Shown here piece by piece: positions 1 to 32,000 of a stretch of 32,000 bases of DNA. How positions within the stretch are numbered: position 1 is the first letter of the stretch; every line of letters starts with the position of its first letter. The stretch covers positions 3,720,001 through 3,752,000 of the forward strand of contig OY969938.1 of the NCBI GenBank assembly GCA_963704755.1. Direction: 5' to 3'. The position numbers and the translations under genes are program-made. Source of the stretch: an uncultured Chloroflexia bacterium (lineage in GTDB: Bacteria > Chloroflexota > Anaerolineae > Anaerolineales > Anaerolineaceae). Under the pieces are notes generated by a model. That model saw only the letters and a list, made by a program, of their open reading frames with translations, was not told the DNA's origin and ran no database searches.

Positions 1-405
1 GGCCGGGCGCGGCGATTTGGAAAGCAGGTGGCGCAGGATGGCCGAGGTTATGTAATAGGGAATGTTGGCCACTACCAGGTAGCCCTCTTCACCGATCAGG
101 CCAGCCGGGTCCAGTTCGAGGATGTCACCTTGCACCAGGGTCACATTGTCGCAGCCGGCCAGCACCGATCGCAGCAGGGGCATCAGGTTGGCGTCAATCT
201 CGACCGCCACCACCCGCCGGGCGGCGCGGGCTAGCTCCAGGGTCAGGCCGCCGGCGCCTGGGCCGATTTCCAGGACGGCCGCGGAAGGCTCGACCTCGGC
301 CGCTTCGACCAGTTTGCGCAGAAACACCGGCTCGACCAGGAAGTTCTGGCCCAGGCCCTTGTGCGGGGTCAGGCCGTGTTGGCGCAGCAAGGCGGGCACG
401 TTCAA
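1..405 (-). CDS. rsmA: 16S rRNA (adenine-N6)-dimethyltransferase RsmA/KsgA, N-terminal part; the gene runs off the left edge
   Basis: My own minus-strand translation from TTG at 405 reads LNVPALLRQHGLTPHKGLGQNFLVEPVFLRKLVEAAEVEPSAAVLEIGPGAGGLTLELARAARRVVAVEIDANLMPLL...GYLVVANIPYYITSAILRHLL. The GQNFL, EIGPGxGxLT (SAM-binding) and NIPYYITS motifs are RsmA hallmarks. It is absent from the ORF track because it has no stop inside the window. The start could be TTG 405 or GTG 399. Confidence 0.85.
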   Translation of the reverse strand, partial: MNVPALLRQHGLTPHKGLGQNFLVEPVFLRKLVEAAEVEPSAAVLEIGPGAGGLTLELARAARRVVAVEIDANLMPLLRSVLAGCDNVTLVQGDILELDPAGLIGEEGYLVVANIPYYITSAILRHLLSKSPRPA

Positions 406-417
406 AGAATCAGGAGT

Positions 418-1809
418 TCACGGCAAAATCCAGGGGATGCTCTTGGGAATGGGGGTGAGGAAGTACATGGTCACCGTCTGGCTCCAGGCGACGTAATCGC
501 TGTCGCTGTAGCCCAGGTCGATCCAGTATTTACCTGGGATGCCGCCGCCGATGTCGGCCACCACGGCGATGCCGTAGCCGGGAATATAGACGCGCTGGCC
601 GACCATCCAGGAATACCAGGCGCTCGAGACGGCGATGACGCCGTGCTGCACCGGCAAGCCGCTGGCGGTACCCGAATAGCATTTCGATCCGCCCGACTGG
701 CAGGGTGAGTAAGAGGTGGCATACACGTTGACGGCGCGCCAGTAATCCATCTGGCCGTCGGGTGTATCCACCTTGGCAGTGACCACCTTGGTGCCGTAAC
801 CGACCACCTGGTCCACCGGGTCTTTGGCCACCCATTGGGCCTCGGACGTACGGGAGACTTCCTGTCCGTCTTCGTAGCGCACCCGCACGCGCGAAACCTG
901 CAGGCCATATTCGCCCGCGGTAACGATCGAGCGCTTATCCAGTTCGGTGTTGGCATCCGGCTGGTAGCTGCTTTCGTAGGGAAGGGCTTTTTGCTCCAAC
1001 TCGACTTGCTCGCTCACCCGCACGACCTTGATGTTGCCGTCTGCCGGCAGGGGGGCATCCTCGGCCGGCTGGCTGTAATCCAGGCCCTGCAGCGAAATGC
1101 CCGCTTCCGCCAGGGCAGGGCCGACCGTATCGGCGGAGGTGGCGGTATGGAGCGTCTGCCCGTCCACTTGAATGGCCAGGCTGCGCACGGGTTGGATGGT
1201 CACTTCGACCGGCCCGTTGAGGGGTGACGCCACTGAGGGCGAGACCCGGTCACCGGATTGGAGCTGCAAGCCGGCCTCCCACAAGGCGTCTCCGACCGTC
1301 GCGGCGCTGGAGTAGCGCTCGATGGTCTGGTCGCCGCTATGAATGGTCACCGGTACGGCCTGGCGGAGCTGCAGGAATGCGCCTGAGACATCCTCCAGGG
1401 CTTTCCCTGGGTCGATGGGCTGGCCGTTGAGGGTGAGTTGATCGCCCGGGTAGAGGGCAATGCCGGCCTGGGCCAACCAGTTGGCCGGGATGCGTTCGGC
1501 CGTGACCAGGTTGATCGTTTTCCCGGAAGGCTCGACCTGGATGCGCACGGTTTGGGCCCGCTCCAGGCGGATCAGCGGGGTGGAGAAAATGAATGCACCG
1601 CTGGCCGGCGTCAGCCGGTCGTCGGGATGCAGGACAATGCCGGCCTGGTTCAGCAGGCTGCCCACGGTCAGCGCGCGGGTTTCCAGGGTTTGCAGAGCCC
1701 CGTCCTGGTCGAGGGTTACTTTTTGTTCCAGCCCCAGATAAACCATTAAGCCGCCCAACAGGATCAACACCACTGGGGCGAGATTTAGCAAGAGTTTTTT
1801 AGGGTTCAC
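418..1809 (-). CDS. YabE/RpfB-like cell-wall protein (N-terminal TM helix, DUF348 repeats, G5 domain, C-terminal 3D/RlpA-like domain)
   Basis: 463-aa ORF with a GTG start. It has a TM helix (LNLAPVVLILLGGLMVYL) and repeated DUF348-like units (V.V..DG......T.A.TVG.AL.EAGI.L...D). A G5-like segment follows (VELEQKALPYESSYQPDANTELDKRSIVTAGEYGLQVSRVRVRYEDGQEVSR). The C-terminus looks like a 3D domain (YATSYSPCQSGG...TASGLPVQHGVIAVSS...GQRVYIPGYGIAVVADIGGGI). Its stop lies 12 nt upstream of the rsmA start, matching the yabE...ksgA neighbourhood I recall from Bacillus. Confidence 0.85.
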   Translation of the reverse strand: MNPKKLLLNLAPVVLILLGGLMVYLGLEQKVTLDQDGALQTLETRALTVGSLLNQAGIVLHPDDRLTPASGAFIFSTPLIRLERAQTVRIQVEPSGKTINLVTAERIPANWLAQAGIALYPGDQLTLNGQPIDPGKALEDVSGAFLQLRQAVPVTIHSGDQTIERYSSAATVGDALWEAGLQLQSGDRVSPSVASPLNGPVEVTIQPVRSLAIQVDGQTLHTATSADTVGPALAEAGISLQGLDYSQPAEDAPLPADGNIKVVRVSEQVELEQKALPYESSYQPDANTELDKRSIVTAGEYGLQVSRVRVRYEDGQEVSRTSEAQWVAKDPVDQVVGYGTKVVTAKVDTPDGQMDYWRAVNVYATSYSPCQSGGSKCYSGTASGLPVQHGVIAVSSAWYSWMVGQRVYIPGYGIAVVADIGGGIPGKYWIDLGYSDSDYVAWSQTVTMYFLTPIPKSIPWILP

Positions 1810-1857
1810 ATGCCGATTGTATCAGATAAAGTAACTGCTCAGGCCAGTTCAAAGGGA

Positions 1858-1906
1858 AGGGTGCTGTTGGGTTTCGCACGAAGCACGCGAAACCCAACAG
1901 CACCCT
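1858..1906. repeat. Hairpin palindrome: 20-bp perfect stem, 9-nt loop ACGAAGCAC
   Basis: AGGGTGCTGTTGGGTTTCGC (1858-1877) is the exact reverse complement of GCGAAACCCAACAGCACCCT (1887-1906); checked base by base. It lies between the yabE-like start and the tRNA-Phe 3' end. Confidence 0.9.
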
Positions 1907-1949
1907 GTCTTTCCAGGAAAGCTGAATAGTGACCAGATTAAAACATTGA

Positions 1950-1968
1950 CACCCCAACAAATGGGGTG
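1950..1968 (-). terminator. Candidate terminator hairpin downstream of tRNA-Phe
   Basis: On the minus strand, CACCCC-atttgtt-GGGGTG is followed by TCAATGTTTTAATC. The stem is only 6 bp and the T-run is displaced, so this is weak. Confidence 0.35.
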
Positions 1969-1987
1969 CCGGTTTGGAAGTTATGTG

Positions 1988-2060
1988 TGCCGAGAGCCAG
2001 AATCGGACTGGCGACACCGCAATTTTCAGTCGCGTGCTCTACCAACTGAGCTATCTCGGC
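1988..2060 (-). tRNA. tRNA-Phe (anticodon GAA), no encoded CCA
   Basis: The minus-strand sequence is GCCGAGATAGCTCAGTTGGTAGAGCACGCGACTGAAAATTGCGGTGTCGCCAGTCCGATTCTGGCTCTCGGCA. By hand it folds into a cloverleaf: 7-bp acceptor GCCGAGA/TCTCGGC, D arm GCTC/GAGC, and anticodon stem CGCGA/TTGCG with loop CTGAAAA. It also has variable loop GTGTC, T arm GCCAG/CTGGC and discriminator A. The overall layout resembles E. coli tRNA-Phe. Confidence 0.92.
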
Positions 2061-2078
2061 TTGAGTGTGCTGGGGCTG

Positions 2079-2107
2079 ATTTTAACCGTAAGGGGGTAAG
2101 ATGTCAA
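2079..2107 (-). promoter_or_regulatory. Sigma-70-type promoter for tRNA-Phe
   Basis: The minus strand reads TTGACA (2107-2102), a 17-nt spacer, then TAAAAT (2084-2079). The mature tRNA 5' end lies about 19 nt downstream of the -10. An A/T-rich tract (2111-2127) sits upstream of the -35. Confidence 0.7.
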
Positions 2108-2140
2108 GCAATTTTTGTTTTTATTGGCCTAACTTACCCT

Positions 2141-2169
2141 TTGACAAGCCCTCGAATTTATCCTATGAT
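2141..2169 (+). promoter_or_regulatory. Sigma-70-type promoter, back to back with the tRNA-Phe promoter
   Basis: TTGACA (2141-2146), a 17-nt spacer, then TATGAT (2164-2169). It shares the A/T-rich tract 2111-2127 with the divergent tRNA promoter. Confidence 0.65.
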
Positions 2170-2175
2170 TGTGTT

Positions 2176-2417
2176 ATTCCCGTGGGGTTGAGATTCGCGT
2201 AGGCCAGGCAGCCTACGGGGGGAATCGGTTTGCGGGGGAACGAAAGGATCACAGCCGGCCGACCACCGGTTTAGCATCATTTTGTTCGGGAGAATGTGGT
2301 TGAATGGTTGAGCTGCAGGATAAGTTCGAGCAACAATTGAGCACTCATGATCCGGTCTTCGAAAGCAGCGTCCTGCGCCTGAAGGTCCGGTATCCCTTGA
2401 ATATTTCAATCCATTAT
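2176..2417 (+). ncRNA. Candidate structured RNA or long 5' leader of unknown class
   Basis: This region starts about 7 nt after the consensus promoter and has no convincing ORF. Several helices fold by hand: ATTCCC (2176-2181) with GGGAAT (2220-2225), enclosing CGTAGGC (2198-2204) with GCCTACG (2211-2217). A long imperfect hairpin pairs GATCCGGTCTTC (2349-2360) with GAAGGTCCGGTATC (2381-2394). G-rich motifs ACGGGGGGAATC and GCGGGGGAAC are present. I could not assign a class by eye. Confidence 0.35.
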
Positions 2418-2447
2418 GAAAAAGCGCGCCCTTCGAAAGGGCGCGCT
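2418..2447 (-). terminator. Intrinsic terminator oriented for minus-strand transcripts
   Basis: The 9-bp GC-rich stem is AGCGCGCCC/GGGCGCGCT. On the minus strand it is followed by TTTTTCATAATGG. On the plus strand it is followed by AAACTCAC, with no U-tract. Confidence 0.55.
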
Positions 2448-2493
2448 AAACTCACAAATTCATTCACAGTCCAAATAGAGAGGGGAATATAAC

Positions 2494-2769
2494 ATGCTGC
2501 CCGGTCCCTACAACCTGCCGCCGGTACCACCCTTGCCGTTTTACATTCACCCGGCCGTTTTTTGGGGGTTGGTCTTGCTGGCCGCAATTCTGTTCGCGGT
2601 CGCCCTTTTACGGTTTATATTTTCTAGTTCTTCTGCGCGGGTGAATTCGTTTTTCGCCCTTTTTCTGGTGATCGTTTTTCTGGTGGTGGCTTACCTGGTG
2701 TTCATCAATGGGCCGACGATCTTACAGTTCTTCCACCGGCTGACCCAACAGATGTTCGTCCATCGCTAA
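2494..2769 (+). CDS. Small hypothetical membrane protein (two predicted TM helices)
   Basis: 91-aa ORF with an SD-like GAGAGGGGA 6-8 nt upstream of the ATG. It has two hydrophobic stretches (VFWGLVLLAAILFAVALLRFIF and FFALFLVIVFLVVAYLVFI). I recognise no homology. Its stop overlaps the convergent SWIM gene stop (CTAA). Confidence 0.5.
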   Translation: MLPGPYNLPPVPPLPFYIHPAVFWGLVLLAAILFAVALLRFIFSSSSARVNSFFALFLVIVFLVVAYLVFINGPTILQFFHRLTQQMFVHR

Positions 2770-3659
2770 TCCTCGTCTCCATTGGACGGGCCGGCCGCGT
2801 CGCCGAATGCCATCAACAGGGCAAACTGGCTGATGGCGTCATAGACCTCCTCCAACTGGTTCTTCAGGGTCAGTTCCCGGATGAAGTCGGGTTCGCCCAG
2901 GCGTTGGAGCAGGGGCAGCGGTAAGTTAGGCCCGTGGACCTGTACGGAAAAATCGGCGATCTCCGGGCCGGTCTGCCAGTAGTGGCCGATCTGGTCTTCC
3001 AGCCGGTAGCTTTCTTCGTGCGTATATGGCCGGCGGGCCAACTCTGGTGCGCCTTGGGCAGAGGTACCGGTTCGGCGCTGGCGTAAAGCCATCAGAATTT
3101 GTTCCTGGGTACGCCCGCGCATGCGGAAAAGCAGAAATGGGTCTTCGTCGAACCGCTCGCCCAGGATGTAATGGGTGGCCGCGACGTGTTTGCACGGGTT
3201 AGCCTTGTCCGGGCAAGTACATTCGGTGGTCAGGTCGTAGCTGGACTGGGGAAACAGGCTGACCCCCGCGGCGGCAAAGGCTTCCTCGATGTTGGCCGGC
3301 ATCTCACCTGCCAGCAGTTGGGCTGCAAAAATGGCCTGGTCGGAAAGCACGTCCAGCACCTTATTCCACTGGCGCTGGCTGAGCGGGGTCAGATGCATGG
3401 TTACCTTATACGGGCGTGAGCGTGAGCCTTGTACCAGGGCAGTGATGCCATCTTTGGTTTCCTCGATAGAGAGGACCTGGCCCTCGCGGGCGTAATACTG
3501 GCCACGCATCAGGCGCGGGCCGGAGACGAGCTGTTCCATCGCAGTGATCCAGCGGCGGGCCCACCAGTTGCGGCCAAAATCACCCCGCTCACTGCGGGCG
3601 CGGATACCCCCGGCCGGTTTTCTGGGGTTCATGCCCCACTCATTGCGTGATTCTGCCAT
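2766..3659 (-). CDS. SWIM zinc-finger protein, partner of the upstream SNF2 helicase
   Basis: 297-aa ORF carrying the SWIM CxCxnCxH signature in TECTCPDKANPCKHVAATHY. An AAGGAG SD lies 8 nt upstream of the ATG and overlaps the TAA stop of the SNF2 gene. The intergenic gap is 12 nt. Confidence 0.85.
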   Translation of the reverse strand: MAESRNEWGMNPRKPAGGIRARSERGDFGRNWWARRWITAMEQLVSGPRLMRGQYYAREGQVLSIEETKDGITALVQGSRSRPYKVTMHLTPLSQRQWNKVLDVLSDQAIFAAQLLAGEMPANIEEAFAAAGVSLFPQSSYDLTTECTCPDKANPCKHVAATHYILGERFDEDPFLLFRMRGRTQEQILMALRQRRTGTSAQGAPELARRPYTHEESYRLEDQIGHYWQTGPEIADFSVQVHGPNLPLPLLQRLGEPDFIRELTLKNQLEEVYDAISQFALLMAFGDAAGPSNGDED

Positions 3660-3671
3660 ATTGATTTCTCC

Positions 3672-6600
3672 TTACCTGCGCAGCGCCACCAGGTCCCGCA
3701 GCTCTTCGGTGCTGAGCTCGGTAATCCACTCTTCGCCGCCGCCGATCACCGACTGGACCAGCCCCTTCTTCAATTCGATCATCTCGTCGATCCGTTCTTC
3801 CAGGGTCCCGACGGTGACGAACTTGTGGACCTGGACGTTCTGGGTCTGGCCGATGCGGAAGGCGCGGTCAGTGGCCTGGTCTTCGACGGCCGGGTTCCAC
3901 CAGCGGTCGAAGTGGAAGACGTGGCTGGCTTTGGTCAGGTTTATACCGAGACCGCCGGCTTTGAGCGAAAGGATGAAAATAGGCGGCGCTGTGTCATCTT
4001 CCTGGAAGCGGCGCACCATTTGTTCGCGAGCAGTGATCGGGGTACCGCCGTGCAGGTAATACACCGGGCAGCCCAGCATATCCGGCAGGTAGGTACTGAG
4101 CAAGTGGCCCATCTCGGCGAACTGGGTAAATACCAGCGCTTTGTCGCCGGCGGAGAGTACTTCTTCCAGCATTTCTTCCAGGCGGGATAACTTTCCGCTG
4201 CGGCCATTGGTGTGGTTGCCCAGCGGCGATTTCTCGGCCGGTTCTTTCAGGTACTGGGCCGGGTGGTTGCAGACCTGCTTGAGGCGGGTCAACATGGTCA
4301 GGACCATACCGCGCCGGGCGATTCCATCGCTTTCGGCCACCTGTTTGAGCGAGTTTTGCACCACGGCTTCGTAAAGGGTGGCCTGCTCTTCGCTCAGGTA
4401 GCAGTACTCTTTCATTTCGATCTTTTCAGGCAGGTCCTGGATCACCCGCGGGTCGGTCTTAAGCCGGCGCAGGATGAAGGGGCTGACCATTTGTTTCAGG
4501 CGGGTGGTGGCTTCTTTGTCGCTGAAACGTTCGATCGGGATGCTGAATTCTCGGCGGAATTTTTCCAGGGGGCCCAGGTAGCCGGGGTTGAGGAACTGCA
4601 TGATCGACCACAACTCGCCCAGGCGGTTTTCGACCGGCGTGCCGGTGAGGGCAAAGCGGAAACCGGCTTTGAGCTTGCGGGCAGCCTGGGTCTGTTTGGC
4701 CCCGGGGTTCTTAATATTTTGGGCCTCGTCCAGGATCACGCCGTACCATTGGATGGACTGCATGGTTTCCTGGTCCATCCGCAGCAGCGCGTAGCTGGTC
4801 AAGACAAGGTCACATTCTTTAGTGGCTTTGACGAATTCCTCTTCGCGCAGACGACTGGGTCCCTGGTGAACCAGGGTGGTCAGCGTGGGTGCAAACTTGC
4901 CGGCTTCACGGTCCCAATTGGCTACCACCGAGGTGGGGCAGACCAAGAGCACCGGTCCGGGCAGCTTACCCAGCGATTCTTTTTCGTGTAGCAGAAGTGC
5001 CAGTGCCTGAATTGTCTTGCCCAGCCCCATGTCGTCGGCCAGGCAGGCGCCCATGCCCCAACTGCGGAAGAATGCCAGCCAGGAGTAACCCAGGCGCTGG
5101 TAGGGGCGCAGGGTGCCGTTCAGGCTGGAAGGCTGAGACATTTCGATCAAGCGGTGGTTGTCGGAAAGCTGGTCGAGCCAGTCGGCGACCCAGCCGTCCG
5201 CCTGGACTTCGTCCAGCGGCAGGCCGTGAGCGGATTGGCCTCCCAGGGCCAACTGGGCGGCTTCCAACAGGCCCATATCGCCGGAGTGTTCCTGCTCTTC
5301 CCAGAAACGGGAGGCGGCTTCGACCTGGTCGACATCGAGCTGGACCCACTGTCCGCGCACTTTGACCAGCGGCATCTTCAGCGAGGCCAGTTCCTCGAAT
5401 TCCTGGCGGGTGAGGGTCGTATCGCCCAGGGAAAGTTCCCATTCGAAGTGAACCAGGGTGCCCAGGCCGAGTTTGACGGCGTGTTTCAGGTCGTTTGGCT
5501 GATCGGCACGTGGGGTCAGGCGGATGCGCACACCCAGTCGAGCGCCGCGCTGGTTCCACCAATCGGGCACCAGGATGCCAAACCCGGCCTGCTCGAGCAG
5601 CGGCACGGCTTCGCGCAAGAAAGTGTAAGCCGATTGGGTATCCAGGTCCAGGCCGGTCGGGTGACGGGCCTGCAAACTGGTCAGAATGGGGGAAAACAGC
5701 CGGGCGGCATATCCCAGCCCGGCCAGGAGGGTATCCTGGGGCTGGATTAAACGGTTGTGAATGGCTAATAGCTCTTGCTTGGAGCGGAACCAGACCTCTT
5801 CGGCAGAAATGAGCAGGGTGGGATCACTGCGGGACTGTAACAGGTACTGCAATTCCCAGCGGCTGCCGTTGCCATTCTTTTCGTTGGGGTCCGGGGCGAT
5901 CAGGCGGAAAGCGATGCGGAAATTCTCGTCGCCCGCGGCGTGCAGGTTGCGCAGCCAGGCGCGCAGGCTGCTGTTGAGCGCCTGAAGCTGGCCGTTGGAG
6001 GCATTCACCCGGGCATCCGGGGTAAATAAAGCTGCCAGCCAGAAATCCAGGGTGTTATTCTTTTCAGGCAGCAGCAGGGGGGCCTTGCTGCGTCCCCAGG
6101 CGCGGGCCAGCAAATCGACCGTGCCTTTCAGGAAAGTATCCAGCAGCGAATGGGCAGTATGGCGCGATTGCTGGATGGTTTTGCCGACGTTGGTCTGGGT
6201 GCCCACTTCGGAGCGGCAAATGGCCGGCATGCTGCGTTCCAGCAAGGCCAGCCGGGGGCCATCCTGAGGCCCGTCCAGGACGGGCAGCCAACGGGCATAA
6301 TAGGTGTCGAGCTGGCCATCCGCCTGGGCCTGTACCATGGTGGGCAGCATCTTTTGTTCGGCCAGCACTTCCAGCACCAGGCCGCACACCAGTTGCCAGT
6401 AATGCGCGTCGGTGCCAAGGACGAAGCCGCTGGTCTTGCTTTCATTGGGCAGGTTGGCCAGGACCCCGTAAGCCTTGCCGGCCGGCAGCCATAATCCCCG
6501 CACCAACCAGGGAGCTAACCCGGGCGAGGAAAACTGGTCCAGTTCCCACTCCGGGTTCAACTCGGGGGAGGGCAGGGGAGAATTGCGTGTCGATGGCAGG

Positions 6601-6833
6601 CGCAGGCGGACAGCGCCAATCTGGGCGTCGTCTAGCGGTGTGCCGGCTCCGATTTGCAGCCGGATTGTATCCGGCTCCAGGCAATACGGATGGTCGCGAA
6701 GTTGTGTCTTTTTAGCTGCCATACCACGCCCACGTGGTTCCGGTTTACTTTCAGGACTTTCGGCCCAAAAAAGTATTCCGCCAGAATCCGACGTGCGCCG
6801 TGGCGGTTGCCAATGCGCATGCAATACCCACAT
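3672..6833 (-). CDS. SNF2/RAD54-family DEAD-like helicase with N-terminal SNF2-associated region
   Basis: 1053-aa ORF. Helicase motifs are present: I (LADDMGLGKT), II (DEAQNIKN), III (LTGTPVEN) and VI (QATDRAFRIGQ). The long N-terminal region includes an SNF2_assoc-like segment (LVHFEWELSLGDTTLTRQEFEELASLKMPLVKVRGQWVQLD). Confidence 0.9.
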   Translation of the reverse strand: MWVLHAHWQPPRRTSDSGGILFWAESPESKPEPRGRGMAAKKTQLRDHPYCLEPDTIRLQIGAGTPLDDAQIGAVRLRLPSTRNSPLPSPELNPEWELDQFSSPGLAPWLVRGLWLPAGKAYGVLANLPNESKTSGFVLGTDAHYWQLVCGLVLEVLAEQKMLPTMVQAQADGQLDTYYARWLPVLDGPQDGPRLALLERSMPAICRSEVGTQTNVGKTIQQSRHTAHSLLDTFLKGTVDLLARAWGRSKAPLLLPEKNNTLDFWLAALFTPDARVNASNGQLQALNSSLRAWLRNLHAAGDENFRIAFRLIAPDPNEKNGNGSRWELQYLLQSRSDPTLLISAEEVWFRSKQELLAIHNRLIQPQDTLLAGLGYAARLFSPILTSLQARHPTGLDLDTQSAYTFLREAVPLLEQAGFGILVPDWWNQRGARLGVRIRLTPRADQPNDLKHAVKLGLGTLVHFEWELSLGDTTLTRQEFEELASLKMPLVKVRGQWVQLDVDQVEAASRFWEEQEHSGDMGLLEAAQLALGGQSAHGLPLDEVQADGWVADWLDQLSDNHRLIEMSQPSSLNGTLRPYQRLGYSWLAFFRSWGMGACLADDMGLGKTIQALALLLHEKESLGKLPGPVLLVCPTSVVANWDREAGKFAPTLTTLVHQGPSRLREEEFVKATKECDLVLTSYALLRMDQETMQSIQWYGVILDEAQNIKNPGAKQTQAARKLKAGFRFALTGTPVENRLGELWSIMQFLNPGYLGPLEKFRREFSIPIERFSDKEATTRLKQMVSPFILRRLKTDPRVIQDLPEKIEMKEYCYLSEEQATLYEAVVQNSLKQVAESDGIARRGMVLTMLTRLKQVCNHPAQYLKEPAEKSPLGNHTNGRSGKLSRLEEMLEEVLSAGDKALVFTQFAEMGHLLSTYLPDMLGCPVYYLHGGTPITAREQMVRRFQEDDTAPPIFILSLKAGGLGINLTKASHVFHFDRWWNPAVEDQATDRAFRIGQTQNVQVHKFVTVGTLEERIDEMIELKKGLVQSVIGGGEEWITELSTEELRDLVALRR

Positions 6834-7163
6834 AGATTTAAATATGTTACCTGTTCAAATTGAATTCTTTAATGTTGCGTTATTAAGCAAAGCACCCATT
6901 CGGGGTGGGGATTCTTCTAAATGGATCGGTCGATAGGGTCATGCCCCCGCTGGAATAGATTACTCGAACCTGATACGCAATGTTCAGGCAAATGGTAATC
7001 AAATCATTGGAGTGCCAACCCGAACAAAGCAGTGCATACAACTGCGTATTTTCACAAGTGTGTTATGGCCCGTCCCCCTGGATGCACCTGAATGAACGAT
7101 CAGCAATTTCACCGGGCAAAGGATATACCGTTATTATATCCCATGTTTGCAAAACGCAAGGTT

Positions 7164-7197
7164 ATTTTGGAAAGGCAGAAAAATTCCTTTCCAAAAT
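7164..7197. repeat. Hairpin: 12-bp perfect stem, 10-nt loop
   Basis: ATTTTGGAAAGG (7164-7175) pairs with CCTTTCCAAAAT (7186-7197). Confidence 0.8.
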
Positions 7198-7265
7198 GAA
7201 ATTTTTTAACGGTGAACAGGTACGGATGGACGGCTTTTTCAGTTCTGGAGAGTTTGGAAATTGAA

Positions 7266-7316
7266 GGGTGTTTATGGTTTTTCGTGTGCGAAGCACACGA
7301 AAAACCATAAACACCC
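7266..7316. repeat. Hairpin palindrome: 24-bp perfect stem, GAA triloop, apex GCGAAGC
   Basis: GGGTGTTTATGGTTTTTCGTGTGC, then GAA, then GCACACGAAAAACCATAAACACCC. The arms are exact reverse complements; checked base by base. Confidence 0.95.
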
Positions 7317-7381
7317 CCTCAATTGTGCGCTAGATGAGCAGAACCAAAAAAGCTTTAATTGCCAGCTCGCATGCCGGATAA

Positions 7382-7414
7382 TAAAAAGAGGCCTCCCGTA
7401 AAAGGGAGGCCTCT
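7382..7414 (-). terminator. clpC intrinsic terminator
   Basis: On the minus strand, AGAGGCCTCCC-ttttac-GGGAGGCCTCT is followed by TTTTTAT. It begins about 18 nt after the clpC stop. Confidence 0.8.
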
Positions 7415-7431
7415 CAACTTATTGTAGAATT

Positions 7432-9942
<2,511 letters not shown>

Positions 9943-10132
9943 GGCAACTTCCTCCTATACTTTCAAAGAAATCCATTCTTTTGGAATGGATCAAAACAAA
10001 TTGGGGAGTGAACCCCACAACACGCTGCAAAAACAAACAGCAAGAAATGACTGATTCTAACTACTCGGCTTACGGCAGAAAAGCTTTTCTGCCATCAGAT
10101 ATAGCAGTAACGACTGTTTTTATCTTGTTTAA

Positions 10133-10160
10133 ATTCTACCAGACTTTAAAAGGTTGTCGA
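10133..10160 (-). promoter_or_regulatory. Candidate clpC promoter
   Basis: The minus strand reads TCGACA (10160-10155), a 16-nt spacer, then TAGAAT (10138-10133). This would give a leader of about 185 nt. Pattern match only. Confidence 0.3.
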
Positions 10161-10524
10161 GTCACCTGTTCGGGGGATTGTGAGCTTCACCGCGAAGAAA
10201 TCGGTCAAATCCACTGTTTTTTGTACAATTAACGAAACTGTTAATGCAGTTTACCAGAGTCTGGGAAAATTGCCAGGTATAATTTATACAATCCACTGAA
10301 AAGTACAACTTAGTGGCACTCCCGCTTACTTTACGAACAGCCCTCATCCAACCTCTCTCTCCATTAACGGAGAGGTTGGGAGATCCTTTCCTTTTTCTGG
10401 GATCAGGGGAAAGAAGGATTGCAAGGGGTCAGGGGGATATGCCGTCAATTTCGCGAGACCGCCACTAAGGACCTGTCCAAACTAAGCCGGGCAGCAGTAT
10501 TCCCAGGACAGGTACAAAGCAGAT

Positions 10525-11775
10525 TTGCGGGGAAATAAAAAATATCCTTCCTTCGCAGAATCATCACCGATGACATTGAAATCTCGTGGCATATTCAGGC
10601 AAATTAAGGCTTCTCCGGTATACCTCGGGAGTGTAGCCTTTATCACCTACCGGATCGCGATCACCGCGGTGGTGGCGCTTTTGGCGGTGTATTACCCGCC
10701 TCGGGCGACCCTGGACCGCGAGATAATCCACAACGAGACGGAAGAATTGAGCCAAAGCCCACTTGCGCAATACCTGGTTCTGCCCTGGCTGCGCTGGGAT
10801 ACGGTAGATTACATTTCTCTGGCGGTCAACGGCTACGATCCGCAAAACAACAACACCGTTTGGCCGCCGCTCTATCCATTTCTGATCAAGATCACCGGCT
10901 TGTTGATTGACGATCCGACGATTTGCGCCTTGCTCATCGCCAACCTGGCTGCCTGGGGATTTTTTGTTTTAATGGCCGGCTATACCGGCCGGTTTTGTGA
11001 CCGGGGCCAGGTCAAAGAAACATTGTTTTGGATCATGGCTTTTCCGACCGCCTTTTTCCTGGTGGCCGGGTACACCGAATCGTTGTTTCTGCTTTTCACT
11101 CTGGCCTGCCTGTCTTTTGCCCGCAGCCAGAAGTGGCTGCCGGCGGGGTTATTTGGTGTATTGGCCGTTTTAACGCGTAACCAGGGGATTGTGTTGTGCC
11201 TGCCCATCCTGGTACTGATGATACAGGATTTTCGTGAGAACCCGGCCGGGCTCACCTTGAGCGAAATTCTCAAGCGGATCATGGCCTTAGGAATGGTGCC
11301 AATGGCCTTCCTGATCTATGTCTTGTACATAAAATGGGCCGTTGGCGCGCCTTGGCCATGGGTTTCCCTCAATTTAGGCTGGCATGTCGCCATGACCTGG
11401 CCGTGGGTAGGGCTTTTGGGCAATTTTTCCAGTATGTTTTTGCCTGCCCATGCGGTCAATTTTTCGCTGGTTGCACGCGCGGGTGACCTTGTTCTAACCC
11501 TTCTGGCTATTTTTATTTTGCTCAAGACGAGCGATAAAGCGGAGCCATTCGAATTGAGCTATACCTGGGGGTCGATGGCACTGTTGTTGTGCAAAACGAT
11601 CGACGGGAATATATCCTCCAGCTATTCGCGATATCTCCTGTCGATTTTTGTTATTTTTATCGGCTGTTCGCAAATTGTGAAAAGAAAATGGAGCAGGCTG
11701 GCCCTGTTCTTTTTCTTCGCCTTGGGCCAGGCGATCTTTTTGGCTTATTTCGAAATGTGGGGGTTTGTCGCCTGA
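10525..11775 (+). CDS. Polytopic membrane protein, probably a GT-C-type glycosyltransferase (PIG-V/mannosyltransferase-like)
   Basis: 416-aa ORF with about 10 hydrophobic segments. The N-terminal loop motif LPWLRWDTVDYISLAVNGY...VWPPLYPFLI resembles bacterial PIG-V-like/GT-C enzymes; this comes from memory and is not a search result. The ORF-track start is TTG 10525, and ATG 10570 (MTLKSRG...) is an alternative. Confidence 0.6.
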   Translation: MRGNKKYPSFAESSPMTLKSRGIFRQIKASPVYLGSVAFITYRIAITAVVALLAVYYPPRATLDREIIHNETEELSQSPLAQYLVLPWLRWDTVDYISLAVNGYDPQNNNTVWPPLYPFLIKITGLLIDDPTICALLIANLAAWGFFVLMAGYTGRFCDRGQVKETLFWIMAFPTAFFLVAGYTESLFLLFTLACLSFARSQKWLPAGLFGVLAVLTRNQGIVLCLPILVLMIQDFRENPAGLTLSEILKRIMALGMVPMAFLIYVLYIKWAVGAPWPWVSLNLGWHVAMTWPWVGLLGNFSSMFLPAHAVNFSLVARAGDLVLTLLAIFILLKTSDKAEPFELSYTWGSMALLLCKTIDGNISSSYSRYLLSIFVIFIGCSQIVKRKWSRLALFFFFALGQAIFLAYFEMWGFVA

Positions 11776-11778
11776 AGC

Positions 11779-11843
11779 GAATTAAGATGTTCTATATTTT
11801 TTCGTGTGATTCATACGCAAAAAAATATAGAACATCTTAATTC
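11779..11843. repeat. Hairpin palindrome (24-bp stem, 17-nt partly paired loop) between convergent genes
   Basis: GAATTAAGATGTTCTATATTTTTT (11779-11802) pairs with AAAAAATATAGAACATCTTAATTC (11820-11843). It starts 4 nt after the + gene stop, and its right arm contains the stop of the minus-strand ygbA-like gene. Confidence 0.85.
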
Positions 11844-12238
11844 TTGCTTGAATTGCCCGGCAATGCCGGCGCTTTCATCAGCCGGCCGTCCAGCAGGTGC
11901 AGGAGGGTCAACCCTGGGTGGCGCAAGAGCAGGCGCGGGCCGGCATAGCGCATCACCTGGCGGACCTGGCTTCGCATAGCCGGTTTGTAGCAATGCACTG
12001 TGCAGTTCGCGCAGGTCGGCTTGGCTTGCTGGAAGGGGCAATGTTCGATGCGCTGGAGGGCGTACCGGTAGAGCGCATCACAATTCGGGCATAACGCGTC
12101 CTCAGCAGGATGGTGGTCATGGCAATATAAGCGGATAAGCTGGAAGATGGTGGCCTTTTCGCGGGCGATCCGTTTGGTTTTATCCAGGTGGAACAAAGTC
12201 AACGCGCTTACTCTTCCAGCAAATAGGCCATGATCCAC
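11837..12238 (-). CDS. YgbA_NO family protein (nitrous-oxide-stimulated promoter family), Cys-rich
   Basis: 133-aa ORF. The motif pattern LYCHDHH...LCPNCDALYRYALQRIEHCPF...KPTCANCTVHCYKP.MR..VR.VMRYAGPRLLLRHP matches my recollection of PF11756. The listed start overlaps the upstream gene by 31 nt, and an internal TTG (about 12199) may be the true start. Confidence 0.7.
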   Translation of the reverse strand: MDHGLFAGRVSALTLFHLDKTKRIAREKATIFQLIRLYCHDHHPAEDALCPNCDALYRYALQRIEHCPFQQAKPTCANCTVHCYKPAMRSQVRQVMRYAGPRLLLRHPGLTLLHLLDGRLMKAPALPGNSSKN

Positions 12239-13260
12239 TGGGTGGTCGACACCAGGGCATCCAGGTGAGTGCGCTCATAGTTGTGAGAGGCATCCACACC
12301 CGGGCCGATCAGCGCGACTGCCAGGTCGGCGCCGCTGCGCAGCAGGGCCGTGCCGTCGGAGCCGTAATAGGGATAAATATCTACCTGGTAGGGAATAGCA
12401 TATTTTTCGGCCAGGCGGCGCATTCGGTTGCTCAGGTTGTGATCGTAAGGGCCGCCCGAGTCTTTGACGCACAGGGTGGTATGGAATTCGTCGGAGGCCT
12501 GGCCCTCGCCTACAGCGGCCATGTCGACCACGACCAGCTCGCCGACCTCGGCCGGGAAACCGGTGGCGGCGCCGTGGCCAACTTCCTCGTAATTGCTGAT
12601 CAAGGCGTAGGCGGTCTGGCGCGGTTTTCGGCCGGCCTGGTGCAGGGCCTGCAAAGCCGCCACAACGCAGGCGACACAGGCTTTGTCGTCCAGGTGACGC
12701 GAGCGGACAAAGCCGTTGGTTACTTCCACGCGCGGGTCAAAGGCGATGAAATCGCCCACGCGGATGCCCAGGGACTCGGTCTCGGCCGGGCTGGTGGTGC
12801 GCTCGTCCAGGCGAATTTCCAGGGTTTCTTCGTTACGCGGGGTGCTGCTCAGTTTTTCGCCGTAAACGTGGGTGGATGCCACCTCGATCAAGGCGCTCCC
12901 GCGGATGCGTTTGCCGGACTGGGTAAAGACGGTCACGCCCTCGCCTTCGATGGCGTTCCAGGGCAGCCCGCCGATTTGGGTCATTTTTAACCGGCCGTTC
13001 GGCTTGATCTCCTTGACCATGGCGCCCAGGGTATCGACGTGAGCGGTTAACGAGCGGGGTTTATCGTTGCGTTCGCCTTCTACGCGGGCCATCAAGGCGC
13101 CTTTGCGAGTTTGGGTCAGGGTGATGCCGGGGATTTTGCGGAAGGCTTCGCCGGTAAATTCAATGGCTTTACCGGTAAAACCAGTTGGGCTGGGTGTATT
13201 GAGCAAATCGGTCAGAAAGAGGGTTAATGCGTTGGTGTCGATTACGGGGAGTGAATTCAT
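12208..13260 (-). CDS. M42 family metallo-aminopeptidase (FrvX/YpdE/PepA-like)
   Basis: 350-aa ORF. Its length and motifs are typical of M42 peptidases: TAHVDTLG, RHLDDKACVA, NYEEVGHGAA and VVDMAAVG. Confidence 0.8.
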   Translation of the reverse strand: MNSLPVIDTNALTLFLTDLLNTPSPTGFTGKAIEFTGEAFRKIPGITLTQTRKGALMARVEGERNDKPRSLTAHVDTLGAMVKEIKPNGRLKMTQIGGLPWNAIEGEGVTVFTQSGKRIRGSALIEVASTHVYGEKLSSTPRNEETLEIRLDERTTSPAETESLGIRVGDFIAFDPRVEVTNGFVRSRHLDDKACVACVVAALQALHQAGRKPRQTAYALISNYEEVGHGAATGFPAEVGELVVVDMAAVGEGQASDEFHTTLCVKDSGGPYDHNLSNRMRRLAEKYAIPYQVDIYPYYGSDGTALLRSGADLAVALIGPGVDASHNYERTHLDALVSTTQWIMAYLLEE

Positions 13261-13277
13261 AGGGATATCCTGGAAAA

Positions 13278-13715
13278 TCAGTGCGTCTCGGCTCCGGCCG
13301 GGATGCCTTCAAAGGCGGCGATATCCTGGCGCAGTTGCGGAGAAATGGGAATGCTTTTGTTTTGGTTGTAATCGAAAGTGACCATCACGGCCTCGGCGCG
13401 GGCTTTGACCTCGCCGGTGGTTTCGTTTTCGATCAAATATTCGCTGTTGAAGCTCTTGTTTCCCAGGCGAGTGACTTTCATCCCGACTCGGATTTTTTCG
13501 GTCAGGCGGATGGGAGCGACGTAGGCAATGTGAATATCCGCAACAATCAGGCCCAGGTCGAAAAAATGTTCGCCGTCGAAATGGCCCAGGTTCATGAAAT
13601 AAGCCAGGCGGGTCTGTTCGAGGTAGGTCAAATAACGGGCATTGTTCACATGCCATTGGGGGTCCAGGTCGTTGTAGCGGACCTGAATGGGGATGTAAAA
13701 GTTGTAACCGGCCAT
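13278..13715 (-). CDS. Acyl-CoA thioesterase, hotdog fold (YbgC/4HBT-like)
   Basis: IPIQVRYNDLDPQWHVNNARYLTYLEQTRLAYF is the typical 4HBT N-terminal motif. The ORF track extends to 13790. I prefer ATG 13715 because TCGACA-N17-TATAAT sits immediately upstream, with the -10 ending 6 nt before the ATG. Confidence 0.8.
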   Translation of the reverse strand: MAGYNFYIPIQVRYNDLDPQWHVNNARYLTYLEQTRLAYFMNLGHFDGEHFFDLGLIVADIHIAYVAPIRLTEKIRVGMKVTRLGNKSFNSEYLIENETTGEVKARAEAVMVTFDYNQNKSIPISPQLRQDIAAFEGIPAGAETH

Positions 13716-13721
13716 GCGAGG

Positions 13722-13750
13722 ATTATAACCGCTGGTTTGGGGGCTGTCGA
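13722..13750 (-). promoter_or_regulatory. Promoter placed for a leaderless thioesterase mRNA
   Basis: The minus strand reads TCGACA (13750-13745), a 17-nt spacer, then TATAAT (13727-13722), followed by 6 nt and ATG 13715. There is no SD. Confidence 0.45.
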
Positions 13751-13898
13751 GCGGGGCCATAAAGGTGATGAATGCAAAGCTAAATGTCAAACCGAAAAGT
13801 GATCTCTGTCACTTGTTTGATAAAAATGGTTGAAATAAACTTATTAATAAATAGAGTATTCCTACCCAATTTTCAAATTAAAAAAAGGATGTAAGACT

Positions 13899-14309
13899 AT
13901 GCAAATTACACGTCAGGCAGACTATGCACTAAGAGCTATGCTCTACCTGTCCAAATTGGACCCAACCGTACGGGCTGCAACCAGCCAAATTGCCGAAGAG
14001 CAGCGCATTCCCCCTTCCTTTTTGGCTAAAATTATTTCTCAACTATCGATCGCAGGCCTGATCCATACATCTCGCGGCGCTCGCGGTGGCGTATCCCTGG
14101 CGCGCCCGCCAGAAAATATCAGCATCTTGGAAGTTGTTGAAGCCATCGATGGGCCAATCGCGCTGAATGAATGCACCAATTCGGTTGATGCCTGCCCGTT
14201 TGGCGATGACTGCCCGGTGCGCCCGTTATGGTGCGATGCTCAGGCTGAGCTGGTTACCCGGCTGCGCAACACGACCTTTGGCGCATTTGTCACAGCCTCG
14301 GCGGCCTGA
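13899..14309 (+). CDS. Rrf2-family transcriptional regulator with three-Cys Fe-S ligand motif (NsrR/IscR-like)
   Basis: 136-aa ORF. The N-terminal wHTH (MQITRQADYALRAMLYLS...IPPSFLAKIISQL) is typical of Rrf2. A C-x6-C-x5-C motif is present in ECTNSVDACPFGDDCPV. An AAGGATG SD lies upstream. Confidence 0.88.
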   Translation: MQITRQADYALRAMLYLSKLDPTVRAATSQIAEEQRIPPSFLAKIISQLSIAGLIHTSRGARGGVSLARPPENISILEVVEAIDGPIALNECTNSVDACPFGDDCPVRPLWCDAQAELVTRLRNTTFGAFVTASAA

Positions 14310-14333
14310 AGACTCTAACTCCCTGGATCGACC

Positions 14334-14591
14334 ATGCCTGGTGGAACTGTTTGCAACCGTCGTTGGGTGATCGTCCTTGCGGACGGTTCAATCATGTACG
14401 AAATTGGGGAGCATTGTTTTCAGGATTTGTTCAGTGGTGAGTTTGTAGATTCTGTCAACCAATCAGGCAGCCATACTATTTTGGATGATGAGCTTTACTG
14501 GTTGAAACGCACTGGCCAAATAATAGATTTCGACGACATCAACGTCTACGTTGCCGGGCTACCCGAACGCCCCCTAAAAAGCATTGACTAA
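14334..14591 (+). CDS. Hypothetical small acidic protein (uncertain)
   Basis: 85-aa ORF with no recognisable motif and no clear SD. It is followed 18 nt later by a GAA-loop hairpin, as other + genes in this window are. Confidence 0.3.
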   Translation: MPGGTVCNRRWVIVLADGSIMYEIGEHCFQDLFSGEFVDSVNQSGSHTILDDELYWLKRTGQIIDFDDINVYVAGLPERPLKSID

Positions 14592-14608
14592 TTCGACTGG
14601 AAATCAAC

Positions 14609-14641
14609 CCTGGGTTTTGGCTCGAAGAGCCAGGACCCAGG
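14609..14641. repeat. Hairpin: 15-bp stem with two G:T positions, GAA triloop
   Basis: CCTGGGTTTTGGCTC, then GAA, then GAGCCAGGACCCAGG. It lies between the convergent 3' ends of ORF 14334-14591 and surE. Confidence 0.75.
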
Positions 14642-14737
14642 ATATATCTTTTAACAACCCGGGCAAGTAATGGAATTAGCGAGCCTTTGATATTTTTCAC
14701 ACGCGAAGCCTGCGAAAACGCTTTGGAGATCGCGGGA

Positions 14738-15553
14738 TCAGGCATCTCGCAAGAGCTGGTCCAGGTCCCCCATTTTGAGGCGCGAGGTCATGTCCAGGCT
14801 GAGCGGCGTGACCGCGACCATCTGGTCCACCACCACCGTATGGGCATCCGTTGCGGAGTTGTTTGCGGCTTCCCCCTGGCTGAGCGGCAGGTATTCGACT
14901 TTGCCGGGGTCTTCAAAGAGGCTGGCCCGCCTGGAAACGGGGGTAAAGTACCGGTGGGTGCTCTGCGGAGTGGTTTTCCAGGGGGTTTGTGGGTTGGCCA
15001 GGGCGGGAACGTCGATCTTCAAAATGTTCACGTCCGGGGGTAAGCCCTTGTCGAGCATTTTTTGGGCGAAATAGGTAGTGAAAAATGCCGCGGTCGAAAA
15101 ATTAACCGTGTGCGAGTTGGCAGTGTAACCGTCATCGGTGAGCTGCAAGGAAATGGCCAGGGACGGGATGCCAAACGCGGCCCCTTCCATGGCCGCCCCG
15201 ACCGTCCCGGAGATGGTGATGTCACTACCCAGGTTCTCGCCATAATTGATGCCGGAGATGACCAGGTCGGGCTTTTGGGGCAGCAGATCGATGATCGCGT
15301 ACATGACTGCCTGAGCGGGGGAACCGTTGATCGCGTAGGCGGTCCATTCCTGGCTGCCGATGAGCAATTTCCGTTCGGTGATGCGTCCATCGGTATATAG
15401 CGGGTGACTGCGTCCGGCTCCGGAATATTGCGTGTCGGGGGCAGCGATGGTTACAAATCCGAGCTTGGATAGGGCAGCAGCGGCGGCCCAGAGACCGGGC
15501 GAATCGATCCCGTCATCGTTGGAAAGTAAAATGTTTTTACGGGCTGTCTTCAT
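14738..15553 (-). CDS. surE: 5'/3'-nucleotidase SurE
   Basis: ILLSNDDGIDSPGL is the N-terminal motif characteristic of SurE, and GINYGENLG is also present. The ORF track starts at TTG 15595. ATG 15553 (MKTARKNILLSNDDG) gives the canonical N-terminus. Confidence 0.88.
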   Translation of the reverse strand: MKTARKNILLSNDDGIDSPGLWAAAAALSKLGFVTIAAPDTQYSGAGRSHPLYTDGRITERKLLIGSQEWTAYAINGSPAQAVMYAIIDLLPQKPDLVISGINYGENLGSDITISGTVGAAMEGAAFGIPSLAISLQLTDDGYTANSHTVNFSTAAFFTTYFAQKMLDKGLPPDVNILKIDVPALANPQTPWKTTPQSTHRYFTPVSRRASLFEDPGKVEYLPLSQGEAANNSATDAHTVVVDQMVAVTPLSLDMTSRLKMGDLDQLLRDA

Positions 15554-15864
15554 GTAAAGGATTCTACTATACAACCGGAGAGCTGTTAACGTCAAAGAAC
15601 CGCCCAGACGGACGGTTCTTCTGATTTATTTAGGCTGCGGCAACCTTATCGGAGACCGAGGAGGGATGCCGCAGCCAGACGCAAACTACTATCTGTCATT
15701 TTCACATCACCTCCTCATTCATAAGGATGGCTATTTAAGAGGTTGGTGATTTCACCAGAACCTGTTTATAGTATTCCATAAACACAAGTGCATGTCAAGT
15801 AGGCCATTTGGAAGTTTACAAATTCGTTTGTGTTTTTTTGACTGATCACGCTTACAAAAAAAGT

Positions 15865-15920
15865 CCCCGAATTAAAAGTGTTTGTGGGGACGAAGTCCCC
15901 ACAAACACTTTAATTCGGGG
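15865..15920. repeat. Hairpin palindrome: 26-bp stem with one bulged A, GAA triloop
   Basis: CCCCGAATTAAAAGTGTTTGTGGGGAC, then GAA, then GTCCCCACAAACACTTTAATTCGGGG. Confidence 0.9.
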
Positions 15921-15939
15921 TTCTAATCTATAAGGCTTT

Positions 15940-15976
15940 AGGTGTTTTTGTGAAGCAGCGCTTCACAAAAACACCT
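15940..15976. repeat. Hairpin palindrome: 17-bp perfect stem, AGC loop
   Basis: AGGTGTTTTTGTGAAGC, then AGC, then GCTTCACAAAAACACCT. It ends 8 nt from the stop of the DUF3048 gene. Confidence 0.9.
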
Positions 15977-15983
15977 TTATTCT

Positions 15984-17201
15984 TTACCAGTCGGCCAGGA
16001 AATTGAAGTGCCAGGCGTTACCGTCTTGCGAAATGGTGGTGTTATTGGACATCAACTCGATCCAGGTCTGGCCGGGGTTGAAGGGTACATTGTTGCCCTG
16101 GTCATCAACCAGATGCAGTACGTCGGTGGTCTTGTCGCGCTCCCATTTTACGGAGTACAACTGGCCGTTGCGGGCCAGGTAGGCCGGGCCGGTACCGATG
16201 ATAGAAACATCCAGCACCTCTACACCCGGGCGCGAGTCAGTGTTGGTGTGTTTGGCCTGAATGATGAGGACGTTGTCGGCCGTGATCGGTTCGCCGGTAG
16301 CGGCATCGGTCAGTTGGGCATACTGCGGGTCTGTCCCGGAAGTGTCGTTTTGAGTATCCACAAAACGGGAATATTTATTGGTGGTCGGGTCGTAATCCCA
16401 GCGGTTGTAGATCGCGCCTGAATAGCGCACGAACAACTGGTCGGCAGCCTGGCCGCCGTCAGGGGCGGTGGCATTGAAGTACATGCCGGTCAGGTCCTGT
16501 TTGGAATTATTGATCCCGACGGTCTTCAGATAGCTTTGCAGCGCGCTGGTGTTGGCCATCAAGAAATTGCTGCCGGTCGTGTTATCGCGGCAGACGGCCG
16601 GGCAAGAATAGGAATTTTCCAGGACCAGGCGGTTGCCGAAATCGGAGTTCAGCATGCGTTGTAACACCGGGGCGTAGGCGCTGCCGAACACGAAGACACC
16701 TTTGTACATCTGAACGTAATTCACATCGCTGTACCGGGCCGAGCGGATGGGCTCTACTTTTTCAGCGTCCTGCCCGTAAAATACGGCCGCGAAGCGGGTG
16801 GTGCCATATTCAGTGTAATATTCATAGACAATGTCGGCGCTCGACAGGCCGGATTGCGGGCGGTCTTCGCGCGGTAGGTTCTCAACTTTGATGATGATCG
16901 GCCGCCGGTTGAGGATTTGTGGGTCGCTCACGGTCATTCCAGTCAACGGGTCAACGTTATCGGGGAAATCCGTGGGGCCGTAGCCTTCGGCGGGGTAGTT
17001 GGAGATGGAGGTCGCCAGGACGACCGGGGTTGCCGTCGGTTCGGGGGTATTGGTGGCCGGCACAAAGGGGGTGTCCACCTGTGCGGGCGTGGATGTGGAC
17101 GGTTCTGTGGTCGCAGTCGGCTGCGGGGTCGGCGTGGCCGTACATGCTGCCAGCATCGCCAGAATTACGATCGAAAATATACTGATTTTAACCTTGGTCA
17201 T
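15984..17201 (-). CDS. DUF3048-family lipoprotein (YerB-like)
   Basis: 405-aa ORF with a signal peptide and lipobox (ILAMLAAC), then a Pro/Thr-rich linker. The motif RPQSGLSSADIVYEYYTEYGTTRFAAVF is typical of DUF3048. A GGAG SD lies 8 nt upstream of the ATG. Confidence 0.75.
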   Translation of the reverse strand: MTKVKISIFSIVILAMLAACTATPTPQPTATTEPSTSTPAQVDTPFVPATNTPEPTATPVVLATSISNYPAEGYGPTDFPDNVDPLTGMTVSDPQILNRRPIIIKVENLPREDRPQSGLSSADIVYEYYTEYGTTRFAAVFYGQDAEKVEPIRSARYSDVNYVQMYKGVFVFGSAYAPVLQRMLNSDFGNRLVLENSYSCPAVCRDNTTGSNFLMANTSALQSYLKTVGINNSKQDLTGMYFNATAPDGGQAADQLFVRYSGAIYNRWDYDPTTNKYSRFVDTQNDTSGTDPQYAQLTDAATGEPITADNVLIIQAKHTNTDSRPGVEVLDVSIIGTGPAYLARNGQLYSVKWERDKTTDVLHLVDDQGNNVPFNPGQTWIELMSNNTTISQDGNAWHFNFLADW

Positions 17202-17348
17202 TATAGTTACTCCATCGTTTTCTCAAAAAAAGATCATACTGCCGTTTGTTTTATTATGCCAGGGGGAGAAATCTCGCCTGCAGCGCAAATAGGCAGCAGG
17301 CCACTTTTTATATGACGATAAACCTTATAGATAAGTTCCCGATTAATT

Positions 17349-17377
17349 TTGCCCGGCACCGTACTTGTCGGTATAAT
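17349..17377 (+). promoter_or_regulatory. Promoter placed for a (near-)leaderless DUF2085 mRNA
   Basis: TTGCCC (17349-17354), a 17-nt spacer, then TATAAT (17372-17377), followed by 8 nt and ATG 17386. There is no SD. Confidence 0.5.
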
Positions 17378-17385
17378 CGGACGTT

Positions 17386-18213
17386 ATGGAAACAAGTAAC
17401 ACCCCTGTGCAAAGTCGTAAAGCCCATTGGGGGCCGATCGGTAAAGGCCTGCTGGTCCTGCTGGCGGTTTCGGTGTTCGGCGTGTGGCTGGTGCTGACCC
17501 CCTCCGGCTTGCTGGGCAAGGCCGATGCCATTGGCTATGCAGTCTGCCACCGCATCGCCGTGCGCTCCTTTTTCCTCGGCGACCGGCAGATCCCCTTGTG
17601 CGCGCGCTGCTCGGGCATGTACATTGGTATGTTGGTGGGCATCCTCTACCAGTTACACTATGGCCGCAGAGGCAAAATCCCGCCGTTGAAAATCAGCATC
17701 CCGCTGAGCATTTTCTTCATCACTTTTGGGGTGGACGGGCTGAATTCGTACCTGCAATTCTTCCCCCAGGCGCCTTATCTGTACCCCTCACAAAACTGGC
17801 TCCGGCTGGCTACCGGGGTAGGGATGGGCCTGCTGGTAGCGCTGATCGTGCTGCCGATCTTCAACCAGACTTTCTGGCGCGTTTATGAGGATCGCCCGGC
17901 CCTGGAAAAATGGTCTCAGGTGCCGGCCTTGCTGCTGATCGCAGCGCTGTGCGGGCTGGCGATTTACGGCCAGAACCCAATCCTGCTGTTTCCGCTGGCG
18001 CTGTTGAGCGCCGCGACGGTCCCGCTGGTGCTCAGCCTGTGCTACGCCCTGCTGTGGGTCATCTTTTTCCACAAAGAAAACACGTTCAAGAGTTGGAAAG
18101 ATGGTTGGGTGCCGATGCTGGCCGGCCTGACCACCGCCATGCTGCAAATCGGCCTGGTGGATCTGCTGCGGTTTAGCCTGACCCATACCTGGGCCGGCTT
18201 TACCCTCGGTTAA
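17386..18213 (+). CDS. DUF2085-family membrane protein
   Basis: 275-aa ORF. The motif CHRIAVRSFFLGDRQIPLCARCSGMYIG is the DUF2085 signature. Several TM helices are present. Confidence 0.78.
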   Translation: METSNTPVQSRKAHWGPIGKGLLVLLAVSVFGVWLVLTPSGLLGKADAIGYAVCHRIAVRSFFLGDRQIPLCARCSGMYIGMLVGILYQLHYGRRGKIPPLKISIPLSIFFITFGVDGLNSYLQFFPQAPYLYPSQNWLRLATGVGMGLLVALIVLPIFNQTFWRVYEDRPALEKWSQVPALLLIAALCGLAIYGQNPILLFPLALLSAATVPLVLSLCYALLWVIFFHKENTFKSWKDGWVPMLAGLTTAMLQIGLVDLLRFSLTHTWAGFTLG

Positions 18214-18222
18214 TTCGAATAA

Positions 18223-18268
18223 GCGGGTTTTTTATTTGGGCGATAAACCGCCCAAATAAAAAACCCGC
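18223..18268. repeat. Hairpin palindrome (20-bp perfect stem, 6-nt loop) between convergent genes
   Basis: GCGGGTTTTTTATTTGGGCG, then ATAAAC, then CGCCCAAATAAAAAACCCGC. It lies 10 nt after the + gene stop and 9 nt after the minus gene stop. Confidence 0.92.
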
Positions 18269-18276
18269 ATCTAATT

Positions 18277-19450
18277 CTAGGCCCCGCCTTTTCCGTACAG
18301 ACTGGGGTCGGTGGGCGTCTGGCCGGAAGGATCCCAGACGTGGACGTATTCGCCTACGTTGGCCCAATCGAAGAGCCACTTGGAATCGCCGATCGACAGG
18401 TTGACGCAGCCATGGGTGCCCGGGTAGCCGAATAAGATCCGCCAGTAGGCGCCGTGCAAGGCCCGGTTTTCGTCGAAATACATCGTCCAGGGCACGTCCT
18501 GCAGGTAATAATAATCCGAGCGGTCGGCCTCGAAGGCGCCGGACATGGTCTCGGTATCTTTCTTTTCATAGATTTGGAACAAGCCTGGGCGGGTATAGAA
18601 CGGCTCACCGCCTGAGGCGACCAGGGTGGCAAAAACGAGTTGGTTGTGATCGTACACCGCCAGAGTCTGGTCGTACAGGTCCACATCGATCCAGCGGTCG
18701 CCGGTCACGCCATCCGGGGGAGTGGTGTCGATGCGCACCTGGCGGATGTAGCGCCACTCGACCCATTGGTTCAAGCCGATCATATACCAATCCGTGCTGT
18801 CCTTGTGCTGAACGTCGTAGATCTGGACCACATCGTAACGGTGGTAAATGGCGTCAACCACCGGCGAAGCGTAGCCCGGAGCGGCATGCACTTCGGCCGT
18901 ATCAGTGATCCAGCCGAAGGAATTATCCGGGGTTTTGGAAAATTCCAGGCCCTGGAAATTGGAGAAGGCGATCGGTGAGGCGCGCATCCACTCGCCCGAT
19001 TTGAGCATGACGTAGGGCTTGTTGTTGGCAGAATACTGCACGTCCGCATAGGACACGTAACGCAGGTCGCCTGGGTCGATGTAGCGGGTGGGATTGGTGC
19101 CCTGAACGGCGTCGTCAAAGGTGGCGAAGACGGGCGCTTTCTCAGTGCCAGGCAGGTTGATCTTGGCGATCGACACCGGGCTGACCGACAGAAGAAGGGT
19201 CTGGCTTGACCCCTGGAAGCGGGCGGATGGGGTAGGTCAGGCCGGTACCGGCCAGGCTGCTGATTTGCTGGTAGGGGCCTAGGGCCAGGCAGTCCGTAGC
19301 ATCACTGGAGCCGGATCCCGGCAGGCACAGCGGCTTGTCACCGTTCTGCGAAGCCGGGGTATCCGCGGCCGCGGCCGTTTGCGGGGCTGCGTGCAGGAAT
19401 AAGAAAGAAAGCGCCAGGGTAGCGCTGATTACCATTAAAAGTCGTTTCAT
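18277..19450 (-). pseudogene. L,D-transpeptidase (YkuD domain) split by a frameshift from its signal-peptide-encoding 5' part
   Basis: ORF 18277-19176 carries the YkuD catalytic motif (HGAYWRILFGYPGTHGCVNL) but has no signal peptide. ORF 19142-19450, in another frame, encodes MKRLLMVISATLALSFLFLHAAPQTAAAA followed by a linker. The two frames are both open between about 19142 and 19237. Confidence 0.6.
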
Positions 19451-19503
19451 CGAGAAATCATCCTTGTAGAATCCTTGTTGCCAGCTCAAGCAAGTTCAGA
19501 AGG

Positions 19504-19555
19504 GGTGCTATTTTTATTATTTTGCATGCATAGCTTGCAAAATAATAAAAACACC
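19504..19555. repeat. Hairpin: 16-bp perfect AT-rich stem plus 4 outer bp with a 3-nt bulge, 9-nt loop
   Basis: TTTTTATTATTTTGCA (19511-19526) pairs with TGCAAAATAATAAAAA (19536-19551). The outer pairs are GGTG/CACC. Confidence 0.8.
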
Positions 19556-19656
19556 TTGTTCTTCTGCGATGGCTGAGTATTTAGACTTGAATTTATTGTA
19601 ATTGATTTTCGCCGCGATGCCAGAGTGAGCTTTTTGACGGGTGCACTCAAAGTTCG

Positions 19657-19705
19657 TTATGAGGAGTTTGGGAACGGGCGTAGCCCGGTCCCAAACTCCT
19701 CATAA
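19657..19705. repeat. Hairpin palindrome: 22 of 23 bp paired, GTA triloop (apex GCGTAGC)
   Basis: TTATGAGGAGTTTGGGAACGGGC, then GTA, then GCCCGGTCCCAAACTCCTCATAA. There is one A/G mismatch. Confidence 0.88.
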
Positions 19706-19736
19706 TTAATTACTTTTTAGTGCTCCTTTTTTTGGC

Positions 19737-20966
19737 TCAGGCTTCCCGCTGGATGACGACTATCGCAATGTCATCCTGGCGGAAAGAGCTGCCCACGAAC
19801 CGCTGGACCAATTCGATCAGTCCGTCTTTGACCGCTCGGGCGCCGCTTCGCGTCATCGAAAGGAGCATATCAATCAGGCGTTCCTCACCGTAAAACTCGC
19901 CTAACGGGTTCTGGGCTTCAACGATGCCATCGGTATAGAGCACCAGCGTATCACCGGGCGCCATGCGCAGAGACTTTTGCTTCCAATTGGCCTGCTCGGA
20001 TACCCCCAGCACCATTCCGGTGGGCCGCAGGTATTGGACAGAGGTCTTACCGCCATGTTTGCCGATGAGAAAACCGGGCGGATGTCCGCCGTTGGCGAAC
20101 ACCAGCCGTCCGGTGTAAGGTTCCAGGATGGCGAAGAGCACCGAGACGAACATACTCCCGCGCGTATCGGAAAGGATCCGTTCATTGACTGCATCCAGGG
20201 TCAAGGCGGGCAGGGTTGGGAACCGGGCCGCGAAGGTGCGGATCAGGGTGCTGCTCAGGGCCATAAACAAGGCTGCCCCCATGCCCTTGTCGGTCACGTC
20301 CGCGATGACAATGCCCATCTTGCCGTAGGCCATGGGGATAAAGTCGTAAAAGTCGCCCGAGGTCTCGCGGGCCGGCAGCAGCACGGCCGCAACGTCCCAG
20401 CCTTCGATTTTGGGCGGTTCCTCGGGCAAAATGGTTGCCTGGATCTTGCCGGCCATGACCAGCTCGGTGTTGATCAGTTCTTCGCTGCGTGGCTGTGGCG
20501 TAAAATGGCCCAATTCTCCGGCCTGGTCGTCGTCATCGACCGGCTCGTGAGCGAAGAAGGACTGTCTTTCCCCGGCCGGACGAAGGGGTTCGCAGATCTG
20601 TACGCAAATTTTTTCCAGGGCCGACTTGAATTCATCCTCACTCACGCTGCTGGAGAGGTGAAACAGGCGTTCGTCTGTATGGCCTTCCAGCAGGTCGTCG
20701 TCGAAGTCAGATAGCAGAATGATGGCGCGCAGGCCGGCCTGCTGGCTAACCAGGTCGACCAGGGTGGCCAGGTCTTTGCTTCCACCCTGGTGGTGAATCA
20801 GGGCCATTTCTGGCCGGGTAATCTGGCAAAGCTGGGCAATTTCGGTCCCAGAGCGGGCTTCACCGACCAGGTCATATTCGGATAAGGCGACCAGCATGTT
20901 CTCAAGCCCCCGCAAGAAAATCGCCTGTTCGGAATAAACAACTAACCGCCGCTTTTTTTGCTCCAT
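19737..20966 (-). CDS. PP2C-type (SpoIIE/RsbU-like) serine phosphatase with N-terminal degenerate receiver domain
   Basis: The C-terminal half carries SpoIIE/PP2C motifs (SGDFYDFIP, GIVIADVTDKGMGAALFM, LVLYTDGIVEA). The N-terminal region of about 120 aa resembles a receiver fold. The ORF track extends to 21059. ATG 20966 (MEQKKRRLVVYSE) has an AGGAAG-type SD. Confidence 0.82.
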   Translation of the reverse strand: MEQKKRRLVVYSEQAIFLRGLENMLVALSEYDLVGEARSGTEIAQLCQITRPEMALIHHQGGSKDLATLVDLVSQQAGLRAIILLSDFDDDLLEGHTDERLFHLSSSVSEDEFKSALEKICVQICEPLRPAGERQSFFAHEPVDDDDQAGELGHFTPQPRSEELINTELVMAGKIQATILPEEPPKIEGWDVAAVLLPARETSGDFYDFIPMAYGKMGIVIADVTDKGMGAALFMALSSTLIRTFAARFPTLPALTLDAVNERILSDTRGSMFVSVLFAILEPYTGRLVFANGGHPPGFLIGKHGGKTSVQYLRPTGMVLGVSEQANWKQKSLRMAPGDTLVLYTDGIVEAQNPLGEFYGEERLIDMLLSMTRSGARAVKDGLIELVQRFVGSSFRQDDIAIVVIQREA

Positions 20967-21123
20967 CCTTAACTTCCTGGTGTTCAATCGATCCTGTTGC
21001 CAGGAAATATGGTTCCCCGGCGGATGCCCCCAGTCGTTTGTCGAGACAAATGTTCCCACGATCTGATCTTATTTTACCGGAGGAATCGGCATTTTTGGAC
21101 AGTCAATTTCTTGGTTTACGGTT

Positions 21124-21178
21124 CCCAAATTTGAGGTATTTGCGAGGGCGAAGCCCTCGCAAATACCTCAAATTTGGG
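21124..21178. repeat. Hairpin palindrome: 26-bp perfect stem, GAA triloop, apex GCGAAGC
   Basis: CCCAAATTTGAGGTATTTGCGAGGGC, then GAA, then GCCCTCGCAAATACCTCAAATTTGGG. Exact; checked base by base. It lies between divergent gene starts. Confidence 0.95.
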
Positions 21179-21253
21179 TTTCTATTCATCAGGTTGGGCA
21201 GTTTCCCCTTCTCAATGCAAGCGATTATAATCAGCGCGGGAGAGAATACGCGC

Positions 21254-22156
21254 ATGGAAAATGAAACAGTTCACCTGAAACCGGGTTACTGGCAGGCCTG
21301 GCTGCTGGCTTCACGGCCGAAAACGCTGCCGGCTGCGGCGGCGCCGGTAATTATTGGGATAGGATTGGCCGTGGGAGAAGGGGTGTTCCGTTTTGGCCCG
21401 GCGCTGGCCGCGCTGGCGGTGGCGTTATTGCTGCAAATCGGGGCCAATGTTTCCAACGATTATTTCGATTATCAGAAAGGCGCGGACACCGATCAGCGCC
21501 TGGGGCCAACCCGGGTGACCCAGGCCGGGCTGCTGCCGCTCAGGCATGTGGTGGCCGGCATGCTGGTGGTGTTTGGCCTGGCCGGCTTGATCGGTATCTA
21601 TCTGATCGTGGAAGCCGGTTGGCCGGCGGCCCTGATCGGCGGTCTGGCTATTCTCTCGGCGCTGGCCTATACCGGCGGGCCTTATCCGCTGGGCTATCAT
21701 GGCCTGGGGGAATTGTTTGTCTTTCTATTCTTTGGCCTGGCGGCTGTGGCCGGGACGTATTTCGTCCAGGCGCTGTCGTTCAGCCCGGCCGCGCTGTGGC
21801 TGTCGCTGCCGGCCGGCTTGATCGCCGACGGTATTCTGACGGTCAACAACCTGCGCGACCTGGAGACCGACCGGATCTCGGGCAAGCACACCCTGGCTGT
21901 GCGCATGGGGGAGCGCGGCGCGGTGATCGAGTACTGGACCTGGTTGGTACTGGCTTACCTGTGCGTGGCCGGCGCCGTGCTGACCCGGGCAGTTACCCTC
22001 TGGGCCCTGTTGAGCTGGCTTTCTATCCCCATGGCGGTCAGCCTGGCCCGCCGGGTGGCGACTATCCGCGGAAGGAAAATGAACGCCCTGCTGGCCCAAA
22101 CTGGCCAGTTGGAGCTGGTCTTTGCGCTGCTGCTGGCGCTGGGGTTGGTGATATAG
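21254..22156 (+). CDS. menA: 1,4-dihydroxy-2-naphthoate polyprenyltransferase (UbiA superfamily)
   Basis: WQAWLLASRPKTLPAAAAPVIIGIGLA and NDYFDYQKGADT...RLGPTR are MenA-type motifs, and the protein is polytopic. The ORF-track start 21038 would translate through the 21124-21178 palindrome. ATG 21254 has a GGGAGAG SD about 10 nt upstream. Confidence 0.8.
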   Translation: MENETVHLKPGYWQAWLLASRPKTLPAAAAPVIIGIGLAVGEGVFRFGPALAALAVALLLQIGANVSNDYFDYQKGADTDQRLGPTRVTQAGLLPLRHVVAGMLVVFGLAGLIGIYLIVEAGWPAALIGGLAILSALAYTGGPYPLGYHGLGELFVFLFFGLAAVAGTYFVQALSFSPAALWLSLPAGLIADGILTVNNLRDLETDRISGKHTLAVRMGERGAVIEYWTWLVLAYLCVAGAVLTRAVTLWALLSWLSIPMAVSLARRVATIRGRKMNALLAQTGQLELVFALLLALGLVI

Positions 22157-22189
22157 GGGAGATTAGAGAATAGTGGATGAGTAAATAGA

Positions 22190-22254
22190 CACCGAGGCAA
22201 CGAGGGGGGCGGCTGTAGAAAAAGCACCGGGGCAACGAGTGGAGGCGGCTGTAG
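22190..22254 (+). repeat. Two copies of a ~29-nt direct repeat
   Basis: CACCGAGGCAACGAGGGGGGCGGCTGTAG (22190-22218) and CACCGGGGCAACGAGTGGAGGCGGCTGTAG (22225-22254). Confidence 0.8.
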
Positions 22255-22332
22255 GGTGGGTGCAGGGCTCGTTGATCACACTGGCAATGGCAATTACGTT
22301 TGTCTTATCAGGGCCCGCCCGTAACCCACCAT

Positions 22333-22451
22333 TTAGCGGTTGGCAATTGGCTGTTAGCTTTTAGCGATTAGCTGTTAGCTTTTAGCGATTAGCTGTTCGC
22401 TTTTAGCAATTGGCTGTTAGCTTTTAGCGATTAGCTGTTGGCTTTTAGCGT
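22333..22451 (+). repeat. Tandem heptamer repeat TTAGCNN (~17 units) with a 21-nt super-period
   Basis: The 21-nt units are TTAGCGATTAGCTGTTAGCTT / TTAGCGATTAGCTGTTCGCTT / TTAGCAATTGGCTGTTAGCTT / TTAGCGATTAGCTGTTGGCTT. They are contiguous, with no spacers. Confidence 0.9.
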
Positions 22452-22508
22452 TCATACAATCCCCAGATTGGCCGGAAACACTATATCGGTAGCTGAATGT
22501 ACTTTTTT

Positions 22509-22630
22509 GTCATTGCGAACCCTGGCTGCTTTTGCCAGGGCGTGGCAATCTCAACGCTGGCTATTGCAACAGCCTGCGCGCGTTGAGATTGCATACTGCG
22601 CATCAGCGAAATGTGCCTCCTCGCAATGGC
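22509..22630 (+). repeat. Structured repeat element, copy A (termini GTCATTGCGA...TCGCAATGGC)
   Basis: The terminal 10-mers are complementary at 9 of 10 positions. Internal hairpins are CCCTGGC/GCCAGGG (22520-22540) and GCAATCTCAACGC (22545-22557) with GCGTTGAGATTGC (22580-22592). Confidence 0.85.
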
Positions 22631-22683
22631 AAAAAAGGTGCTGCTACCTAAGGCCCATCCCGGCCAGTCAAAATAGAATGTAG

Positions 22684-22760
22684 GTTGGGTGACGGGCTTG
22701 ATTATGGGTTCGCTGAAATCGATGACATCTTCCCAACCCAAGCTTTGCCCGTCACCCAAC
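22684..22760. repeat. 14-bp perfect inverted repeat GTTGGGTGACGGGC / GCCCGTCACCCAAC with a 49-nt loop
   Basis: Arms at 22684-22697 and 22747-22760. Related GGTGGGT/ACCCACC motifs occur at 22254-22263, 22318-22332, 22781-22795 and 22846-22862. Confidence 0.8.
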
Positions 22761-22917
22761 GATTGCGATAGCCAAACGGGATGGTGGGTTACGGGTAAGG
22801 CTTGGGTTGTTTTGTTGCTAAACATTCCCTTGGCGTTCTATAAGAGCCCATCACCCACCCAACACGTATGTTGTAGCTGGCTTGAGAATTGGCTTCGGTA
22901 GCACAATCCCGCTTAAT

Positions 22918-22995
22918 GTCATTGCGAGCCCTGGCTGCTTTTGCCAGGGCGTGGCAATCTCAACGCTGGCTATTGCAACAGCCTGGGCGCATTGA
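22918..22995 (+). repeat. Structured repeat element, copy B (5' part only)
   Basis: 22918-22985 matches 22509-22576 at 67 of 68 positions. The 3' half of copy A is missing or diverged. Confidence 0.88.
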
Positions 22996-23096
22996 CAAAA
23001 CGACATGGAAAGCAGCGGATCGGCCCGGTCTCCAGACCGAGGCCGCTCTTATTGGCTGGTAGGACGATTGCTTTGATTCAACAAACATGCATGTTT

Positions 23097-23184
23097 GTCG
23101 TTGCGAATAGTTTTTGTGAAGCAATTTCCCTATTTGCCAGTGTTGAGATTGCTTCGTCGGCAAAAAAAGCCTTCTCGCAACGAC
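23097..23184 (+). repeat. Structured repeat element, variant C (termini GTCGTTGCGA...TCGCAACGAC)
   Basis: The terminal inverted repeat is a perfect 10 bp. An internal pair is GAAGCAAT (23118-23125) with ATTGCTTC (23148-23155). It shares the GTTGAGATTGC core with copy A. Confidence 0.8.
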
Positions 23185-23197
23185 ATTTAAGAAAATC

Positions 23198-23223
23198 GTC
23201 GCAGCCAATCTTTTGGCTGCGAC
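23198..23223 (-). terminator. pheT intrinsic terminator
   Basis: An 11-bp perfect stem GTCGCAGCCAA/TTGGCTGCGAC with a 4-nt loop. On the minus strand it is followed by GATTTTCTT. It lies 29 nt after the pheT stop. Confidence 0.7.
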
Positions 23224-23251
23224 AATTGATTGCAGGAATGCCAACAAGGCC

Positions 23252-25798
23252 TTAGCTGCGCAATTTGGCTCCCAGCACCTGGTCCAGGCGACGGACGATC
23301 TTCTGGCGGATCTGGGTGGCCTCCTGAGTGGAGAGGGTGTGATCGCTGGCCTGGTATGTCAGGCTGTAGGCCAGGCTCTTTTTCCCGGCGCCGATCTGCT
23401 CGCCGCGGAAAATGTCGAACAGGCGCACGGCCGTCAGCGCCCGCCCGCCGGCCTGGCGGATGATCGCTTCCACGTCCGCGGCCGGGAGGGTTTCGGGAAC
23501 CACCACGGCGATATCTTCCAGGGTGGGCGGGAAGGTCGGCACCGCGCTGGTCTCGTAACGCCGGGCGGACAGGGCCTGGATGGCGGCCAGGTCGAACTCA
23601 CCGGCCAGGACAGGTGGGTTGAGAAAGCTGTAGCTCTCCTTGACCTGGGGGTGCAGCTCGCCGAAATAGCCCAGGGTGACTTCGCCAACACTGACCCGCG
23701 CGCATTTGCCCGGATGGAAGGCCGGGTGGTCGCCCGGGGTAAAAGTCGCATCCGGAATGTGGACGACTTGCAGCAGCTCCTCGACAATGCCCTTGAGATC
23801 GAAGTAATCCAGGGACGCGCTCTGGGAGGTATCCCAGGCCGGCGGCCGGCGCAGGCCGGTCACGGCCATGGCCACGAATTGGCGTTCTTCCGGTAAAGGT
23901 TCACCCTGGCGGGGCCAGAAGACCGGACCGATCTCGAACAGGGCCAGGCGATCGCGCAGGCGGACGTTCTTTTCGAGCAGGTCCAGGACAGAAGCCAGCA
24001 GGCTGCGGCGCATGGCCGCCCGCTCGGGGGTCAGCGGGTTTTTGATCCAGATGTATTCCCGCGCCGGAGCCTCGCCGGCGGCCGCATCCAGGCGCGCTTC
24101 GCGTTCGGGTGTGGTCAGGCGGTAATTGACCACTTCCTGCAAACCCAGGCGGACCAATACATCGCGCACGCGGTTTTCGGTATCCAGCACGGGGTTGCTG
24201 TGCACCTGAGGCAGTTCGTCGGGCATACGCCGGGCAGGGATCTTCGCATAGCCGTAAATCCGGGCGACTTCCTCCAACAGGTCGGCCTTGCCGACCACGC
24301 CCTCGCCGATGTCCAGGCGATGCGGCGGAGTCTTGGCCAACACTGTGTCACCTTCCACCCGGCAGGTGAATTCCAGGCGGGTGAGAATGGCAGCGATTTC
24401 GGCAGCGCTCAATTCGATGCCCAGGAGGCGGCGGACATCCGCCGGGGTCAATTCCACTTCGGGATCCTGCTGGGGTAGTGGATATTCATCCACCAGGCCG
24501 GTATAGACCTGGCCGCCGCTCCATTCGGCCATGCGGCTGAGGCACATCTGCACCCCTTCCACCGCCAGGGCCGGGTGGACGCCGCGCGAGAAACGGTAGC
24601 CTGCCTCGGAGGCCAGGTGCTGGGTGAGGGTGGTGCGGCGCACGTTGATGAAATTCCAGCTTGCGCCTTCCAGCAGGACGTTGGTGGTGGTGTCGCTGAC
24701 CTCGGATTCCTGCCCGCCCATGACGCCGGCCAGGGAAAGCGGCCCGGCGGTATCGCAGACCAGGATGGTGGTATCGTCTAGCGTACGTTCAACGTCGTCC
24801 AGGGTGGTCAGCTTTTCGCCGGGTTCGGCGGTGCGGGTGATGATGGTGGGCGGGTTGCCGCCCGCACGGCGCACAAGCACGTCGTAATCGAAGGCGTGCA
24901 GGGGCTCGCCGATCTCGAGCATGACGTAATTGGTGGCGTCCACAATGGCGTTGATCGGGCGCATACCGGCCAGGCGCAGGCGGCGCTGCACCCAGTAGGG
25001 GCTGGGGCGTTTCTGCGCGCCGGAGATCAAGCCGAGCACGAAACGCGGGTTCAGTTTGGGGTCCCCGATGCGGATACCGGCTTTGCCGTCGATAGAAGGC
25101 CCACCCTGAGGCAGGTGCGGCTGGGGGCGGTGCAGGGGCTTGCCGGTCAGGGCAGCCAACTCGCGGGCGACTCCCAGGATGGAGGCGTCGCGAATCATAT
25201 TGGGCAGGATGGCGACCTCGAAGACGGCGTCGCCCATGTATTCAGAAAGCGGCATGCCGGTGGGGGCGTCCGCGTCCAGGAGGATGATGCCTTCGTGCTC
25301 TTCGGAGACGCCCAGTTCCTTTTCCGAGCAGACCATGGAAAAGGATTCGACTCCGCGGATCTTGGTACGCTTGAGGGTGGTCAGCACCTGGCCGGGTTGG
25401 TGACCGTCGTACAGGCGGGCGCCTTCGCGGGCGTAGGCCACTTTGATCGGCTGCTGAAGCGGGCCGATGCCCCGGTATTCGAGCAGGTTAGGCGCCCCGG
25501 TCAGCACGGTGATCTCGCCGGTGCCGTCCTGCAGGCGGCAAAGCACCAGCCGGTCGGCGTTGGGGTGCGGGCTGACCTCGTCGATCTGGGCCACGACGAA
25601 TTTATCCGGGTCCCAGCTCAGGCCGCTCACCTTGAACTCGTGCGGCTGATTGGGGTCAAACCCGGCGTAGGGGTCGGGCAAACCGACCAGGCGGATTTCT
25701 TCTACCTCCAGCCCGGCCATGGTCAGCATACTGGCCAGGTCGAGCAGGGGCAGGTCAATGTCGATGTAATCTTTTAACCAGGAAAGGGGAAGGTCCAT
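23252..25798 (-). CDS. pheT: Phenylalanine--tRNA ligase beta subunit
   Basis: 848-aa ORF with a typical PheT N-terminus (MDLPLSWLKDYIDI). The tRNA-binding, B3/4, B5 and C-terminal FDX-ACB-like regions are recognisable by eye. A GGAG SD is present, and pheS lies upstream. Confidence 0.93.
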   Translation of the reverse strand: MDLPLSWLKDYIDIDLPLLDLASMLTMAGLEVEEIRLVGLPDPYAGFDPNQPHEFKVSGLSWDPDKFVVAQIDEVSPHPNADRLVLCRLQDGTGEITVLTGAPNLLEYRGIGPLQQPIKVAYAREGARLYDGHQPGQVLTTLKRTKIRGVESFSMVCSEKELGVSEEHEGIILLDADAPTGMPLSEYMGDAVFEVAILPNMIRDASILGVARELAALTGKPLHRPQPHLPQGGPSIDGKAGIRIGDPKLNPRFVLGLISGAQKRPSPYWVQRRLRLAGMRPINAIVDATNYVMLEIGEPLHAFDYDVLVRRAGGNPPTIITRTAEPGEKLTTLDDVERTLDDTTILVCDTAGPLSLAGVMGGQESEVSDTTTNVLLEGASWNFINVRRTTLTQHLASEAGYRFSRGVHPALAVEGVQMCLSRMAEWSGGQVYTGLVDEYPLPQQDPEVELTPADVRRLLGIELSAAEIAAILTRLEFTCRVEGDTVLAKTPPHRLDIGEGVVGKADLLEEVARIYGYAKIPARRMPDELPQVHSNPVLDTENRVRDVLVRLGLQEVVNYRLTTPEREARLDAAAGEAPAREYIWIKNPLTPERAAMRRSLLASVLDLLEKNVRLRDRLALFEIGPVFWPRQGEPLPEERQFVAMAVTGLRRPPAWDTSQSASLDYFDLKGIVEELLQVVHIPDATFTPGDHPAFHPGKCARVSVGEVTLGYFGELHPQVKESYSFLNPPVLAGEFDLAAIQALSARRYETSAVPTFPPTLEDIAVVVPETLPAADVEAIIRQAGGRALTAVRLFDIFRGEQIGAGKKSLAYSLTYQASDHTLSTQEATQIRQKIVRRLDQVLGAKLRS

Positions 25799-25852
25799 GG
25801 GTTTCTCCGTAAAGCGTAATGAATAGATAAATAGAGAAAAGAGAATAGATGA

Positions 25853-26260
25853 TTAGGAAAGAGAGGGCTGTGAGCCGGGTTCTTTTTCTCCCTGGCGGGT
25901 GCGTTTGAGATAGGCAATATAGCCATTGAGCATGCGGATCAACTCGTCCGCGTCACTGACCAGGGCTTCACGCAGCGGATCTGGCAGGTAGCCCAATTCG
26001 GCAGCCAGGATGAGGTGGCTGATGGTTTCGTCGAGGGAACCGCGGGCGATATAACAAAAATGAATATTTTCTTGATAATAATATCGGCCATATCCTTCAG
26101 CGATGTTGGCTGGAATGCTCTGAGAACTGCGCCGGACCTGGCTGGCCAACCCCCACTTTTCTTCTTGTGGCAAACAAGGTAGAACTTCGCGATATACACG
26201 GACCGCGAAATCCTTTGACCGCCGCCAGACATCCAGCTTGCCAAGACCCTCACTGCTCAA
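25853..26260 (-). CDS. Four-helix-bundle protein (23S rRNA intervening-sequence protein family, TIGR02436-like)
   Basis: LDVWRRSKDFAVRVYREV...LASQVRRSSQSIPANIAEGYGRYYYQENIHFCYIARGSLDETISHLILAAELGYL is the family signature. The ORF track starts at GTG 26269, but the AGGAG SD overlaps that GTG. TTG 26260 lies 8 nt downstream of the SD and is my preferred start. Confidence 0.85.
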   Translation of the reverse strand: MSSEGLGKLDVWRRSKDFAVRVYREVLPCLPQEEKWGLASQVRRSSQSIPANIAEGYGRYYYQENIHFCYIARGSLDETISHLILAAELGYLPDPLREALVSDADELIRMLNGYIAYLKRTRQGEKEPGSQPSLS

Positions 26261-26370
26261 TTTATTCACTCCTGCCAGTTGAACTCGATCATTGTCGCTG
26301 CATTCTTCAACAAAACGAAACTTAACCTTATCTCAACTACTCACTACTTTTCTATTCCCTATTCTCCTCC

Positions 26371-27414
26371 TCAGAACTGTTCCAAAAACCGCACATCGTT
26401 GCCCCAGAAGTAGCGGATGTCTTCGATGTGGTATTTCAGCATGGCGATGCGTTCGGGACCCAGGCCGGCGGCGAAGCCGGAGAACTGGGTGGGGTCGTAG
26501 CCGCCGTTTTGCAGCACGATGGGATGGACCATCCCGCAGCCGCCGATCTCCAGCCAGCCGGAGCCTTTGCAGACCGTGCAGCCCTTACCGCCGCAGATGA
26601 AGCACTCCATATCCACCTCGGCGCTCGGTTCGGTGAAGGGGAAGTAGGACGGGCGGAAGCGGGTGCGCACCTGGTCGCCGAACAGGCGCCGGGCAACGCC
26701 CTCGATGACGCCTTTCAGATCACCCAGGGTGATGTTGCGGCCCACGGCCAACAGCTCAACCTGGTTGAACTGCATCTCGTGGCTGGCGTTGGTCTGCTCG
26801 TAGCGGTATACCATCCCCGGCAGGATCACCCGCACCGGGTTGGGCGCATAGGCGCGCATGGCATGGATCTGGCCGGGCGAGGTATGCGTGCGCAGGATCG
26901 TGCCCGGCACGGTGGTGTGCAGGGTGTCCCACATGTCGCGGGCCGGGTGATGGGCCGGGATGTTGAGCAGCTCGAAATTGATCTCCTCGGTCTCGACTTC
27001 CGGCGAGCGGTAGATTTGAAAGCCCATCTCGACGAAGGCCTGGCAAATTTCGTTGAGGGCCTGGGTGGCCGGGTGCATCCGGCCCAATGGCAGCGGTCGG
27101 CCCGGCAGGGTCACATCCAGGCGCTCGTTAGCCAGTTTGCGCTGCAGCAAATCGGCCCGCAGAATTTTCTCGCGCCCCGCCAGGGCAGCTTCCAGGGCCA
27201 GCTTGACCTGGTTGGCGCTTTGGCCGACCTGCTGGCGCTGTTCCTTGGGGATCTGGCCCATGCGCGAGAAGACCTGCATGACCGGGGCGCTGCGTCCCAG
27301 GTAGCTGCTGCGCCAGGCTTGCAGCGCATCCTCGTCCTGGACGGCTTGCAGCGCCTCCAGGCCGGCAGCCTGGAGCTGCTCCAGTTCGGAAAGTACGTTG
27401 ATATCTTCAGTCAT
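26371..27414 (-). CDS. pheS: Phenylalanine--tRNA ligase alpha subunit
   Basis: Class II aaRS motifs are present (HPARDMWDT, FRPSYFPFTEPSAEVD, GCGMVHP). The ORF track extends to 27513, through the T-box terminator. ATG 27414 has a GGAGGAAGGA SD immediately upstream. Confidence 0.93.
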   Translation of the reverse strand: MTEDINVLSELEQLQAAGLEALQAVQDEDALQAWRSSYLGRSAPVMQVFSRMGQIPKEQRQQVGQSANQVKLALEAALAGREKILRADLLQRKLANERLDVTLPGRPLPLGRMHPATQALNEICQAFVEMGFQIYRSPEVETEEINFELLNIPAHHPARDMWDTLHTTVPGTILRTHTSPGQIHAMRAYAPNPVRVILPGMVYRYEQTNASHEMQFNQVELLAVGRNITLGDLKGVIEGVARRLFGDQVRTRFRPSYFPFTEPSAEVDMECFICGGKGCTVCKGSGWLEIGGCGMVHPIVLQNGGYDPTQFSGFAAGLGPERIAMLKYHIEDIRYFWGNDVRFLEQF

Positions 27415-27725
27415 TCCTTCCTCCAAAAATAAAAAATCCCGTCCCCACACAAAGGGACGGGACAATTCCCGCGGTACCACCCTGCTTGGCTGCCGAAAGG
27501 GCAGCCCACTCAATCCAACGGCCGGTGAAGGCGATTGGTAGGCCGGTTAACGCTGGCCACGCAACTCGGACTACTGGCCTGTACAGGCATTCCCCCGAGC
27601 GGCTCGAGAGGGAACTTCAACCGGTGTCCATCGTGCGGGGGTCTCAGTCTGTGCCCCCGGCTTCCCTGGCGGTTTCAGCCGGCTTACTTTCCTCCGTCAT
27701 TGCCTTTAAAGCATATGCAGATGCC
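27415..27725 (-). promoter_or_regulatory. T-box riboswitch leader with a Phe (UUC) specifier, controlling pheST
   Basis: On the minus strand the T-box sequence is AGGGTGGTACCGCGGGAA (about 27482-27466). It is followed by the terminator GTCCCGTCCC-tttgtgt-GGGGACGGGA-TTTTTTATTTT (27463-27425). The stem I region contains GGAGGAAAGTAAG, and the specifier-loop-like context is GAAG-UUC-C (UUC at 27614-27612). An F-box-like CGTTA is present. Confidence 0.85.
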
Positions 27726-27728
27726 TCT

Positions 27729-27757
27729 TATTATCCTTAATTCGGGAGGGATGTCAA
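27729..27757 (-). promoter_or_regulatory. Promoter of the pheST T-box leader
   Basis: The minus strand reads TTGACA (27757-27752), a 17-nt spacer, then ATAATA (27734-27729). Confidence 0.6.
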
Positions 27758-27848
27758 GGGAAGAAGGTATCAAGGAAGTGTTGCAGTGATACGGTGATTC
27801 GGTGTTTCGGTTGTTGGTCGGTCGATTGGAAAAAAGTTTCCTTTCCTT

Positions 27849-28128
27849 TTCACCCCCAAAATCCGCACTTAGGATTTTTGGGGTGAAATCTAGCCCTTCC
27901 CTCCAAATCGGTTTTTGATTTGGGGGGAAGCGGGGAAGGGGGGCAGAGAGCGCCGGCCATAAGTGGCCATCCGGCAGCAAAGCTCCCCTTCCCCTGCTCT
28001 GGGGGAAGGGGCCGGGGGATGAGGGTAGGGCGCCGGTATAACCGGCCCATGGACTGGCAAATCGGCGCCTTTTGCCCCTACCTAACCTCCCCCAAAATCC
28101 AAAACCGGGATTTTAGGGGAACTATATT
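27849..28128. repeat. Cluster of C-run/G-run hairpins, including two related CCCCAAAATCC...GGATTTTNGGGG hairpins
   Basis: The hairpins are:
- TTCACCCCCAAAATCC/GGATTTTTGGGGTGAA (27849-27887)
- CTTCCCTCCAAATC/GATTTGGGGGGAAG (27896-27930)
- CCCCTTCCCC/GGGGAAGGGG (27985-28011)
- GCCGGT/ACCGGC (28032-28046)
- TCCCCCAAAATCC/GGATTTTAGGGGA (28089-28120). Confidence 0.8.
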
Positions 28129-28247
28129 CCCTTTCAGTCGTCTTAAATGCAAATCGTATCCCCGGCTTGAATCCACCTCATTAAAGAGGTATGCTTTCCT
28201 TGGAGTTTACGAAATCTTTGTAACTACCCGGCTAAGCTGGAGTAACA

Positions 28248-28306
28248 GGGTGTTTTTTGGATGTTTTCTGCGTGCTTTGCACGCAGAAAACATCCAAAAA
28301 ACACCC
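28248..28306. repeat. Hairpin palindrome: 28-bp perfect stem, TTT loop
   Basis: GGGTGTTTTTTGGATGTTTTCTGCGTGC, then TTT, then GCACGCAGAAAACATCCAAAAAACACCC. Exact; checked base by base. It ends 69 nt upstream of the lipoprotein ATG. Confidence 0.95.
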
Positions 28307-28374
28307 ACCTCCTGAACTGGCTAGAGCAGTTTCAAAACTTTTTAATCATCTACTAAAAAGTAGAAGGAGAACCG

Positions 28375-29583
28375 ATGCGAAAAGCATTATTTATCCCGGC
28401 CTGCCTTATGATATTAGTATCGACGGCTTGCGTCCTCCCAGCCCCTGCACCGTCGGTAACTCCCACGCCGACCGCCCTGGTCATCCCGACTACGGTAGTT
28501 CCACCGACTGCAACCGTCCCCGCGGTGATCACCTCGACGCCTGAGCCGGTTACCCCGACCCCGGTTTTACCCACCTTTACTGCCACAATCATCCCCCAGG
28601 CGACCAACACAGCGGCCGTTGCCACCAGCACCCCAGTGCCCGCGGGTAGCCTGACCCCATTGGACGTGGATGCCTCCAAATACATCGATGATCGCAGCGG
28701 TGTTTCGATTTTAGCGTCGCTGTTCAATGCGGTTAACCGCAAAGAGTACCTGCGGGCGTATTCGTACTGGAGCGCGGACAGCAATGTGGTCCAGACCCAC
28801 ACTTACGCTCAGTTCGCCGCCGGTTACGCCCAGACCCAGTCGGTGCAGGCCCAGATTGGCCCGATCACCGGTGACGCCGGCGCGGGCAACTTCTACTTCA
28901 ACGTCCCGGTGGCCCTGACCGCCACGACGACCACTAACACCACCCAGTATTTTGTGGGCTGCTACACCCTGCACCAGGTCAACCCGGGCAATTTCGGCGG
29001 GAACAATTTTGTCCCGATCCAGATTCAAAAAGGGAATGTCTTGATCGCCAACAGCCCCTCAGATTTTCCCTCGATGATTGCGAATGTTTGCTCCAGCCAG
29101 AGCGGCAGCGGTGTTTCACCCACGACCACGCCGGCTCCGGATGATATCAGCAGCGGTCGTTTTCTGGATGACCGCAGCGATGGCATCCAGGTGGTGCGTT
29201 CGTTCTACAACGCCATCAACCGGCACGAATACTCGCGAGCCTATTACTACTGGGAACCGGCCGCCGCGACCACAAACCTGCCGCCTTTCGACCAGTTCCA
29301 GCAGGGGTACCAGACCACCCAATCGGTCGATTTGACCGTGGGCACCATGACCAGCGACGCGGGCGCCGGGCAGTTGTATTATTCTGTGCCGGTGACCCTG
29401 GTCTCGCACCTGGATAATAACCAGACCGCGACCTACGTGGGCTGTTACGTGATGCACCTGGCCCAGCCGGCCATCCAGGCCACCCCGCCGTTCCAGCCGA
29501 TGGGTATCCGCAGCGCGAAAATCCAGCAGGTGGATAATGGCAGCGATACCAGTGCTCTTATGAACACCATCTGCCAGCAGTAG
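28375..29583 (+). CDS. Lipoprotein with Pro/Thr-rich linker and two tandem copies of an uncharacterised ~130-aa domain
   Basis: 402-aa ORF with a signal peptide and lipobox (LMILVSTAC) and a GGAGAA SD. The internal duplication shows as YIDDRSGVSILASLFNAVNRKEYLRAYSYW / FLDDRSDGIQVVRSFYNAINRHEYSRAYYYW, GYAQTQSV..DAGAGNFYFNVPVAL / GYQTTQSV..DAGAGQLYYSVPVTL, and YFVGCYTLH / TYVGCYVMH. Confidence 0.85.
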   Translation: MRKALFIPACLMILVSTACVLPAPAPSVTPTPTALVIPTTVVPPTATVPAVITSTPEPVTPTPVLPTFTATIIPQATNTAAVATSTPVPAGSLTPLDVDASKYIDDRSGVSILASLFNAVNRKEYLRAYSYWSADSNVVQTHTYAQFAAGYAQTQSVQAQIGPITGDAGAGNFYFNVPVALTATTTTNTTQYFVGCYTLHQVNPGNFGGNNFVPIQIQKGNVLIANSPSDFPSMIANVCSSQSGSGVSPTTTPAPDDISSGRFLDDRSDGIQVVRSFYNAINRHEYSRAYYYWEPAAATTNLPPFDQFQQGYQTTQSVDLTVGTMTSDAGAGQLYYSVPVTLVSHLDNNQTATYVGCYVMHLAQPAIQATPPFQPMGIRSAKIQQVDNGSDTSALMNTICQQ

Positions 29584-29598
29584 AACCTGTTTTTTATG

Positions 29599-29644
29599 AA
29601 ATTGGTGTGTTTGTGGTGGCAAAGCCCCGCAAACACACCAATTT
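29599..29644 (+). terminator. Intrinsic terminator of the lipoprotein gene (long hairpin plus T-run)
   Basis: AAATTGGTGTGTTTG (29599-29613) pairs with CAAACACACCAATTT (29630-29644). The inner stem is GGC-AAA-GCC. The run of 7 T at 29642-29648 continues past the stem. The stop of the convergent FmdB-like gene (29647) abuts it. Confidence 0.75.
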
Positions 29645-29646
29645 TT

Positions 29647-30048
29647 TTAATCCAAATCCCCGGCCAGGTCGCCGCCTGCAGCGCCGCCGTCATCGGCCAG
29701 GTCTGGCAGATCACGTTCGATGTCTTCCGGCGATTGGCCCAATTCGAGCCGCCCAACCACTTCGTCGAACTCCGGGCCCATATCCTCACCGATTTCGCCG
29801 CTCATCTGGCGCATCATTTTGCCCAGGGCCTGCGGGTCATCATCCAGTCCGGCTAATTTAGAAGGGTCCGCCAGTGCTTCCATGCGGCTATCATCCGAAC
29901 GGGCAACGCGGACTCGCCCAATTTTGCGCTGGACGTTCTGGCTGCCACAATGTGTGCAGGTAACCGGTTTTACGCCGTAGTCGGAATATGACATGAAAAC
30001 CTCGAAACGCTTGTGACAATCCTGGCAGCGATATTCATAAGATGGCAT
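29647..30048 (-). CDS. FmdB-family zinc-ribbon protein
   Basis: The N-terminus MPSYEYRCQDCHKRFEVFMSYSDYGVKPVTCTHCGSQNVQRKIGRV carries the CxxC...CxxC FmdB signature, and the C-terminal tail is acidic. A GGAG SD lies 9 nt upstream. Confidence 0.85.
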   Translation of the reverse strand: MPSYEYRCQDCHKRFEVFMSYSDYGVKPVTCTHCGSQNVQRKIGRVRVARSDDSRMEALADPSKLAGLDDDPQALGKMMRQMSGEIGEDMGPEFDEVVGRLELGQSPEDIERDLPDLADDGGAAGGDLAGDLD

Positions 30049-30397
30049 ACGAACTACTCCAAAAAATGGGGGTAACGCAAGGTTCTGCTTGCGGGGAAAA
30101 TCAAGATCGCTTTACCCGGCTAACCGGGTAGGTTTGATCGGCGGTCGGTTGCAATGGCCACAGACCGCAAGGAACGCAGCTTTCGCCAGGACATTCCTTT
30201 TCTTTAGAATGCTCTTGGAACTTCTTGGACAGGCCTAAGGAGTTCCTATTTATCTATTATAATCAGGGTACCATAAGAATCCTGTAAGTTCACGCGAGAG
30301 AACCAACGCCTTTACAGCCGCACCATTGATCGATGGGCTCTCCAGGTAGCGGAAATCAATCAGCGAGGGTAACCGGCCCAGACAGGATTCAGGCCTC

Positions 30398-31054
30398 ATG
30401 AAAATTATGGACAGCAGGTTCAATGCCTTCATGGAAGATTCCATATCCTTCGATTTCAGCAACCCTTATCCTCTTTTAATTGTGGTTTCTGGTCCTTCCG
30501 GGGTGGGGAAAAACTCTGTCATTCAAGCTTTAAAGAAGCGGAAATTACCGCTGCATGTGGTGGTCACCACCACCAACCGCAAACCCCGCCCGAATGAAGT
30601 CAATGGTGTGGATTATTATTTCGTCAGCACCGAACGGTTCGAAGAAATGATCCGCACGGATGAACTGATCGAGCACGCTGTGGTGTACGGCGACTATAAA
30701 GGGATCCCCAAGGCGCAGATCCGTGAAGCCTTTGCCACCGGCCGGGATGTGATTTTACGGGTGGACGTGCAAGGCGCAGCCCGCCTGCGCGATCTCTACC
30801 CTGAATCGGTTTTGATTTTCCTGATGCCGGCCAATATGGAAGAATGGATCCAGCGTTTACAGGATCGCAAGAGCGAAACCTCCAAATCTTTGCACCGCCG
30901 GGTAGAAACCGCCCGCCGGGAGATGGAACACTTGCAGGAATTCGACTATGTCGTGGTCAACGCCAACTGCCTGTTGGAAGAGGCCGTGGACAATATTGTT
31001 TCGATTATCGATGTGGAACATCTGCGGGTTAAGCCGCGAAAAATAAATATATGA
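30398..31054 (+). CDS. gmk: Guanylate kinase
   Basis: A P-loop (VVSGPSGVGKNSV) is followed by TTRKPRPNEVNGVDYYFVS-type and GDYKG motifs. The exact start is uncertain; in-frame ATGs occur at 30398, 30407 and 30431. Confidence 0.85.
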   Translation: MKIMDSRFNAFMEDSISFDFSNPYPLLIVVSGPSGVGKNSVIQALKKRKLPLHVVVTTTNRKPRPNEVNGVDYYFVSTERFEEMIRTDELIEHAVVYGDYKGIPKAQIREAFATGRDVILRVDVQGAARLRDLYPESVLIFLMPANMEEWIQRLQDRKSETSKSLHRRVETARREMEHLQEFDYVVVNANCLLEEAVDNIVSIIDVEHLRVKPRKINI

Positions 31055-31827
31055 CAATTTCTCATTACACCCAGGGCCCGTCTTCGTATAACCCAACGCC
31101 CCCACCTCCCCCGCGACGGAGCGTCCAACGACCGCCATCTTACCAGCCTTACGTGACCTACATTATGATCGCGTCCTGCGTGCTGGTCTATATCGGCCAG
31201 ATGCTCACGCCGGTAGCGGGCACCGGTGGCCTGGACTTGTTTTCTTTATTTGGCGCGAAGATCAATTCGCTGATCATCCAGGGACAATACTGGCGCTTGC
31301 TGACCCCCATGTGGCTGCACGGCTCCATTTTGCACATTGCATTCAACATGTACGCGCTGTATATTTTCGGGGTCAACCTGGAACGCTATTACGGTCATTG
31401 GCGCTTTTTGTGGCTGTATCTGCTCAGCGGTTACGCGGGCAACGTAGTCTCTTTCTTGATGTCTCCCTCGGTTTCGCTGGGCTCTTCGACGGCTATCTTT
31501 GGCCTGATCGCGGCCCAGGGCGTCTTTCTTTATAAAAACCGCCAGTTGATCCGCAACGCACGCGGGATGCTGCTCAATACCGTTGCCATCGCGGCCATCA
31601 ACCTGGTACTGGGGCTGTCGCCGGGTATCGATAACTGGGGGCACCTGGGAGGCTTGCTGGGCGGGTTGGCCTATGCCTGGTCGGCCGGTCCGGTCTGGCT
31701 GCTGCAGAACGACGCCAGCGGCGTCCGGCTGATTAATCAGCGCAGCCGCCAGCGGGTCATCCTGGTTGCCGTTGGTGTGTTTGTGTTGTTCACGATCATC
31801 GCCGCGTTCAAGATTTTCACTGCCTGA
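31051..31827 (+). CDS. Rhomboid-family intramembrane serine protease
   Basis: The rhomboid signatures WRLLTPMWLHGSILHIAFNM (HxxxN), GSSTAIFG (GxSxxxxG catalytic Ser) and WGHLGG (catalytic His) are present. Its ATG overlaps the gmk stop (ATGA). Confidence 0.88.
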   Translation: MTISHYTQGPSSYNPTPPPPPRRSVQRPPSYQPYVTYIMIASCVLVYIGQMLTPVAGTGGLDLFSLFGAKINSLIIQGQYWRLLTPMWLHGSILHIAFNMYALYIFGVNLERYYGHWRFLWLYLLSGYAGNVVSFLMSPSVSLGSSTAIFGLIAAQGVFLYKNRQLIRNARGMLLNTVAIAAINLVLGLSPGIDNWGHLGGLLGGLAYAWSAGPVWLLQNDASGVRLINQRSRQRVILVAVGVFVLFTIIAAFKIFTA

Positions 31828-31842
31828 TTTAAAAAATATATA

Positions 31843-31891
31843 AAAGGGTATTGTTTTTTGGGTGCGAAGCACCAAAAAAACAATACCCTTT
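31843..31891. repeat. Hairpin palindrome: 22 of 23 bp paired, GAA triloop, apex GCGAAGC
   Basis: AAAGGGTATTGTTTTTTGGGTGC, then GAA, then GCACCAAAAAAACAATACCCTTT. It starts 16 nt after the rhomboid stop. Confidence 0.9.
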
Positions 31892-31939
31892 ATGTTATTT
31901 ATGGCCCAAGCCCGTAAGGGGTTTTCTGAGAGGTTTGAT

Positions 31940-32000
31940 TCAGTCCGCAACCAGCGGTGGGGCAATGGGCTCGACGGACACTGCGCTGCCGCCCGGCTGC
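31940..32000 (-). CDS. 3' end of an unidentified minus-strand gene running off the right edge
   Basis: The open minus-strand frame reads ...QPGGSAVSVEPIAPPLVAD* with its stop at 31942-31940. GC-rich coding-like composition is the only evidence. Confidence 0.3.
   Translation of the reverse strand, partial: QPGGSAVSVEPIAPPLVAD

Follow-up and report, generated by a model that had tools for sequence, protein, structure and literature searches.

Between the genes of the window, by which we mean the whole 32,000 nt stretch of Anaerolineaceae DNA analysed here (from a Chloroflexota genome of 57% GC), lie 13 long hairpin palindromes, and we give about even chances to the reading that they are a lineage-specific class of transcript-boundary element, for which we infer both a function at the RNA level and an origin by template switching.

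Results

Thirteen Long Hairpins Occupy the Intergenic Regions

The hairpin set in the window is real and non-random. A repeat search and a separate inverted-repeat scan recovered all 13 hairpins where the original prediction had placed them, with stems of 15-28 bp. They are given below, followed by a 14th hairpin that stands apart.

1858-1906: 20 bp perfect stem, 9 nt loop with CGAAG; 80 nt downstream of tRNA-Phe (-) and 48 nt upstream of a DUF348/G5 ORF; RNA dG -39/-40 kcal/mol
7266-7316: 24 bp perfect stem, GCGAAGC centre, ends GGGTGTTT/AAACACCC; 70 nt past the canonical clpC terminator (7386-7415), - strand
11779-11843: composite stem of ~27-30 pairs with one wobble or bulge, 7 nt loop; between convergent hyp416 (+) and YgbA_NO (-), covering the final 7 nt of the YgbA ORF
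14609-14641: 15 bp stem including two T.G wobbles (+ strand), CGAAG triloop; between convergent hyp85 (+) and surE (-), T-rich tail on +; the most ordinary member of the set
15865-15920: 26 bp stem plus one bulged A, CGAAG triloop on +; second hairpin 3' of DUF3048 (-), with T7 beyond the stem on -
15940-15976: 17 bp perfect stem, AGC loop; 7 nt past the DUF3048 stop (-), without a U-tail on that strand
18223-18268: 20 bp perfect stem, 6 nt loop; only feature in the 63 nt gap between convergent DUF2085 (+) and YkuD (-), 9 nt and 8 nt from their respective stop codons
19504-19555: A/T-rich, 16-19 pairs plus 4 outer pairs, 3 nt bulge, ATA loop; 14 nt upstream of the longest-ORF start of a split ykuD, and may lie in a 5' UTR
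19657-19705: 22/23 bp stem, GCGTAGC centre; 31 nt past the stop of a SpoIIE-family phosphatase gene (-)
21124-21178: 26 bp perfect stem, GCGAAGC centre; divergent region between the SpoIIE-family gene (-) and a UbiA-family gene (+), upstream of TATAAT (21225-21230)
28248-28306: 28 bp perfect stem, TTT loop, ends GGGTGTTT/AAACACCC; 68 nt upstream of hyp402 (+), in a 665 nt divergent region adjoining the pheS T-box leader
29599-29644: composite stem of 18+3 pairs with one T.G wobble; between convergent hyp402 (+) and a Zn-ribbon gene (-), with T7 directly after the stem on + (T8 in the Logan contig)
31843-31891: 22/23 bp stem, GCGAAGC centre; between convergent rhomboid (+) and MFS (-, seen in L165) genes, then T6 on -
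27848-27888: 14th hairpin, of ordinary A-run/T-run polarity, belonging to a separate small family

The ORF that stops 1 nt short of 7266 is probably spurious (GC3 0.42, homologue absent), and a candidate promoter was noted between the hairpins at 19504 and 19657.

Across the 13 hairpins 288 of 292 pairs are Watson-Crick, six stems (1858, 7266, 15940, 18223, 21124 and 28248) are perfect over 17-28 bp, and nine hairpins are perfect or carry a single defect. The window held 11-12 stems of at least 15 bp (11 with ≤1 mismatch allowed) and 15 stems of at least 12 bp, versus 0.0 and 0.125, respectively, in 40 dinucleotide-preserving shuffles of the window; chance origin is therefore excluded. The hairpins are spaced at about one per 2.5 kb, and stems of ≥15 bp occur at ~10-20x the mean density of 2.4 Mb of comparison DNA, an excess that holds versus relatives and versus other bacteria. 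In addition, the hairpins at 15865, 15940, 18223, 28248, 29599 and 31843 were all reproduced in independent, Illumina-derived Logan contigs of run ERR11571143 (99.9% identical), and thus they are not assembly artefacts. The bulged A of 15865 is missing from the Logan contig, which leaves a perfect 26 bp stem; the hairpin polymorphisms between the two samples are homopolymer indels only, for which sequencing error is a possible source.

The Hairpins Share One Architecture

By architecture, the 13 hairpins are one class. They follow a shared plan of outer stem, T-run, GC-rich inner stem and a loop that is usually a C-GNA-G triloop, then A-run and outer stem, and a GC-rich core lies next to the loop in all 13. 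A common style with a G/T-rich 5' arm had been proposed, and both arm composition and this shared architecture confirmed it: the 5' arms summed over the set contain T122 G97 A43 C31 (75% G+T), with G>C as well as T≥A in every hairpin (13/13). Counted as pairs over the 13 hairpins, 5'G:C exceeds C:G by 99 to 33 (p=7e-9) and 5'T:A exceeds A:T by 116 to 40 (p=9e-10). This T-run/A-run polarity is the inverse of the A-run/stem/T-run order of normal terminators, on both strands, so that transcription from neither side places a U-tract after the GC core. The claim that T-runs lie inside the stem held, whereas 29599, named as the sole exception, is joined by 15865 (-) and 31843 (-), where a T-run also follows the stem.

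The triloops are of C-GNA-G type in 7 of 10 cases (p=4e-5), with GNA on the + strand in 7/7 (p=0.016). Four hairpins have an exact GCGNAGC tip (GCGAAGC at 7266, 21124 and 31843; GCGTAGC at 19657), which is an extraordinarily stable, DNA-specific mini-hairpin (PMC13037366), and 1858, 14609 and 15865 have a CGAAG tip with another second pair. Each of the four wobbles reads as G.T on the + strand; they occur at convergent sites, where this is the strand of the + gene. Shared outer ends had been predicted for several hairpins; the exact GGGTGTTT/AAACACCC form was found at 7266 and 28248 only (two hairpins, four arms), with looser versions elsewhere and no exact occurrence outside hairpins in the window.

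Most Hairpins Lie at Gene 3' Ends

The expected concentration at gene 3' ends was evident, as 11 of the 13 hairpins lie in intergenic regions that hold a gene 3' end. Hairpins were present in 5/6 convergent regions of the window, and in 9/11 regions with a 3' end vs 2/7 divergent regions (Fisher p=0.049). Many had originally been described as following stop codons; 21124 and 28248 lie between divergent genes with no known gene before them. A single unambiguous gene orientation could be assigned to four hairpins, each of which follows a - strand gene. A U-tract directly 3' of the stem was seen only at 15865 (-, T7), 29599 (+, T7-8) and 31843 (-, T6), with partial tracts at 14609 (+) and 1858 (-), and there is none at 7266, 15940, 18223, 19504, 19657 or 28248. 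At 11779, 15940, 18223 and 19657 the distance to a stop codon is 3-31 nt and no U-tail is present.

The Class Is Distinct from Canonical Terminators and Absent from Relatives

Canonical terminators with 11-12 bp stems and a U-tail are present in the same window (the T-box attenuator, clpC, pheT and 2423-2447), in agreement with the original description of clpC and pheT as having ordinary short terminators, and the long hairpins are, as had been claimed, much longer and more perfect than these. Their RNA dG is -21 to -48 kcal/mol versus -20 to -25 for the canonical terminators, from which keto polarity is missing. In the nearest syntenic relative, L162 (ClpC 88%), and in L082, the two shared 3' ends compared (hyp85/surE and clpC) carry ordinary 10-15 bp A-run/stem/T-run hairpins. 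The pair 15865+15940 has no counterpart in the orthologous L162 spacer, where the DUF3048 stop leads directly to the conserved promoter; the sequences point to either a gain here or a loss there and polarise the change no further. The databases searched held no relative with ClpC identity between 88% and 100%.

Among 113 hairpins of relatives, A exceeded T in the 5' arm by 63:29, with no G/C bias. Stems of at least 14 bp with a 5' arm of at least 70% G+T were absent from 1.03 Mb of Anaerolineaceae relatives, and a single stem of at least 15 bp with such an arm was found in 1.38 Mb of other bacteria; within this comparison the hairpin class is restricted to this lineage. The original prediction had named equally long stems in relatives as evidence against it, and the relatives compared do not carry them.

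Discussion

Proposed Function and Origin

Judging from sequence, the hairpins probably end or protect transcripts. Each palindrome would fold into the same 17-28 bp stem-loop in transcripts of either strand, and at a gene 3' end the stem could halt or destabilise the elongating RNA polymerase and/or block 3'-to-5' exonucleases; mRNA 3' ends would thereby be defined and protected, and neighbouring units, including convergent genes, insulated. Most hairpins would act without the U-tract of classical intrinsic terminators. Hints of use at the RNA level come from the T6-T8 tails on the gene strand (15865, 29599 and 31843) and from the wobbles, which in 4/4 cases are G.T on the + gene's strand where genes converge. 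Against termination count the general lack of a U-tract and a polarity inverse to the one that aids intrinsic termination; a U-tract is needed by E. coli-type and mycobacterial RNA polymerases, according to Czyz et al. (2014) as cited in PMC8355165. The genome also uses canonical hairpin-plus-U terminators, and thus termination as such does not depend on the long hairpins, while 21124 and 28248, between divergent genes, and 19504, possibly in a 5' UTR, count against a role at transcript ends. RNase III would be expected to cut perfect stems of more than 20 bp, and this speaks against simple protection.

The hairpins may have been built by copying errors in DNA replication; template switching would best explain why they are so long, so nearly perfect in Watson-Crick pairing and so polarised between keto and amino bases. 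The nascent strand would snap back at a GC-closed GNA triloop of very high stability and the 3' arm would be re-copied from the 5' arm, and such switching, together with tolerated G.U or G.T intermediates, could create, lengthen and re-perfect stems and push the 5' arms to G/T. An enrichment of G-C and U-A is predicted when stable loops prime intrastrand switches and the correction is towards the 5' base (PMC8794818), and the perfect arms, the 3:1 excess of 5'G:C and 5'T:A and the GC-closed GNA triloops match the predictions. Since keto polarity is absent from the canonical terminators, such a ratchet, if it exists, must spare some hairpins. The original prediction had offered snap-back or template-switch synthesis and selection on pairing as alternatives; the data are compatible with each, and neither shuts out the other. 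No switch event was directly seen, and between the two samples a 1 nt homopolymer indel alone separates the imperfect from the perfect 15865 stem.

Alternative Explanations

The long stems could instead be unselected by-products of mutation, in which snap-back errors make perfect palindromes that are tolerated in non-coding DNA and existing terminator hairpins serve as the seeds, hence most at 3' ends. We regard this as unlikely. It would account for stems perfect far beyond the need of termination alongside 11-12 bp canonical terminators, for hairpins in divergent regions (21124 and 28248) and as pairs, for a class absent from relatives with a 15865/15940 pair that looks inserted relative to L162, and for GNA triloops that are stable as DNA. 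However, neutral palindromes should decay, yet 9/13 are perfect or have one defect; 5/6 convergent gaps are occupied, with 18223 as the sole feature of its 63 nt gap; and the 3:1 keto polarity can arise only if G.T/G.U intermediates pass and A.C intermediates are removed, which implies selection on folding. Long palindromes are, in addition, normally selected against, being unstable in replication. That the hairpins are only ordinary, efficient bidirectional intrinsic terminators, whose length is the genome's taste, seems very unlikely to us: they are placed at 3' ends and in convergent gaps, U-rich tails occur at 15865 (-), 29599 (+), 31843 (-) and partly at 14609 and 1858, and surveys report many U-less hairpins past stop codons across bacteria (PMC8355165), but the polarity is inverted on both strands (T-run 5', A-run 3'), the 113 hairpins of relatives lean the other way (A>T 63:29 in the 5' arm, without G/C bias), for most hairpins no U-tract is present on the gene's strand, stems of 15 bp or longer are ~10-20x denser than the average of relatives and other bacteria, and a separate canonical population exists in the same window.

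The original prediction ruled out copies of a single REP or MITE, and this is supported: the window has no near-identical pair, although the arms are slightly more alike than composition-matched shuffles. Descent from mobile palindromic repeats of REP/BIME or foldback MITE type, whose copies spread between genes, diverged and were then kept paired, is in our view rather improbable. The 5'-arm mean local score is 12.10 vs 11.15 (sd 0.31) in dinucleotide-preserving shuffles (z ~3) and top-5 arm similarity reaches p=0.01; TGTT(C)TAT..TTTTTCGTGT is common to 7266 and 11779 (18/20), TGTTTTTTGG.TG is common to 28248 and 31843, and GGGTGTTT ends are also shared. The hairpins are intergenic and sometimes paired, with 15865+15940 absent in L162, as with REP clusters, and E. 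coli REPs are 3'UTR terminators/stabilisers (bioRxiv 10.64898/2026.03.23.713779). Against this, no two copies within the 32 kb are near-identical and the best single match is by itself not significant (max-score p=0.09), no hairpin has target-site duplications or an unpaired internal region, no tetranucleotide head as recognised by RAYT transposases is conserved, and the arm similarity may come solely from the common T-run and GC-clamp design. No RAYT (IS200/IS605-type) transposase was found among the genes of the window. A role as single-stranded DNA structures in replication, folding on one template strand as primase/restart signals or recombination-prone sites, is highly improbable. GNA on + in 7/7 C-GNA-G triloops (p=0.016), G.T wobbles on + in 4/4, the spacing of about one per 2.5 kb, a weakly G+T-rich + strand and the occurrence of GCGNAGC at phage and plasmid single-strand priming origins (PMC13037366) agree with such a role. 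The strand bias is confounded, however: the four unambiguous hairpins all follow - genes, and their loops can equally be taken as UNC in the sense RNA. Gene orientation accounts for most of the GC skew in the window, and hairpin positions follow gene ends, not regular spacing. Bacterial chromosomes are not known to need hairpin priming signals.

Comparison with Known Systems

Like canonical intrinsic terminators, most of the hairpins are GC-rich stem-loops downstream of genes, but most lack the U-tract of about 7-9 nt. Bidirectional terminators have the same symmetric hairpin, common to two convergent genes and folding in both transcripts; compared with their A-tract/stem/U-tract design the polarity here is inverted and the stems are ~2x as long, and this assignment was rejected, as five hairpins are convergent but T≥A holds in the 5' arm of 13/13 whereas relatives show A>T 63:29. 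The U-less 'I-shaped' terminators predicted in Actinobacteria (Mycobacterium, Streptomyces) and phage phiC31 are the same kind of stable hairpin past the stop without poly-U, and are also often found between convergent genes with a unique sequence per site (PMC8355165); 11779, 15940, 18223 and 19657 show this form, a stable hairpin near the stop with no U trail. The present hairpins differ in nearly mismatch-free stems of 17-28 bp, a 5' arm of 75% G+T, a T-run/A-run arrangement around the GC core, GNA triloops and the presence of canonical terminators in the same genome. The activity of 'I-shaped' terminators is disputed, according to Czyz et al. (2014) as cited in PMC8355165. Inverted DNA uptake sequences that serve as terminators in Neisseria and Pasteurellaceae (Kingsford et al. 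2007, PMC1852404) likewise share a short motif between arms, whereas here GGGTGTTT is exact in two hairpins only and occurs nowhere outside hairpins in the window, and nothing points to an uptake sequence. An integron attC identity was rejected (no RYYYAAC/GTTRRRY ends, no integrase, genes housekeeping and syntenic with relatives), as was a MITE or foldback element (no flanking direct repeats, an element that is the palindrome alone, no duplicate copies).

Template switches that correct quasipalindromes (Ripley; Lovett; Monttinen and Loytynoja 2022, PMC8794818) give the same perfect arms and priming loop, and the predicted excess of 5'G:C and 5'U:A is 3:1 for both here; that work concerned rRNA and microRNA stems with single events placed on trees, while here the pattern would be a dense population of intergenic hairpins across a genome region. 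The REP/BIME elements of E. coli are likewise palindromes located outside genes, at 3' ends or in convergent gaps, sometimes clustered and strain-variable, with a proposed dual role in partial termination and exonuclease block (bioRxiv 10.64898/2026.03.23.713779). REPs exist in hundreds of imperfect copies of a recognisable consensus, whereas these hairpins have unique sequences, perfect pairing and no consensus head. The 3' inverted repeats of chloroplast mRNAs, which Stern and Gruissem in 1987 reportedly found to be mainly processing and stability elements and not terminators, are likewise long 3' stem-loops without a U-tail, in that case in an organelle, imperfect and unpolarised.

Recovery and Enrichment of the Long Hairpins

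Each of the 13 long hairpins of the original prediction was recovered at its predicted position using an inverted-repeat search and a separate centre-out scan.

Long hairpins of the window, named by start coordinate, with stem and genomic position (between convergent genes, n = 5; between divergent genes, n = 2; the others downstream of a gene in tandem arrangement)
1858: perfect arms, 20 bp; tandem, after tRNA-Phe
7266: perfect arms, 24 bp; tandem, after clpC and the canonical terminator of clpC itself
11779: composite or wobble-containing stem; convergent
14609: composite or wobble-containing stem; convergent
15865: 26 bp with one bulged A; tandem, after DUF3048
15940: perfect arms, 17 bp; tandem, after DUF3048
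18223: perfect arms, 20 bp; convergent
19504: composite or wobble-containing stem; tandem, after the SpoIIE-family gene
19657: single defect, 22/23 bp; tandem, after the SpoIIE-family gene
21124: perfect arms, 26 bp; divergent
28248: perfect arms, 28 bp; divergent
29599: composite or wobble-containing stem; convergent
31843: single defect, 22/23 bp; convergent

When each hairpin was folded, 288 of the 292 stem pairs were Watson-Crick and 4 were G.T, and the RNA folding energies ranged from -21 to -48 kcal/mol in comparison to -20 to -25 kcal/mol for the canonical terminators (short hairpin plus U-tail) of the window. The expected enrichment of such stems over shuffled sequence was borne out, since with at most one mismatch allowed the window contained 11 stems of at least 15 bp and 40 dinucleotide-preserving shuffles contained none; for stems of at least 12 bp the count was 15 against a shuffle mean of 0.125. 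These counts rule out chance or composition as the source of the hairpins. The density of stems of at least 15 bp was 0.34-0.38 per kb in the window versus 0.017 per kb across 80 diverse bacterial loci totalling 1.38 Mb, and that of stems of at least 12 bp was 0.47 per kb versus 0.11 per kb across the 1.03 Mb surrounding clpC in 82 Anaerolineaceae relatives.

An assembly artefact was likewise ruled out, as three short Logan contigs, assembled independently from run ERR11571143 and 99.9% identical to the window, contain six of the hairpins (15865, 15940, 18223, 28248, 29599, and 31843). Over approximately 6.2 kb the two assemblies showed four differences, two of which were homopolymer-length changes at hairpins: at 15874, inside hairpin 15865, A4 is replaced by A3, so that the Logan contig lacks the bulged A and has a perfect 26 bp stem, and at 29641, just past hairpin 29599, T7 in the window corresponds to T8. 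These two differences could represent slippage polymorphism tied to the hairpins, or homopolymer sequencing error.

Position of the Hairpins in the Gene Map

A gene map was built with Pfam, Rfam, and ARAGORN. Genes in the window include those for a DUF348/G5 protein, tRNA-Phe, a SWIM-SNF2 pair, clpC, an M42 peptidase, surE, DUF3048, and DUF2085, together with a YkuD transpeptidase, a SpoIIE-family phosphatase, a UbiA-family gene, pheS (with a T-box leader), pheT, gmk, and a rhomboid gene. A long hairpin was present in 9 of the 11 intergenic regions containing a gene 3′ end, in comparison to 2 of the 7 divergent regions (Fisher p = 0.049), and hairpin 18223 was the sole feature of a 63 nt convergent gap. 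At three convergent sites the wobble pairs would be G.U in the sense transcript of the + strand gene alone. A promoter-like site lies between 19657 and 19504, and therefore 19504 may be part of a 5′ UTR.

The 94-codon ORF at 6980-7264, whose stop lies 1 nt before hairpin 7266, is probably non-coding: its GC3 was 0.42 versus 0.64-0.81 in the longer coding genes, no called gene is on record for it, and it had neither a Pfam match nor a homologue in 2.4 Mb of sequence from relatives. Elsewhere, the stretch of approximately 1.1 kb that separates the UbiA-family gene from pheT (22157-23251) contained no convincing gene (ORF GC3 0.48-0.50, no Pfam match); an inverted repeat (13 bp, spacer of 22 nt) is located there at 22545-22592. 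A 23S rRNA intervening-sequence protein gene (PF05635; 25853-26269) is located between pheS and pheT, which usually form a tight operon. The YkuD L,D-transpeptidase gene (18277-19489, - strand) is split into the overlapping ORFs 19142-19489 and 18277-19176, and corresponds to a single 389-aa gene in the syntenic relative locus L162; the Logan contig, where it overlaps this gene, matches the window. The split may represent a frameshift or a pseudogene, or else an indel that is either programmed or due to assembly.

Shared Architecture, Polarity, and Loops

The hairpins follow a common plan that runs, from the outside inward, through an outer stem, a run of 3-6 T residues, a GC-rich inner stem of 5-10 bp, and a very short loop, after which the same elements follow in mirror order, with an A-run for the T-run; being palindromic, the hairpins show this plan on the opposite strand as well. 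The GC core is thus followed by a T-run in neither direction, which is the reverse of the layout of a bidirectional terminator. That the T-run lies within the stem rather than after it, with 29599 as the one exception, was correct for most hairpins but not in its count of exceptions, since T6-T8 tails were found on the gene's strand at three sites.

The proposed G/T-rich character of the 5′ arm was evident throughout (T 122, G 97, A 43, C 31; 75% G+T), with G exceeding C in 13/13 hairpins and T at least equal to A in 13/13. Pair orientation was correspondingly skewed, with 99 5′G:C versus 33 C:G pairs and 116 5′T:A versus 40 A:T pairs (p < 1e-8 each). Seven of the ten triloops had the C-GNA-G form (GAA in six, GTA in one; p = 4e-5 against chance), and the exact GCGNAGC centre, a "mini-hairpin" reported to be extraordinarily stable as DNA (PMC13037366), occurred in four hairpins. 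The hairpins are also not copies of one repeat, as had been proposed: arm similarity was only slightly above that of dinucleotide-preserving shuffles (mean z of approximately 3; top-five p = 0.01), and the most alike pair of arms matched at 18/20 positions (p = 0.09 taken alone).

Folding of the + strand was favoured by all GNA loops (7/7) and by every wobble. However, the hairpins with a single gene orientation are all downstream of - strand genes and the GC skew of the window is mostly driven by gene orientation, so that a replication-strand effect is inseparable here from a sense-RNA effect; the loop-strand bias was therefore downgraded as a sign of DNA-level folding. No energy difference between the strands was seen for the GNA loops under the ViennaRNA DNA parameters, which treat such loops alike on either strand.

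Relatives and Canonical Terminators

The best ClpC matches came from Bellilinea, Thermanaerothrix, Anaerolinea, and Longilinea, and the nearest non-identical ClpC among 5.8 billion proteins searched was 88% identical; the SpoIIE-family protein had a best match of 48% in the genome collection. These matches place the source within the Anaerolineaceae (Chloroflexota), without a closely related sequenced genome in the collections searched. Exact-protein look-ups with pheT, the 94-aa ORF, ClpC, hyp85 (a hypothetical-protein gene of the window), and M42 found nothing further. L162 (GCA_900174595.1; ClpC 88%) is syntenic over ykuD, DUF2085, DUF3048, surE, hyp85, Rrf2, thioesterase, M42, and clpC. 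The gene 3′ ends compared there, such as surE/hyp85 and the end of clpC, have hairpins of the ordinary type (10-15 bp; A-run on the 5′ side, T-run on the 3′ side), and the same type was found in a second relative, L082 (85%). The nearest relatives have unrelated short hairpins and no equally long stems, as the original prediction required. Among the 113 hairpins of at least 12 bp found in the 1.03 Mb of relatives, the 5′ arm had A exceeding T in 63 and the converse in 29, no G/C bias (48:52), and a mean G+T of 0.43; none reached both a 14 bp stem and 70% G+T. A single G/T-polarised hairpin with a stem of at least 15 bp was found in the 1.38 Mb of other bacteria.

Alignment of the DUF3048-surE spacer showed that a promoter, small ORF, and terminator block is common to the window and L162, and that the segment with 15940 and 15865 is present in the window only. 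On this alignment the pair was either gained in this lineage or lost in that of L162. The conserved block, directly upstream of surE (15596-15800, - strand), comprises the promoter at 15798-15770 (TTGACA-17-AATACT), an ORF of 17 codons MTDSSLRLAAASLLGLR with a strong Shine-Dalgarno sequence, a hairpin GGCTGCGGCA..TGCCGCAGCC (15633-15676), and a canonical terminator. Approximately 60 nt of it are 100% identical in L162, with the promoter likewise conserved, and it had no Rfam match; its features resemble those of a leader-peptide attenuator or small RNA.

Ordinary short terminators had been noted at clpC and pheT, and both were located.

Canonical terminators and short hairpins of the window
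2423-2447: canonical terminator
7386-7415: canonical terminator of clpC
23194-23227: short hairpin approximately 25 nt past the pheT stop
27436-27463: T-box attenuator, 11 bp plus T-run

These classical terminators are short and lack the keto polarity (G/T-rich 5′ arm, A/C-rich 3′ arm), and therefore two hairpin populations coexist side by side in the window.

Two further repeat families were observed. Three related short hairpins CCCCCAAAATCC...GGATTTTGGGG of ordinary A-run/T-run polarity (27848-27888, 27896-27930, and 28088-28120), in the 665 nt divergent region from the pheS T-box leader to the hypothetical-protein gene hyp402, form a small repeat family apart from the long hairpins. In several Anaerolineaceae metagenome contigs, near-identical palindromes AGGTGACAGTCACCT-TGA-AGGTGACTGTCACCT of 15-17 bp (L111 16230-16266; L124 6620-6652; L126 304-338 and 14285-14317; L146 1943-1975) make up a REP-like repeat family of the relatives.

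Possible Origin and Function

In the intrastrand template-switch model, the DNA strand under synthesis snaps back at a stable loop and uses the other arm as its template, so that a perfect stem is made or repaired with each pair corrected to the 5′ base; G.U intermediates are tolerated and pairs are driven to G-C and U-A (PMC8794818). All three predicted signs occur in the window: the arms are perfect, exactly those two pair orientations are in 3:1 excess, and the loops are GC-closed and hyperstable. From these sequence features we infer that intrastrand template switching may explain the length, perfection, and polarity of the hairpins. A more specific scenario, which we regard as possible but doubtful, is that switching, with hyperstable GNA mini-hairpins of the nascent strand as primers, has been so frequent in this lineage that it rebuilt most gene-end hairpins as perfect palindromes of 20-28 bp through a ratchet templated by the 5′ arm, giving G/T-rich 5′ arms. 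The canonical terminators of the window, however, have not acquired this polarity.

With regard to function, the positional evidence points to transcript boundaries, because 18223 stands alone in its gap, the hyp85/surE and clpC ends have ordinary terminators in relatives, and T6-T8 tails and sense-strand G.U wobbles are present. The hairpins would fold in RNA from either strand and, once folded, might halt RNA polymerase or make it less stable, obstruct 3′ exonucleases, or do both. Termination or exonuclease block has been proposed for E. coli REP elements (bioRxiv 10.64898/2026.03.23.713779), and U-less hairpins predicted in many phyla have been proposed to act at transcript ends (PMC8355165). 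Against this role, most of the hairpins have no U-tract, which the RNA polymerases studied so far require (for those of the E. coli type and of mycobacteria, Czyz et al. 2014, cited in PMC8355165). With canonical terminators in the same window, the organism can evidently do without the long form, and two hairpins (21124 and 28248) lie in divergent regions. Perfect stems longer than 20 bp are expected targets of RNase III, which speaks against a simple protective role.

If the scenario of frequent switching is true, this would be the first genome-scale natural case of the mechanism proposed to create and maintain RNA stems, and it would also have yielded a novel kind of transcript-end element, inverted in polarity and independent of a U-tract. 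The genome would then offer a natural experiment on how long perfect RNA/DNA stems arise and remain paired, and on whether long hairpins can stop bacterial RNA polymerase or protect transcripts without a U-tract, even with inverted A/T polarity. Given that the three template-switch signs occur at unusually high density, the model could be tested with population genomes of one species. Scaled very roughly to a genome of 4.87 Mb, about a dozen hairpins per 32 kb would amount to some thousand or more, a large test set for Term-seq, and most such sites would be missed by terminator predictors tuned to hairpin-plus-U. To our knowledge, there are almost no transcript-end data for Chloroflexota.

Comparison with Known Element Classes

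The hairpins are real, dense, confined to this lineage, and unusually regular. Rfam at the gathering threshold matched only tRNA-Phe and the T-box in the window, and a permissive Rfam scan of 15540-15990 gave only sub-threshold miRNA-like noise on a hairpin. Integron attC sites, MITEs with target-site duplications, and uptake-sequence pairs were ruled out on anatomy. A cruciform or protein-binding reading was set aside, as each sequence is unique and the palindromes have GC-rich centres, which makes extrusion less favourable. The hairpins differ from canonical intrinsic terminators in the defining U-tract and from bidirectional intrinsic terminators in A/U polarity, whereas the features expected at the sequence level of hairpins made by template switching are those found here; in their working they would be most like U-tract-less or REP-type 3′ palindromes.

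Follow-up and report, generated by a model that had tools for sequence, protein, structure and literature searches.

The GNA tips of long palindromes in a bacterial chromosome are oriented by replichore, independently of genes and element flanks

The window, the whole stretch of 32,000 nt analysed here (G000:C1:3720001-3752000), belongs to the replichore in which the + strand is the leading strand, and its intergenic spacers carry a series of long palindromes (Table 1). The initial annotation had listed seven C-GNA-G heptamers, all reading GNA and not TNC on the + strand. A sequence check located each of them where it had been placed, at the apex of a long inverted repeat, and there was no TNC tip among the long palindromes of the window. 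Four more long palindromes, with tips of TTT, AGC and ATA and with a 6-nt loop, had been overlooked; because none of them reads TNC, the count of 7:0 is unchanged. The arms were perfect or near-perfect and 24-26 bp long in the palindromes at 7266, 15866 and 21124, and the other four had a mismatch or a bulge. Genes on both strands flank the seven, as had been described, and the stems belong to different sequence families, so they are not copies of a single insertion. Given the genome-wide polarity of about 75% described below, seven out of seven is an ordinary draw (0.75^7 = 0.13) from a genome-wide distribution that is itself far from random.

Table 1. Long palindromes of the window (positions are those of the window).
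Position	Strand	Palindrome	Apex or tip	Neighbouring genes
1858-1906	+	20-bp arms, imperfect apex	ACGAAGC 1878-1884; C-GAA-G tip 1879-1883, GAA on +	divergent
7266-7316	+	family A (GGGTGTTT... arm), perfect 24-bp arms	GCGAAGC 7288-7294	between two minus-strand genes
14600-14650	+	imperfect	TCGAAGA 14622-14628; C-GAA-G tip 14623-14627	convergent
15866-15920	+	family B (CCCGAATT... arm)	ACGAAGT 15890-15896; C-GAA-G tip 15891-15895	between two minus-strand genes
15940-15976	+	perfect 17-bp arms	AGC on leading-strand sequence, a decayed class (AGC 5 : GCT 0 genome-wide)	
18223-18268	.	20-bp arms	6-nt loop, outside the triloop statistics	
19511-19551	+	AT-rich, 19-bp arms	ATA	
19655-19707	+	imperfect	GCGTAGC 19678-19684	between two minus-strand genes
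21124-21178	+	family B, perfect 26-bp arms	GCGAAGC 21148-21154	divergent
28248-28306	+	family A, perfect 28-bp arms	TTT on leading-strand sequence, one C-to-T step from TTC	
31840-31895	+	family A-like, one bulge	GCGAAGC 31864-31870	3' of a plus-strand gene

Long palindromes with a 3-nt loop were found throughout the 4.87-Mb genome, 393 of them in the perfect set and 556 in the near-perfect one. They are REP/MITE-like and fall into several families, with A, B and D recognisable; the copies of a family differ from each other, yet each is a perfect palindrome. Only 9 of the 393 lay inside called genes. Convergent spacers were mildly enriched for hairpins (27% versus 18% of all intergenic spacers), and spacers between divergent genes held 21%. 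A T-rich tract was present on at least one side of 169 of the 556 hairpins and absent from 387 (70%). The motif GTAG occurred in the 5' flank of 17 of the 556 and in the 3' flank of 87, there within the outer arm CTGAGTAGTTAC, and different inner palindromes occupy the same outer frame. Stem length and perfection were equal in both loop orientations. Tips of the form R-N-A on the leading-strand sequence numbered about 260, or roughly one per 19 kb. Four-nucleotide loops gave 7:6, numbers too small for an orientation test.

When the palindromes were tabulated by replichore, GNA switched to TNC at the origin and at the terminus, as the initial annotation had predicted. Among the perfect palindromes, GNA:TNC was 98:34 in the replichore with + as the leading strand and 36:93 in the other (Fisher 4.3e-14), and the leading-strand sequence read GNA in 191 of 261 cases. 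GNA sits on the template of lagging-strand synthesis, which is the leading-strand sequence, again as first suggested. The near-perfect set (n = 556) gave GAA:TTC of 183:59 on the leading-strand sequence, a ratio of ~3.1, and the + strand alone looks balanced (GAA 95, TTC 100) because the two replichores cancel. The curve of loop orientation changes at 2,596,255 and 290,524. These points coincide with the DnaA-box cluster at 2,614,585-2,614,874, which was used as the origin marker, and with the GC-skew maximum near 275,000, and loop orientation by itself places the origin and terminus within 20 kb. The dnaA gene was rejected as an origin marker; it lies at 1.709 Mb, distant from both skew switches. 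The bias survived thinning to one hairpin per 5 kb (145:54) and restriction to unique stems (184:60), and the polarity was even across distance from the origin. Local inversions were discarded as the source of the exceptions, which do not lie in locally inverted skew.

An explanation by chance, by skewed base composition, by tandem or duplicated copies or by a faulty assembly has a negligible probability: the leading-strand GC skew is +0.036, but mononucleotide skew predicts a ratio of 1.02 against ~3.1 observed, CGAAG outside hairpins lies on the leading strand in 6507 of 13020 cases (50.0%), the bias persists in the de-clustered and unique-stem counts, and an assembler is blind to replichores, yet the switch points match the origin and terminus. 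GCGAAGC outside hairpins was on the leading strand in 460 of 882 cases (52%), and short stems of 1-6 bp gave 48-58%.

Nor does the polarity track the neighbouring genes, which bears out genome-wide what had been proposed for the window: it was 41:16 between co-directional genes, 55:17 between head-on, 46:21 between convergent and 43:15 between divergent genes, and was unchanged when only high-confidence genes were used. Gene-strand bias in this genome is weak. These counts make it highly improbable that the hairpins act as RNA, as terminators or stability elements with a tip that follows transcript sense. Such a role would suit their intergenic placement, the mild convergent enrichment and the T-rich tracts. 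However, tips between tandem genes read GNA in the mRNA sense where the genes run with the fork and UNC where they run against it, which contradicts a transcript-sense reading, and the hairpins between divergent genes and the 70% without a T-rich tract also speak against it. With 387 of 556 lacking such a tract and a polarity blind to transcript sense, the palindromes do not have the character of intrinsic (rho-independent) terminators.

The relation of the tip to its carrier was assessed in a 97-copy family with orientable asymmetric flanks. Loop versus flank orientation was 42:41; split by flank orientation, loop versus leading strand gave 32:18 and 23:10. The closest flank pairs had the same loop orientation at 22:18. 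The element frame, which carries GTAG, was itself mildly polarised (59:38). Since tip and flanks are oriented at random to each other, even in the closest pairs of copies, the tip has probably inverted often, as arm-to-arm template switching would produce; the features of template-switch products are present, namely arm identity within a copy despite divergence between copies, and a spacer found both ways relative to the flanks. The polarity arises in situ on the DNA itself and depends neither on which way the genes run nor on how the element's asymmetric flanks are oriented. The two strands of these palindromes are therefore treated differently by the replication fork, most likely as folded single-stranded hairpins.

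Oriented birth offers another source of polarity, in which a Y1/HUH enzyme, RAYT or IS200-like, moves a single-stranded hairpin out of and into the lagging-strand template, so that new copies would start with GNA on that template, and the other orientation consists of old, immobile, decaying fossils. The genome encodes four RAYT open reading frames (151-200 bits against NF047646, cut-off 80) and one IS200-type TnpA; TnpB was not found in it. IS200/IS605 and RAYT enzymes are known to process hairpins of single-stranded DNA on the lagging-strand template (PMC6006769; for RAYT processing also PMC3116915). The lineage counts given below (291:221) show a mild birth-like bias, and the mild polarity of the GTAG-bearing frame and its sharing by different inner palindromes point the same way. 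Against this, the tip is random relative to the frame even in the closest copies, and it must therefore have been reset after, or independently of, insertion. Mutated fossils in the favoured orientation should abound, yet they are nearly absent, and the stems are equally long and perfect in both orientations. Only one of the four RAYT genes, at 4.2127 Mb, adjoins a palindrome, a family A copy ~140 nt downstream of it; around the remaining three there is no palindrome within ~500 nt, and no REPtron was found. We consider oriented birth quite unlikely.

A search of 30 relatives for the family A apex pattern returned 64 matches in this genome, whereas no other genome had more than 3. There are no orthologous copies with which to polarise changes. 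A palindrome covariance model was also searched in 250 Anaerolineae genomes, where most matches fell in fragmented assemblies and fork direction was approximated by local GC skew only. With this proxy, GNA lay on the locally G-rich strand at 21:9 in G072, 11:2 in G210, 5:4 in G248, 5:7 in G103 and 1:3 in G076, counts that are suggestive of the same polarity in other genomes but not decisive.

Loops other than GNA were distributed just as unevenly. Leading-strand reads were ATC 17 / GAT 1, ATT 12 / AAT 0, TTA 10 / TAA 1, GTC 6 / GAC 0, AAC 11 / GTT 3 and AGC 5 / GCT 0. A rule of T-richness was rejected, since AAC and AGC conflict with it; all of these loops can be derived from GNA on the opposite strand. 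By lineage, the loop was intact in 63% of 291 hairpins in the favoured orientation and in 27% of 221 in the other. Position-3 changes numbered 2 in the favoured versus 29 in the opposite orientation, and position-1 transversions 2 versus 19. Thus, G1 and A3 hardly ever change when the lagging-strand template carries GNA, whereas the loop decays when GNA is on the leading-strand template, the main changes being A3 to T and G1 to T or A. Decayed tips were not randomised by inversion (~72:7). Partial template-switch chimeras were excluded as the origin of the ATC and ATT tips, being limited to {T,G}{T,A}{C,A}. Nearest-neighbour DNA folding proved unusable for ranking the loops, giving the same -11.6 kcal/mol for all ten triloops; the review by Kimoto and Hirao states that standard nearest-neighbour folding cannot rank triloop stabilities.

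This one-sided decay may instead record function. The GNA hairpin could resist SSB and let primase, a primosome or restart proteins enter there, or it could bind a RAYT-type or other hairpin-binding protein, with purifying selection keeping G1 and A3 while flipped copies are non-functional and drift. In the favoured orientation only R-N-A is seen, N2 being free, G1 changing to A only and A3 changing twice in 291. Such R-N-A retention is a classic signature of structural constraint on a sheared purine:A pair. The ~260 R-N-A tips and the presence of PriA and the four RAYT genes are compatible with such a role, and similar mini-hairpins occur in known single-stranded priming signals, the complementary-strand origin of phage G4 and ssiA of RSF1010 (PMC13037366). 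However, selection would have to be effective at each of ~260 dispersed sites, and close relatives of the same genus are without these repeats, so any function is dispensable. Decay in the opposite orientation is mostly A-to-T transversion, not the transitions expected of neutral drift; the ~72:7 ratio of decayed tips means that inversion must again depend on an intact GNA, and the analysis turned up no protein partner. Function of this kind is possible but not probable. Its specific form, in which the GNA palindromes are selected lagging-strand-template signals, SSB-resistant hairpins at ~19-kb spacing to which a priming, restart or hairpin-binding protein is recruited, we regard as rather unlikely.

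The reading we favour, to which we give an even chance, is that the stable d(C-GNA-G) mini-hairpin fares differently, as DNA, on the two replication strands, through biased inversion and one-sided decay. d(GCGAAGC) combines exceptional stability with nuclease resistance (PMC13037366). On the discontinuously copied template such a very stable mini-hairpin would be tolerated, and on the leading-strand template the same hairpin would be an obstacle. It could be removed by strand switching, which would flip the tip into the favoured orientation, or alternatively by erroneous bypass or through selection for variants in which the sheared G:A pair is lost; a tip without that pair would no longer invert. 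On this view the polarity would not be a designed signal but the equilibrium reached through biased inversion together with one-sided decay. Template switching between the arms of inverted repeats inverts the spacer (PMC8604942), and quasipalindrome template switching is strand-biased, with a stronger effect on leading-strand reporters (PMC7202029, citing Rosche 1997, Yoshiyama 2001 and Seier 2011). In E. coli, perfect palindromes fold as hairpins on leading- and lagging-strand templates alike (PMC4245961).

Several points tell against this favoured mechanism. The dominant A3-to-T decay cannot be templated by arm-to-arm switching, and would require a further one, namely selection or misinsertion by the A-rule where the leading-strand polymerase stalls. 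By itself the mechanism does not account for the rarity of G1 and A3 changes in the favoured orientation (2 and 2 of 291), which looks like constraint and favours a functional signal. In the classical view, hairpins form mainly on the lagging-strand template, and hairpin avoidance there would predict the opposite polarity. A non-adaptive, replication-linked mutational asymmetry fits the data at least as well as a role in priming or as a nuclease or recombinase target.

Each of the known systems that these palindromes resemble differs from them in some respect. Like REP/REPIN-RAYT systems, they are high-copy extragenic palindromes in several families, accompanied by RAYT genes, with GTAG in an outer inverted repeat. 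Unlike REPs, which have imperfect arms of ~10-15 bp, they have perfect arms of 20-30 bp, GTAG does not stand at the 5' foot of the inner hairpin as GT[AG]G does in REPs, and the polarity is confined to the 3-nt tip and uncoupled from element orientation. No replichore polarity of REP tips was reported in the literature searched. IS200/IS605 elements (IS608, ISDra2) likewise owe their fork-relative orientation to a hairpin strand processed on the lagging-strand template, but there the whole element including the transposase gene is oriented, whereas here the flanks are oriented weakly and the tip independently.

On duplex DNA, RecBCD or FtsK reads Chi, KOPS and other architecture-imparting sequences as free oligomers, which have a strand preference of ~75% that flips at the origin and terminus. 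The tips share this degree of preference and the flip at both points, and are equally usable to locate them, but free GCGAAGC is unpolarised here and only the copies at long-palindrome tips are polarised. Single-stranded initiation signals (the phage G4 complementary-strand origin, RSF1010 ssiA and the N4 early promoters) contain mini-hairpins of the C-GNA-G or GCGAAGC type, which function only when a single DNA strand is folded (PMC13037366). Those are single phage or plasmid sites with demonstrated priming or promoter activity, whereas here there are hundreds of copies on a chromosome, and a comparable activity is hypothetical. Quasipalindrome template switching and inverted-repeat spacer inversion, which are strand-biased in E. 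coli (PMC7202029, PMC8604942, PMC5941160), would explain arms that are perfect within copies and diverge between them, and tips inverted relative to the flanks; the process is, however, known from reporter genes and scattered evolutionary events. No description of a genome-wide equilibrium, with one loop orientation winning on one replication strand and one-sided decay, was found in the literature searched.

A perfect palindrome is identical on both strands except for an odd loop, so a replichore-dependent loop is a clean natural read-out of how the fork's two arms affect a hairpin-forming sequence. At hundreds of independent sites the tip is polarised by fork direction and uncoupled from transcription and from the orientation of the carrier element, and the GNA motif persists on one template strand but erodes on the other. 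The pattern is evidence, evolutionary in kind and genome-wide in scale, that short DNA hairpins arise in vivo and have effects specific to the strand, and it makes palindrome tips a marker for locating origin and terminus. If the tips do prove to be selected signals, this would be a bacterial chromosome with dispersed, replication-strand-specific DNA structural signals made from mobile palindromes. An old question also becomes testable: whether hairpins trouble the leading- or the lagging-strand template, and whether d(GCGAAGC)-type mini-hairpins are used or avoided.

The seven C-GNA-G heptamers reported for the window in the initial annotation were correctly located, and each centres a long inverted repeat. 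The arms are perfect or near-perfect over 24-26 bp in three of the seven, while in the other four a mismatch or bulge interrupts the stem or the region near the apex. Four further long palindromes occur in the window, and none of them reads TNC, the reverse complement of GNA, on the + strand. Flanking genes, called with a simple codon-usage gene finder, placed three of the seven hairpins between minus-strand pairs, one between convergent genes, two between divergent genes and one after a plus-strand gene, so the neighbouring genes do lie on both strands, as had been stated. The stems of the seven differ, indicating that they are not copies of one insertion.

Features of the window and of the genome under study (G000, contig C1)
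Feature	Sequence	Position	Strand	Remark
SNF2-type helicase	window	3672-6833	-	SCO1167/sll1366 family
ClpB/ClpA-like AAA+ chaperone	window	7432-9942	-	
M42 peptidase	window	12208-13260	-	NAGGN-system type
pheT	window	23252-25798	-	
pheS	window	26371-27513	-	
Hairpin, (near-)perfect arms	window	7266-7316		
Hairpin, (near-)perfect arms	window	15866-15920		
Hairpin, (near-)perfect arms	window	21124-21178		
Further long palindrome	window	15940-15976		tip AGC
Further long palindrome	window	18223-18268		6-nt loop
Further long palindrome	window	19511-19551		tip ATA
Further long palindrome	window	28248-28306		tip TTT
G+T-rich 5' arm	window	7266-7289		
G+T-rich 5' arm	window	28248-28275		
DnaA-box cluster	G000:C1	2,614,585-2,614,874		
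dnaA gene	G000:C1	1708574-1709872		
RAYT genes, solo	G000:C1	about 3014262, 4212718, 2916253, 3445593		151-200 bits
IS200-type TnpA	G000:C1	about 1010107		
97-copy composite repeat, examples	G000:C1	around 1409940, 3829631		

The genome is one contig of 4.87 Mb with a G+C content of 54.8%, on which the window occupies G000:C1:3720001-3752000. Between ~0.27 and 2.6 Mb its cumulative GC skew is below zero, and over the rest of the contig above it; the minimum is flat and spans 2.58-2.78 Mb, and the maximum falls near 0.275 Mb. The sole DnaA-box cluster genome-wide (at least four TT[AT]TCCACA in 300 bp) lies on the skew minimum. The dnaA gene was dropped as an origin marker, since it sits at 1.709 Mb, 0.9 Mb from the cluster, and the origin is not adjacent to it. 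Considering the skew extremes and the box cluster, the origin was taken as ~2.615 Mb and the terminus as ~0.275 Mb, which makes + the leading strand across the window. Genes show only a weak strand bias (33-65% per 200 kb), and the effects of replication and transcription are therefore separable.

Genome-wide, perfect hairpins with 3-nt loops and stems of 12 bp or more (mostly 19-28 bp) numbered 393. On the + strand they are balanced overall (GAA 95, TTC 100), because the two replichores cancel. The link to the replication strand suggested from the window was borne out when tips were tabulated by replichore: GNA:TNC was 98:34 where + is leading and 36:93 where - is leading (Fisher, 4.3e-14). 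In a wider set of 556 hairpins, tolerating 2 mismatches in 16, GAA:TTC on the leading strand was 183:59. The ratio was 145:54 after thinning to one hairpin per 5 kb and 184:60 with unique 16-nt stems only, and it was 146:54, 22:10, 13:3 and 56:17 for stem families A, B and D and the unclassified hairpins, respectively. GNA switches to TNC at both origin and terminus; the cumulative loop-orientation curve bottoms out at 2,596,255 and peaks at 290,524, and thus the loops alone place origin and terminus within 20 kb.

Several causes other than replication were rejected. GNA prevailed on the leading strand by 41:16 at co-directional, 55:17 at head-on, 46:21 at convergent and 43:15 at divergent genes, and the polarity was unchanged with high-confidence genes only, within 400 nt, confirming that it does not follow transcription. 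For base skew, free CGAAG and free GCGAAGC lie on the leading strand in 50.0% and 52% of cases, and the ratio predicted from mononucleotide skew is only 1.02. C-GNA-G closed by short stems of 1-6 bp reaches only 48-58%. As for rearrangement, the exceptions are not found where the skew is locally inverted, and polarity stays even from origin to terminus. The palindromes are not terminators in general, as a T-rich tract is missing from 70% of them and 21% are flanked by divergent genes.

The palindromes form sequence families whose copies diverge from each other, yet each remains a perfect palindrome. Similar asymmetric flanks occur in ~160 of them. The largest group, of 97 copies, is framed by an imperfect outer inverted repeat, GTAACTGCTCAG ... 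CTGAGTAGTTAC, which shows a G:T wobble on one strand and GTAG in one of its arms; unequal linkers surround interchangeable inner perfect palindromes, and the whole looks like nested or modular elements. Replication polarises this outer frame only mildly (59:38). Tips show no preferred orientation relative to the frame (42:41), and they are polarised under either frame orientation (32:18 and 23:10). Tip orientation agrees in just 22:18 even between the closest flank pairs, so the tip is often reset in place. The process known to reset tips in this way is template switching between arms, by which the two arms are also held identical (PMC8604942, PMC5941160). In all families the 5' arm is G+T-rich and the 3' arm A+C-rich (5' arm mean G+T 0.67 genome-wide, above 0.5 in 83% and below 0.35 in only 3.6%), an intrinsic property because a palindrome reads alike on both strands.

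The most informative result is the one-sided decay of the loops. C:G-closed loops read on the leading strand were each compared with their reverse complement. Counts were 175 GAA and 51 TTC, 24 GTA and 14 TAC, 16 GGA and 5 TCC, 8 GCA and 3 TGC, and 43 TTT and 39 AAA. The other loops gave ATC 17 and GAT 1, ATT 12 and AAT 0, TTA 10 and TAA 1, GTC 6 and GAC 0, AAC 11 and GTT 3, AGC 5 and GCT 0, and TCT 5 and AGA 0. The stems that carry these odd loops are ordinary ones of families A and B, and they occur in both replichores; a single step separates each strongly polar odd loop from GNA or AAA as read on the lagging-strand sequence. When every loop was placed in the orientation nearest GAA, the GNA strand was the leading-strand sequence in 291 and the lagging-strand sequence in 221, with 63% and 27% of loops intact, respectively. 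Position 3 changes numbered 2 on the leading-strand versus 29 on the lagging-strand sequence (18 of them A to T), position 1 transversions 2 versus 19, G1 to A changes 40 versus 49, and position 2 changes 54 versus 25. The R-N-A pattern, in which the sheared purine:A pair is kept and the middle base is free, is thus confined to cases where the GNA strand serves as lagging-strand template. Most of the 3:1 polarity seen among intact tips comes from differential survival, added to a weaker bias of 57:43 by lineage. At the 5' closing C, C to T changes (T-GAA-G, T-TTC-G) numbered 14 on the leading-strand sequence versus 5 on the other strand (~2.8 times), which fits greater single-strandedness of the leading-strand sequence and more deamination on the lagging-strand template.

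In the reading we favour, a d(C-GNA-G) mini-hairpin on the leading-strand template acts as an obstacle. In E. coli, perfect palindromes fold on that template (PMC4245961), and template switching is stronger on the leading strand (PMC7202029). A stall there could lead to a switch to the sister arm, inverting the tip into the favoured orientation, with GNA on the leading-strand sequence. The stall could also be resolved by erroneous bypass with A inserted opposite A3 or G1, which would yield precisely the A to T and G to T changes that were observed; no arm-to-arm switch can template these. Once the sheared pair was lost, stalling and inversion would cease and the tip would be frozen, which in the proposed model is why decayed tips are polar at 10:1. 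Any selection against stalling would push the same way. As SbcD and PriA are present in the genome, a hairpin nuclease or restart priming may also be involved.

[quoted passage not shown] We consider it less likely, since the repeats are missing from congeners (same-genus relatives were nearly devoid of them in pattern and covariance-model searches), the decay spectrum is unlike neutral drift and no partner protein is known. Oriented birth through a Y1/HUH enzyme working on the lagging-strand template could draw on the four RAYTs (REP-associated tyrosine transposases) and one IS200 TnpA encoded in the genome, where no TnpB was found, but it is still less probable: the tip is uncoupled from the frame, and RAYT-repeat linkage was not found, family A palindromes lying close only to the RAYT at 4.2127 Mb.

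The covariance model also picked up GNA-tipped palindromes of this kind in some further Anaerolineae genomes. Because most of the assemblies are fragmented, although G210 and G248 include large contigs, fork direction was approximated by the GC skew in up to 20 kb around each hairpin. GNA lay on the G-rich strand in 21:9 in G072 (13:3 at a skew of at least 0.01), 11:2 in G210, 5:4 in G248, 5:7 in G103, with its very short contigs, and 1:3 in G076. The pooled 43:25 over five genomes by this local-skew proxy is suggestive of polarity elsewhere and not proof. In G072 (66% G+C), GT-rich hairpins with a GAA tip regularly form a doublet with a CT-rich hairpin 44 nt away (loci L023-L042); strand preference occurs in the GT-rich member only (21:9 versus 7:7).

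REP/REPIN-RAYT systems, replication-oriented IS200/IS605 elements, strand-biased quasipalindrome correction and replichore-polarised oligomers are already known. Our literature search found no report of a palindrome apical loop polarised by replichore independently of its carrier element, nor of a GNA triloop that decays in only one orientation. These results show that the asymmetry lies at the DNA level, is tied to fork direction and set in place, and has its focus in the two bases that form the GNA mini-hairpin.

Follow-up and report, generated by a model that had tools for sequence, protein, structure and literature searches.

A REP-flanked TTAGCNN heptamer array among polar intergenic repeats of an Anaerolineaceae genome

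Long simple-sequence repeats with heptanucleotide units are over-represented in prokaryotic genomes (Mrazek et al., 2007, as summarized in PMC4692102), and Calothrix and Anabaena carry short tandemly repeated repetitive heptanucleotides, known as STRR (Mazel et al., 1990, as cited in PMC4692102). In Xanthomonas, with the unit GGGAATC, and in Nostoc PCC 7120, with the unit GGGGA(C/T)T, the G-rich strand of such repeats is the sense strand after stop codons and the antisense strand upstream of open reading frames (ORFs), and the repeats frequently overlap ORF ends and form convergent pairs (Rehm et al., 2015, PMC4692102). TAACTGA direct repeats, which are found in Beggiatoaceae, Cyanobacteria, and Bacteroidetes, occur in sets of 2-6 copies, most of them only a few nucleotides ahead of a start codon (MacGregor, 2015, PMC4679880). 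The array described here is one of the long heptanucleotide simple repeats, a known class, and shares the polarity published for that class. Two of its features are variant: a 5+2 design of the unit, organized at a higher order of 21 nt, and a specific, oriented tie to REP hairpins. As for REPs, the REPtron of E. coli with its RAYT (TnpA_REP) was reportedly set out by Ton-Hoang in 2012, and REPINs reportedly by Bertels and Rainey in 2011; to our knowledge, expandable TTAGC heptamer linkers or flanks beside REPs have not been described for BIMEs.

The window that we analyzed is a stretch of 32,000 nt from a genome represented by a single 4.87-Mb contig (54.8% G+C), and positions refer to this window unless they are given as genome positions (Table 1). 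A preliminary description of the window had reported a heptamer array of about 17 units with a 21-nt super-period and with variation confined to the last two positions of the unit. The unit listing bears this out, yielding 17 contiguous TT[A/G/C]GCNN heptamers on the + strand, in which the core is TTAGC in 12 units, TTGGC in four, and TTCGC in one, and in which only positions 6 and 7 vary freely. Over positions 22346-22450, TRF returns a period of 21 with 5.0 copies, 90% matches, 0 indels, and a score of 175, and its period-7 row for the array has only 70% matches. Compared with itself, the array is 86.7%, 85.7%, and 89.3% identical at offsets of 21, 42, and 63 nt, and 68-73% identical at other multiples of 7. 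The NN dinucleotides likewise match at unit offsets of 3, 6, and 9 (9/14, 7/11, and 6/8, respectively) and nowhere else. Because NN recurs at every third unit and identity is high at an offset of 21, the real unit of the array is a 21-mer. Identity is slightly higher at an offset of 63, a hint that a single duplication may have been larger.

The array is non-coding, each of the six frames containing 3-5 stop codons, and in this respect, as in its position beside other classes of repeats, the preliminary description was accurate. It was also right to exclude a CRISPR array, since the units are contiguous and spacers are absent. At E <= 1, Rfam gave no family match to the array and two chance-level hits elsewhere in the intergenic gap that contains it. 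No GGG run occurs in the units, and TTAGCNN repeats, which thus lack a G-tract, cannot form G-quadruplexes and do not belong to the G4 subclass. The units of STRR are CCCCAGT, TTGGTCA, and CAACAGT, unlike the TTAGCNN unit found here, and the host, unlike those of STRR, is not a photosynthetic cyanobacterium. Searches of the complete genome with PF00502 and PF00124 gave no match, with a positive Synechococcus control. With a different unit, and with no phycobilisome or photosynthetic reaction-centre gene in the genome, the array is not an STRR in the strict sense. The likeness to STRR drawn in the preliminary description therefore holds in a looser sense: tandem heptanucleotides were first seen in cyanobacteria, and STRR are also dispersed in non-coding DNA as several unit families per genome.

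Comparison with the repeats of Rehm et al. (2015, PMC4692102) is closer. Tandem 7-nt units in many dispersed intergenic copies are common to both, and the TTAGCNN family as a whole shares the polarity of the G-rich strand, the overlap with ORF ends, and the frequent convergent pairs. The published type is defined by at least four head-to-tail 7-nt units, of which our array has 17, and by a distance of no more than about 50 bp from an ORF end, which most of the family respects but which this array, at 176 nt, exceeds. It also differs from the published repeats in being partnerless and not flush with a gene end and in having a 21-nt higher-order unit, and the family differs in having no G-tract, two free positions, and a tie to REP hairpins that is not reported in PMC4692102. 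Like the TAACTGA repeats (PMC4679880), TTAGCNN repeats are intergenic heptamers with a patchy occurrence across distant phyla and long arrays in some genomes; unlike them, our array lies downstream of a stop codon, comprises 17 units, and has a different core.

The array occupies a 1,095-bp gap between a UbiA/MenA-like gene and a convergent pheT gene, beginning 176 nt past the stop codon of the former and ending 800 nt short of that of the latter. Alignments with most relatives of the UbiA/MenA-like protein begin at residues 73-88, and translation of this ORF probably starts near residue 74-88. Repeats of several kinds are lined up in the gap. The 3′ end of a degenerate REP (ACCCACC-AT), which folds weakly (z -0.65), is joined directly to the first heptamer of the array, and the REPIN-like double hairpin farther along has a predicted DNA fold of -41 kcal/mol (z -5.56). 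The 101-nt repeat has further copies elsewhere in the genome, and a small hairpin adjoins the pheT stop codon. An imperfect palindrome of about 90 nt at 23096-23185 carries a GAGATTGCTTCG-type motif, which the genome holds in 12 exact copies, with related ones at genome positions 3206698 and 738346. Beyond the gap, 23 nt upstream of the pheT start, lies an AGAGA/ATAGA-type heptamer array (25821-25865; TRF period 22, two copies), the purine-rich strand of which reads away from pheT, consistent with the genome-wide polarity described below. A gene for a 23S rRNA-intervening-sequence protein (PF05635; 25853-26269) is located between pheS and pheT.

Table 1. Coordinates of the array, of its neighbors, and of the RAYT gene
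Feature	Position	Strand	Remarks
UbiA prenyltransferase family (MenA-like) ORF	21038..22156	+	PF01040, E 3.5e-33; 3′ end toward the array
4-5 phased TAG/TGA heptamers, AGAGA/ATAGA family	22157..22190	+	directly after the UbiA/MenA-like stop, pointing away from the gene
Direct repeat of ~35 nt, two copies, core CACCG.GGCAACGAG	22190..22254	+	
Degenerate REP hairpin, GTAGGGTGGGTG subfamily, ~80 nt plus terminal AT	22251..22332	+	GTAG head at left
TTAGCNN array	22333..22451	+	~5.7 copies of a 21-mer; heptamers ending TT, GA, TG
101-nt dispersed repeat, two copies, 88% identical	22486-22586, 22895-22995		bracketing the REPIN-like hairpin
REPIN-like nested double hairpin, GTAGGTTGGGT head, subfamily related to GTAGGGTGGGTG	22678..22868	+	same gap
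pheT (phenylalanyl-tRNA synthetase beta chain)	23252..25798	-	five PheT domains; convergent with the UbiA/MenA-like gene
RAYT, 190-aa ORF	genome 2916253-2916825		NF047646, 184.7 bits (cut-off 80)

This setting bears on the proposal, made in the preliminary description, that the array is a candidate for phase variation, such that changes in its length would switch or tune a neighboring gene. A long, near-perfect tandem repeat is intrinsically slippage-prone, and the 21-nt blocks speak for past changes in length; both the slippage and the length changes are deduced from the internal structure of the array. However, two convergent genes of housekeeping type face the array with their 3′ ends, no ORF runs across it, stop codons interrupt all six frames, and a search for a promoter-like site adjoining it found none. 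There is thus no promoter or ORF to be switched, and the same repeat recurs at 60 unrelated loci. We regard a contingency locus at this position as highly improbable.

The genome-wide count of TTAGCNN arrays advocated in the preliminary description found 60 arrays of at least four units (31 on the + strand and 29 on the - strand; 394 units), so that the array is not unique in the genome; it is the joint second longest of the 60. Four exact repeats of a 5-mer at a fixed period were found genome-wide at 170 positions for period 7 and 281 for period 8, as against 0-33 for periods 5, 6, and 9-11, which places heptamer repetition far beyond chance. Period 7 thus stands out here as it does in the pattern of Mrazek et al. 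(2007, as summarized in PMC4692102), with the difference that period 8 is equally enriched in this genome. TTAGC/GCTAA is the commonest period-7 core, and permuted cores form 0-4 arrays each, except for the rotation TAGCT and a separate TGTCA family. Gene calling by a codon-usage model gave 3,781 genes covering 79% of the genome, and even so 59 of the 60 arrays are intergenic. In 53 of the 60 (p = 8e-10), the TTAGC strand points outward from the gene closest to it. Arrays at 3′ gene ends sit flush against the stop codon (-18 to +19 nt), and in 13 genes the stop codon itself is supplied by the TAG of the array; at 5′ gene ends they lie mostly 8-80 nt from the start codon. No replication-strand bias was found among the arrays, 25 being on the leading and 35 on the lagging strand. 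The genome has 545 intergenic regions longer than 500 bp, 189 of them longer than 1 kb, and a called coding density of only about 79%; given this low density and these long gaps, its intergenic repeat load is unusually heavy.

In 14-15 intergenic regions, TTAGC and GCTAA arrays form inverted, head-to-head pairs, and our array could accordingly be seen as the surviving half of such a foldback pair whose GCTAA partner was lost or was separated from it by later insertions. The 1,095-bp gap is indeed packed with later-looking insertions, namely the REPIN and the two 101-nt repeats. The stretch between the array and pheT (22452-23251), however, holds neither a GCTAA-type array nor an inverted repeat in which our array takes part, and 32 of the 60 arrays in the genome are solitary, which means that a partner is not required. 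On this evidence, we judge a lost partner to be very unlikely.

TTAGCNN is one of several polar tandem families in the genome, the others including AGAGANN, TAGAGNN, GTGTCNN, and octamers with cores such as CACCG and AACAC. For a general measure of polarity, every intergenic TRF array was read outward from its nearest gene. The outward strand contains more G than C in 96 of the 111 skewed period-7 arrays (96:15) and in 93 of the 109 skewed period-8 arrays (93:16), and the ratio is 75:4 for period-7 arrays less than 100 nt from a gene. Similar ratios were found at 5′ and 3′ gene ends, and array-free intergenic edges, examined as a control, show no G>C skew. A polarity of 96:15 is too strong to be neutral and implies some selection or directional process at gene boundaries. 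A six-frame stop module was considered as a unifying rule and rejected: the polarity of stop codons is much weaker (60:30 for period 7 and 44:30 for period 8) than that of G over C. In the GTGTCAG family, the stop lies on the inward strand. In this genome, arrays of period 8 are no less abundant than those of period 7 and likewise obey the rule of G>C on the outward strand.

In the array under study, G exceeds C on the + strand. The UbiA/MenA-like gene, which precedes the array, is encoded on this strand too, and hence the array reads away from that gene. The agreement with the rule of Rehm et al. (2015, PMC4692102) means that both the heptamer class and its polarity were already known. What is new in this genome is that the rule also holds for units without G-quadruplex potential and for octamers, which indicates that it concerns G>C skew rather than G4 structure or stop codons.

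Such polarity would be expected of a boundary element acting on transcripts, a reading in which the arrays are kept at gene ends for the sake of their RNA content. RNA leaving a gene, as a 3′ UTR or by read-through, would be G-rich and C-poor, and RNA running into a gene, either as a 5′ leader or as incoming antisense, would be C-rich and G-poor, with possible effects on termination, on Rho loading by inward transcripts, on R-loops formed by outward transcripts, or on the structure of leaders and 3′ ends. At this locus, the transcripts affected by the array would be those that read through from the UbiA/MenA-like gene. The strength of the polarity whatever the orientation of the gene, its absence from array-free edges, and the placement of arrays flush with stop codons or shortly before start codons all fit this reading, but our array lies 176 nt from the stop codon rather than flush with it. 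As RNA, the array shows no significant fold relative to shuffled sequence (z -1.9 and -1.0), and no terminator-like site was found at the array. CAGCUAA-type units contain few YC dinucleotides. A sequence with few of these is a poor site for Rho loading. A conserved long hairpin between partner arrays is also unlikely and was set aside as unsupported, the NN positions of head-to-head partners not being kept complementary (0.61 versus 0.54 for shuffled order, with 2 of 15 pairs below 5%). In favor of the boundary reading, the same rule operates in Xanthomonas and Nostoc, most of the repeats of this kind there being transcribed (PMC4692102), and G>C on the outward strand is found in other phyla as well (77:42; see below). 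On balance, we consider a boundary function unlikely for this array.

The second variant feature of the array is its connection with REPs. The genome contains 189 REP family heads of the form GTAGG(G/T)TGGGT, 96% of which are preceded by a pyrimidine, and a stricter head pattern has 121 matches in this genome versus 0-4 in each of 22 congeners. A search with PF01797 gave six matches to Y1 transposases, one of which is the REP-associated tyrosine transposase (RAYT) listed in Table 1. On either side of its gene lie GTAGGGTGGGTGCAGGGC-type REP hairpins of the GTAGGGTGGGTG subfamily, to which the REP fused to our array also belongs. The element adjoining the array is thus a member of a REP/BIME-like family, with GTAG-headed imperfect palindromes in more than 120 copies, a RAYT flanked by such copies, and clusters joined by short linkers. 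The heptamer array, in contrast, is neither a palindrome nor itself a REP.

Of the 60 TTAGC arrays, 26 have a REP arm within 120 nt, compared with 2.5 +/- 1.5 expected from random intergenic placement (1000 trials, maximum 8), and the corresponding counts are 2 of 68 for other heptamer arrays and 7 of 111 for octamer arrays. The association has a direction: 19 of the 60 arrays have GTAG within 16 nt on their 3′ side and two have it on their 5′ side, and co-oriented TTAGC exceeds GCTAA upstream of GTAG heads by 41 to 6. Among the 46 copies of the GTGGGTG subfamily, 11 have TTAGC after their 3′ end as well. The junction ACCCACC-AT-TTAGCGG found at our locus recurs at two other loci as part of a three-heptamer linker between two tandem REPs, and the offsets of REP-array junctions vary among loci. 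Among the 7- and 8-nt arrays of the genome, therefore, only the TTAGC arrays are specifically and directionally tied to REPs, which is a new observation. A general association of TTAGC arrays with REPs was considered and rejected, since in other phyla GTAG occurs downstream of 7 of 148 arrays and upstream of 7 of 148; the tie is therefore a property of this lineage.

One way to read this tie is that TTAGCNN arrays came first and served as tandem targets for the strand-specific, RAYT-mediated insertion of REPs, much as Y1 transposases of the IS200/IS605 type use fixed targets of 4-5 nt. The array at our locus would then be the remainder of a target array after insertion of a REP at its 5′ edge. 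The specificity and co-orientation of the association point in this direction, as do the pyrimidine that precedes nearly every GTAG head, the varied junction offsets, which suggest independent events, and three loci at which REPs are embedded between co-oriented TTAGC arrays (genome positions 2040350-2040640, 2189477-2189800, and 4134300-4134900). Elhai and colleagues are also said to have found, in 2008, that small mobile repeats had inserted into heptamer arrays of cyanobacteria. However, TTAGC occurs within 21 nt upstream of only 43 of the 189 REP heads, and in phase in only 17, so that it is not an obligatory target. Removal of the REP from the split arrays that were inspected does not restore the heptamer register, and at our locus the 5′ flank of the REP is not array sequence. 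For the array at hand, we consider this order of events doubtful.

The tie of TTAGC arrays to REPs and a RAYT gives a concrete pair of enzyme and substrate, and more broadly the arrays might be products or substrates of the REP/RAYT system, either as oriented targets that capture REPs or as linkers at REP flanks expanded by the transposase. We hold this broader proposal to be speculative and unlikely on present evidence; if it were true, it would establish, for this lineage, a mechanistic link between two repeat classes of bacteria, heptanucleotide simple-sequence repeats and REPs. A more remote proposal concerns all 7- and 8-nt arrays, which would owe their outward G-rich strand and the length of their unit to a telomere-like addition of repeats at DNA ends during the repair of intergenic breaks; it seems to us scarcely probable.

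With moderate confidence, we favor instead the explanation that the array is a non-coding heptanucleotide simple repeat that grew by block duplication from the flank of a REP and has no locus-specific role. Growth would have begun with a TTAGC unit flanking, on the 3′ side, the REP hairpin that is still fused to the array, and would have proceeded in place by slipped-strand or unequal-exchange duplication of three-unit blocks of 21 nt and perhaps also of 63 nt. The array would then form part of a selfish or near-neutral load of REP/RAYT-associated repeats in the long intergenic regions of this genome. Seeding from a REP is not the only origin of such arrays, however, as 34 of the 60 have no REP nearby. 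Moreover, because the 5′ flank of the degenerate REP is not array sequence, the locus itself demonstrates neither direction of the relation between REP and array. This explanation also leaves the polarity at gene boundaries (96:15) unaccounted for. As it stands, the array is a fast-evolving non-coding repeat that bears no sign of a locus-specific role, and a locus-specific regulatory function is most likely absent. Its value beyond that of an ordinary repeat is modest and lies in the generalization of the G>C rule and in the link to REPs.

Outside this genome, six exact TTAGCNN units were found in more than 119 records of a collection of species-representative genomes, in phyla that include Bacteroidota, Acidobacteriota, Cyanobacteria, Gemmatimonadota, Thermodesulfobacteriota, Gammaproteobacteria, and Chloroflexota. 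With crude ORF calls, the arrays of other phyla read away from the nearest gene in 82 cases versus toward it in 50 (p = 0.007), and their outward strand has G>C in a ratio of 77:42 (p = 0.002). The TTAGC core is not special in itself: in a large collection of viral contigs, five exact units occur in 58 stretches for TTAGC, 55 for TGACT, 23 for TTGCA, and at least 110 for TTAGA. Control cores thus being about as common, the idea of TTAGC as a universally conserved motif was abandoned.

Closer to home, four exact TTAGC units occur in 13 of 121 sampled genomes of the order, and exact 4-unit runs number 68 in this genome and 0 in nine genomes of the same family. A search with the whole gap against 18 genomes of the same genus gave no match to the array, and the region downstream of pheT in 15 genomes of the genus shows neither the menA-pheT arrangement nor the array in any of them. 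These comparisons mark the TTAGCNN family as a lineage-specific expansion and the locus as not conserved, with no sign of a function kept at this position. The PheT proteins of relatives are 68-74% identical, and menA relatives reach at most 60% identity. The search for strain-level comparators found none: no exact pheT product is on record, and a 26-mer from the flank of the array had no match in metagenome collections. In comparison with these relatives, REPs have expanded in this genome only, and the same is true of TTAGC runs.

In several congeners, a near-consensus promoter (cccttgacat..gatataat) lies shortly after pheT and is followed by a conserved segment with gcggggaaaattt, which may represent a conserved non-coding RNA or the leader of an rRNA/tRNA operon; neither promoter nor segment is present at the corresponding position downstream of pheT in this genome. 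At least one other genome has several TTAGCTG arrays with identical flanks, aagctg before and agtactgatggctgacggc after the array; the array there forms part of a dispersed composite element.

Follow-up and report, generated by a model that had tools for sequence, protein, structure and literature searches.

Intervening sequences (IVSs) that carry an ORF interrupt the 23S rRNA of Leptospira, Coxiella burnetii, and Azospirillum lipoferum, and the protein family found in their loops (PF05635, 23S_rRNA_IVP; here IVP) is annotated just as "four helix bundle protein." To our knowledge, the origin, mobility, and purpose of rRNA IVSs and of their conserved ORF have been an open question since the early 1990s, and we know of no description of DGR Avd genes being bracketed by complementary heptamer arrays. 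In Coxiella, the terminal stem of the IVS is 28 bp long and is cut by RNase III, with GACAGAT heptamers lying upstream of the ORF (PMC4990558). Homologues of the Xanthomonas protein XCC0516 share the motif RxxxSxxxNxxE (PMC3936711), the corresponding structure (2GSC) has been aligned with bAvd 4DWL (PMC10053308), and the family has been counted as CRISPR-associated in earlier surveys (PMC3936711, PMC10910872). Xanthomonas genomes also contain 70-75 inverted pairs of GGGAATC repeats, which Rehm et al. (2015) interpreted as G-quadruplex formers, without a link to IVP genes; their repeat #15 lies 6 nt past accB and extends over the beginning of XCC0516 (PMC4692102), which we find to be an IVP gene. 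Our literature search found no paper describing IVS-type cassettes in protein operons.

A discrete insert at the pheS-pheT junction

In the window, meaning the whole 32-kb stretch of DNA analyzed here, pheS and pheT are separated by a gap of exactly 572 nt (25799..26370, minus strand). We argue that this segment is probably a promoterless IVS-type cassette within the T-box-controlled pheS-pheT mRNA, able to form a stem, likely to be an RNase III substrate, and mobile or replaceable over evolution. It comprises a 5' arm, a spacer, an IVP gene, a 3' arm, and a Shine-Dalgarno sequence for pheT, and its boundaries are the pheS TGA stop (26371-26373) on the left and the pheT ATG on the right.

The whole locus lies on the minus strand, in the order T-box leader (27450..27709; Rfam RF00230, 99.6 bits against a gathering score of 93, E = 5.3e-22, full model 1-219), pheS (26371..27414; PF01409, 9.6e-90; PF02912, 3.2e-17), insert, and pheT (23252..25798), the last with five PheT domains (PF17759, PF03483, PF03147, PF03484, and PF01588). 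Both the ATG of pheS at 27414 and its stop codon were verified, and the alignments of relatives begin at the same ATG. Since the T-box leader stands upstream of pheS, the two genes and the cassette would be part of one regulated transcript. The right end of the cassette supplies pheT with the Shine-Dalgarno sequence GGAG (25805..25808, minus strand; CGCTTTAC GGAG AAACCC ATG), and this layout of a T-run, GGAG, and then 6 to 8 nt is common to the relatives.

The sequence-only reading had described an A/T-rich insert of 572 nt, with a gene of the Avd-related four-helix-bundle family first seen in rRNA IVSs, between two genes that are normally adjacent. Each of these points was borne out by the profile matches given below, by 12 relatives in which the pheS stop codon overlaps or directly adjoins the pheT start codon, and by composition. 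The GC content of the insert is 0.486 (0.33 and 0.41 in its two spacers and 0.525 in the IVP ORF) versus 0.650 for pheT and 0.633 for pheS. We found no convincing promoter or terminator within the insert, no known RNA family or intron in it by Rfam search, and no rRNA match within 25000-28500; the insert is not housed in 23S rRNA (helix 9, 25, or 45). Pfam scans of the larger ORFs revealed no transposase, integrase, or reverse transcriptase in the 32-kb window.

Like the 23S rRNA IVSs, the cassette has a PF05635 protein in the loop, terminal complementary arms, and a sporadic distribution; tandem heptamers (such as the GACAGAT units of Coxiella, PMC4990558) have a degenerate counterpart in the window and are clear in relatives at the same site. 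Unlike them, it resides in a T-box-regulated mRNA rather than in rRNA, sits at the stop/start junction of two protein genes rather than in helix 25 or 45, and brings a Shine-Dalgarno sequence for the downstream gene. RNase III excision has been shown for the rRNA IVSs and would apply to the pheS-pheT cassette by extension.

The IVP gene and its product

The gene in the insert (25853..26260, minus strand) starts with TTG at 26258-26260 and encodes a 135-aa four-helix-bundle protein that matches PF05635 over profile positions 2-106 of 106 (E = 2.5e-34, 118.1 bits, cut-off 33.8) and TIGR02436 (E = 3.9e-35, 120.4 bits, cut-off 24). A Shine-Dalgarno GGAG (26269..26272, minus strand) is located 8 nt upstream of the TTG (CAGGAGTGAATAAATTG at 26258-26274), and the TTG aligns with an ATG in one relative (L003). 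An alternative GTG start at 26269 would give 138 aa; the 135-aa form is identical to a database protein (P0001), and no database record was found for the exact 138-aa product.

The protein matches PDB entry 2GSC (XCC0516) over residues 8-111 (E = 2.3e-15), a pentamer of four-helix bundles that the window protein resembles in sequence. The conserved motif RxxxSxxxNxxE is present as R-SSQ-S-IPA-N-IA-E within ...QVRRSSQSIPANIAEGYG..., and there is a remote similarity to DGR Avd (phrog_3206, E = 5e-4), which shares its four-helix-bundle fold family with 2GSC; unlike a DGR, the locus has no reverse transcriptase among the larger ORFs of the window. The family is very large, with 14,819 clusters at 50% identity in a search started from one sequence. 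Among IVP homologues, dN/dS is far below 1, by which measure the protein is under purifying selection.

Complementary arms and a predicted stem

The 5' arm (26324..26368, minus strand) is purine rich, begins 3 nt past the pheS stop, and consists of degenerate 7-nt units (GAATAGG GAATAGA AAAGTAG TGAGTAG), with a Watson-Crick core at 26351-26366. It is complemented by a pyrimidine-rich 3' arm (25825..25869, minus strand; core 25834-25849) that covers the last IVP codons and ends 26 nt ahead of the pheT ATG. The inverted repeats built from GAATAG that had been proposed from the letters are present, at 25834-25856/26344-26366 (23 nt, 78% complementary) and 25821-25837/26341-26357. GAATAG occurs 18 times in the window versus 9.5 expected, and 4 of the 18 copies are in the two arms. 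The lag-7 match of the window arm is 0.54, reflecting its degenerate units, and reaches 0.68 to 0.89 in relatives at the same site. The window also contains a solo heptamer array at 22157-22190. The sequence-only reading had further proposed that the fold of the protein may be connected with the hairpins of this genome; the many hairpins there have units other than those of the cassette arms.

Taken from this window alone, the evidence for a stem beyond chance is mixed. The two spacers do not form a duplex of more favorable energy than dinucleotide shuffles do (z = +0.7), because any purine-rich strand pairs with any pyrimidine-rich strand, and the minimum free energy of the whole insert has a z of -1.5. 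In place of the spacer-duplex test, we scanned whole loci for complements, used random segments as controls, and compared relatives. In the folding ensemble, the 597-nt insert RNA shows 41.8 end-to-end pairs, compared with 10.8 ± 10.4 in random 597-nt segments of the window, of which 1 in 39 reached 41.8. When the sense strand of the whole 32 kb is scanned, five of the seven best complements of the 5' arm fall in the cognate 3' arm. The earlier proposal of a stem enclosing the ORF is supported by the ensemble and by arm covariation. As the flanks in this window pair no better than composition-matched shuffles, the argument for the stem is a comparative one.

Arm sequences fall into at least four classes among lineages (GAGAATA, GTGAAnC, GTGATGA, and GGTATTC), and despite the change of class between lineages, both arms stay complementary within each cassette. 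For seven of nine related loci that are independent of one another, no stretch of the locus complements the 5' arm better than one just upstream of pheT, and ensemble folding gave 26 to 51 arm-to-arm pairs in all 10 loci tested. A lag-7 repeat signal precedes 19 of 28 IVP genes, versus 2.3% of control segments. There are exceptions: one locus (L019, the pheS-IVP-pheT locus of Longilinea arvoryzae KOME-1) has weak arms, and in four others (L045, L046, L059, and L061) the 3' arm is not complementary or the arrays are in direct orientation. A matrix of cognate versus noncognate RNAduplex energies was dropped because its values mostly reflected how long the sequences were and how members of the GAGAATA class cross-paired, and an ungapped helix score was used instead. 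Across lineages, the comparison shows a predicted stem that encloses the ORF and whose arms co-vary in 10 related loci.

IVP similarity tracks arm class weakly and therefore gives no support for a recognition code between protein and arm. We also considered three-frame stop codons as a reason for 7-nt units and rejected the idea, since it fits units that contain TAG or TGA and does not fit GGTATTC or GGGAACA.

The position of the arms raises the question of whether the stem might serve translation instead of RNase III cleavage, bringing the pheS stop beside the ribosome-binding site of pheT, so that coupling is regained over the insert, and perhaps also masking that of the IVP gene until ribosomes terminating on pheS melt the arm. 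Across pheS-pheT loci, the 5' arm starts 1 to 14 nt past the pheS stop, in reach of a terminating ribosome, and the 3' arm ends 17 to 48 nt before the pheT ATG, just ahead of the conserved GGAG. The purine-rich arm of several relatives reaches up to the IVP start, with the IVP frame continuing through the 3' arm. At empty sites, the two genes are translationally coupled (TGATG). We nevertheless consider this reading unlikely: the same design occurs within 23S rRNA, which has no translation to be coupled, and such a device would be compatible with RNase III processing rather than exclusive of it.

Filled sites, empty sites, and cassette turnover among relatives

We compared 30 related loci in which both pheS and pheT were found. 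The spacing between the two genes is 0 to 80 nt in 22 loci, an IVP cassette is present in 6, and other inserts are present in 2. Relatives do not, then, all carry the gene here without inverted repeats, an outcome that would have spoken for an old and fixed operon member; absent from 22 of the 30 loci, it is not a core member of the pheST operon. The 12 relatives that lack any spacer have overlapping or abutting stop and start codons (TGATG or TAAATG). On the PheS+PheT tree, filled and empty sites are intermingled; the site is empty in the nearest relative of the window (L031), and the cassette is also absent from Bellilinea caldifistulae. The 37-nt spacer of L031 was considered as a cassette remnant and dropped, as it does not fold (z = +0.85).

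Furthermore, cassettes turn over. IVP identity and host identity are uncorrelated (Spearman's r = 0.15, P = 0.38, n = 36). Two Longilinea loci (L010 and L018) have PheS proteins that are 96% identical (dN 0.017, dS 0.44), whereas their IVPs are 57% identical (dN 0.42, dS saturated) and their arm units differ; their DNA is approximately 94% identical as far as the stop codon of pheS, and this identity breaks down at the very next base. The opposite pattern is seen between the window and two metagenome relatives (L001 and L002), where pheS and pheT differ by 9 to 15% and yet there are zero differences over 437 nt that take in the greater part of the ORF together with the 3' arm and the start of pheT, which indicates recent exchange.

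These comparisons show the cassette to be an insertion and not an old operon member. The opposite view, that the IVP gene has belonged to the pheST operon since ancient times, was inherited vertically, and was precisely lost in many lineages, could draw on two observations. All close IVP homologues examined are at the same pheS-pheT junction, and one relative (L025) retains a hairpin that has no ORF (-29 kcal/mol, z = -3.7) and resembles what a cassette might leave behind. The exact stop/start abutment at the 12 empty sites, however, would require repeated deletions to be base-perfect, and neither the interspersed filled and empty sites nor the uncoupled IVP and host trees, with saturated dS between cassettes of near-identical hosts, agree with vertical descent. 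We therefore regard an ancient member as very improbable and, on the comparative data, already contradicted. That the close homologues share one junction could also be due to homologous recombination having spread the cassette, and not to active insertion.

The same design in other hosts

Cassettes of this type are not restricted to pheS-pheT. A genuine 23S rRNA IVS of Azospirillum (A. lipoferum plasmid p2, L049) has heptamer arms, CAGAGGA/CGGATGA plus their complement. In Xanthomonas, the accB-IVP-accC arrangement (accB-XCC0516-accC in X. campestris ATCC 33913) has GGGAATC arms with 26 of 30 positions paired, and a complementary 3' arm beside the XCC0516-type gene was confirmed in two genomes. 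In cyanobacteria, cassettes occupy the cas10-cmr3 and cas6-cas4 junctions and are also present in plasmid operons. Among homologous Nostoc operons, the occupied junction differs, each operon being empty at the site that is filled in the other, and we saw no target-site duplication at these empty and filled junctions. With few exceptions, cassettes point the same way as their host operon and bring a Shine-Dalgarno sequence for the next gene. Compared across genomes, IVP cassettes appear and vanish at gene junctions in several bacterial phyla. The suggestion of a mobile IVS-like module, made at first for this one locus, gains from the shared design with 23S rRNA IVSs, from the replacement of cassettes between near-identical hosts, and from the reciprocal Nostoc sites.

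The diversity of hosts bears directly on the possibility that the IVP protein works with, or regulates, phenylalanyl-tRNA synthetase or whichever operon hosts it, e.g., CRISPR-Cas. It would be co-transcribed with its host genes, it is under purifying selection, and surveys have scored the family as CRISPR-associated (PMC3936711, PMC10910872). The host operons are, however, unrelated (pheST, accBC, cas10-cmr3, cas6-cas4, conjugative-plasmid genes, and 23S rRNA), most relatives have no IVP gene at pheS-pheT, and no PADLOC defence model matched the protein; we find such a partnership hardly credible.

A further reading places the element at the DNA level, with the arms as terminal inverted repeats or as hairpin or cruciform recombination sites of a nonautonomous, MITE-like or attC-like element whose enzyme is encoded elsewhere, and with the RNA stem as a by-product. 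The sharp boundaries, the reciprocity between empty and filled sites, and the replacement of cassettes would all fit such an element. Heptamer arrays also occur solo or as ORF-less pairs (the array at 22157-22190, the L025 hairpin, and the 70-75 GGGAATC pairs of Xanthomonas, PMC4692102), and G-U versus A-C mismatches in the arms number 11 to 5, a count too small to separate an RNA from a DNA constraint. Against it, arm sequence is not conserved between copies, as transposase-recognized ends normally are; the conserved terminal inverted repeats of transposons and MITEs were not found, nor was a target-site duplication at the Nostoc junctions or a transposase or integrase among the larger ORFs of the window. 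The co-orientation of cassettes and their Shine-Dalgarno sequence for the next gene point to constraints at the level of RNA and translation, and the sense strand folds better than the antisense strand (41.8 versus 27.3 ensemble arm pairs). We give this DNA-level reading a low probability.

Resemblances to other small elements are partial in a similar way. Like integron attC cassettes and MITE/REP elements, the IVP cassettes are small promoterless units dependent on host transcription, with clean presence/absence and an inverted-repeat structure that is kept while its sequence varies. Unlike them, the pheS-pheT cassette has arms on both sides of its ORF and no integron integrase or attI nearby in the window, the Nostoc junctions show no target-site duplication, and IVP insertions are single and scattered in housekeeping operons, as here, rather than stacked in an array. 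Homing endonuclease genes and inteins are likewise selfish-looking, sporadic inserts in conserved essential genes with repeated gain at one site; the IVP cassette differs in having no nuclease or splicing domain and in lying between frames instead of within one. The Xanthomonas GGGAATC arrays and the cyanobacterial STRR heptamers share with the cassette arms a unit of 7, a position a few nucleotides past an upstream stop, frequent convergent pairs, and variable length and sequence in close relatives, but most have no ORF in between.

A proposed route from cassette to processed message

We return to the IVS-type cassette as the reading that we favor. A unit consisting of a 5' arm of approximately 7-nt tandem units, its own ribosome-binding site, the IVP gene, the matching complementary 3' arm, and a second ribosome-binding site that serves the gene downstream would have come in precisely where the pheS stop meets the pheT start and would be transcribed within the T-box-controlled mRNA. 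Pairing of the arms would then give a long stem with the IVP frame enclosed, in the manner of ORF-bearing 23S rRNA IVSs, and present RNase III with a double-stranded RNA substrate. By analogy with those IVSs, RNase III would most likely cleave this stem; the cut would separate the pheS and pheT messages and free that of IVP, with pheT translation kept up by the cassette's Shine-Dalgarno sequence after the loss of stop-start coupling. Over evolution, the cassette behaves as a mobile or replaceable unit of cistron junctions and rRNA helices.

What we infer about the insertion mechanism and the role of the IVP protein is tentative. IVP cassettes may form one widespread, unrecognized class of mobile elements (arm arrays plus an Avd-like pentamer gene) that insert at stop/start junctions and in rRNA helices, with the IVP protein as their own mobility or maintenance factor, e.g., by binding the arm duplex, possibly via RNA released by RNase III. 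ORF-less heptamer hairpins (the Xanthomonas GGGAATC pairs, the cyanobacterial STRR, and ORF-less rRNA IVSs) would then be nonautonomous derivatives. This broad reading is a speculative one, and we hold it doubtful. If it is true, the rRNA IVSs are merely the first-noticed members of the class, and the "CRISPR association" of the family is hitch-hiking.

Implications

The pheS-pheT locus presents an arm-ORF-arm module at the cistron junctions of essential operons, with clean empty sites, replaced cassettes, and co-varying arms, and offers a comparative system for direct tests of mobility and RNA processing. IVP genes in cas operons should be checked for arms before they are called Cas accessory proteins, and heptamer arrays that have been called quadruplex formers may partly be cassette arms. 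Finally, an insert that is tolerated although it breaks the translational coupling of pheS and pheT informs how operons absorb selfish DNA.

A promoterless cassette between pheS and pheT

The pheS (26371-27414, minus strand; PF01409 and PF02912) and pheT (23252-25798, minus strand; five PheT domains) genes are separated by exactly 572 nt (25799-26370), as the sequence-only reading had it, and the A/T-richness that it judged by eye is borne out by computed GC (0.486 in the insert versus 0.63 to 0.65 in the flanking genes). The sole ORF of this minus-strand insert (25853-26260; TTG start, 135 aa, identical to database protein P0001) encodes a four-helix-bundle protein of the family first found in 23S rRNA intervening sequences (IVSs), here called IVP. 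The inverted repeats were found where they had been reported: a 5' arm, purine-rich in mRNA sense (26324-26368), begins 3 nt past the pheS stop, and a pyrimidine-rich 3' arm (25825-25869) ends 26 nt ahead of the pheT ATG; next comes CGCTTTAC-GGAG-AAACCC-ATG, the last triplet being the pheT start. Since a full-length T-box leader (27450-27709, minus strand; RF00230, 99.6 bits) lies upstream of pheS and no convincing promoter or terminator was found in the insert, the sequence layout indicates that the cassette is read within the pheS-pheT transcript and thus co-transcribed with the T-box operon. The cassette is a discrete, promoterless unit at a stop/start junction, carrying its own ribosome-binding site plus one for pheT. 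Called from its TTG, the pheS ORF is longer (to 27513) and runs into the T-box leader, the real start being the ATG at 27414, and a short 8-nt tandem array, GTGATTCG (27786-27811, approximately three copies), lies immediately upstream of that leader.

The window protein matches the family profiles (PF05635, E = 2.5e-34; TIGR02436, E = 3.9e-35) and resembles PDB 2GSC, the Xanthomonas XCC0516 pentamer of four-helix bundles (2.3e-15). The proposed relation to Avd, the accessory protein of diversity-generating retroelements (DGRs), is reflected in a weak similarity to a phage DGR Avd (5e-4). The family is very large, a single-sequence search placing 14,819 representatives of 50%-identity clusters in it (E <= 0.001). 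No PADLOC model matched IVP, and Pfam scans of the window's larger ORFs revealed no reverse transcriptase, transposase, or integrase. At the pheS-pheT site, dS among IVP homologues is saturated and dN is 0.16 to 0.42; in the sole measurable pair dN/dS is 0.07, which indicates that IVP is maintained by selection.

Cassette gain, replacement, and exchange

Scanning one genome per species with pheS gave 32 loci, mostly from Anaerolineaceae (best PheS identity, 79 to 81%, to Bellilinea), and both genes were located in 30. The cassette is absent from most of these relatives: 22 junctions have a spacing of only 0 to 80 nt, 12 of them with overlapping or abutting stop and start codons (TGATG, TAAATG), while six hold an IVP cassette of 549 to 670 nt (pheT running off the contig end in one) and two hold other inserts, one with a DUF4160/DUF2442 pair. 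Looking up the closest IVP homologues added further cassette loci, all between pheS and pheT. In a quick neighbor-joining tree of PheS and PheT, computed without support values, filled and empty sites are intermingled, and L031, the window's sister, is empty. The relatives and plasmids compared here form a small, partly redundant sample (L001/L002; L050/L051; L054/L057/L058).

The pheS-pheT junction seems to collect small inserts. We observe an ORF-less 80-nt hairpin followed by GGAG in L025 (6072-6151; -29 kcal/mol, z = -3.7), a CxxC mini-protein with a DUF4160/DUF2442 pair in L028 (1600-2417), and a 423-nt insert with a hydrophobic ORF in L029 (5985-6407).

IVP identity does not follow host identity (Spearman's r = 0.15, P = 0.38, 36 pairs). 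The contrast is sharpest in two Longilinea genomes, L010 and L018, which share 96% PheS identity and 57% IVP identity (dN, 0.017 for pheS and 0.42 for IVP; dS, 0.44 for pheS and saturated for IVP) and have unlike arm units (GTGATGA versus GGTATTC); their DNA identity of approximately 94% reaches the pheS stop codon and is lost from the next base, with no imported flank seen at the junction. Against the metagenome contigs L001/L002, the window diverges by 9.4% (pheS), 20% (5' spacer), and 15.5% (pheT), but a 437-nt stretch (26227-25791) that takes in the 3' arm, the pheT start, and most of the ORF is free of differences, indicating a recent exchange tract. Taken together, these three comparisons show turnover between close hosts, with the cassette gained, replaced, and exchanged as a discrete unit; it is not a vertically fixed gene. 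Ancient operon membership followed by repeated precise loss is contradicted both by this replacement and by the overlapping stop and start codons at empty sites, and we regard it as very improbable.

Complementary, co-varying arms

In the window alone, the evidence for pairing beyond chance is mixed. The energy of the two-spacer duplex does not rise above dinucleotide shuffles (z = +0.7), because purine-rich and pyrimidine-rich strands pair with each other whatever their exact sequence, and the minimum free energy of the whole insert has a z of -1.5. The folding ensemble of the 597-nt RNA, on the other hand, holds 41.8 arm-to-arm pairs (27.3 for the antisense), a value reached by 1 of 39 random 597-nt window segments (10.8 ± 10.4 pairs), and when the sense strand of the 32-kb window is ranked for complementarity to the 5' arm, five of the top seven sites fall within the 3' arm.

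Across relatives, short-unit arrays bracket the ORF in every filled locus, with a unit that varies by lineage: GAGAATA-like in the window, L001, L003, L034, L037, and L041; GTGAAnC in L015; GTGA(A/T)GA in L010 and L019; and GGTATTC or GAATATC in L018 and L026. In every case the 3' arm complements the 5' arm of the same cassette, so the arms enclosing the ORF are complementary and co-vary, on entirely computational structure evidence. The best locus-wide complement of the 5' arm (2 to 12 kb searched) falls in the zone of about 150 to 230 nt ending at the pheT start in seven of nine independent loci, and ensemble folding gives 26 to 51 arm-to-arm pairs in all 10 loci. Across the filled loci, the 5' arm starts 1 to 14 nt past the pheS stop and the 3' arm stops 17 to 48 nt short of the pheT ATG, with a T-run and GGAG after it; in many relatives, the IVP frame runs through the 3' arm (products of 150 to 174 aa). 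Mismatches inside Watson-Crick helices are G-T in 11 cases versus A-C in 5, a tendency, though not a decisive one, in favor of selection acting on the sense RNA. We give a low probability to the alternative that the cassette is a DNA-level element with arms that form recombination structures.

Other repeats occur in the window and in relatives. In L026 (8190-8385), TCGAATA-type arm units are expanded in frame within pheT and encode a low-complexity SNIESSNIASP insert, and in L037 (~1856) and L041 (~1849) a second pyrimidine-rich complement of the 5' arm lies in the leader region upstream of pheS. In the window, a solo purine-rich array, GGGAGATTAGAGAATAGTGGATGAGTAAATAGAC (22157-22190, plus strand), immediately past the stop of a UbiA-family ORF (21038-22156), resembles the cassette arm in its GAGAATAG flavor; it has no complementary partner or IVP gene nearby and could be either a relic arm or a repeat of independent origin. 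Downstream of pheT, a non-coding stretch (22346-22450) holds approximately 14 tandem GCTGTTA heptamers with a 21-nt super-period, a unit that likewise borders IVP genes on plasmids of Calothrix (L042) and Pseudanabaena (L045). A direct repeat of approximately 70 nt (~22505-22575 and ~22915-22985; CAGGCTGTTGCAATAGCCAGCGTTGAGATTGCCACGCCCTGGCAAAAGCAGCCAGGG.TCGCAATGACA on the minus strand) sits in a 1-kb region without a recognizable gene. At least 10 perfect or near-perfect intergenic hairpins (28248-28306, 21124-21178, 7266-7316, 15866-15920, 19657-19705, 11779-11843, 31834-31900, 1858-1906, 18223-18268, and 19511-19551; arms of 19 to 32 bp, loops mostly 3 nt) are mutually unrelated in sequence, lack heptamer units, and have no obvious relation to the cassette.

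The same design in rRNA and other operons

The idea that an IVS-like module can also live in mRNA operons is upheld by pheST, accB-accC, cas, and plasmid operons set against a genuine 23S IVS, and in design the cassette matches ORF-bearing rRNA IVSs exactly. On Azospirillum lipoferum plasmid p2, an IVP ORF within a 23S rRNA gene (RF02541) sits between CAGAGGA/CGGATGA heptamers and the complement of these. In the Coxiella IVS, RNase III cuts a terminal stem of 28 bp, and GACAGAT heptamers in strain-variable copy number precede the ORF (PMC4990558). In Xanthomonas, the crystallized XCC0516 and its orthologues occupy the accB-accC junction; Rehm et al. (2015, supplementary table) list, 6 nt downstream of accB, a GGGAATC array that runs over the XCC0516 start, without linking it to the protein family of XCC0516, and we located its complementary counterpart, which ends at the accC ATG (26 of 30 pairs).

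On cyanobacterial and other plasmids, IVP genes are co-oriented and tightly packed within operons (cas10/cmr3 and cas6/cas4 junctions; conjugation and partition operons). Complementary arrays, such as (GGGAACA)n/(TGTTCCC)n, AGGAGTC/GACTCCT, and GGGAAAA/TTTTCCC, accompany most of these genes, the exceptions being L045 (direct arrays), L046 and L059 (single arm), and L061 (no arms). In Anabaena sp. 90 plasmid pANA02 (L055, 838-1200), GGTGACA/GGGAACA heptamers fill the entire 363-nt cas6-IVP spacer, an array that greatly exceeds its short 3' partner in length. A lag-7 signal (>= 0.68 over 28 nt) precedes 19 of 28 IVP genes versus 2.3% of control segments; periodicity in the window arm is weak (0.54). 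A specific functional partnership of IVP with PheRS is scarcely credible, since the host operons are unrelated.

Two homologous Nostoc plasmid operons, 85 to 92% identical, carry unrelated IVP cassettes (43% identity) at different, neighboring junctions (L054, 1133-1552; L056, 1138-1642), each operon being empty at the other's site. Insertion lies inside a 3-nt spacer directly after the stop codon, with no obvious target duplication there. For studying insertion, these two operons offer the cleanest naturally occurring "before and after" pair, and they show insertion at new junctions.

Implications for the pheST operon and the IVP family

Existing knowledge covers rRNA IVSs together with the ORF family they carry, its relationship to Avd, and heptamer repeats in Coxiella, Xanthomonas, and cyanobacteria, as well as a "CRISPR association" of the family (PMC3936711, PMC10910872). 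Within our incomplete literature coverage, we found nothing uniting these as one element class and no description of IVS-type cassettes at cistron junctions of protein operons. In the mRNA, the cassette arms would pair with each other. RNase III, which requires roughly two turns of duplex, would then cut the stem, splitting the pheS and pheT messages and freeing that of IVP, and the cassette's Shine-Dalgarno site would make up for the lost translational coupling between pheS and pheT. A purely translational role of the stem, to which we assign a low probability, is compatible with such RNase III processing. For pheST and rRNA alike, it is plausible that the cassette spreads by homologous recombination via the conserved flanking genes.
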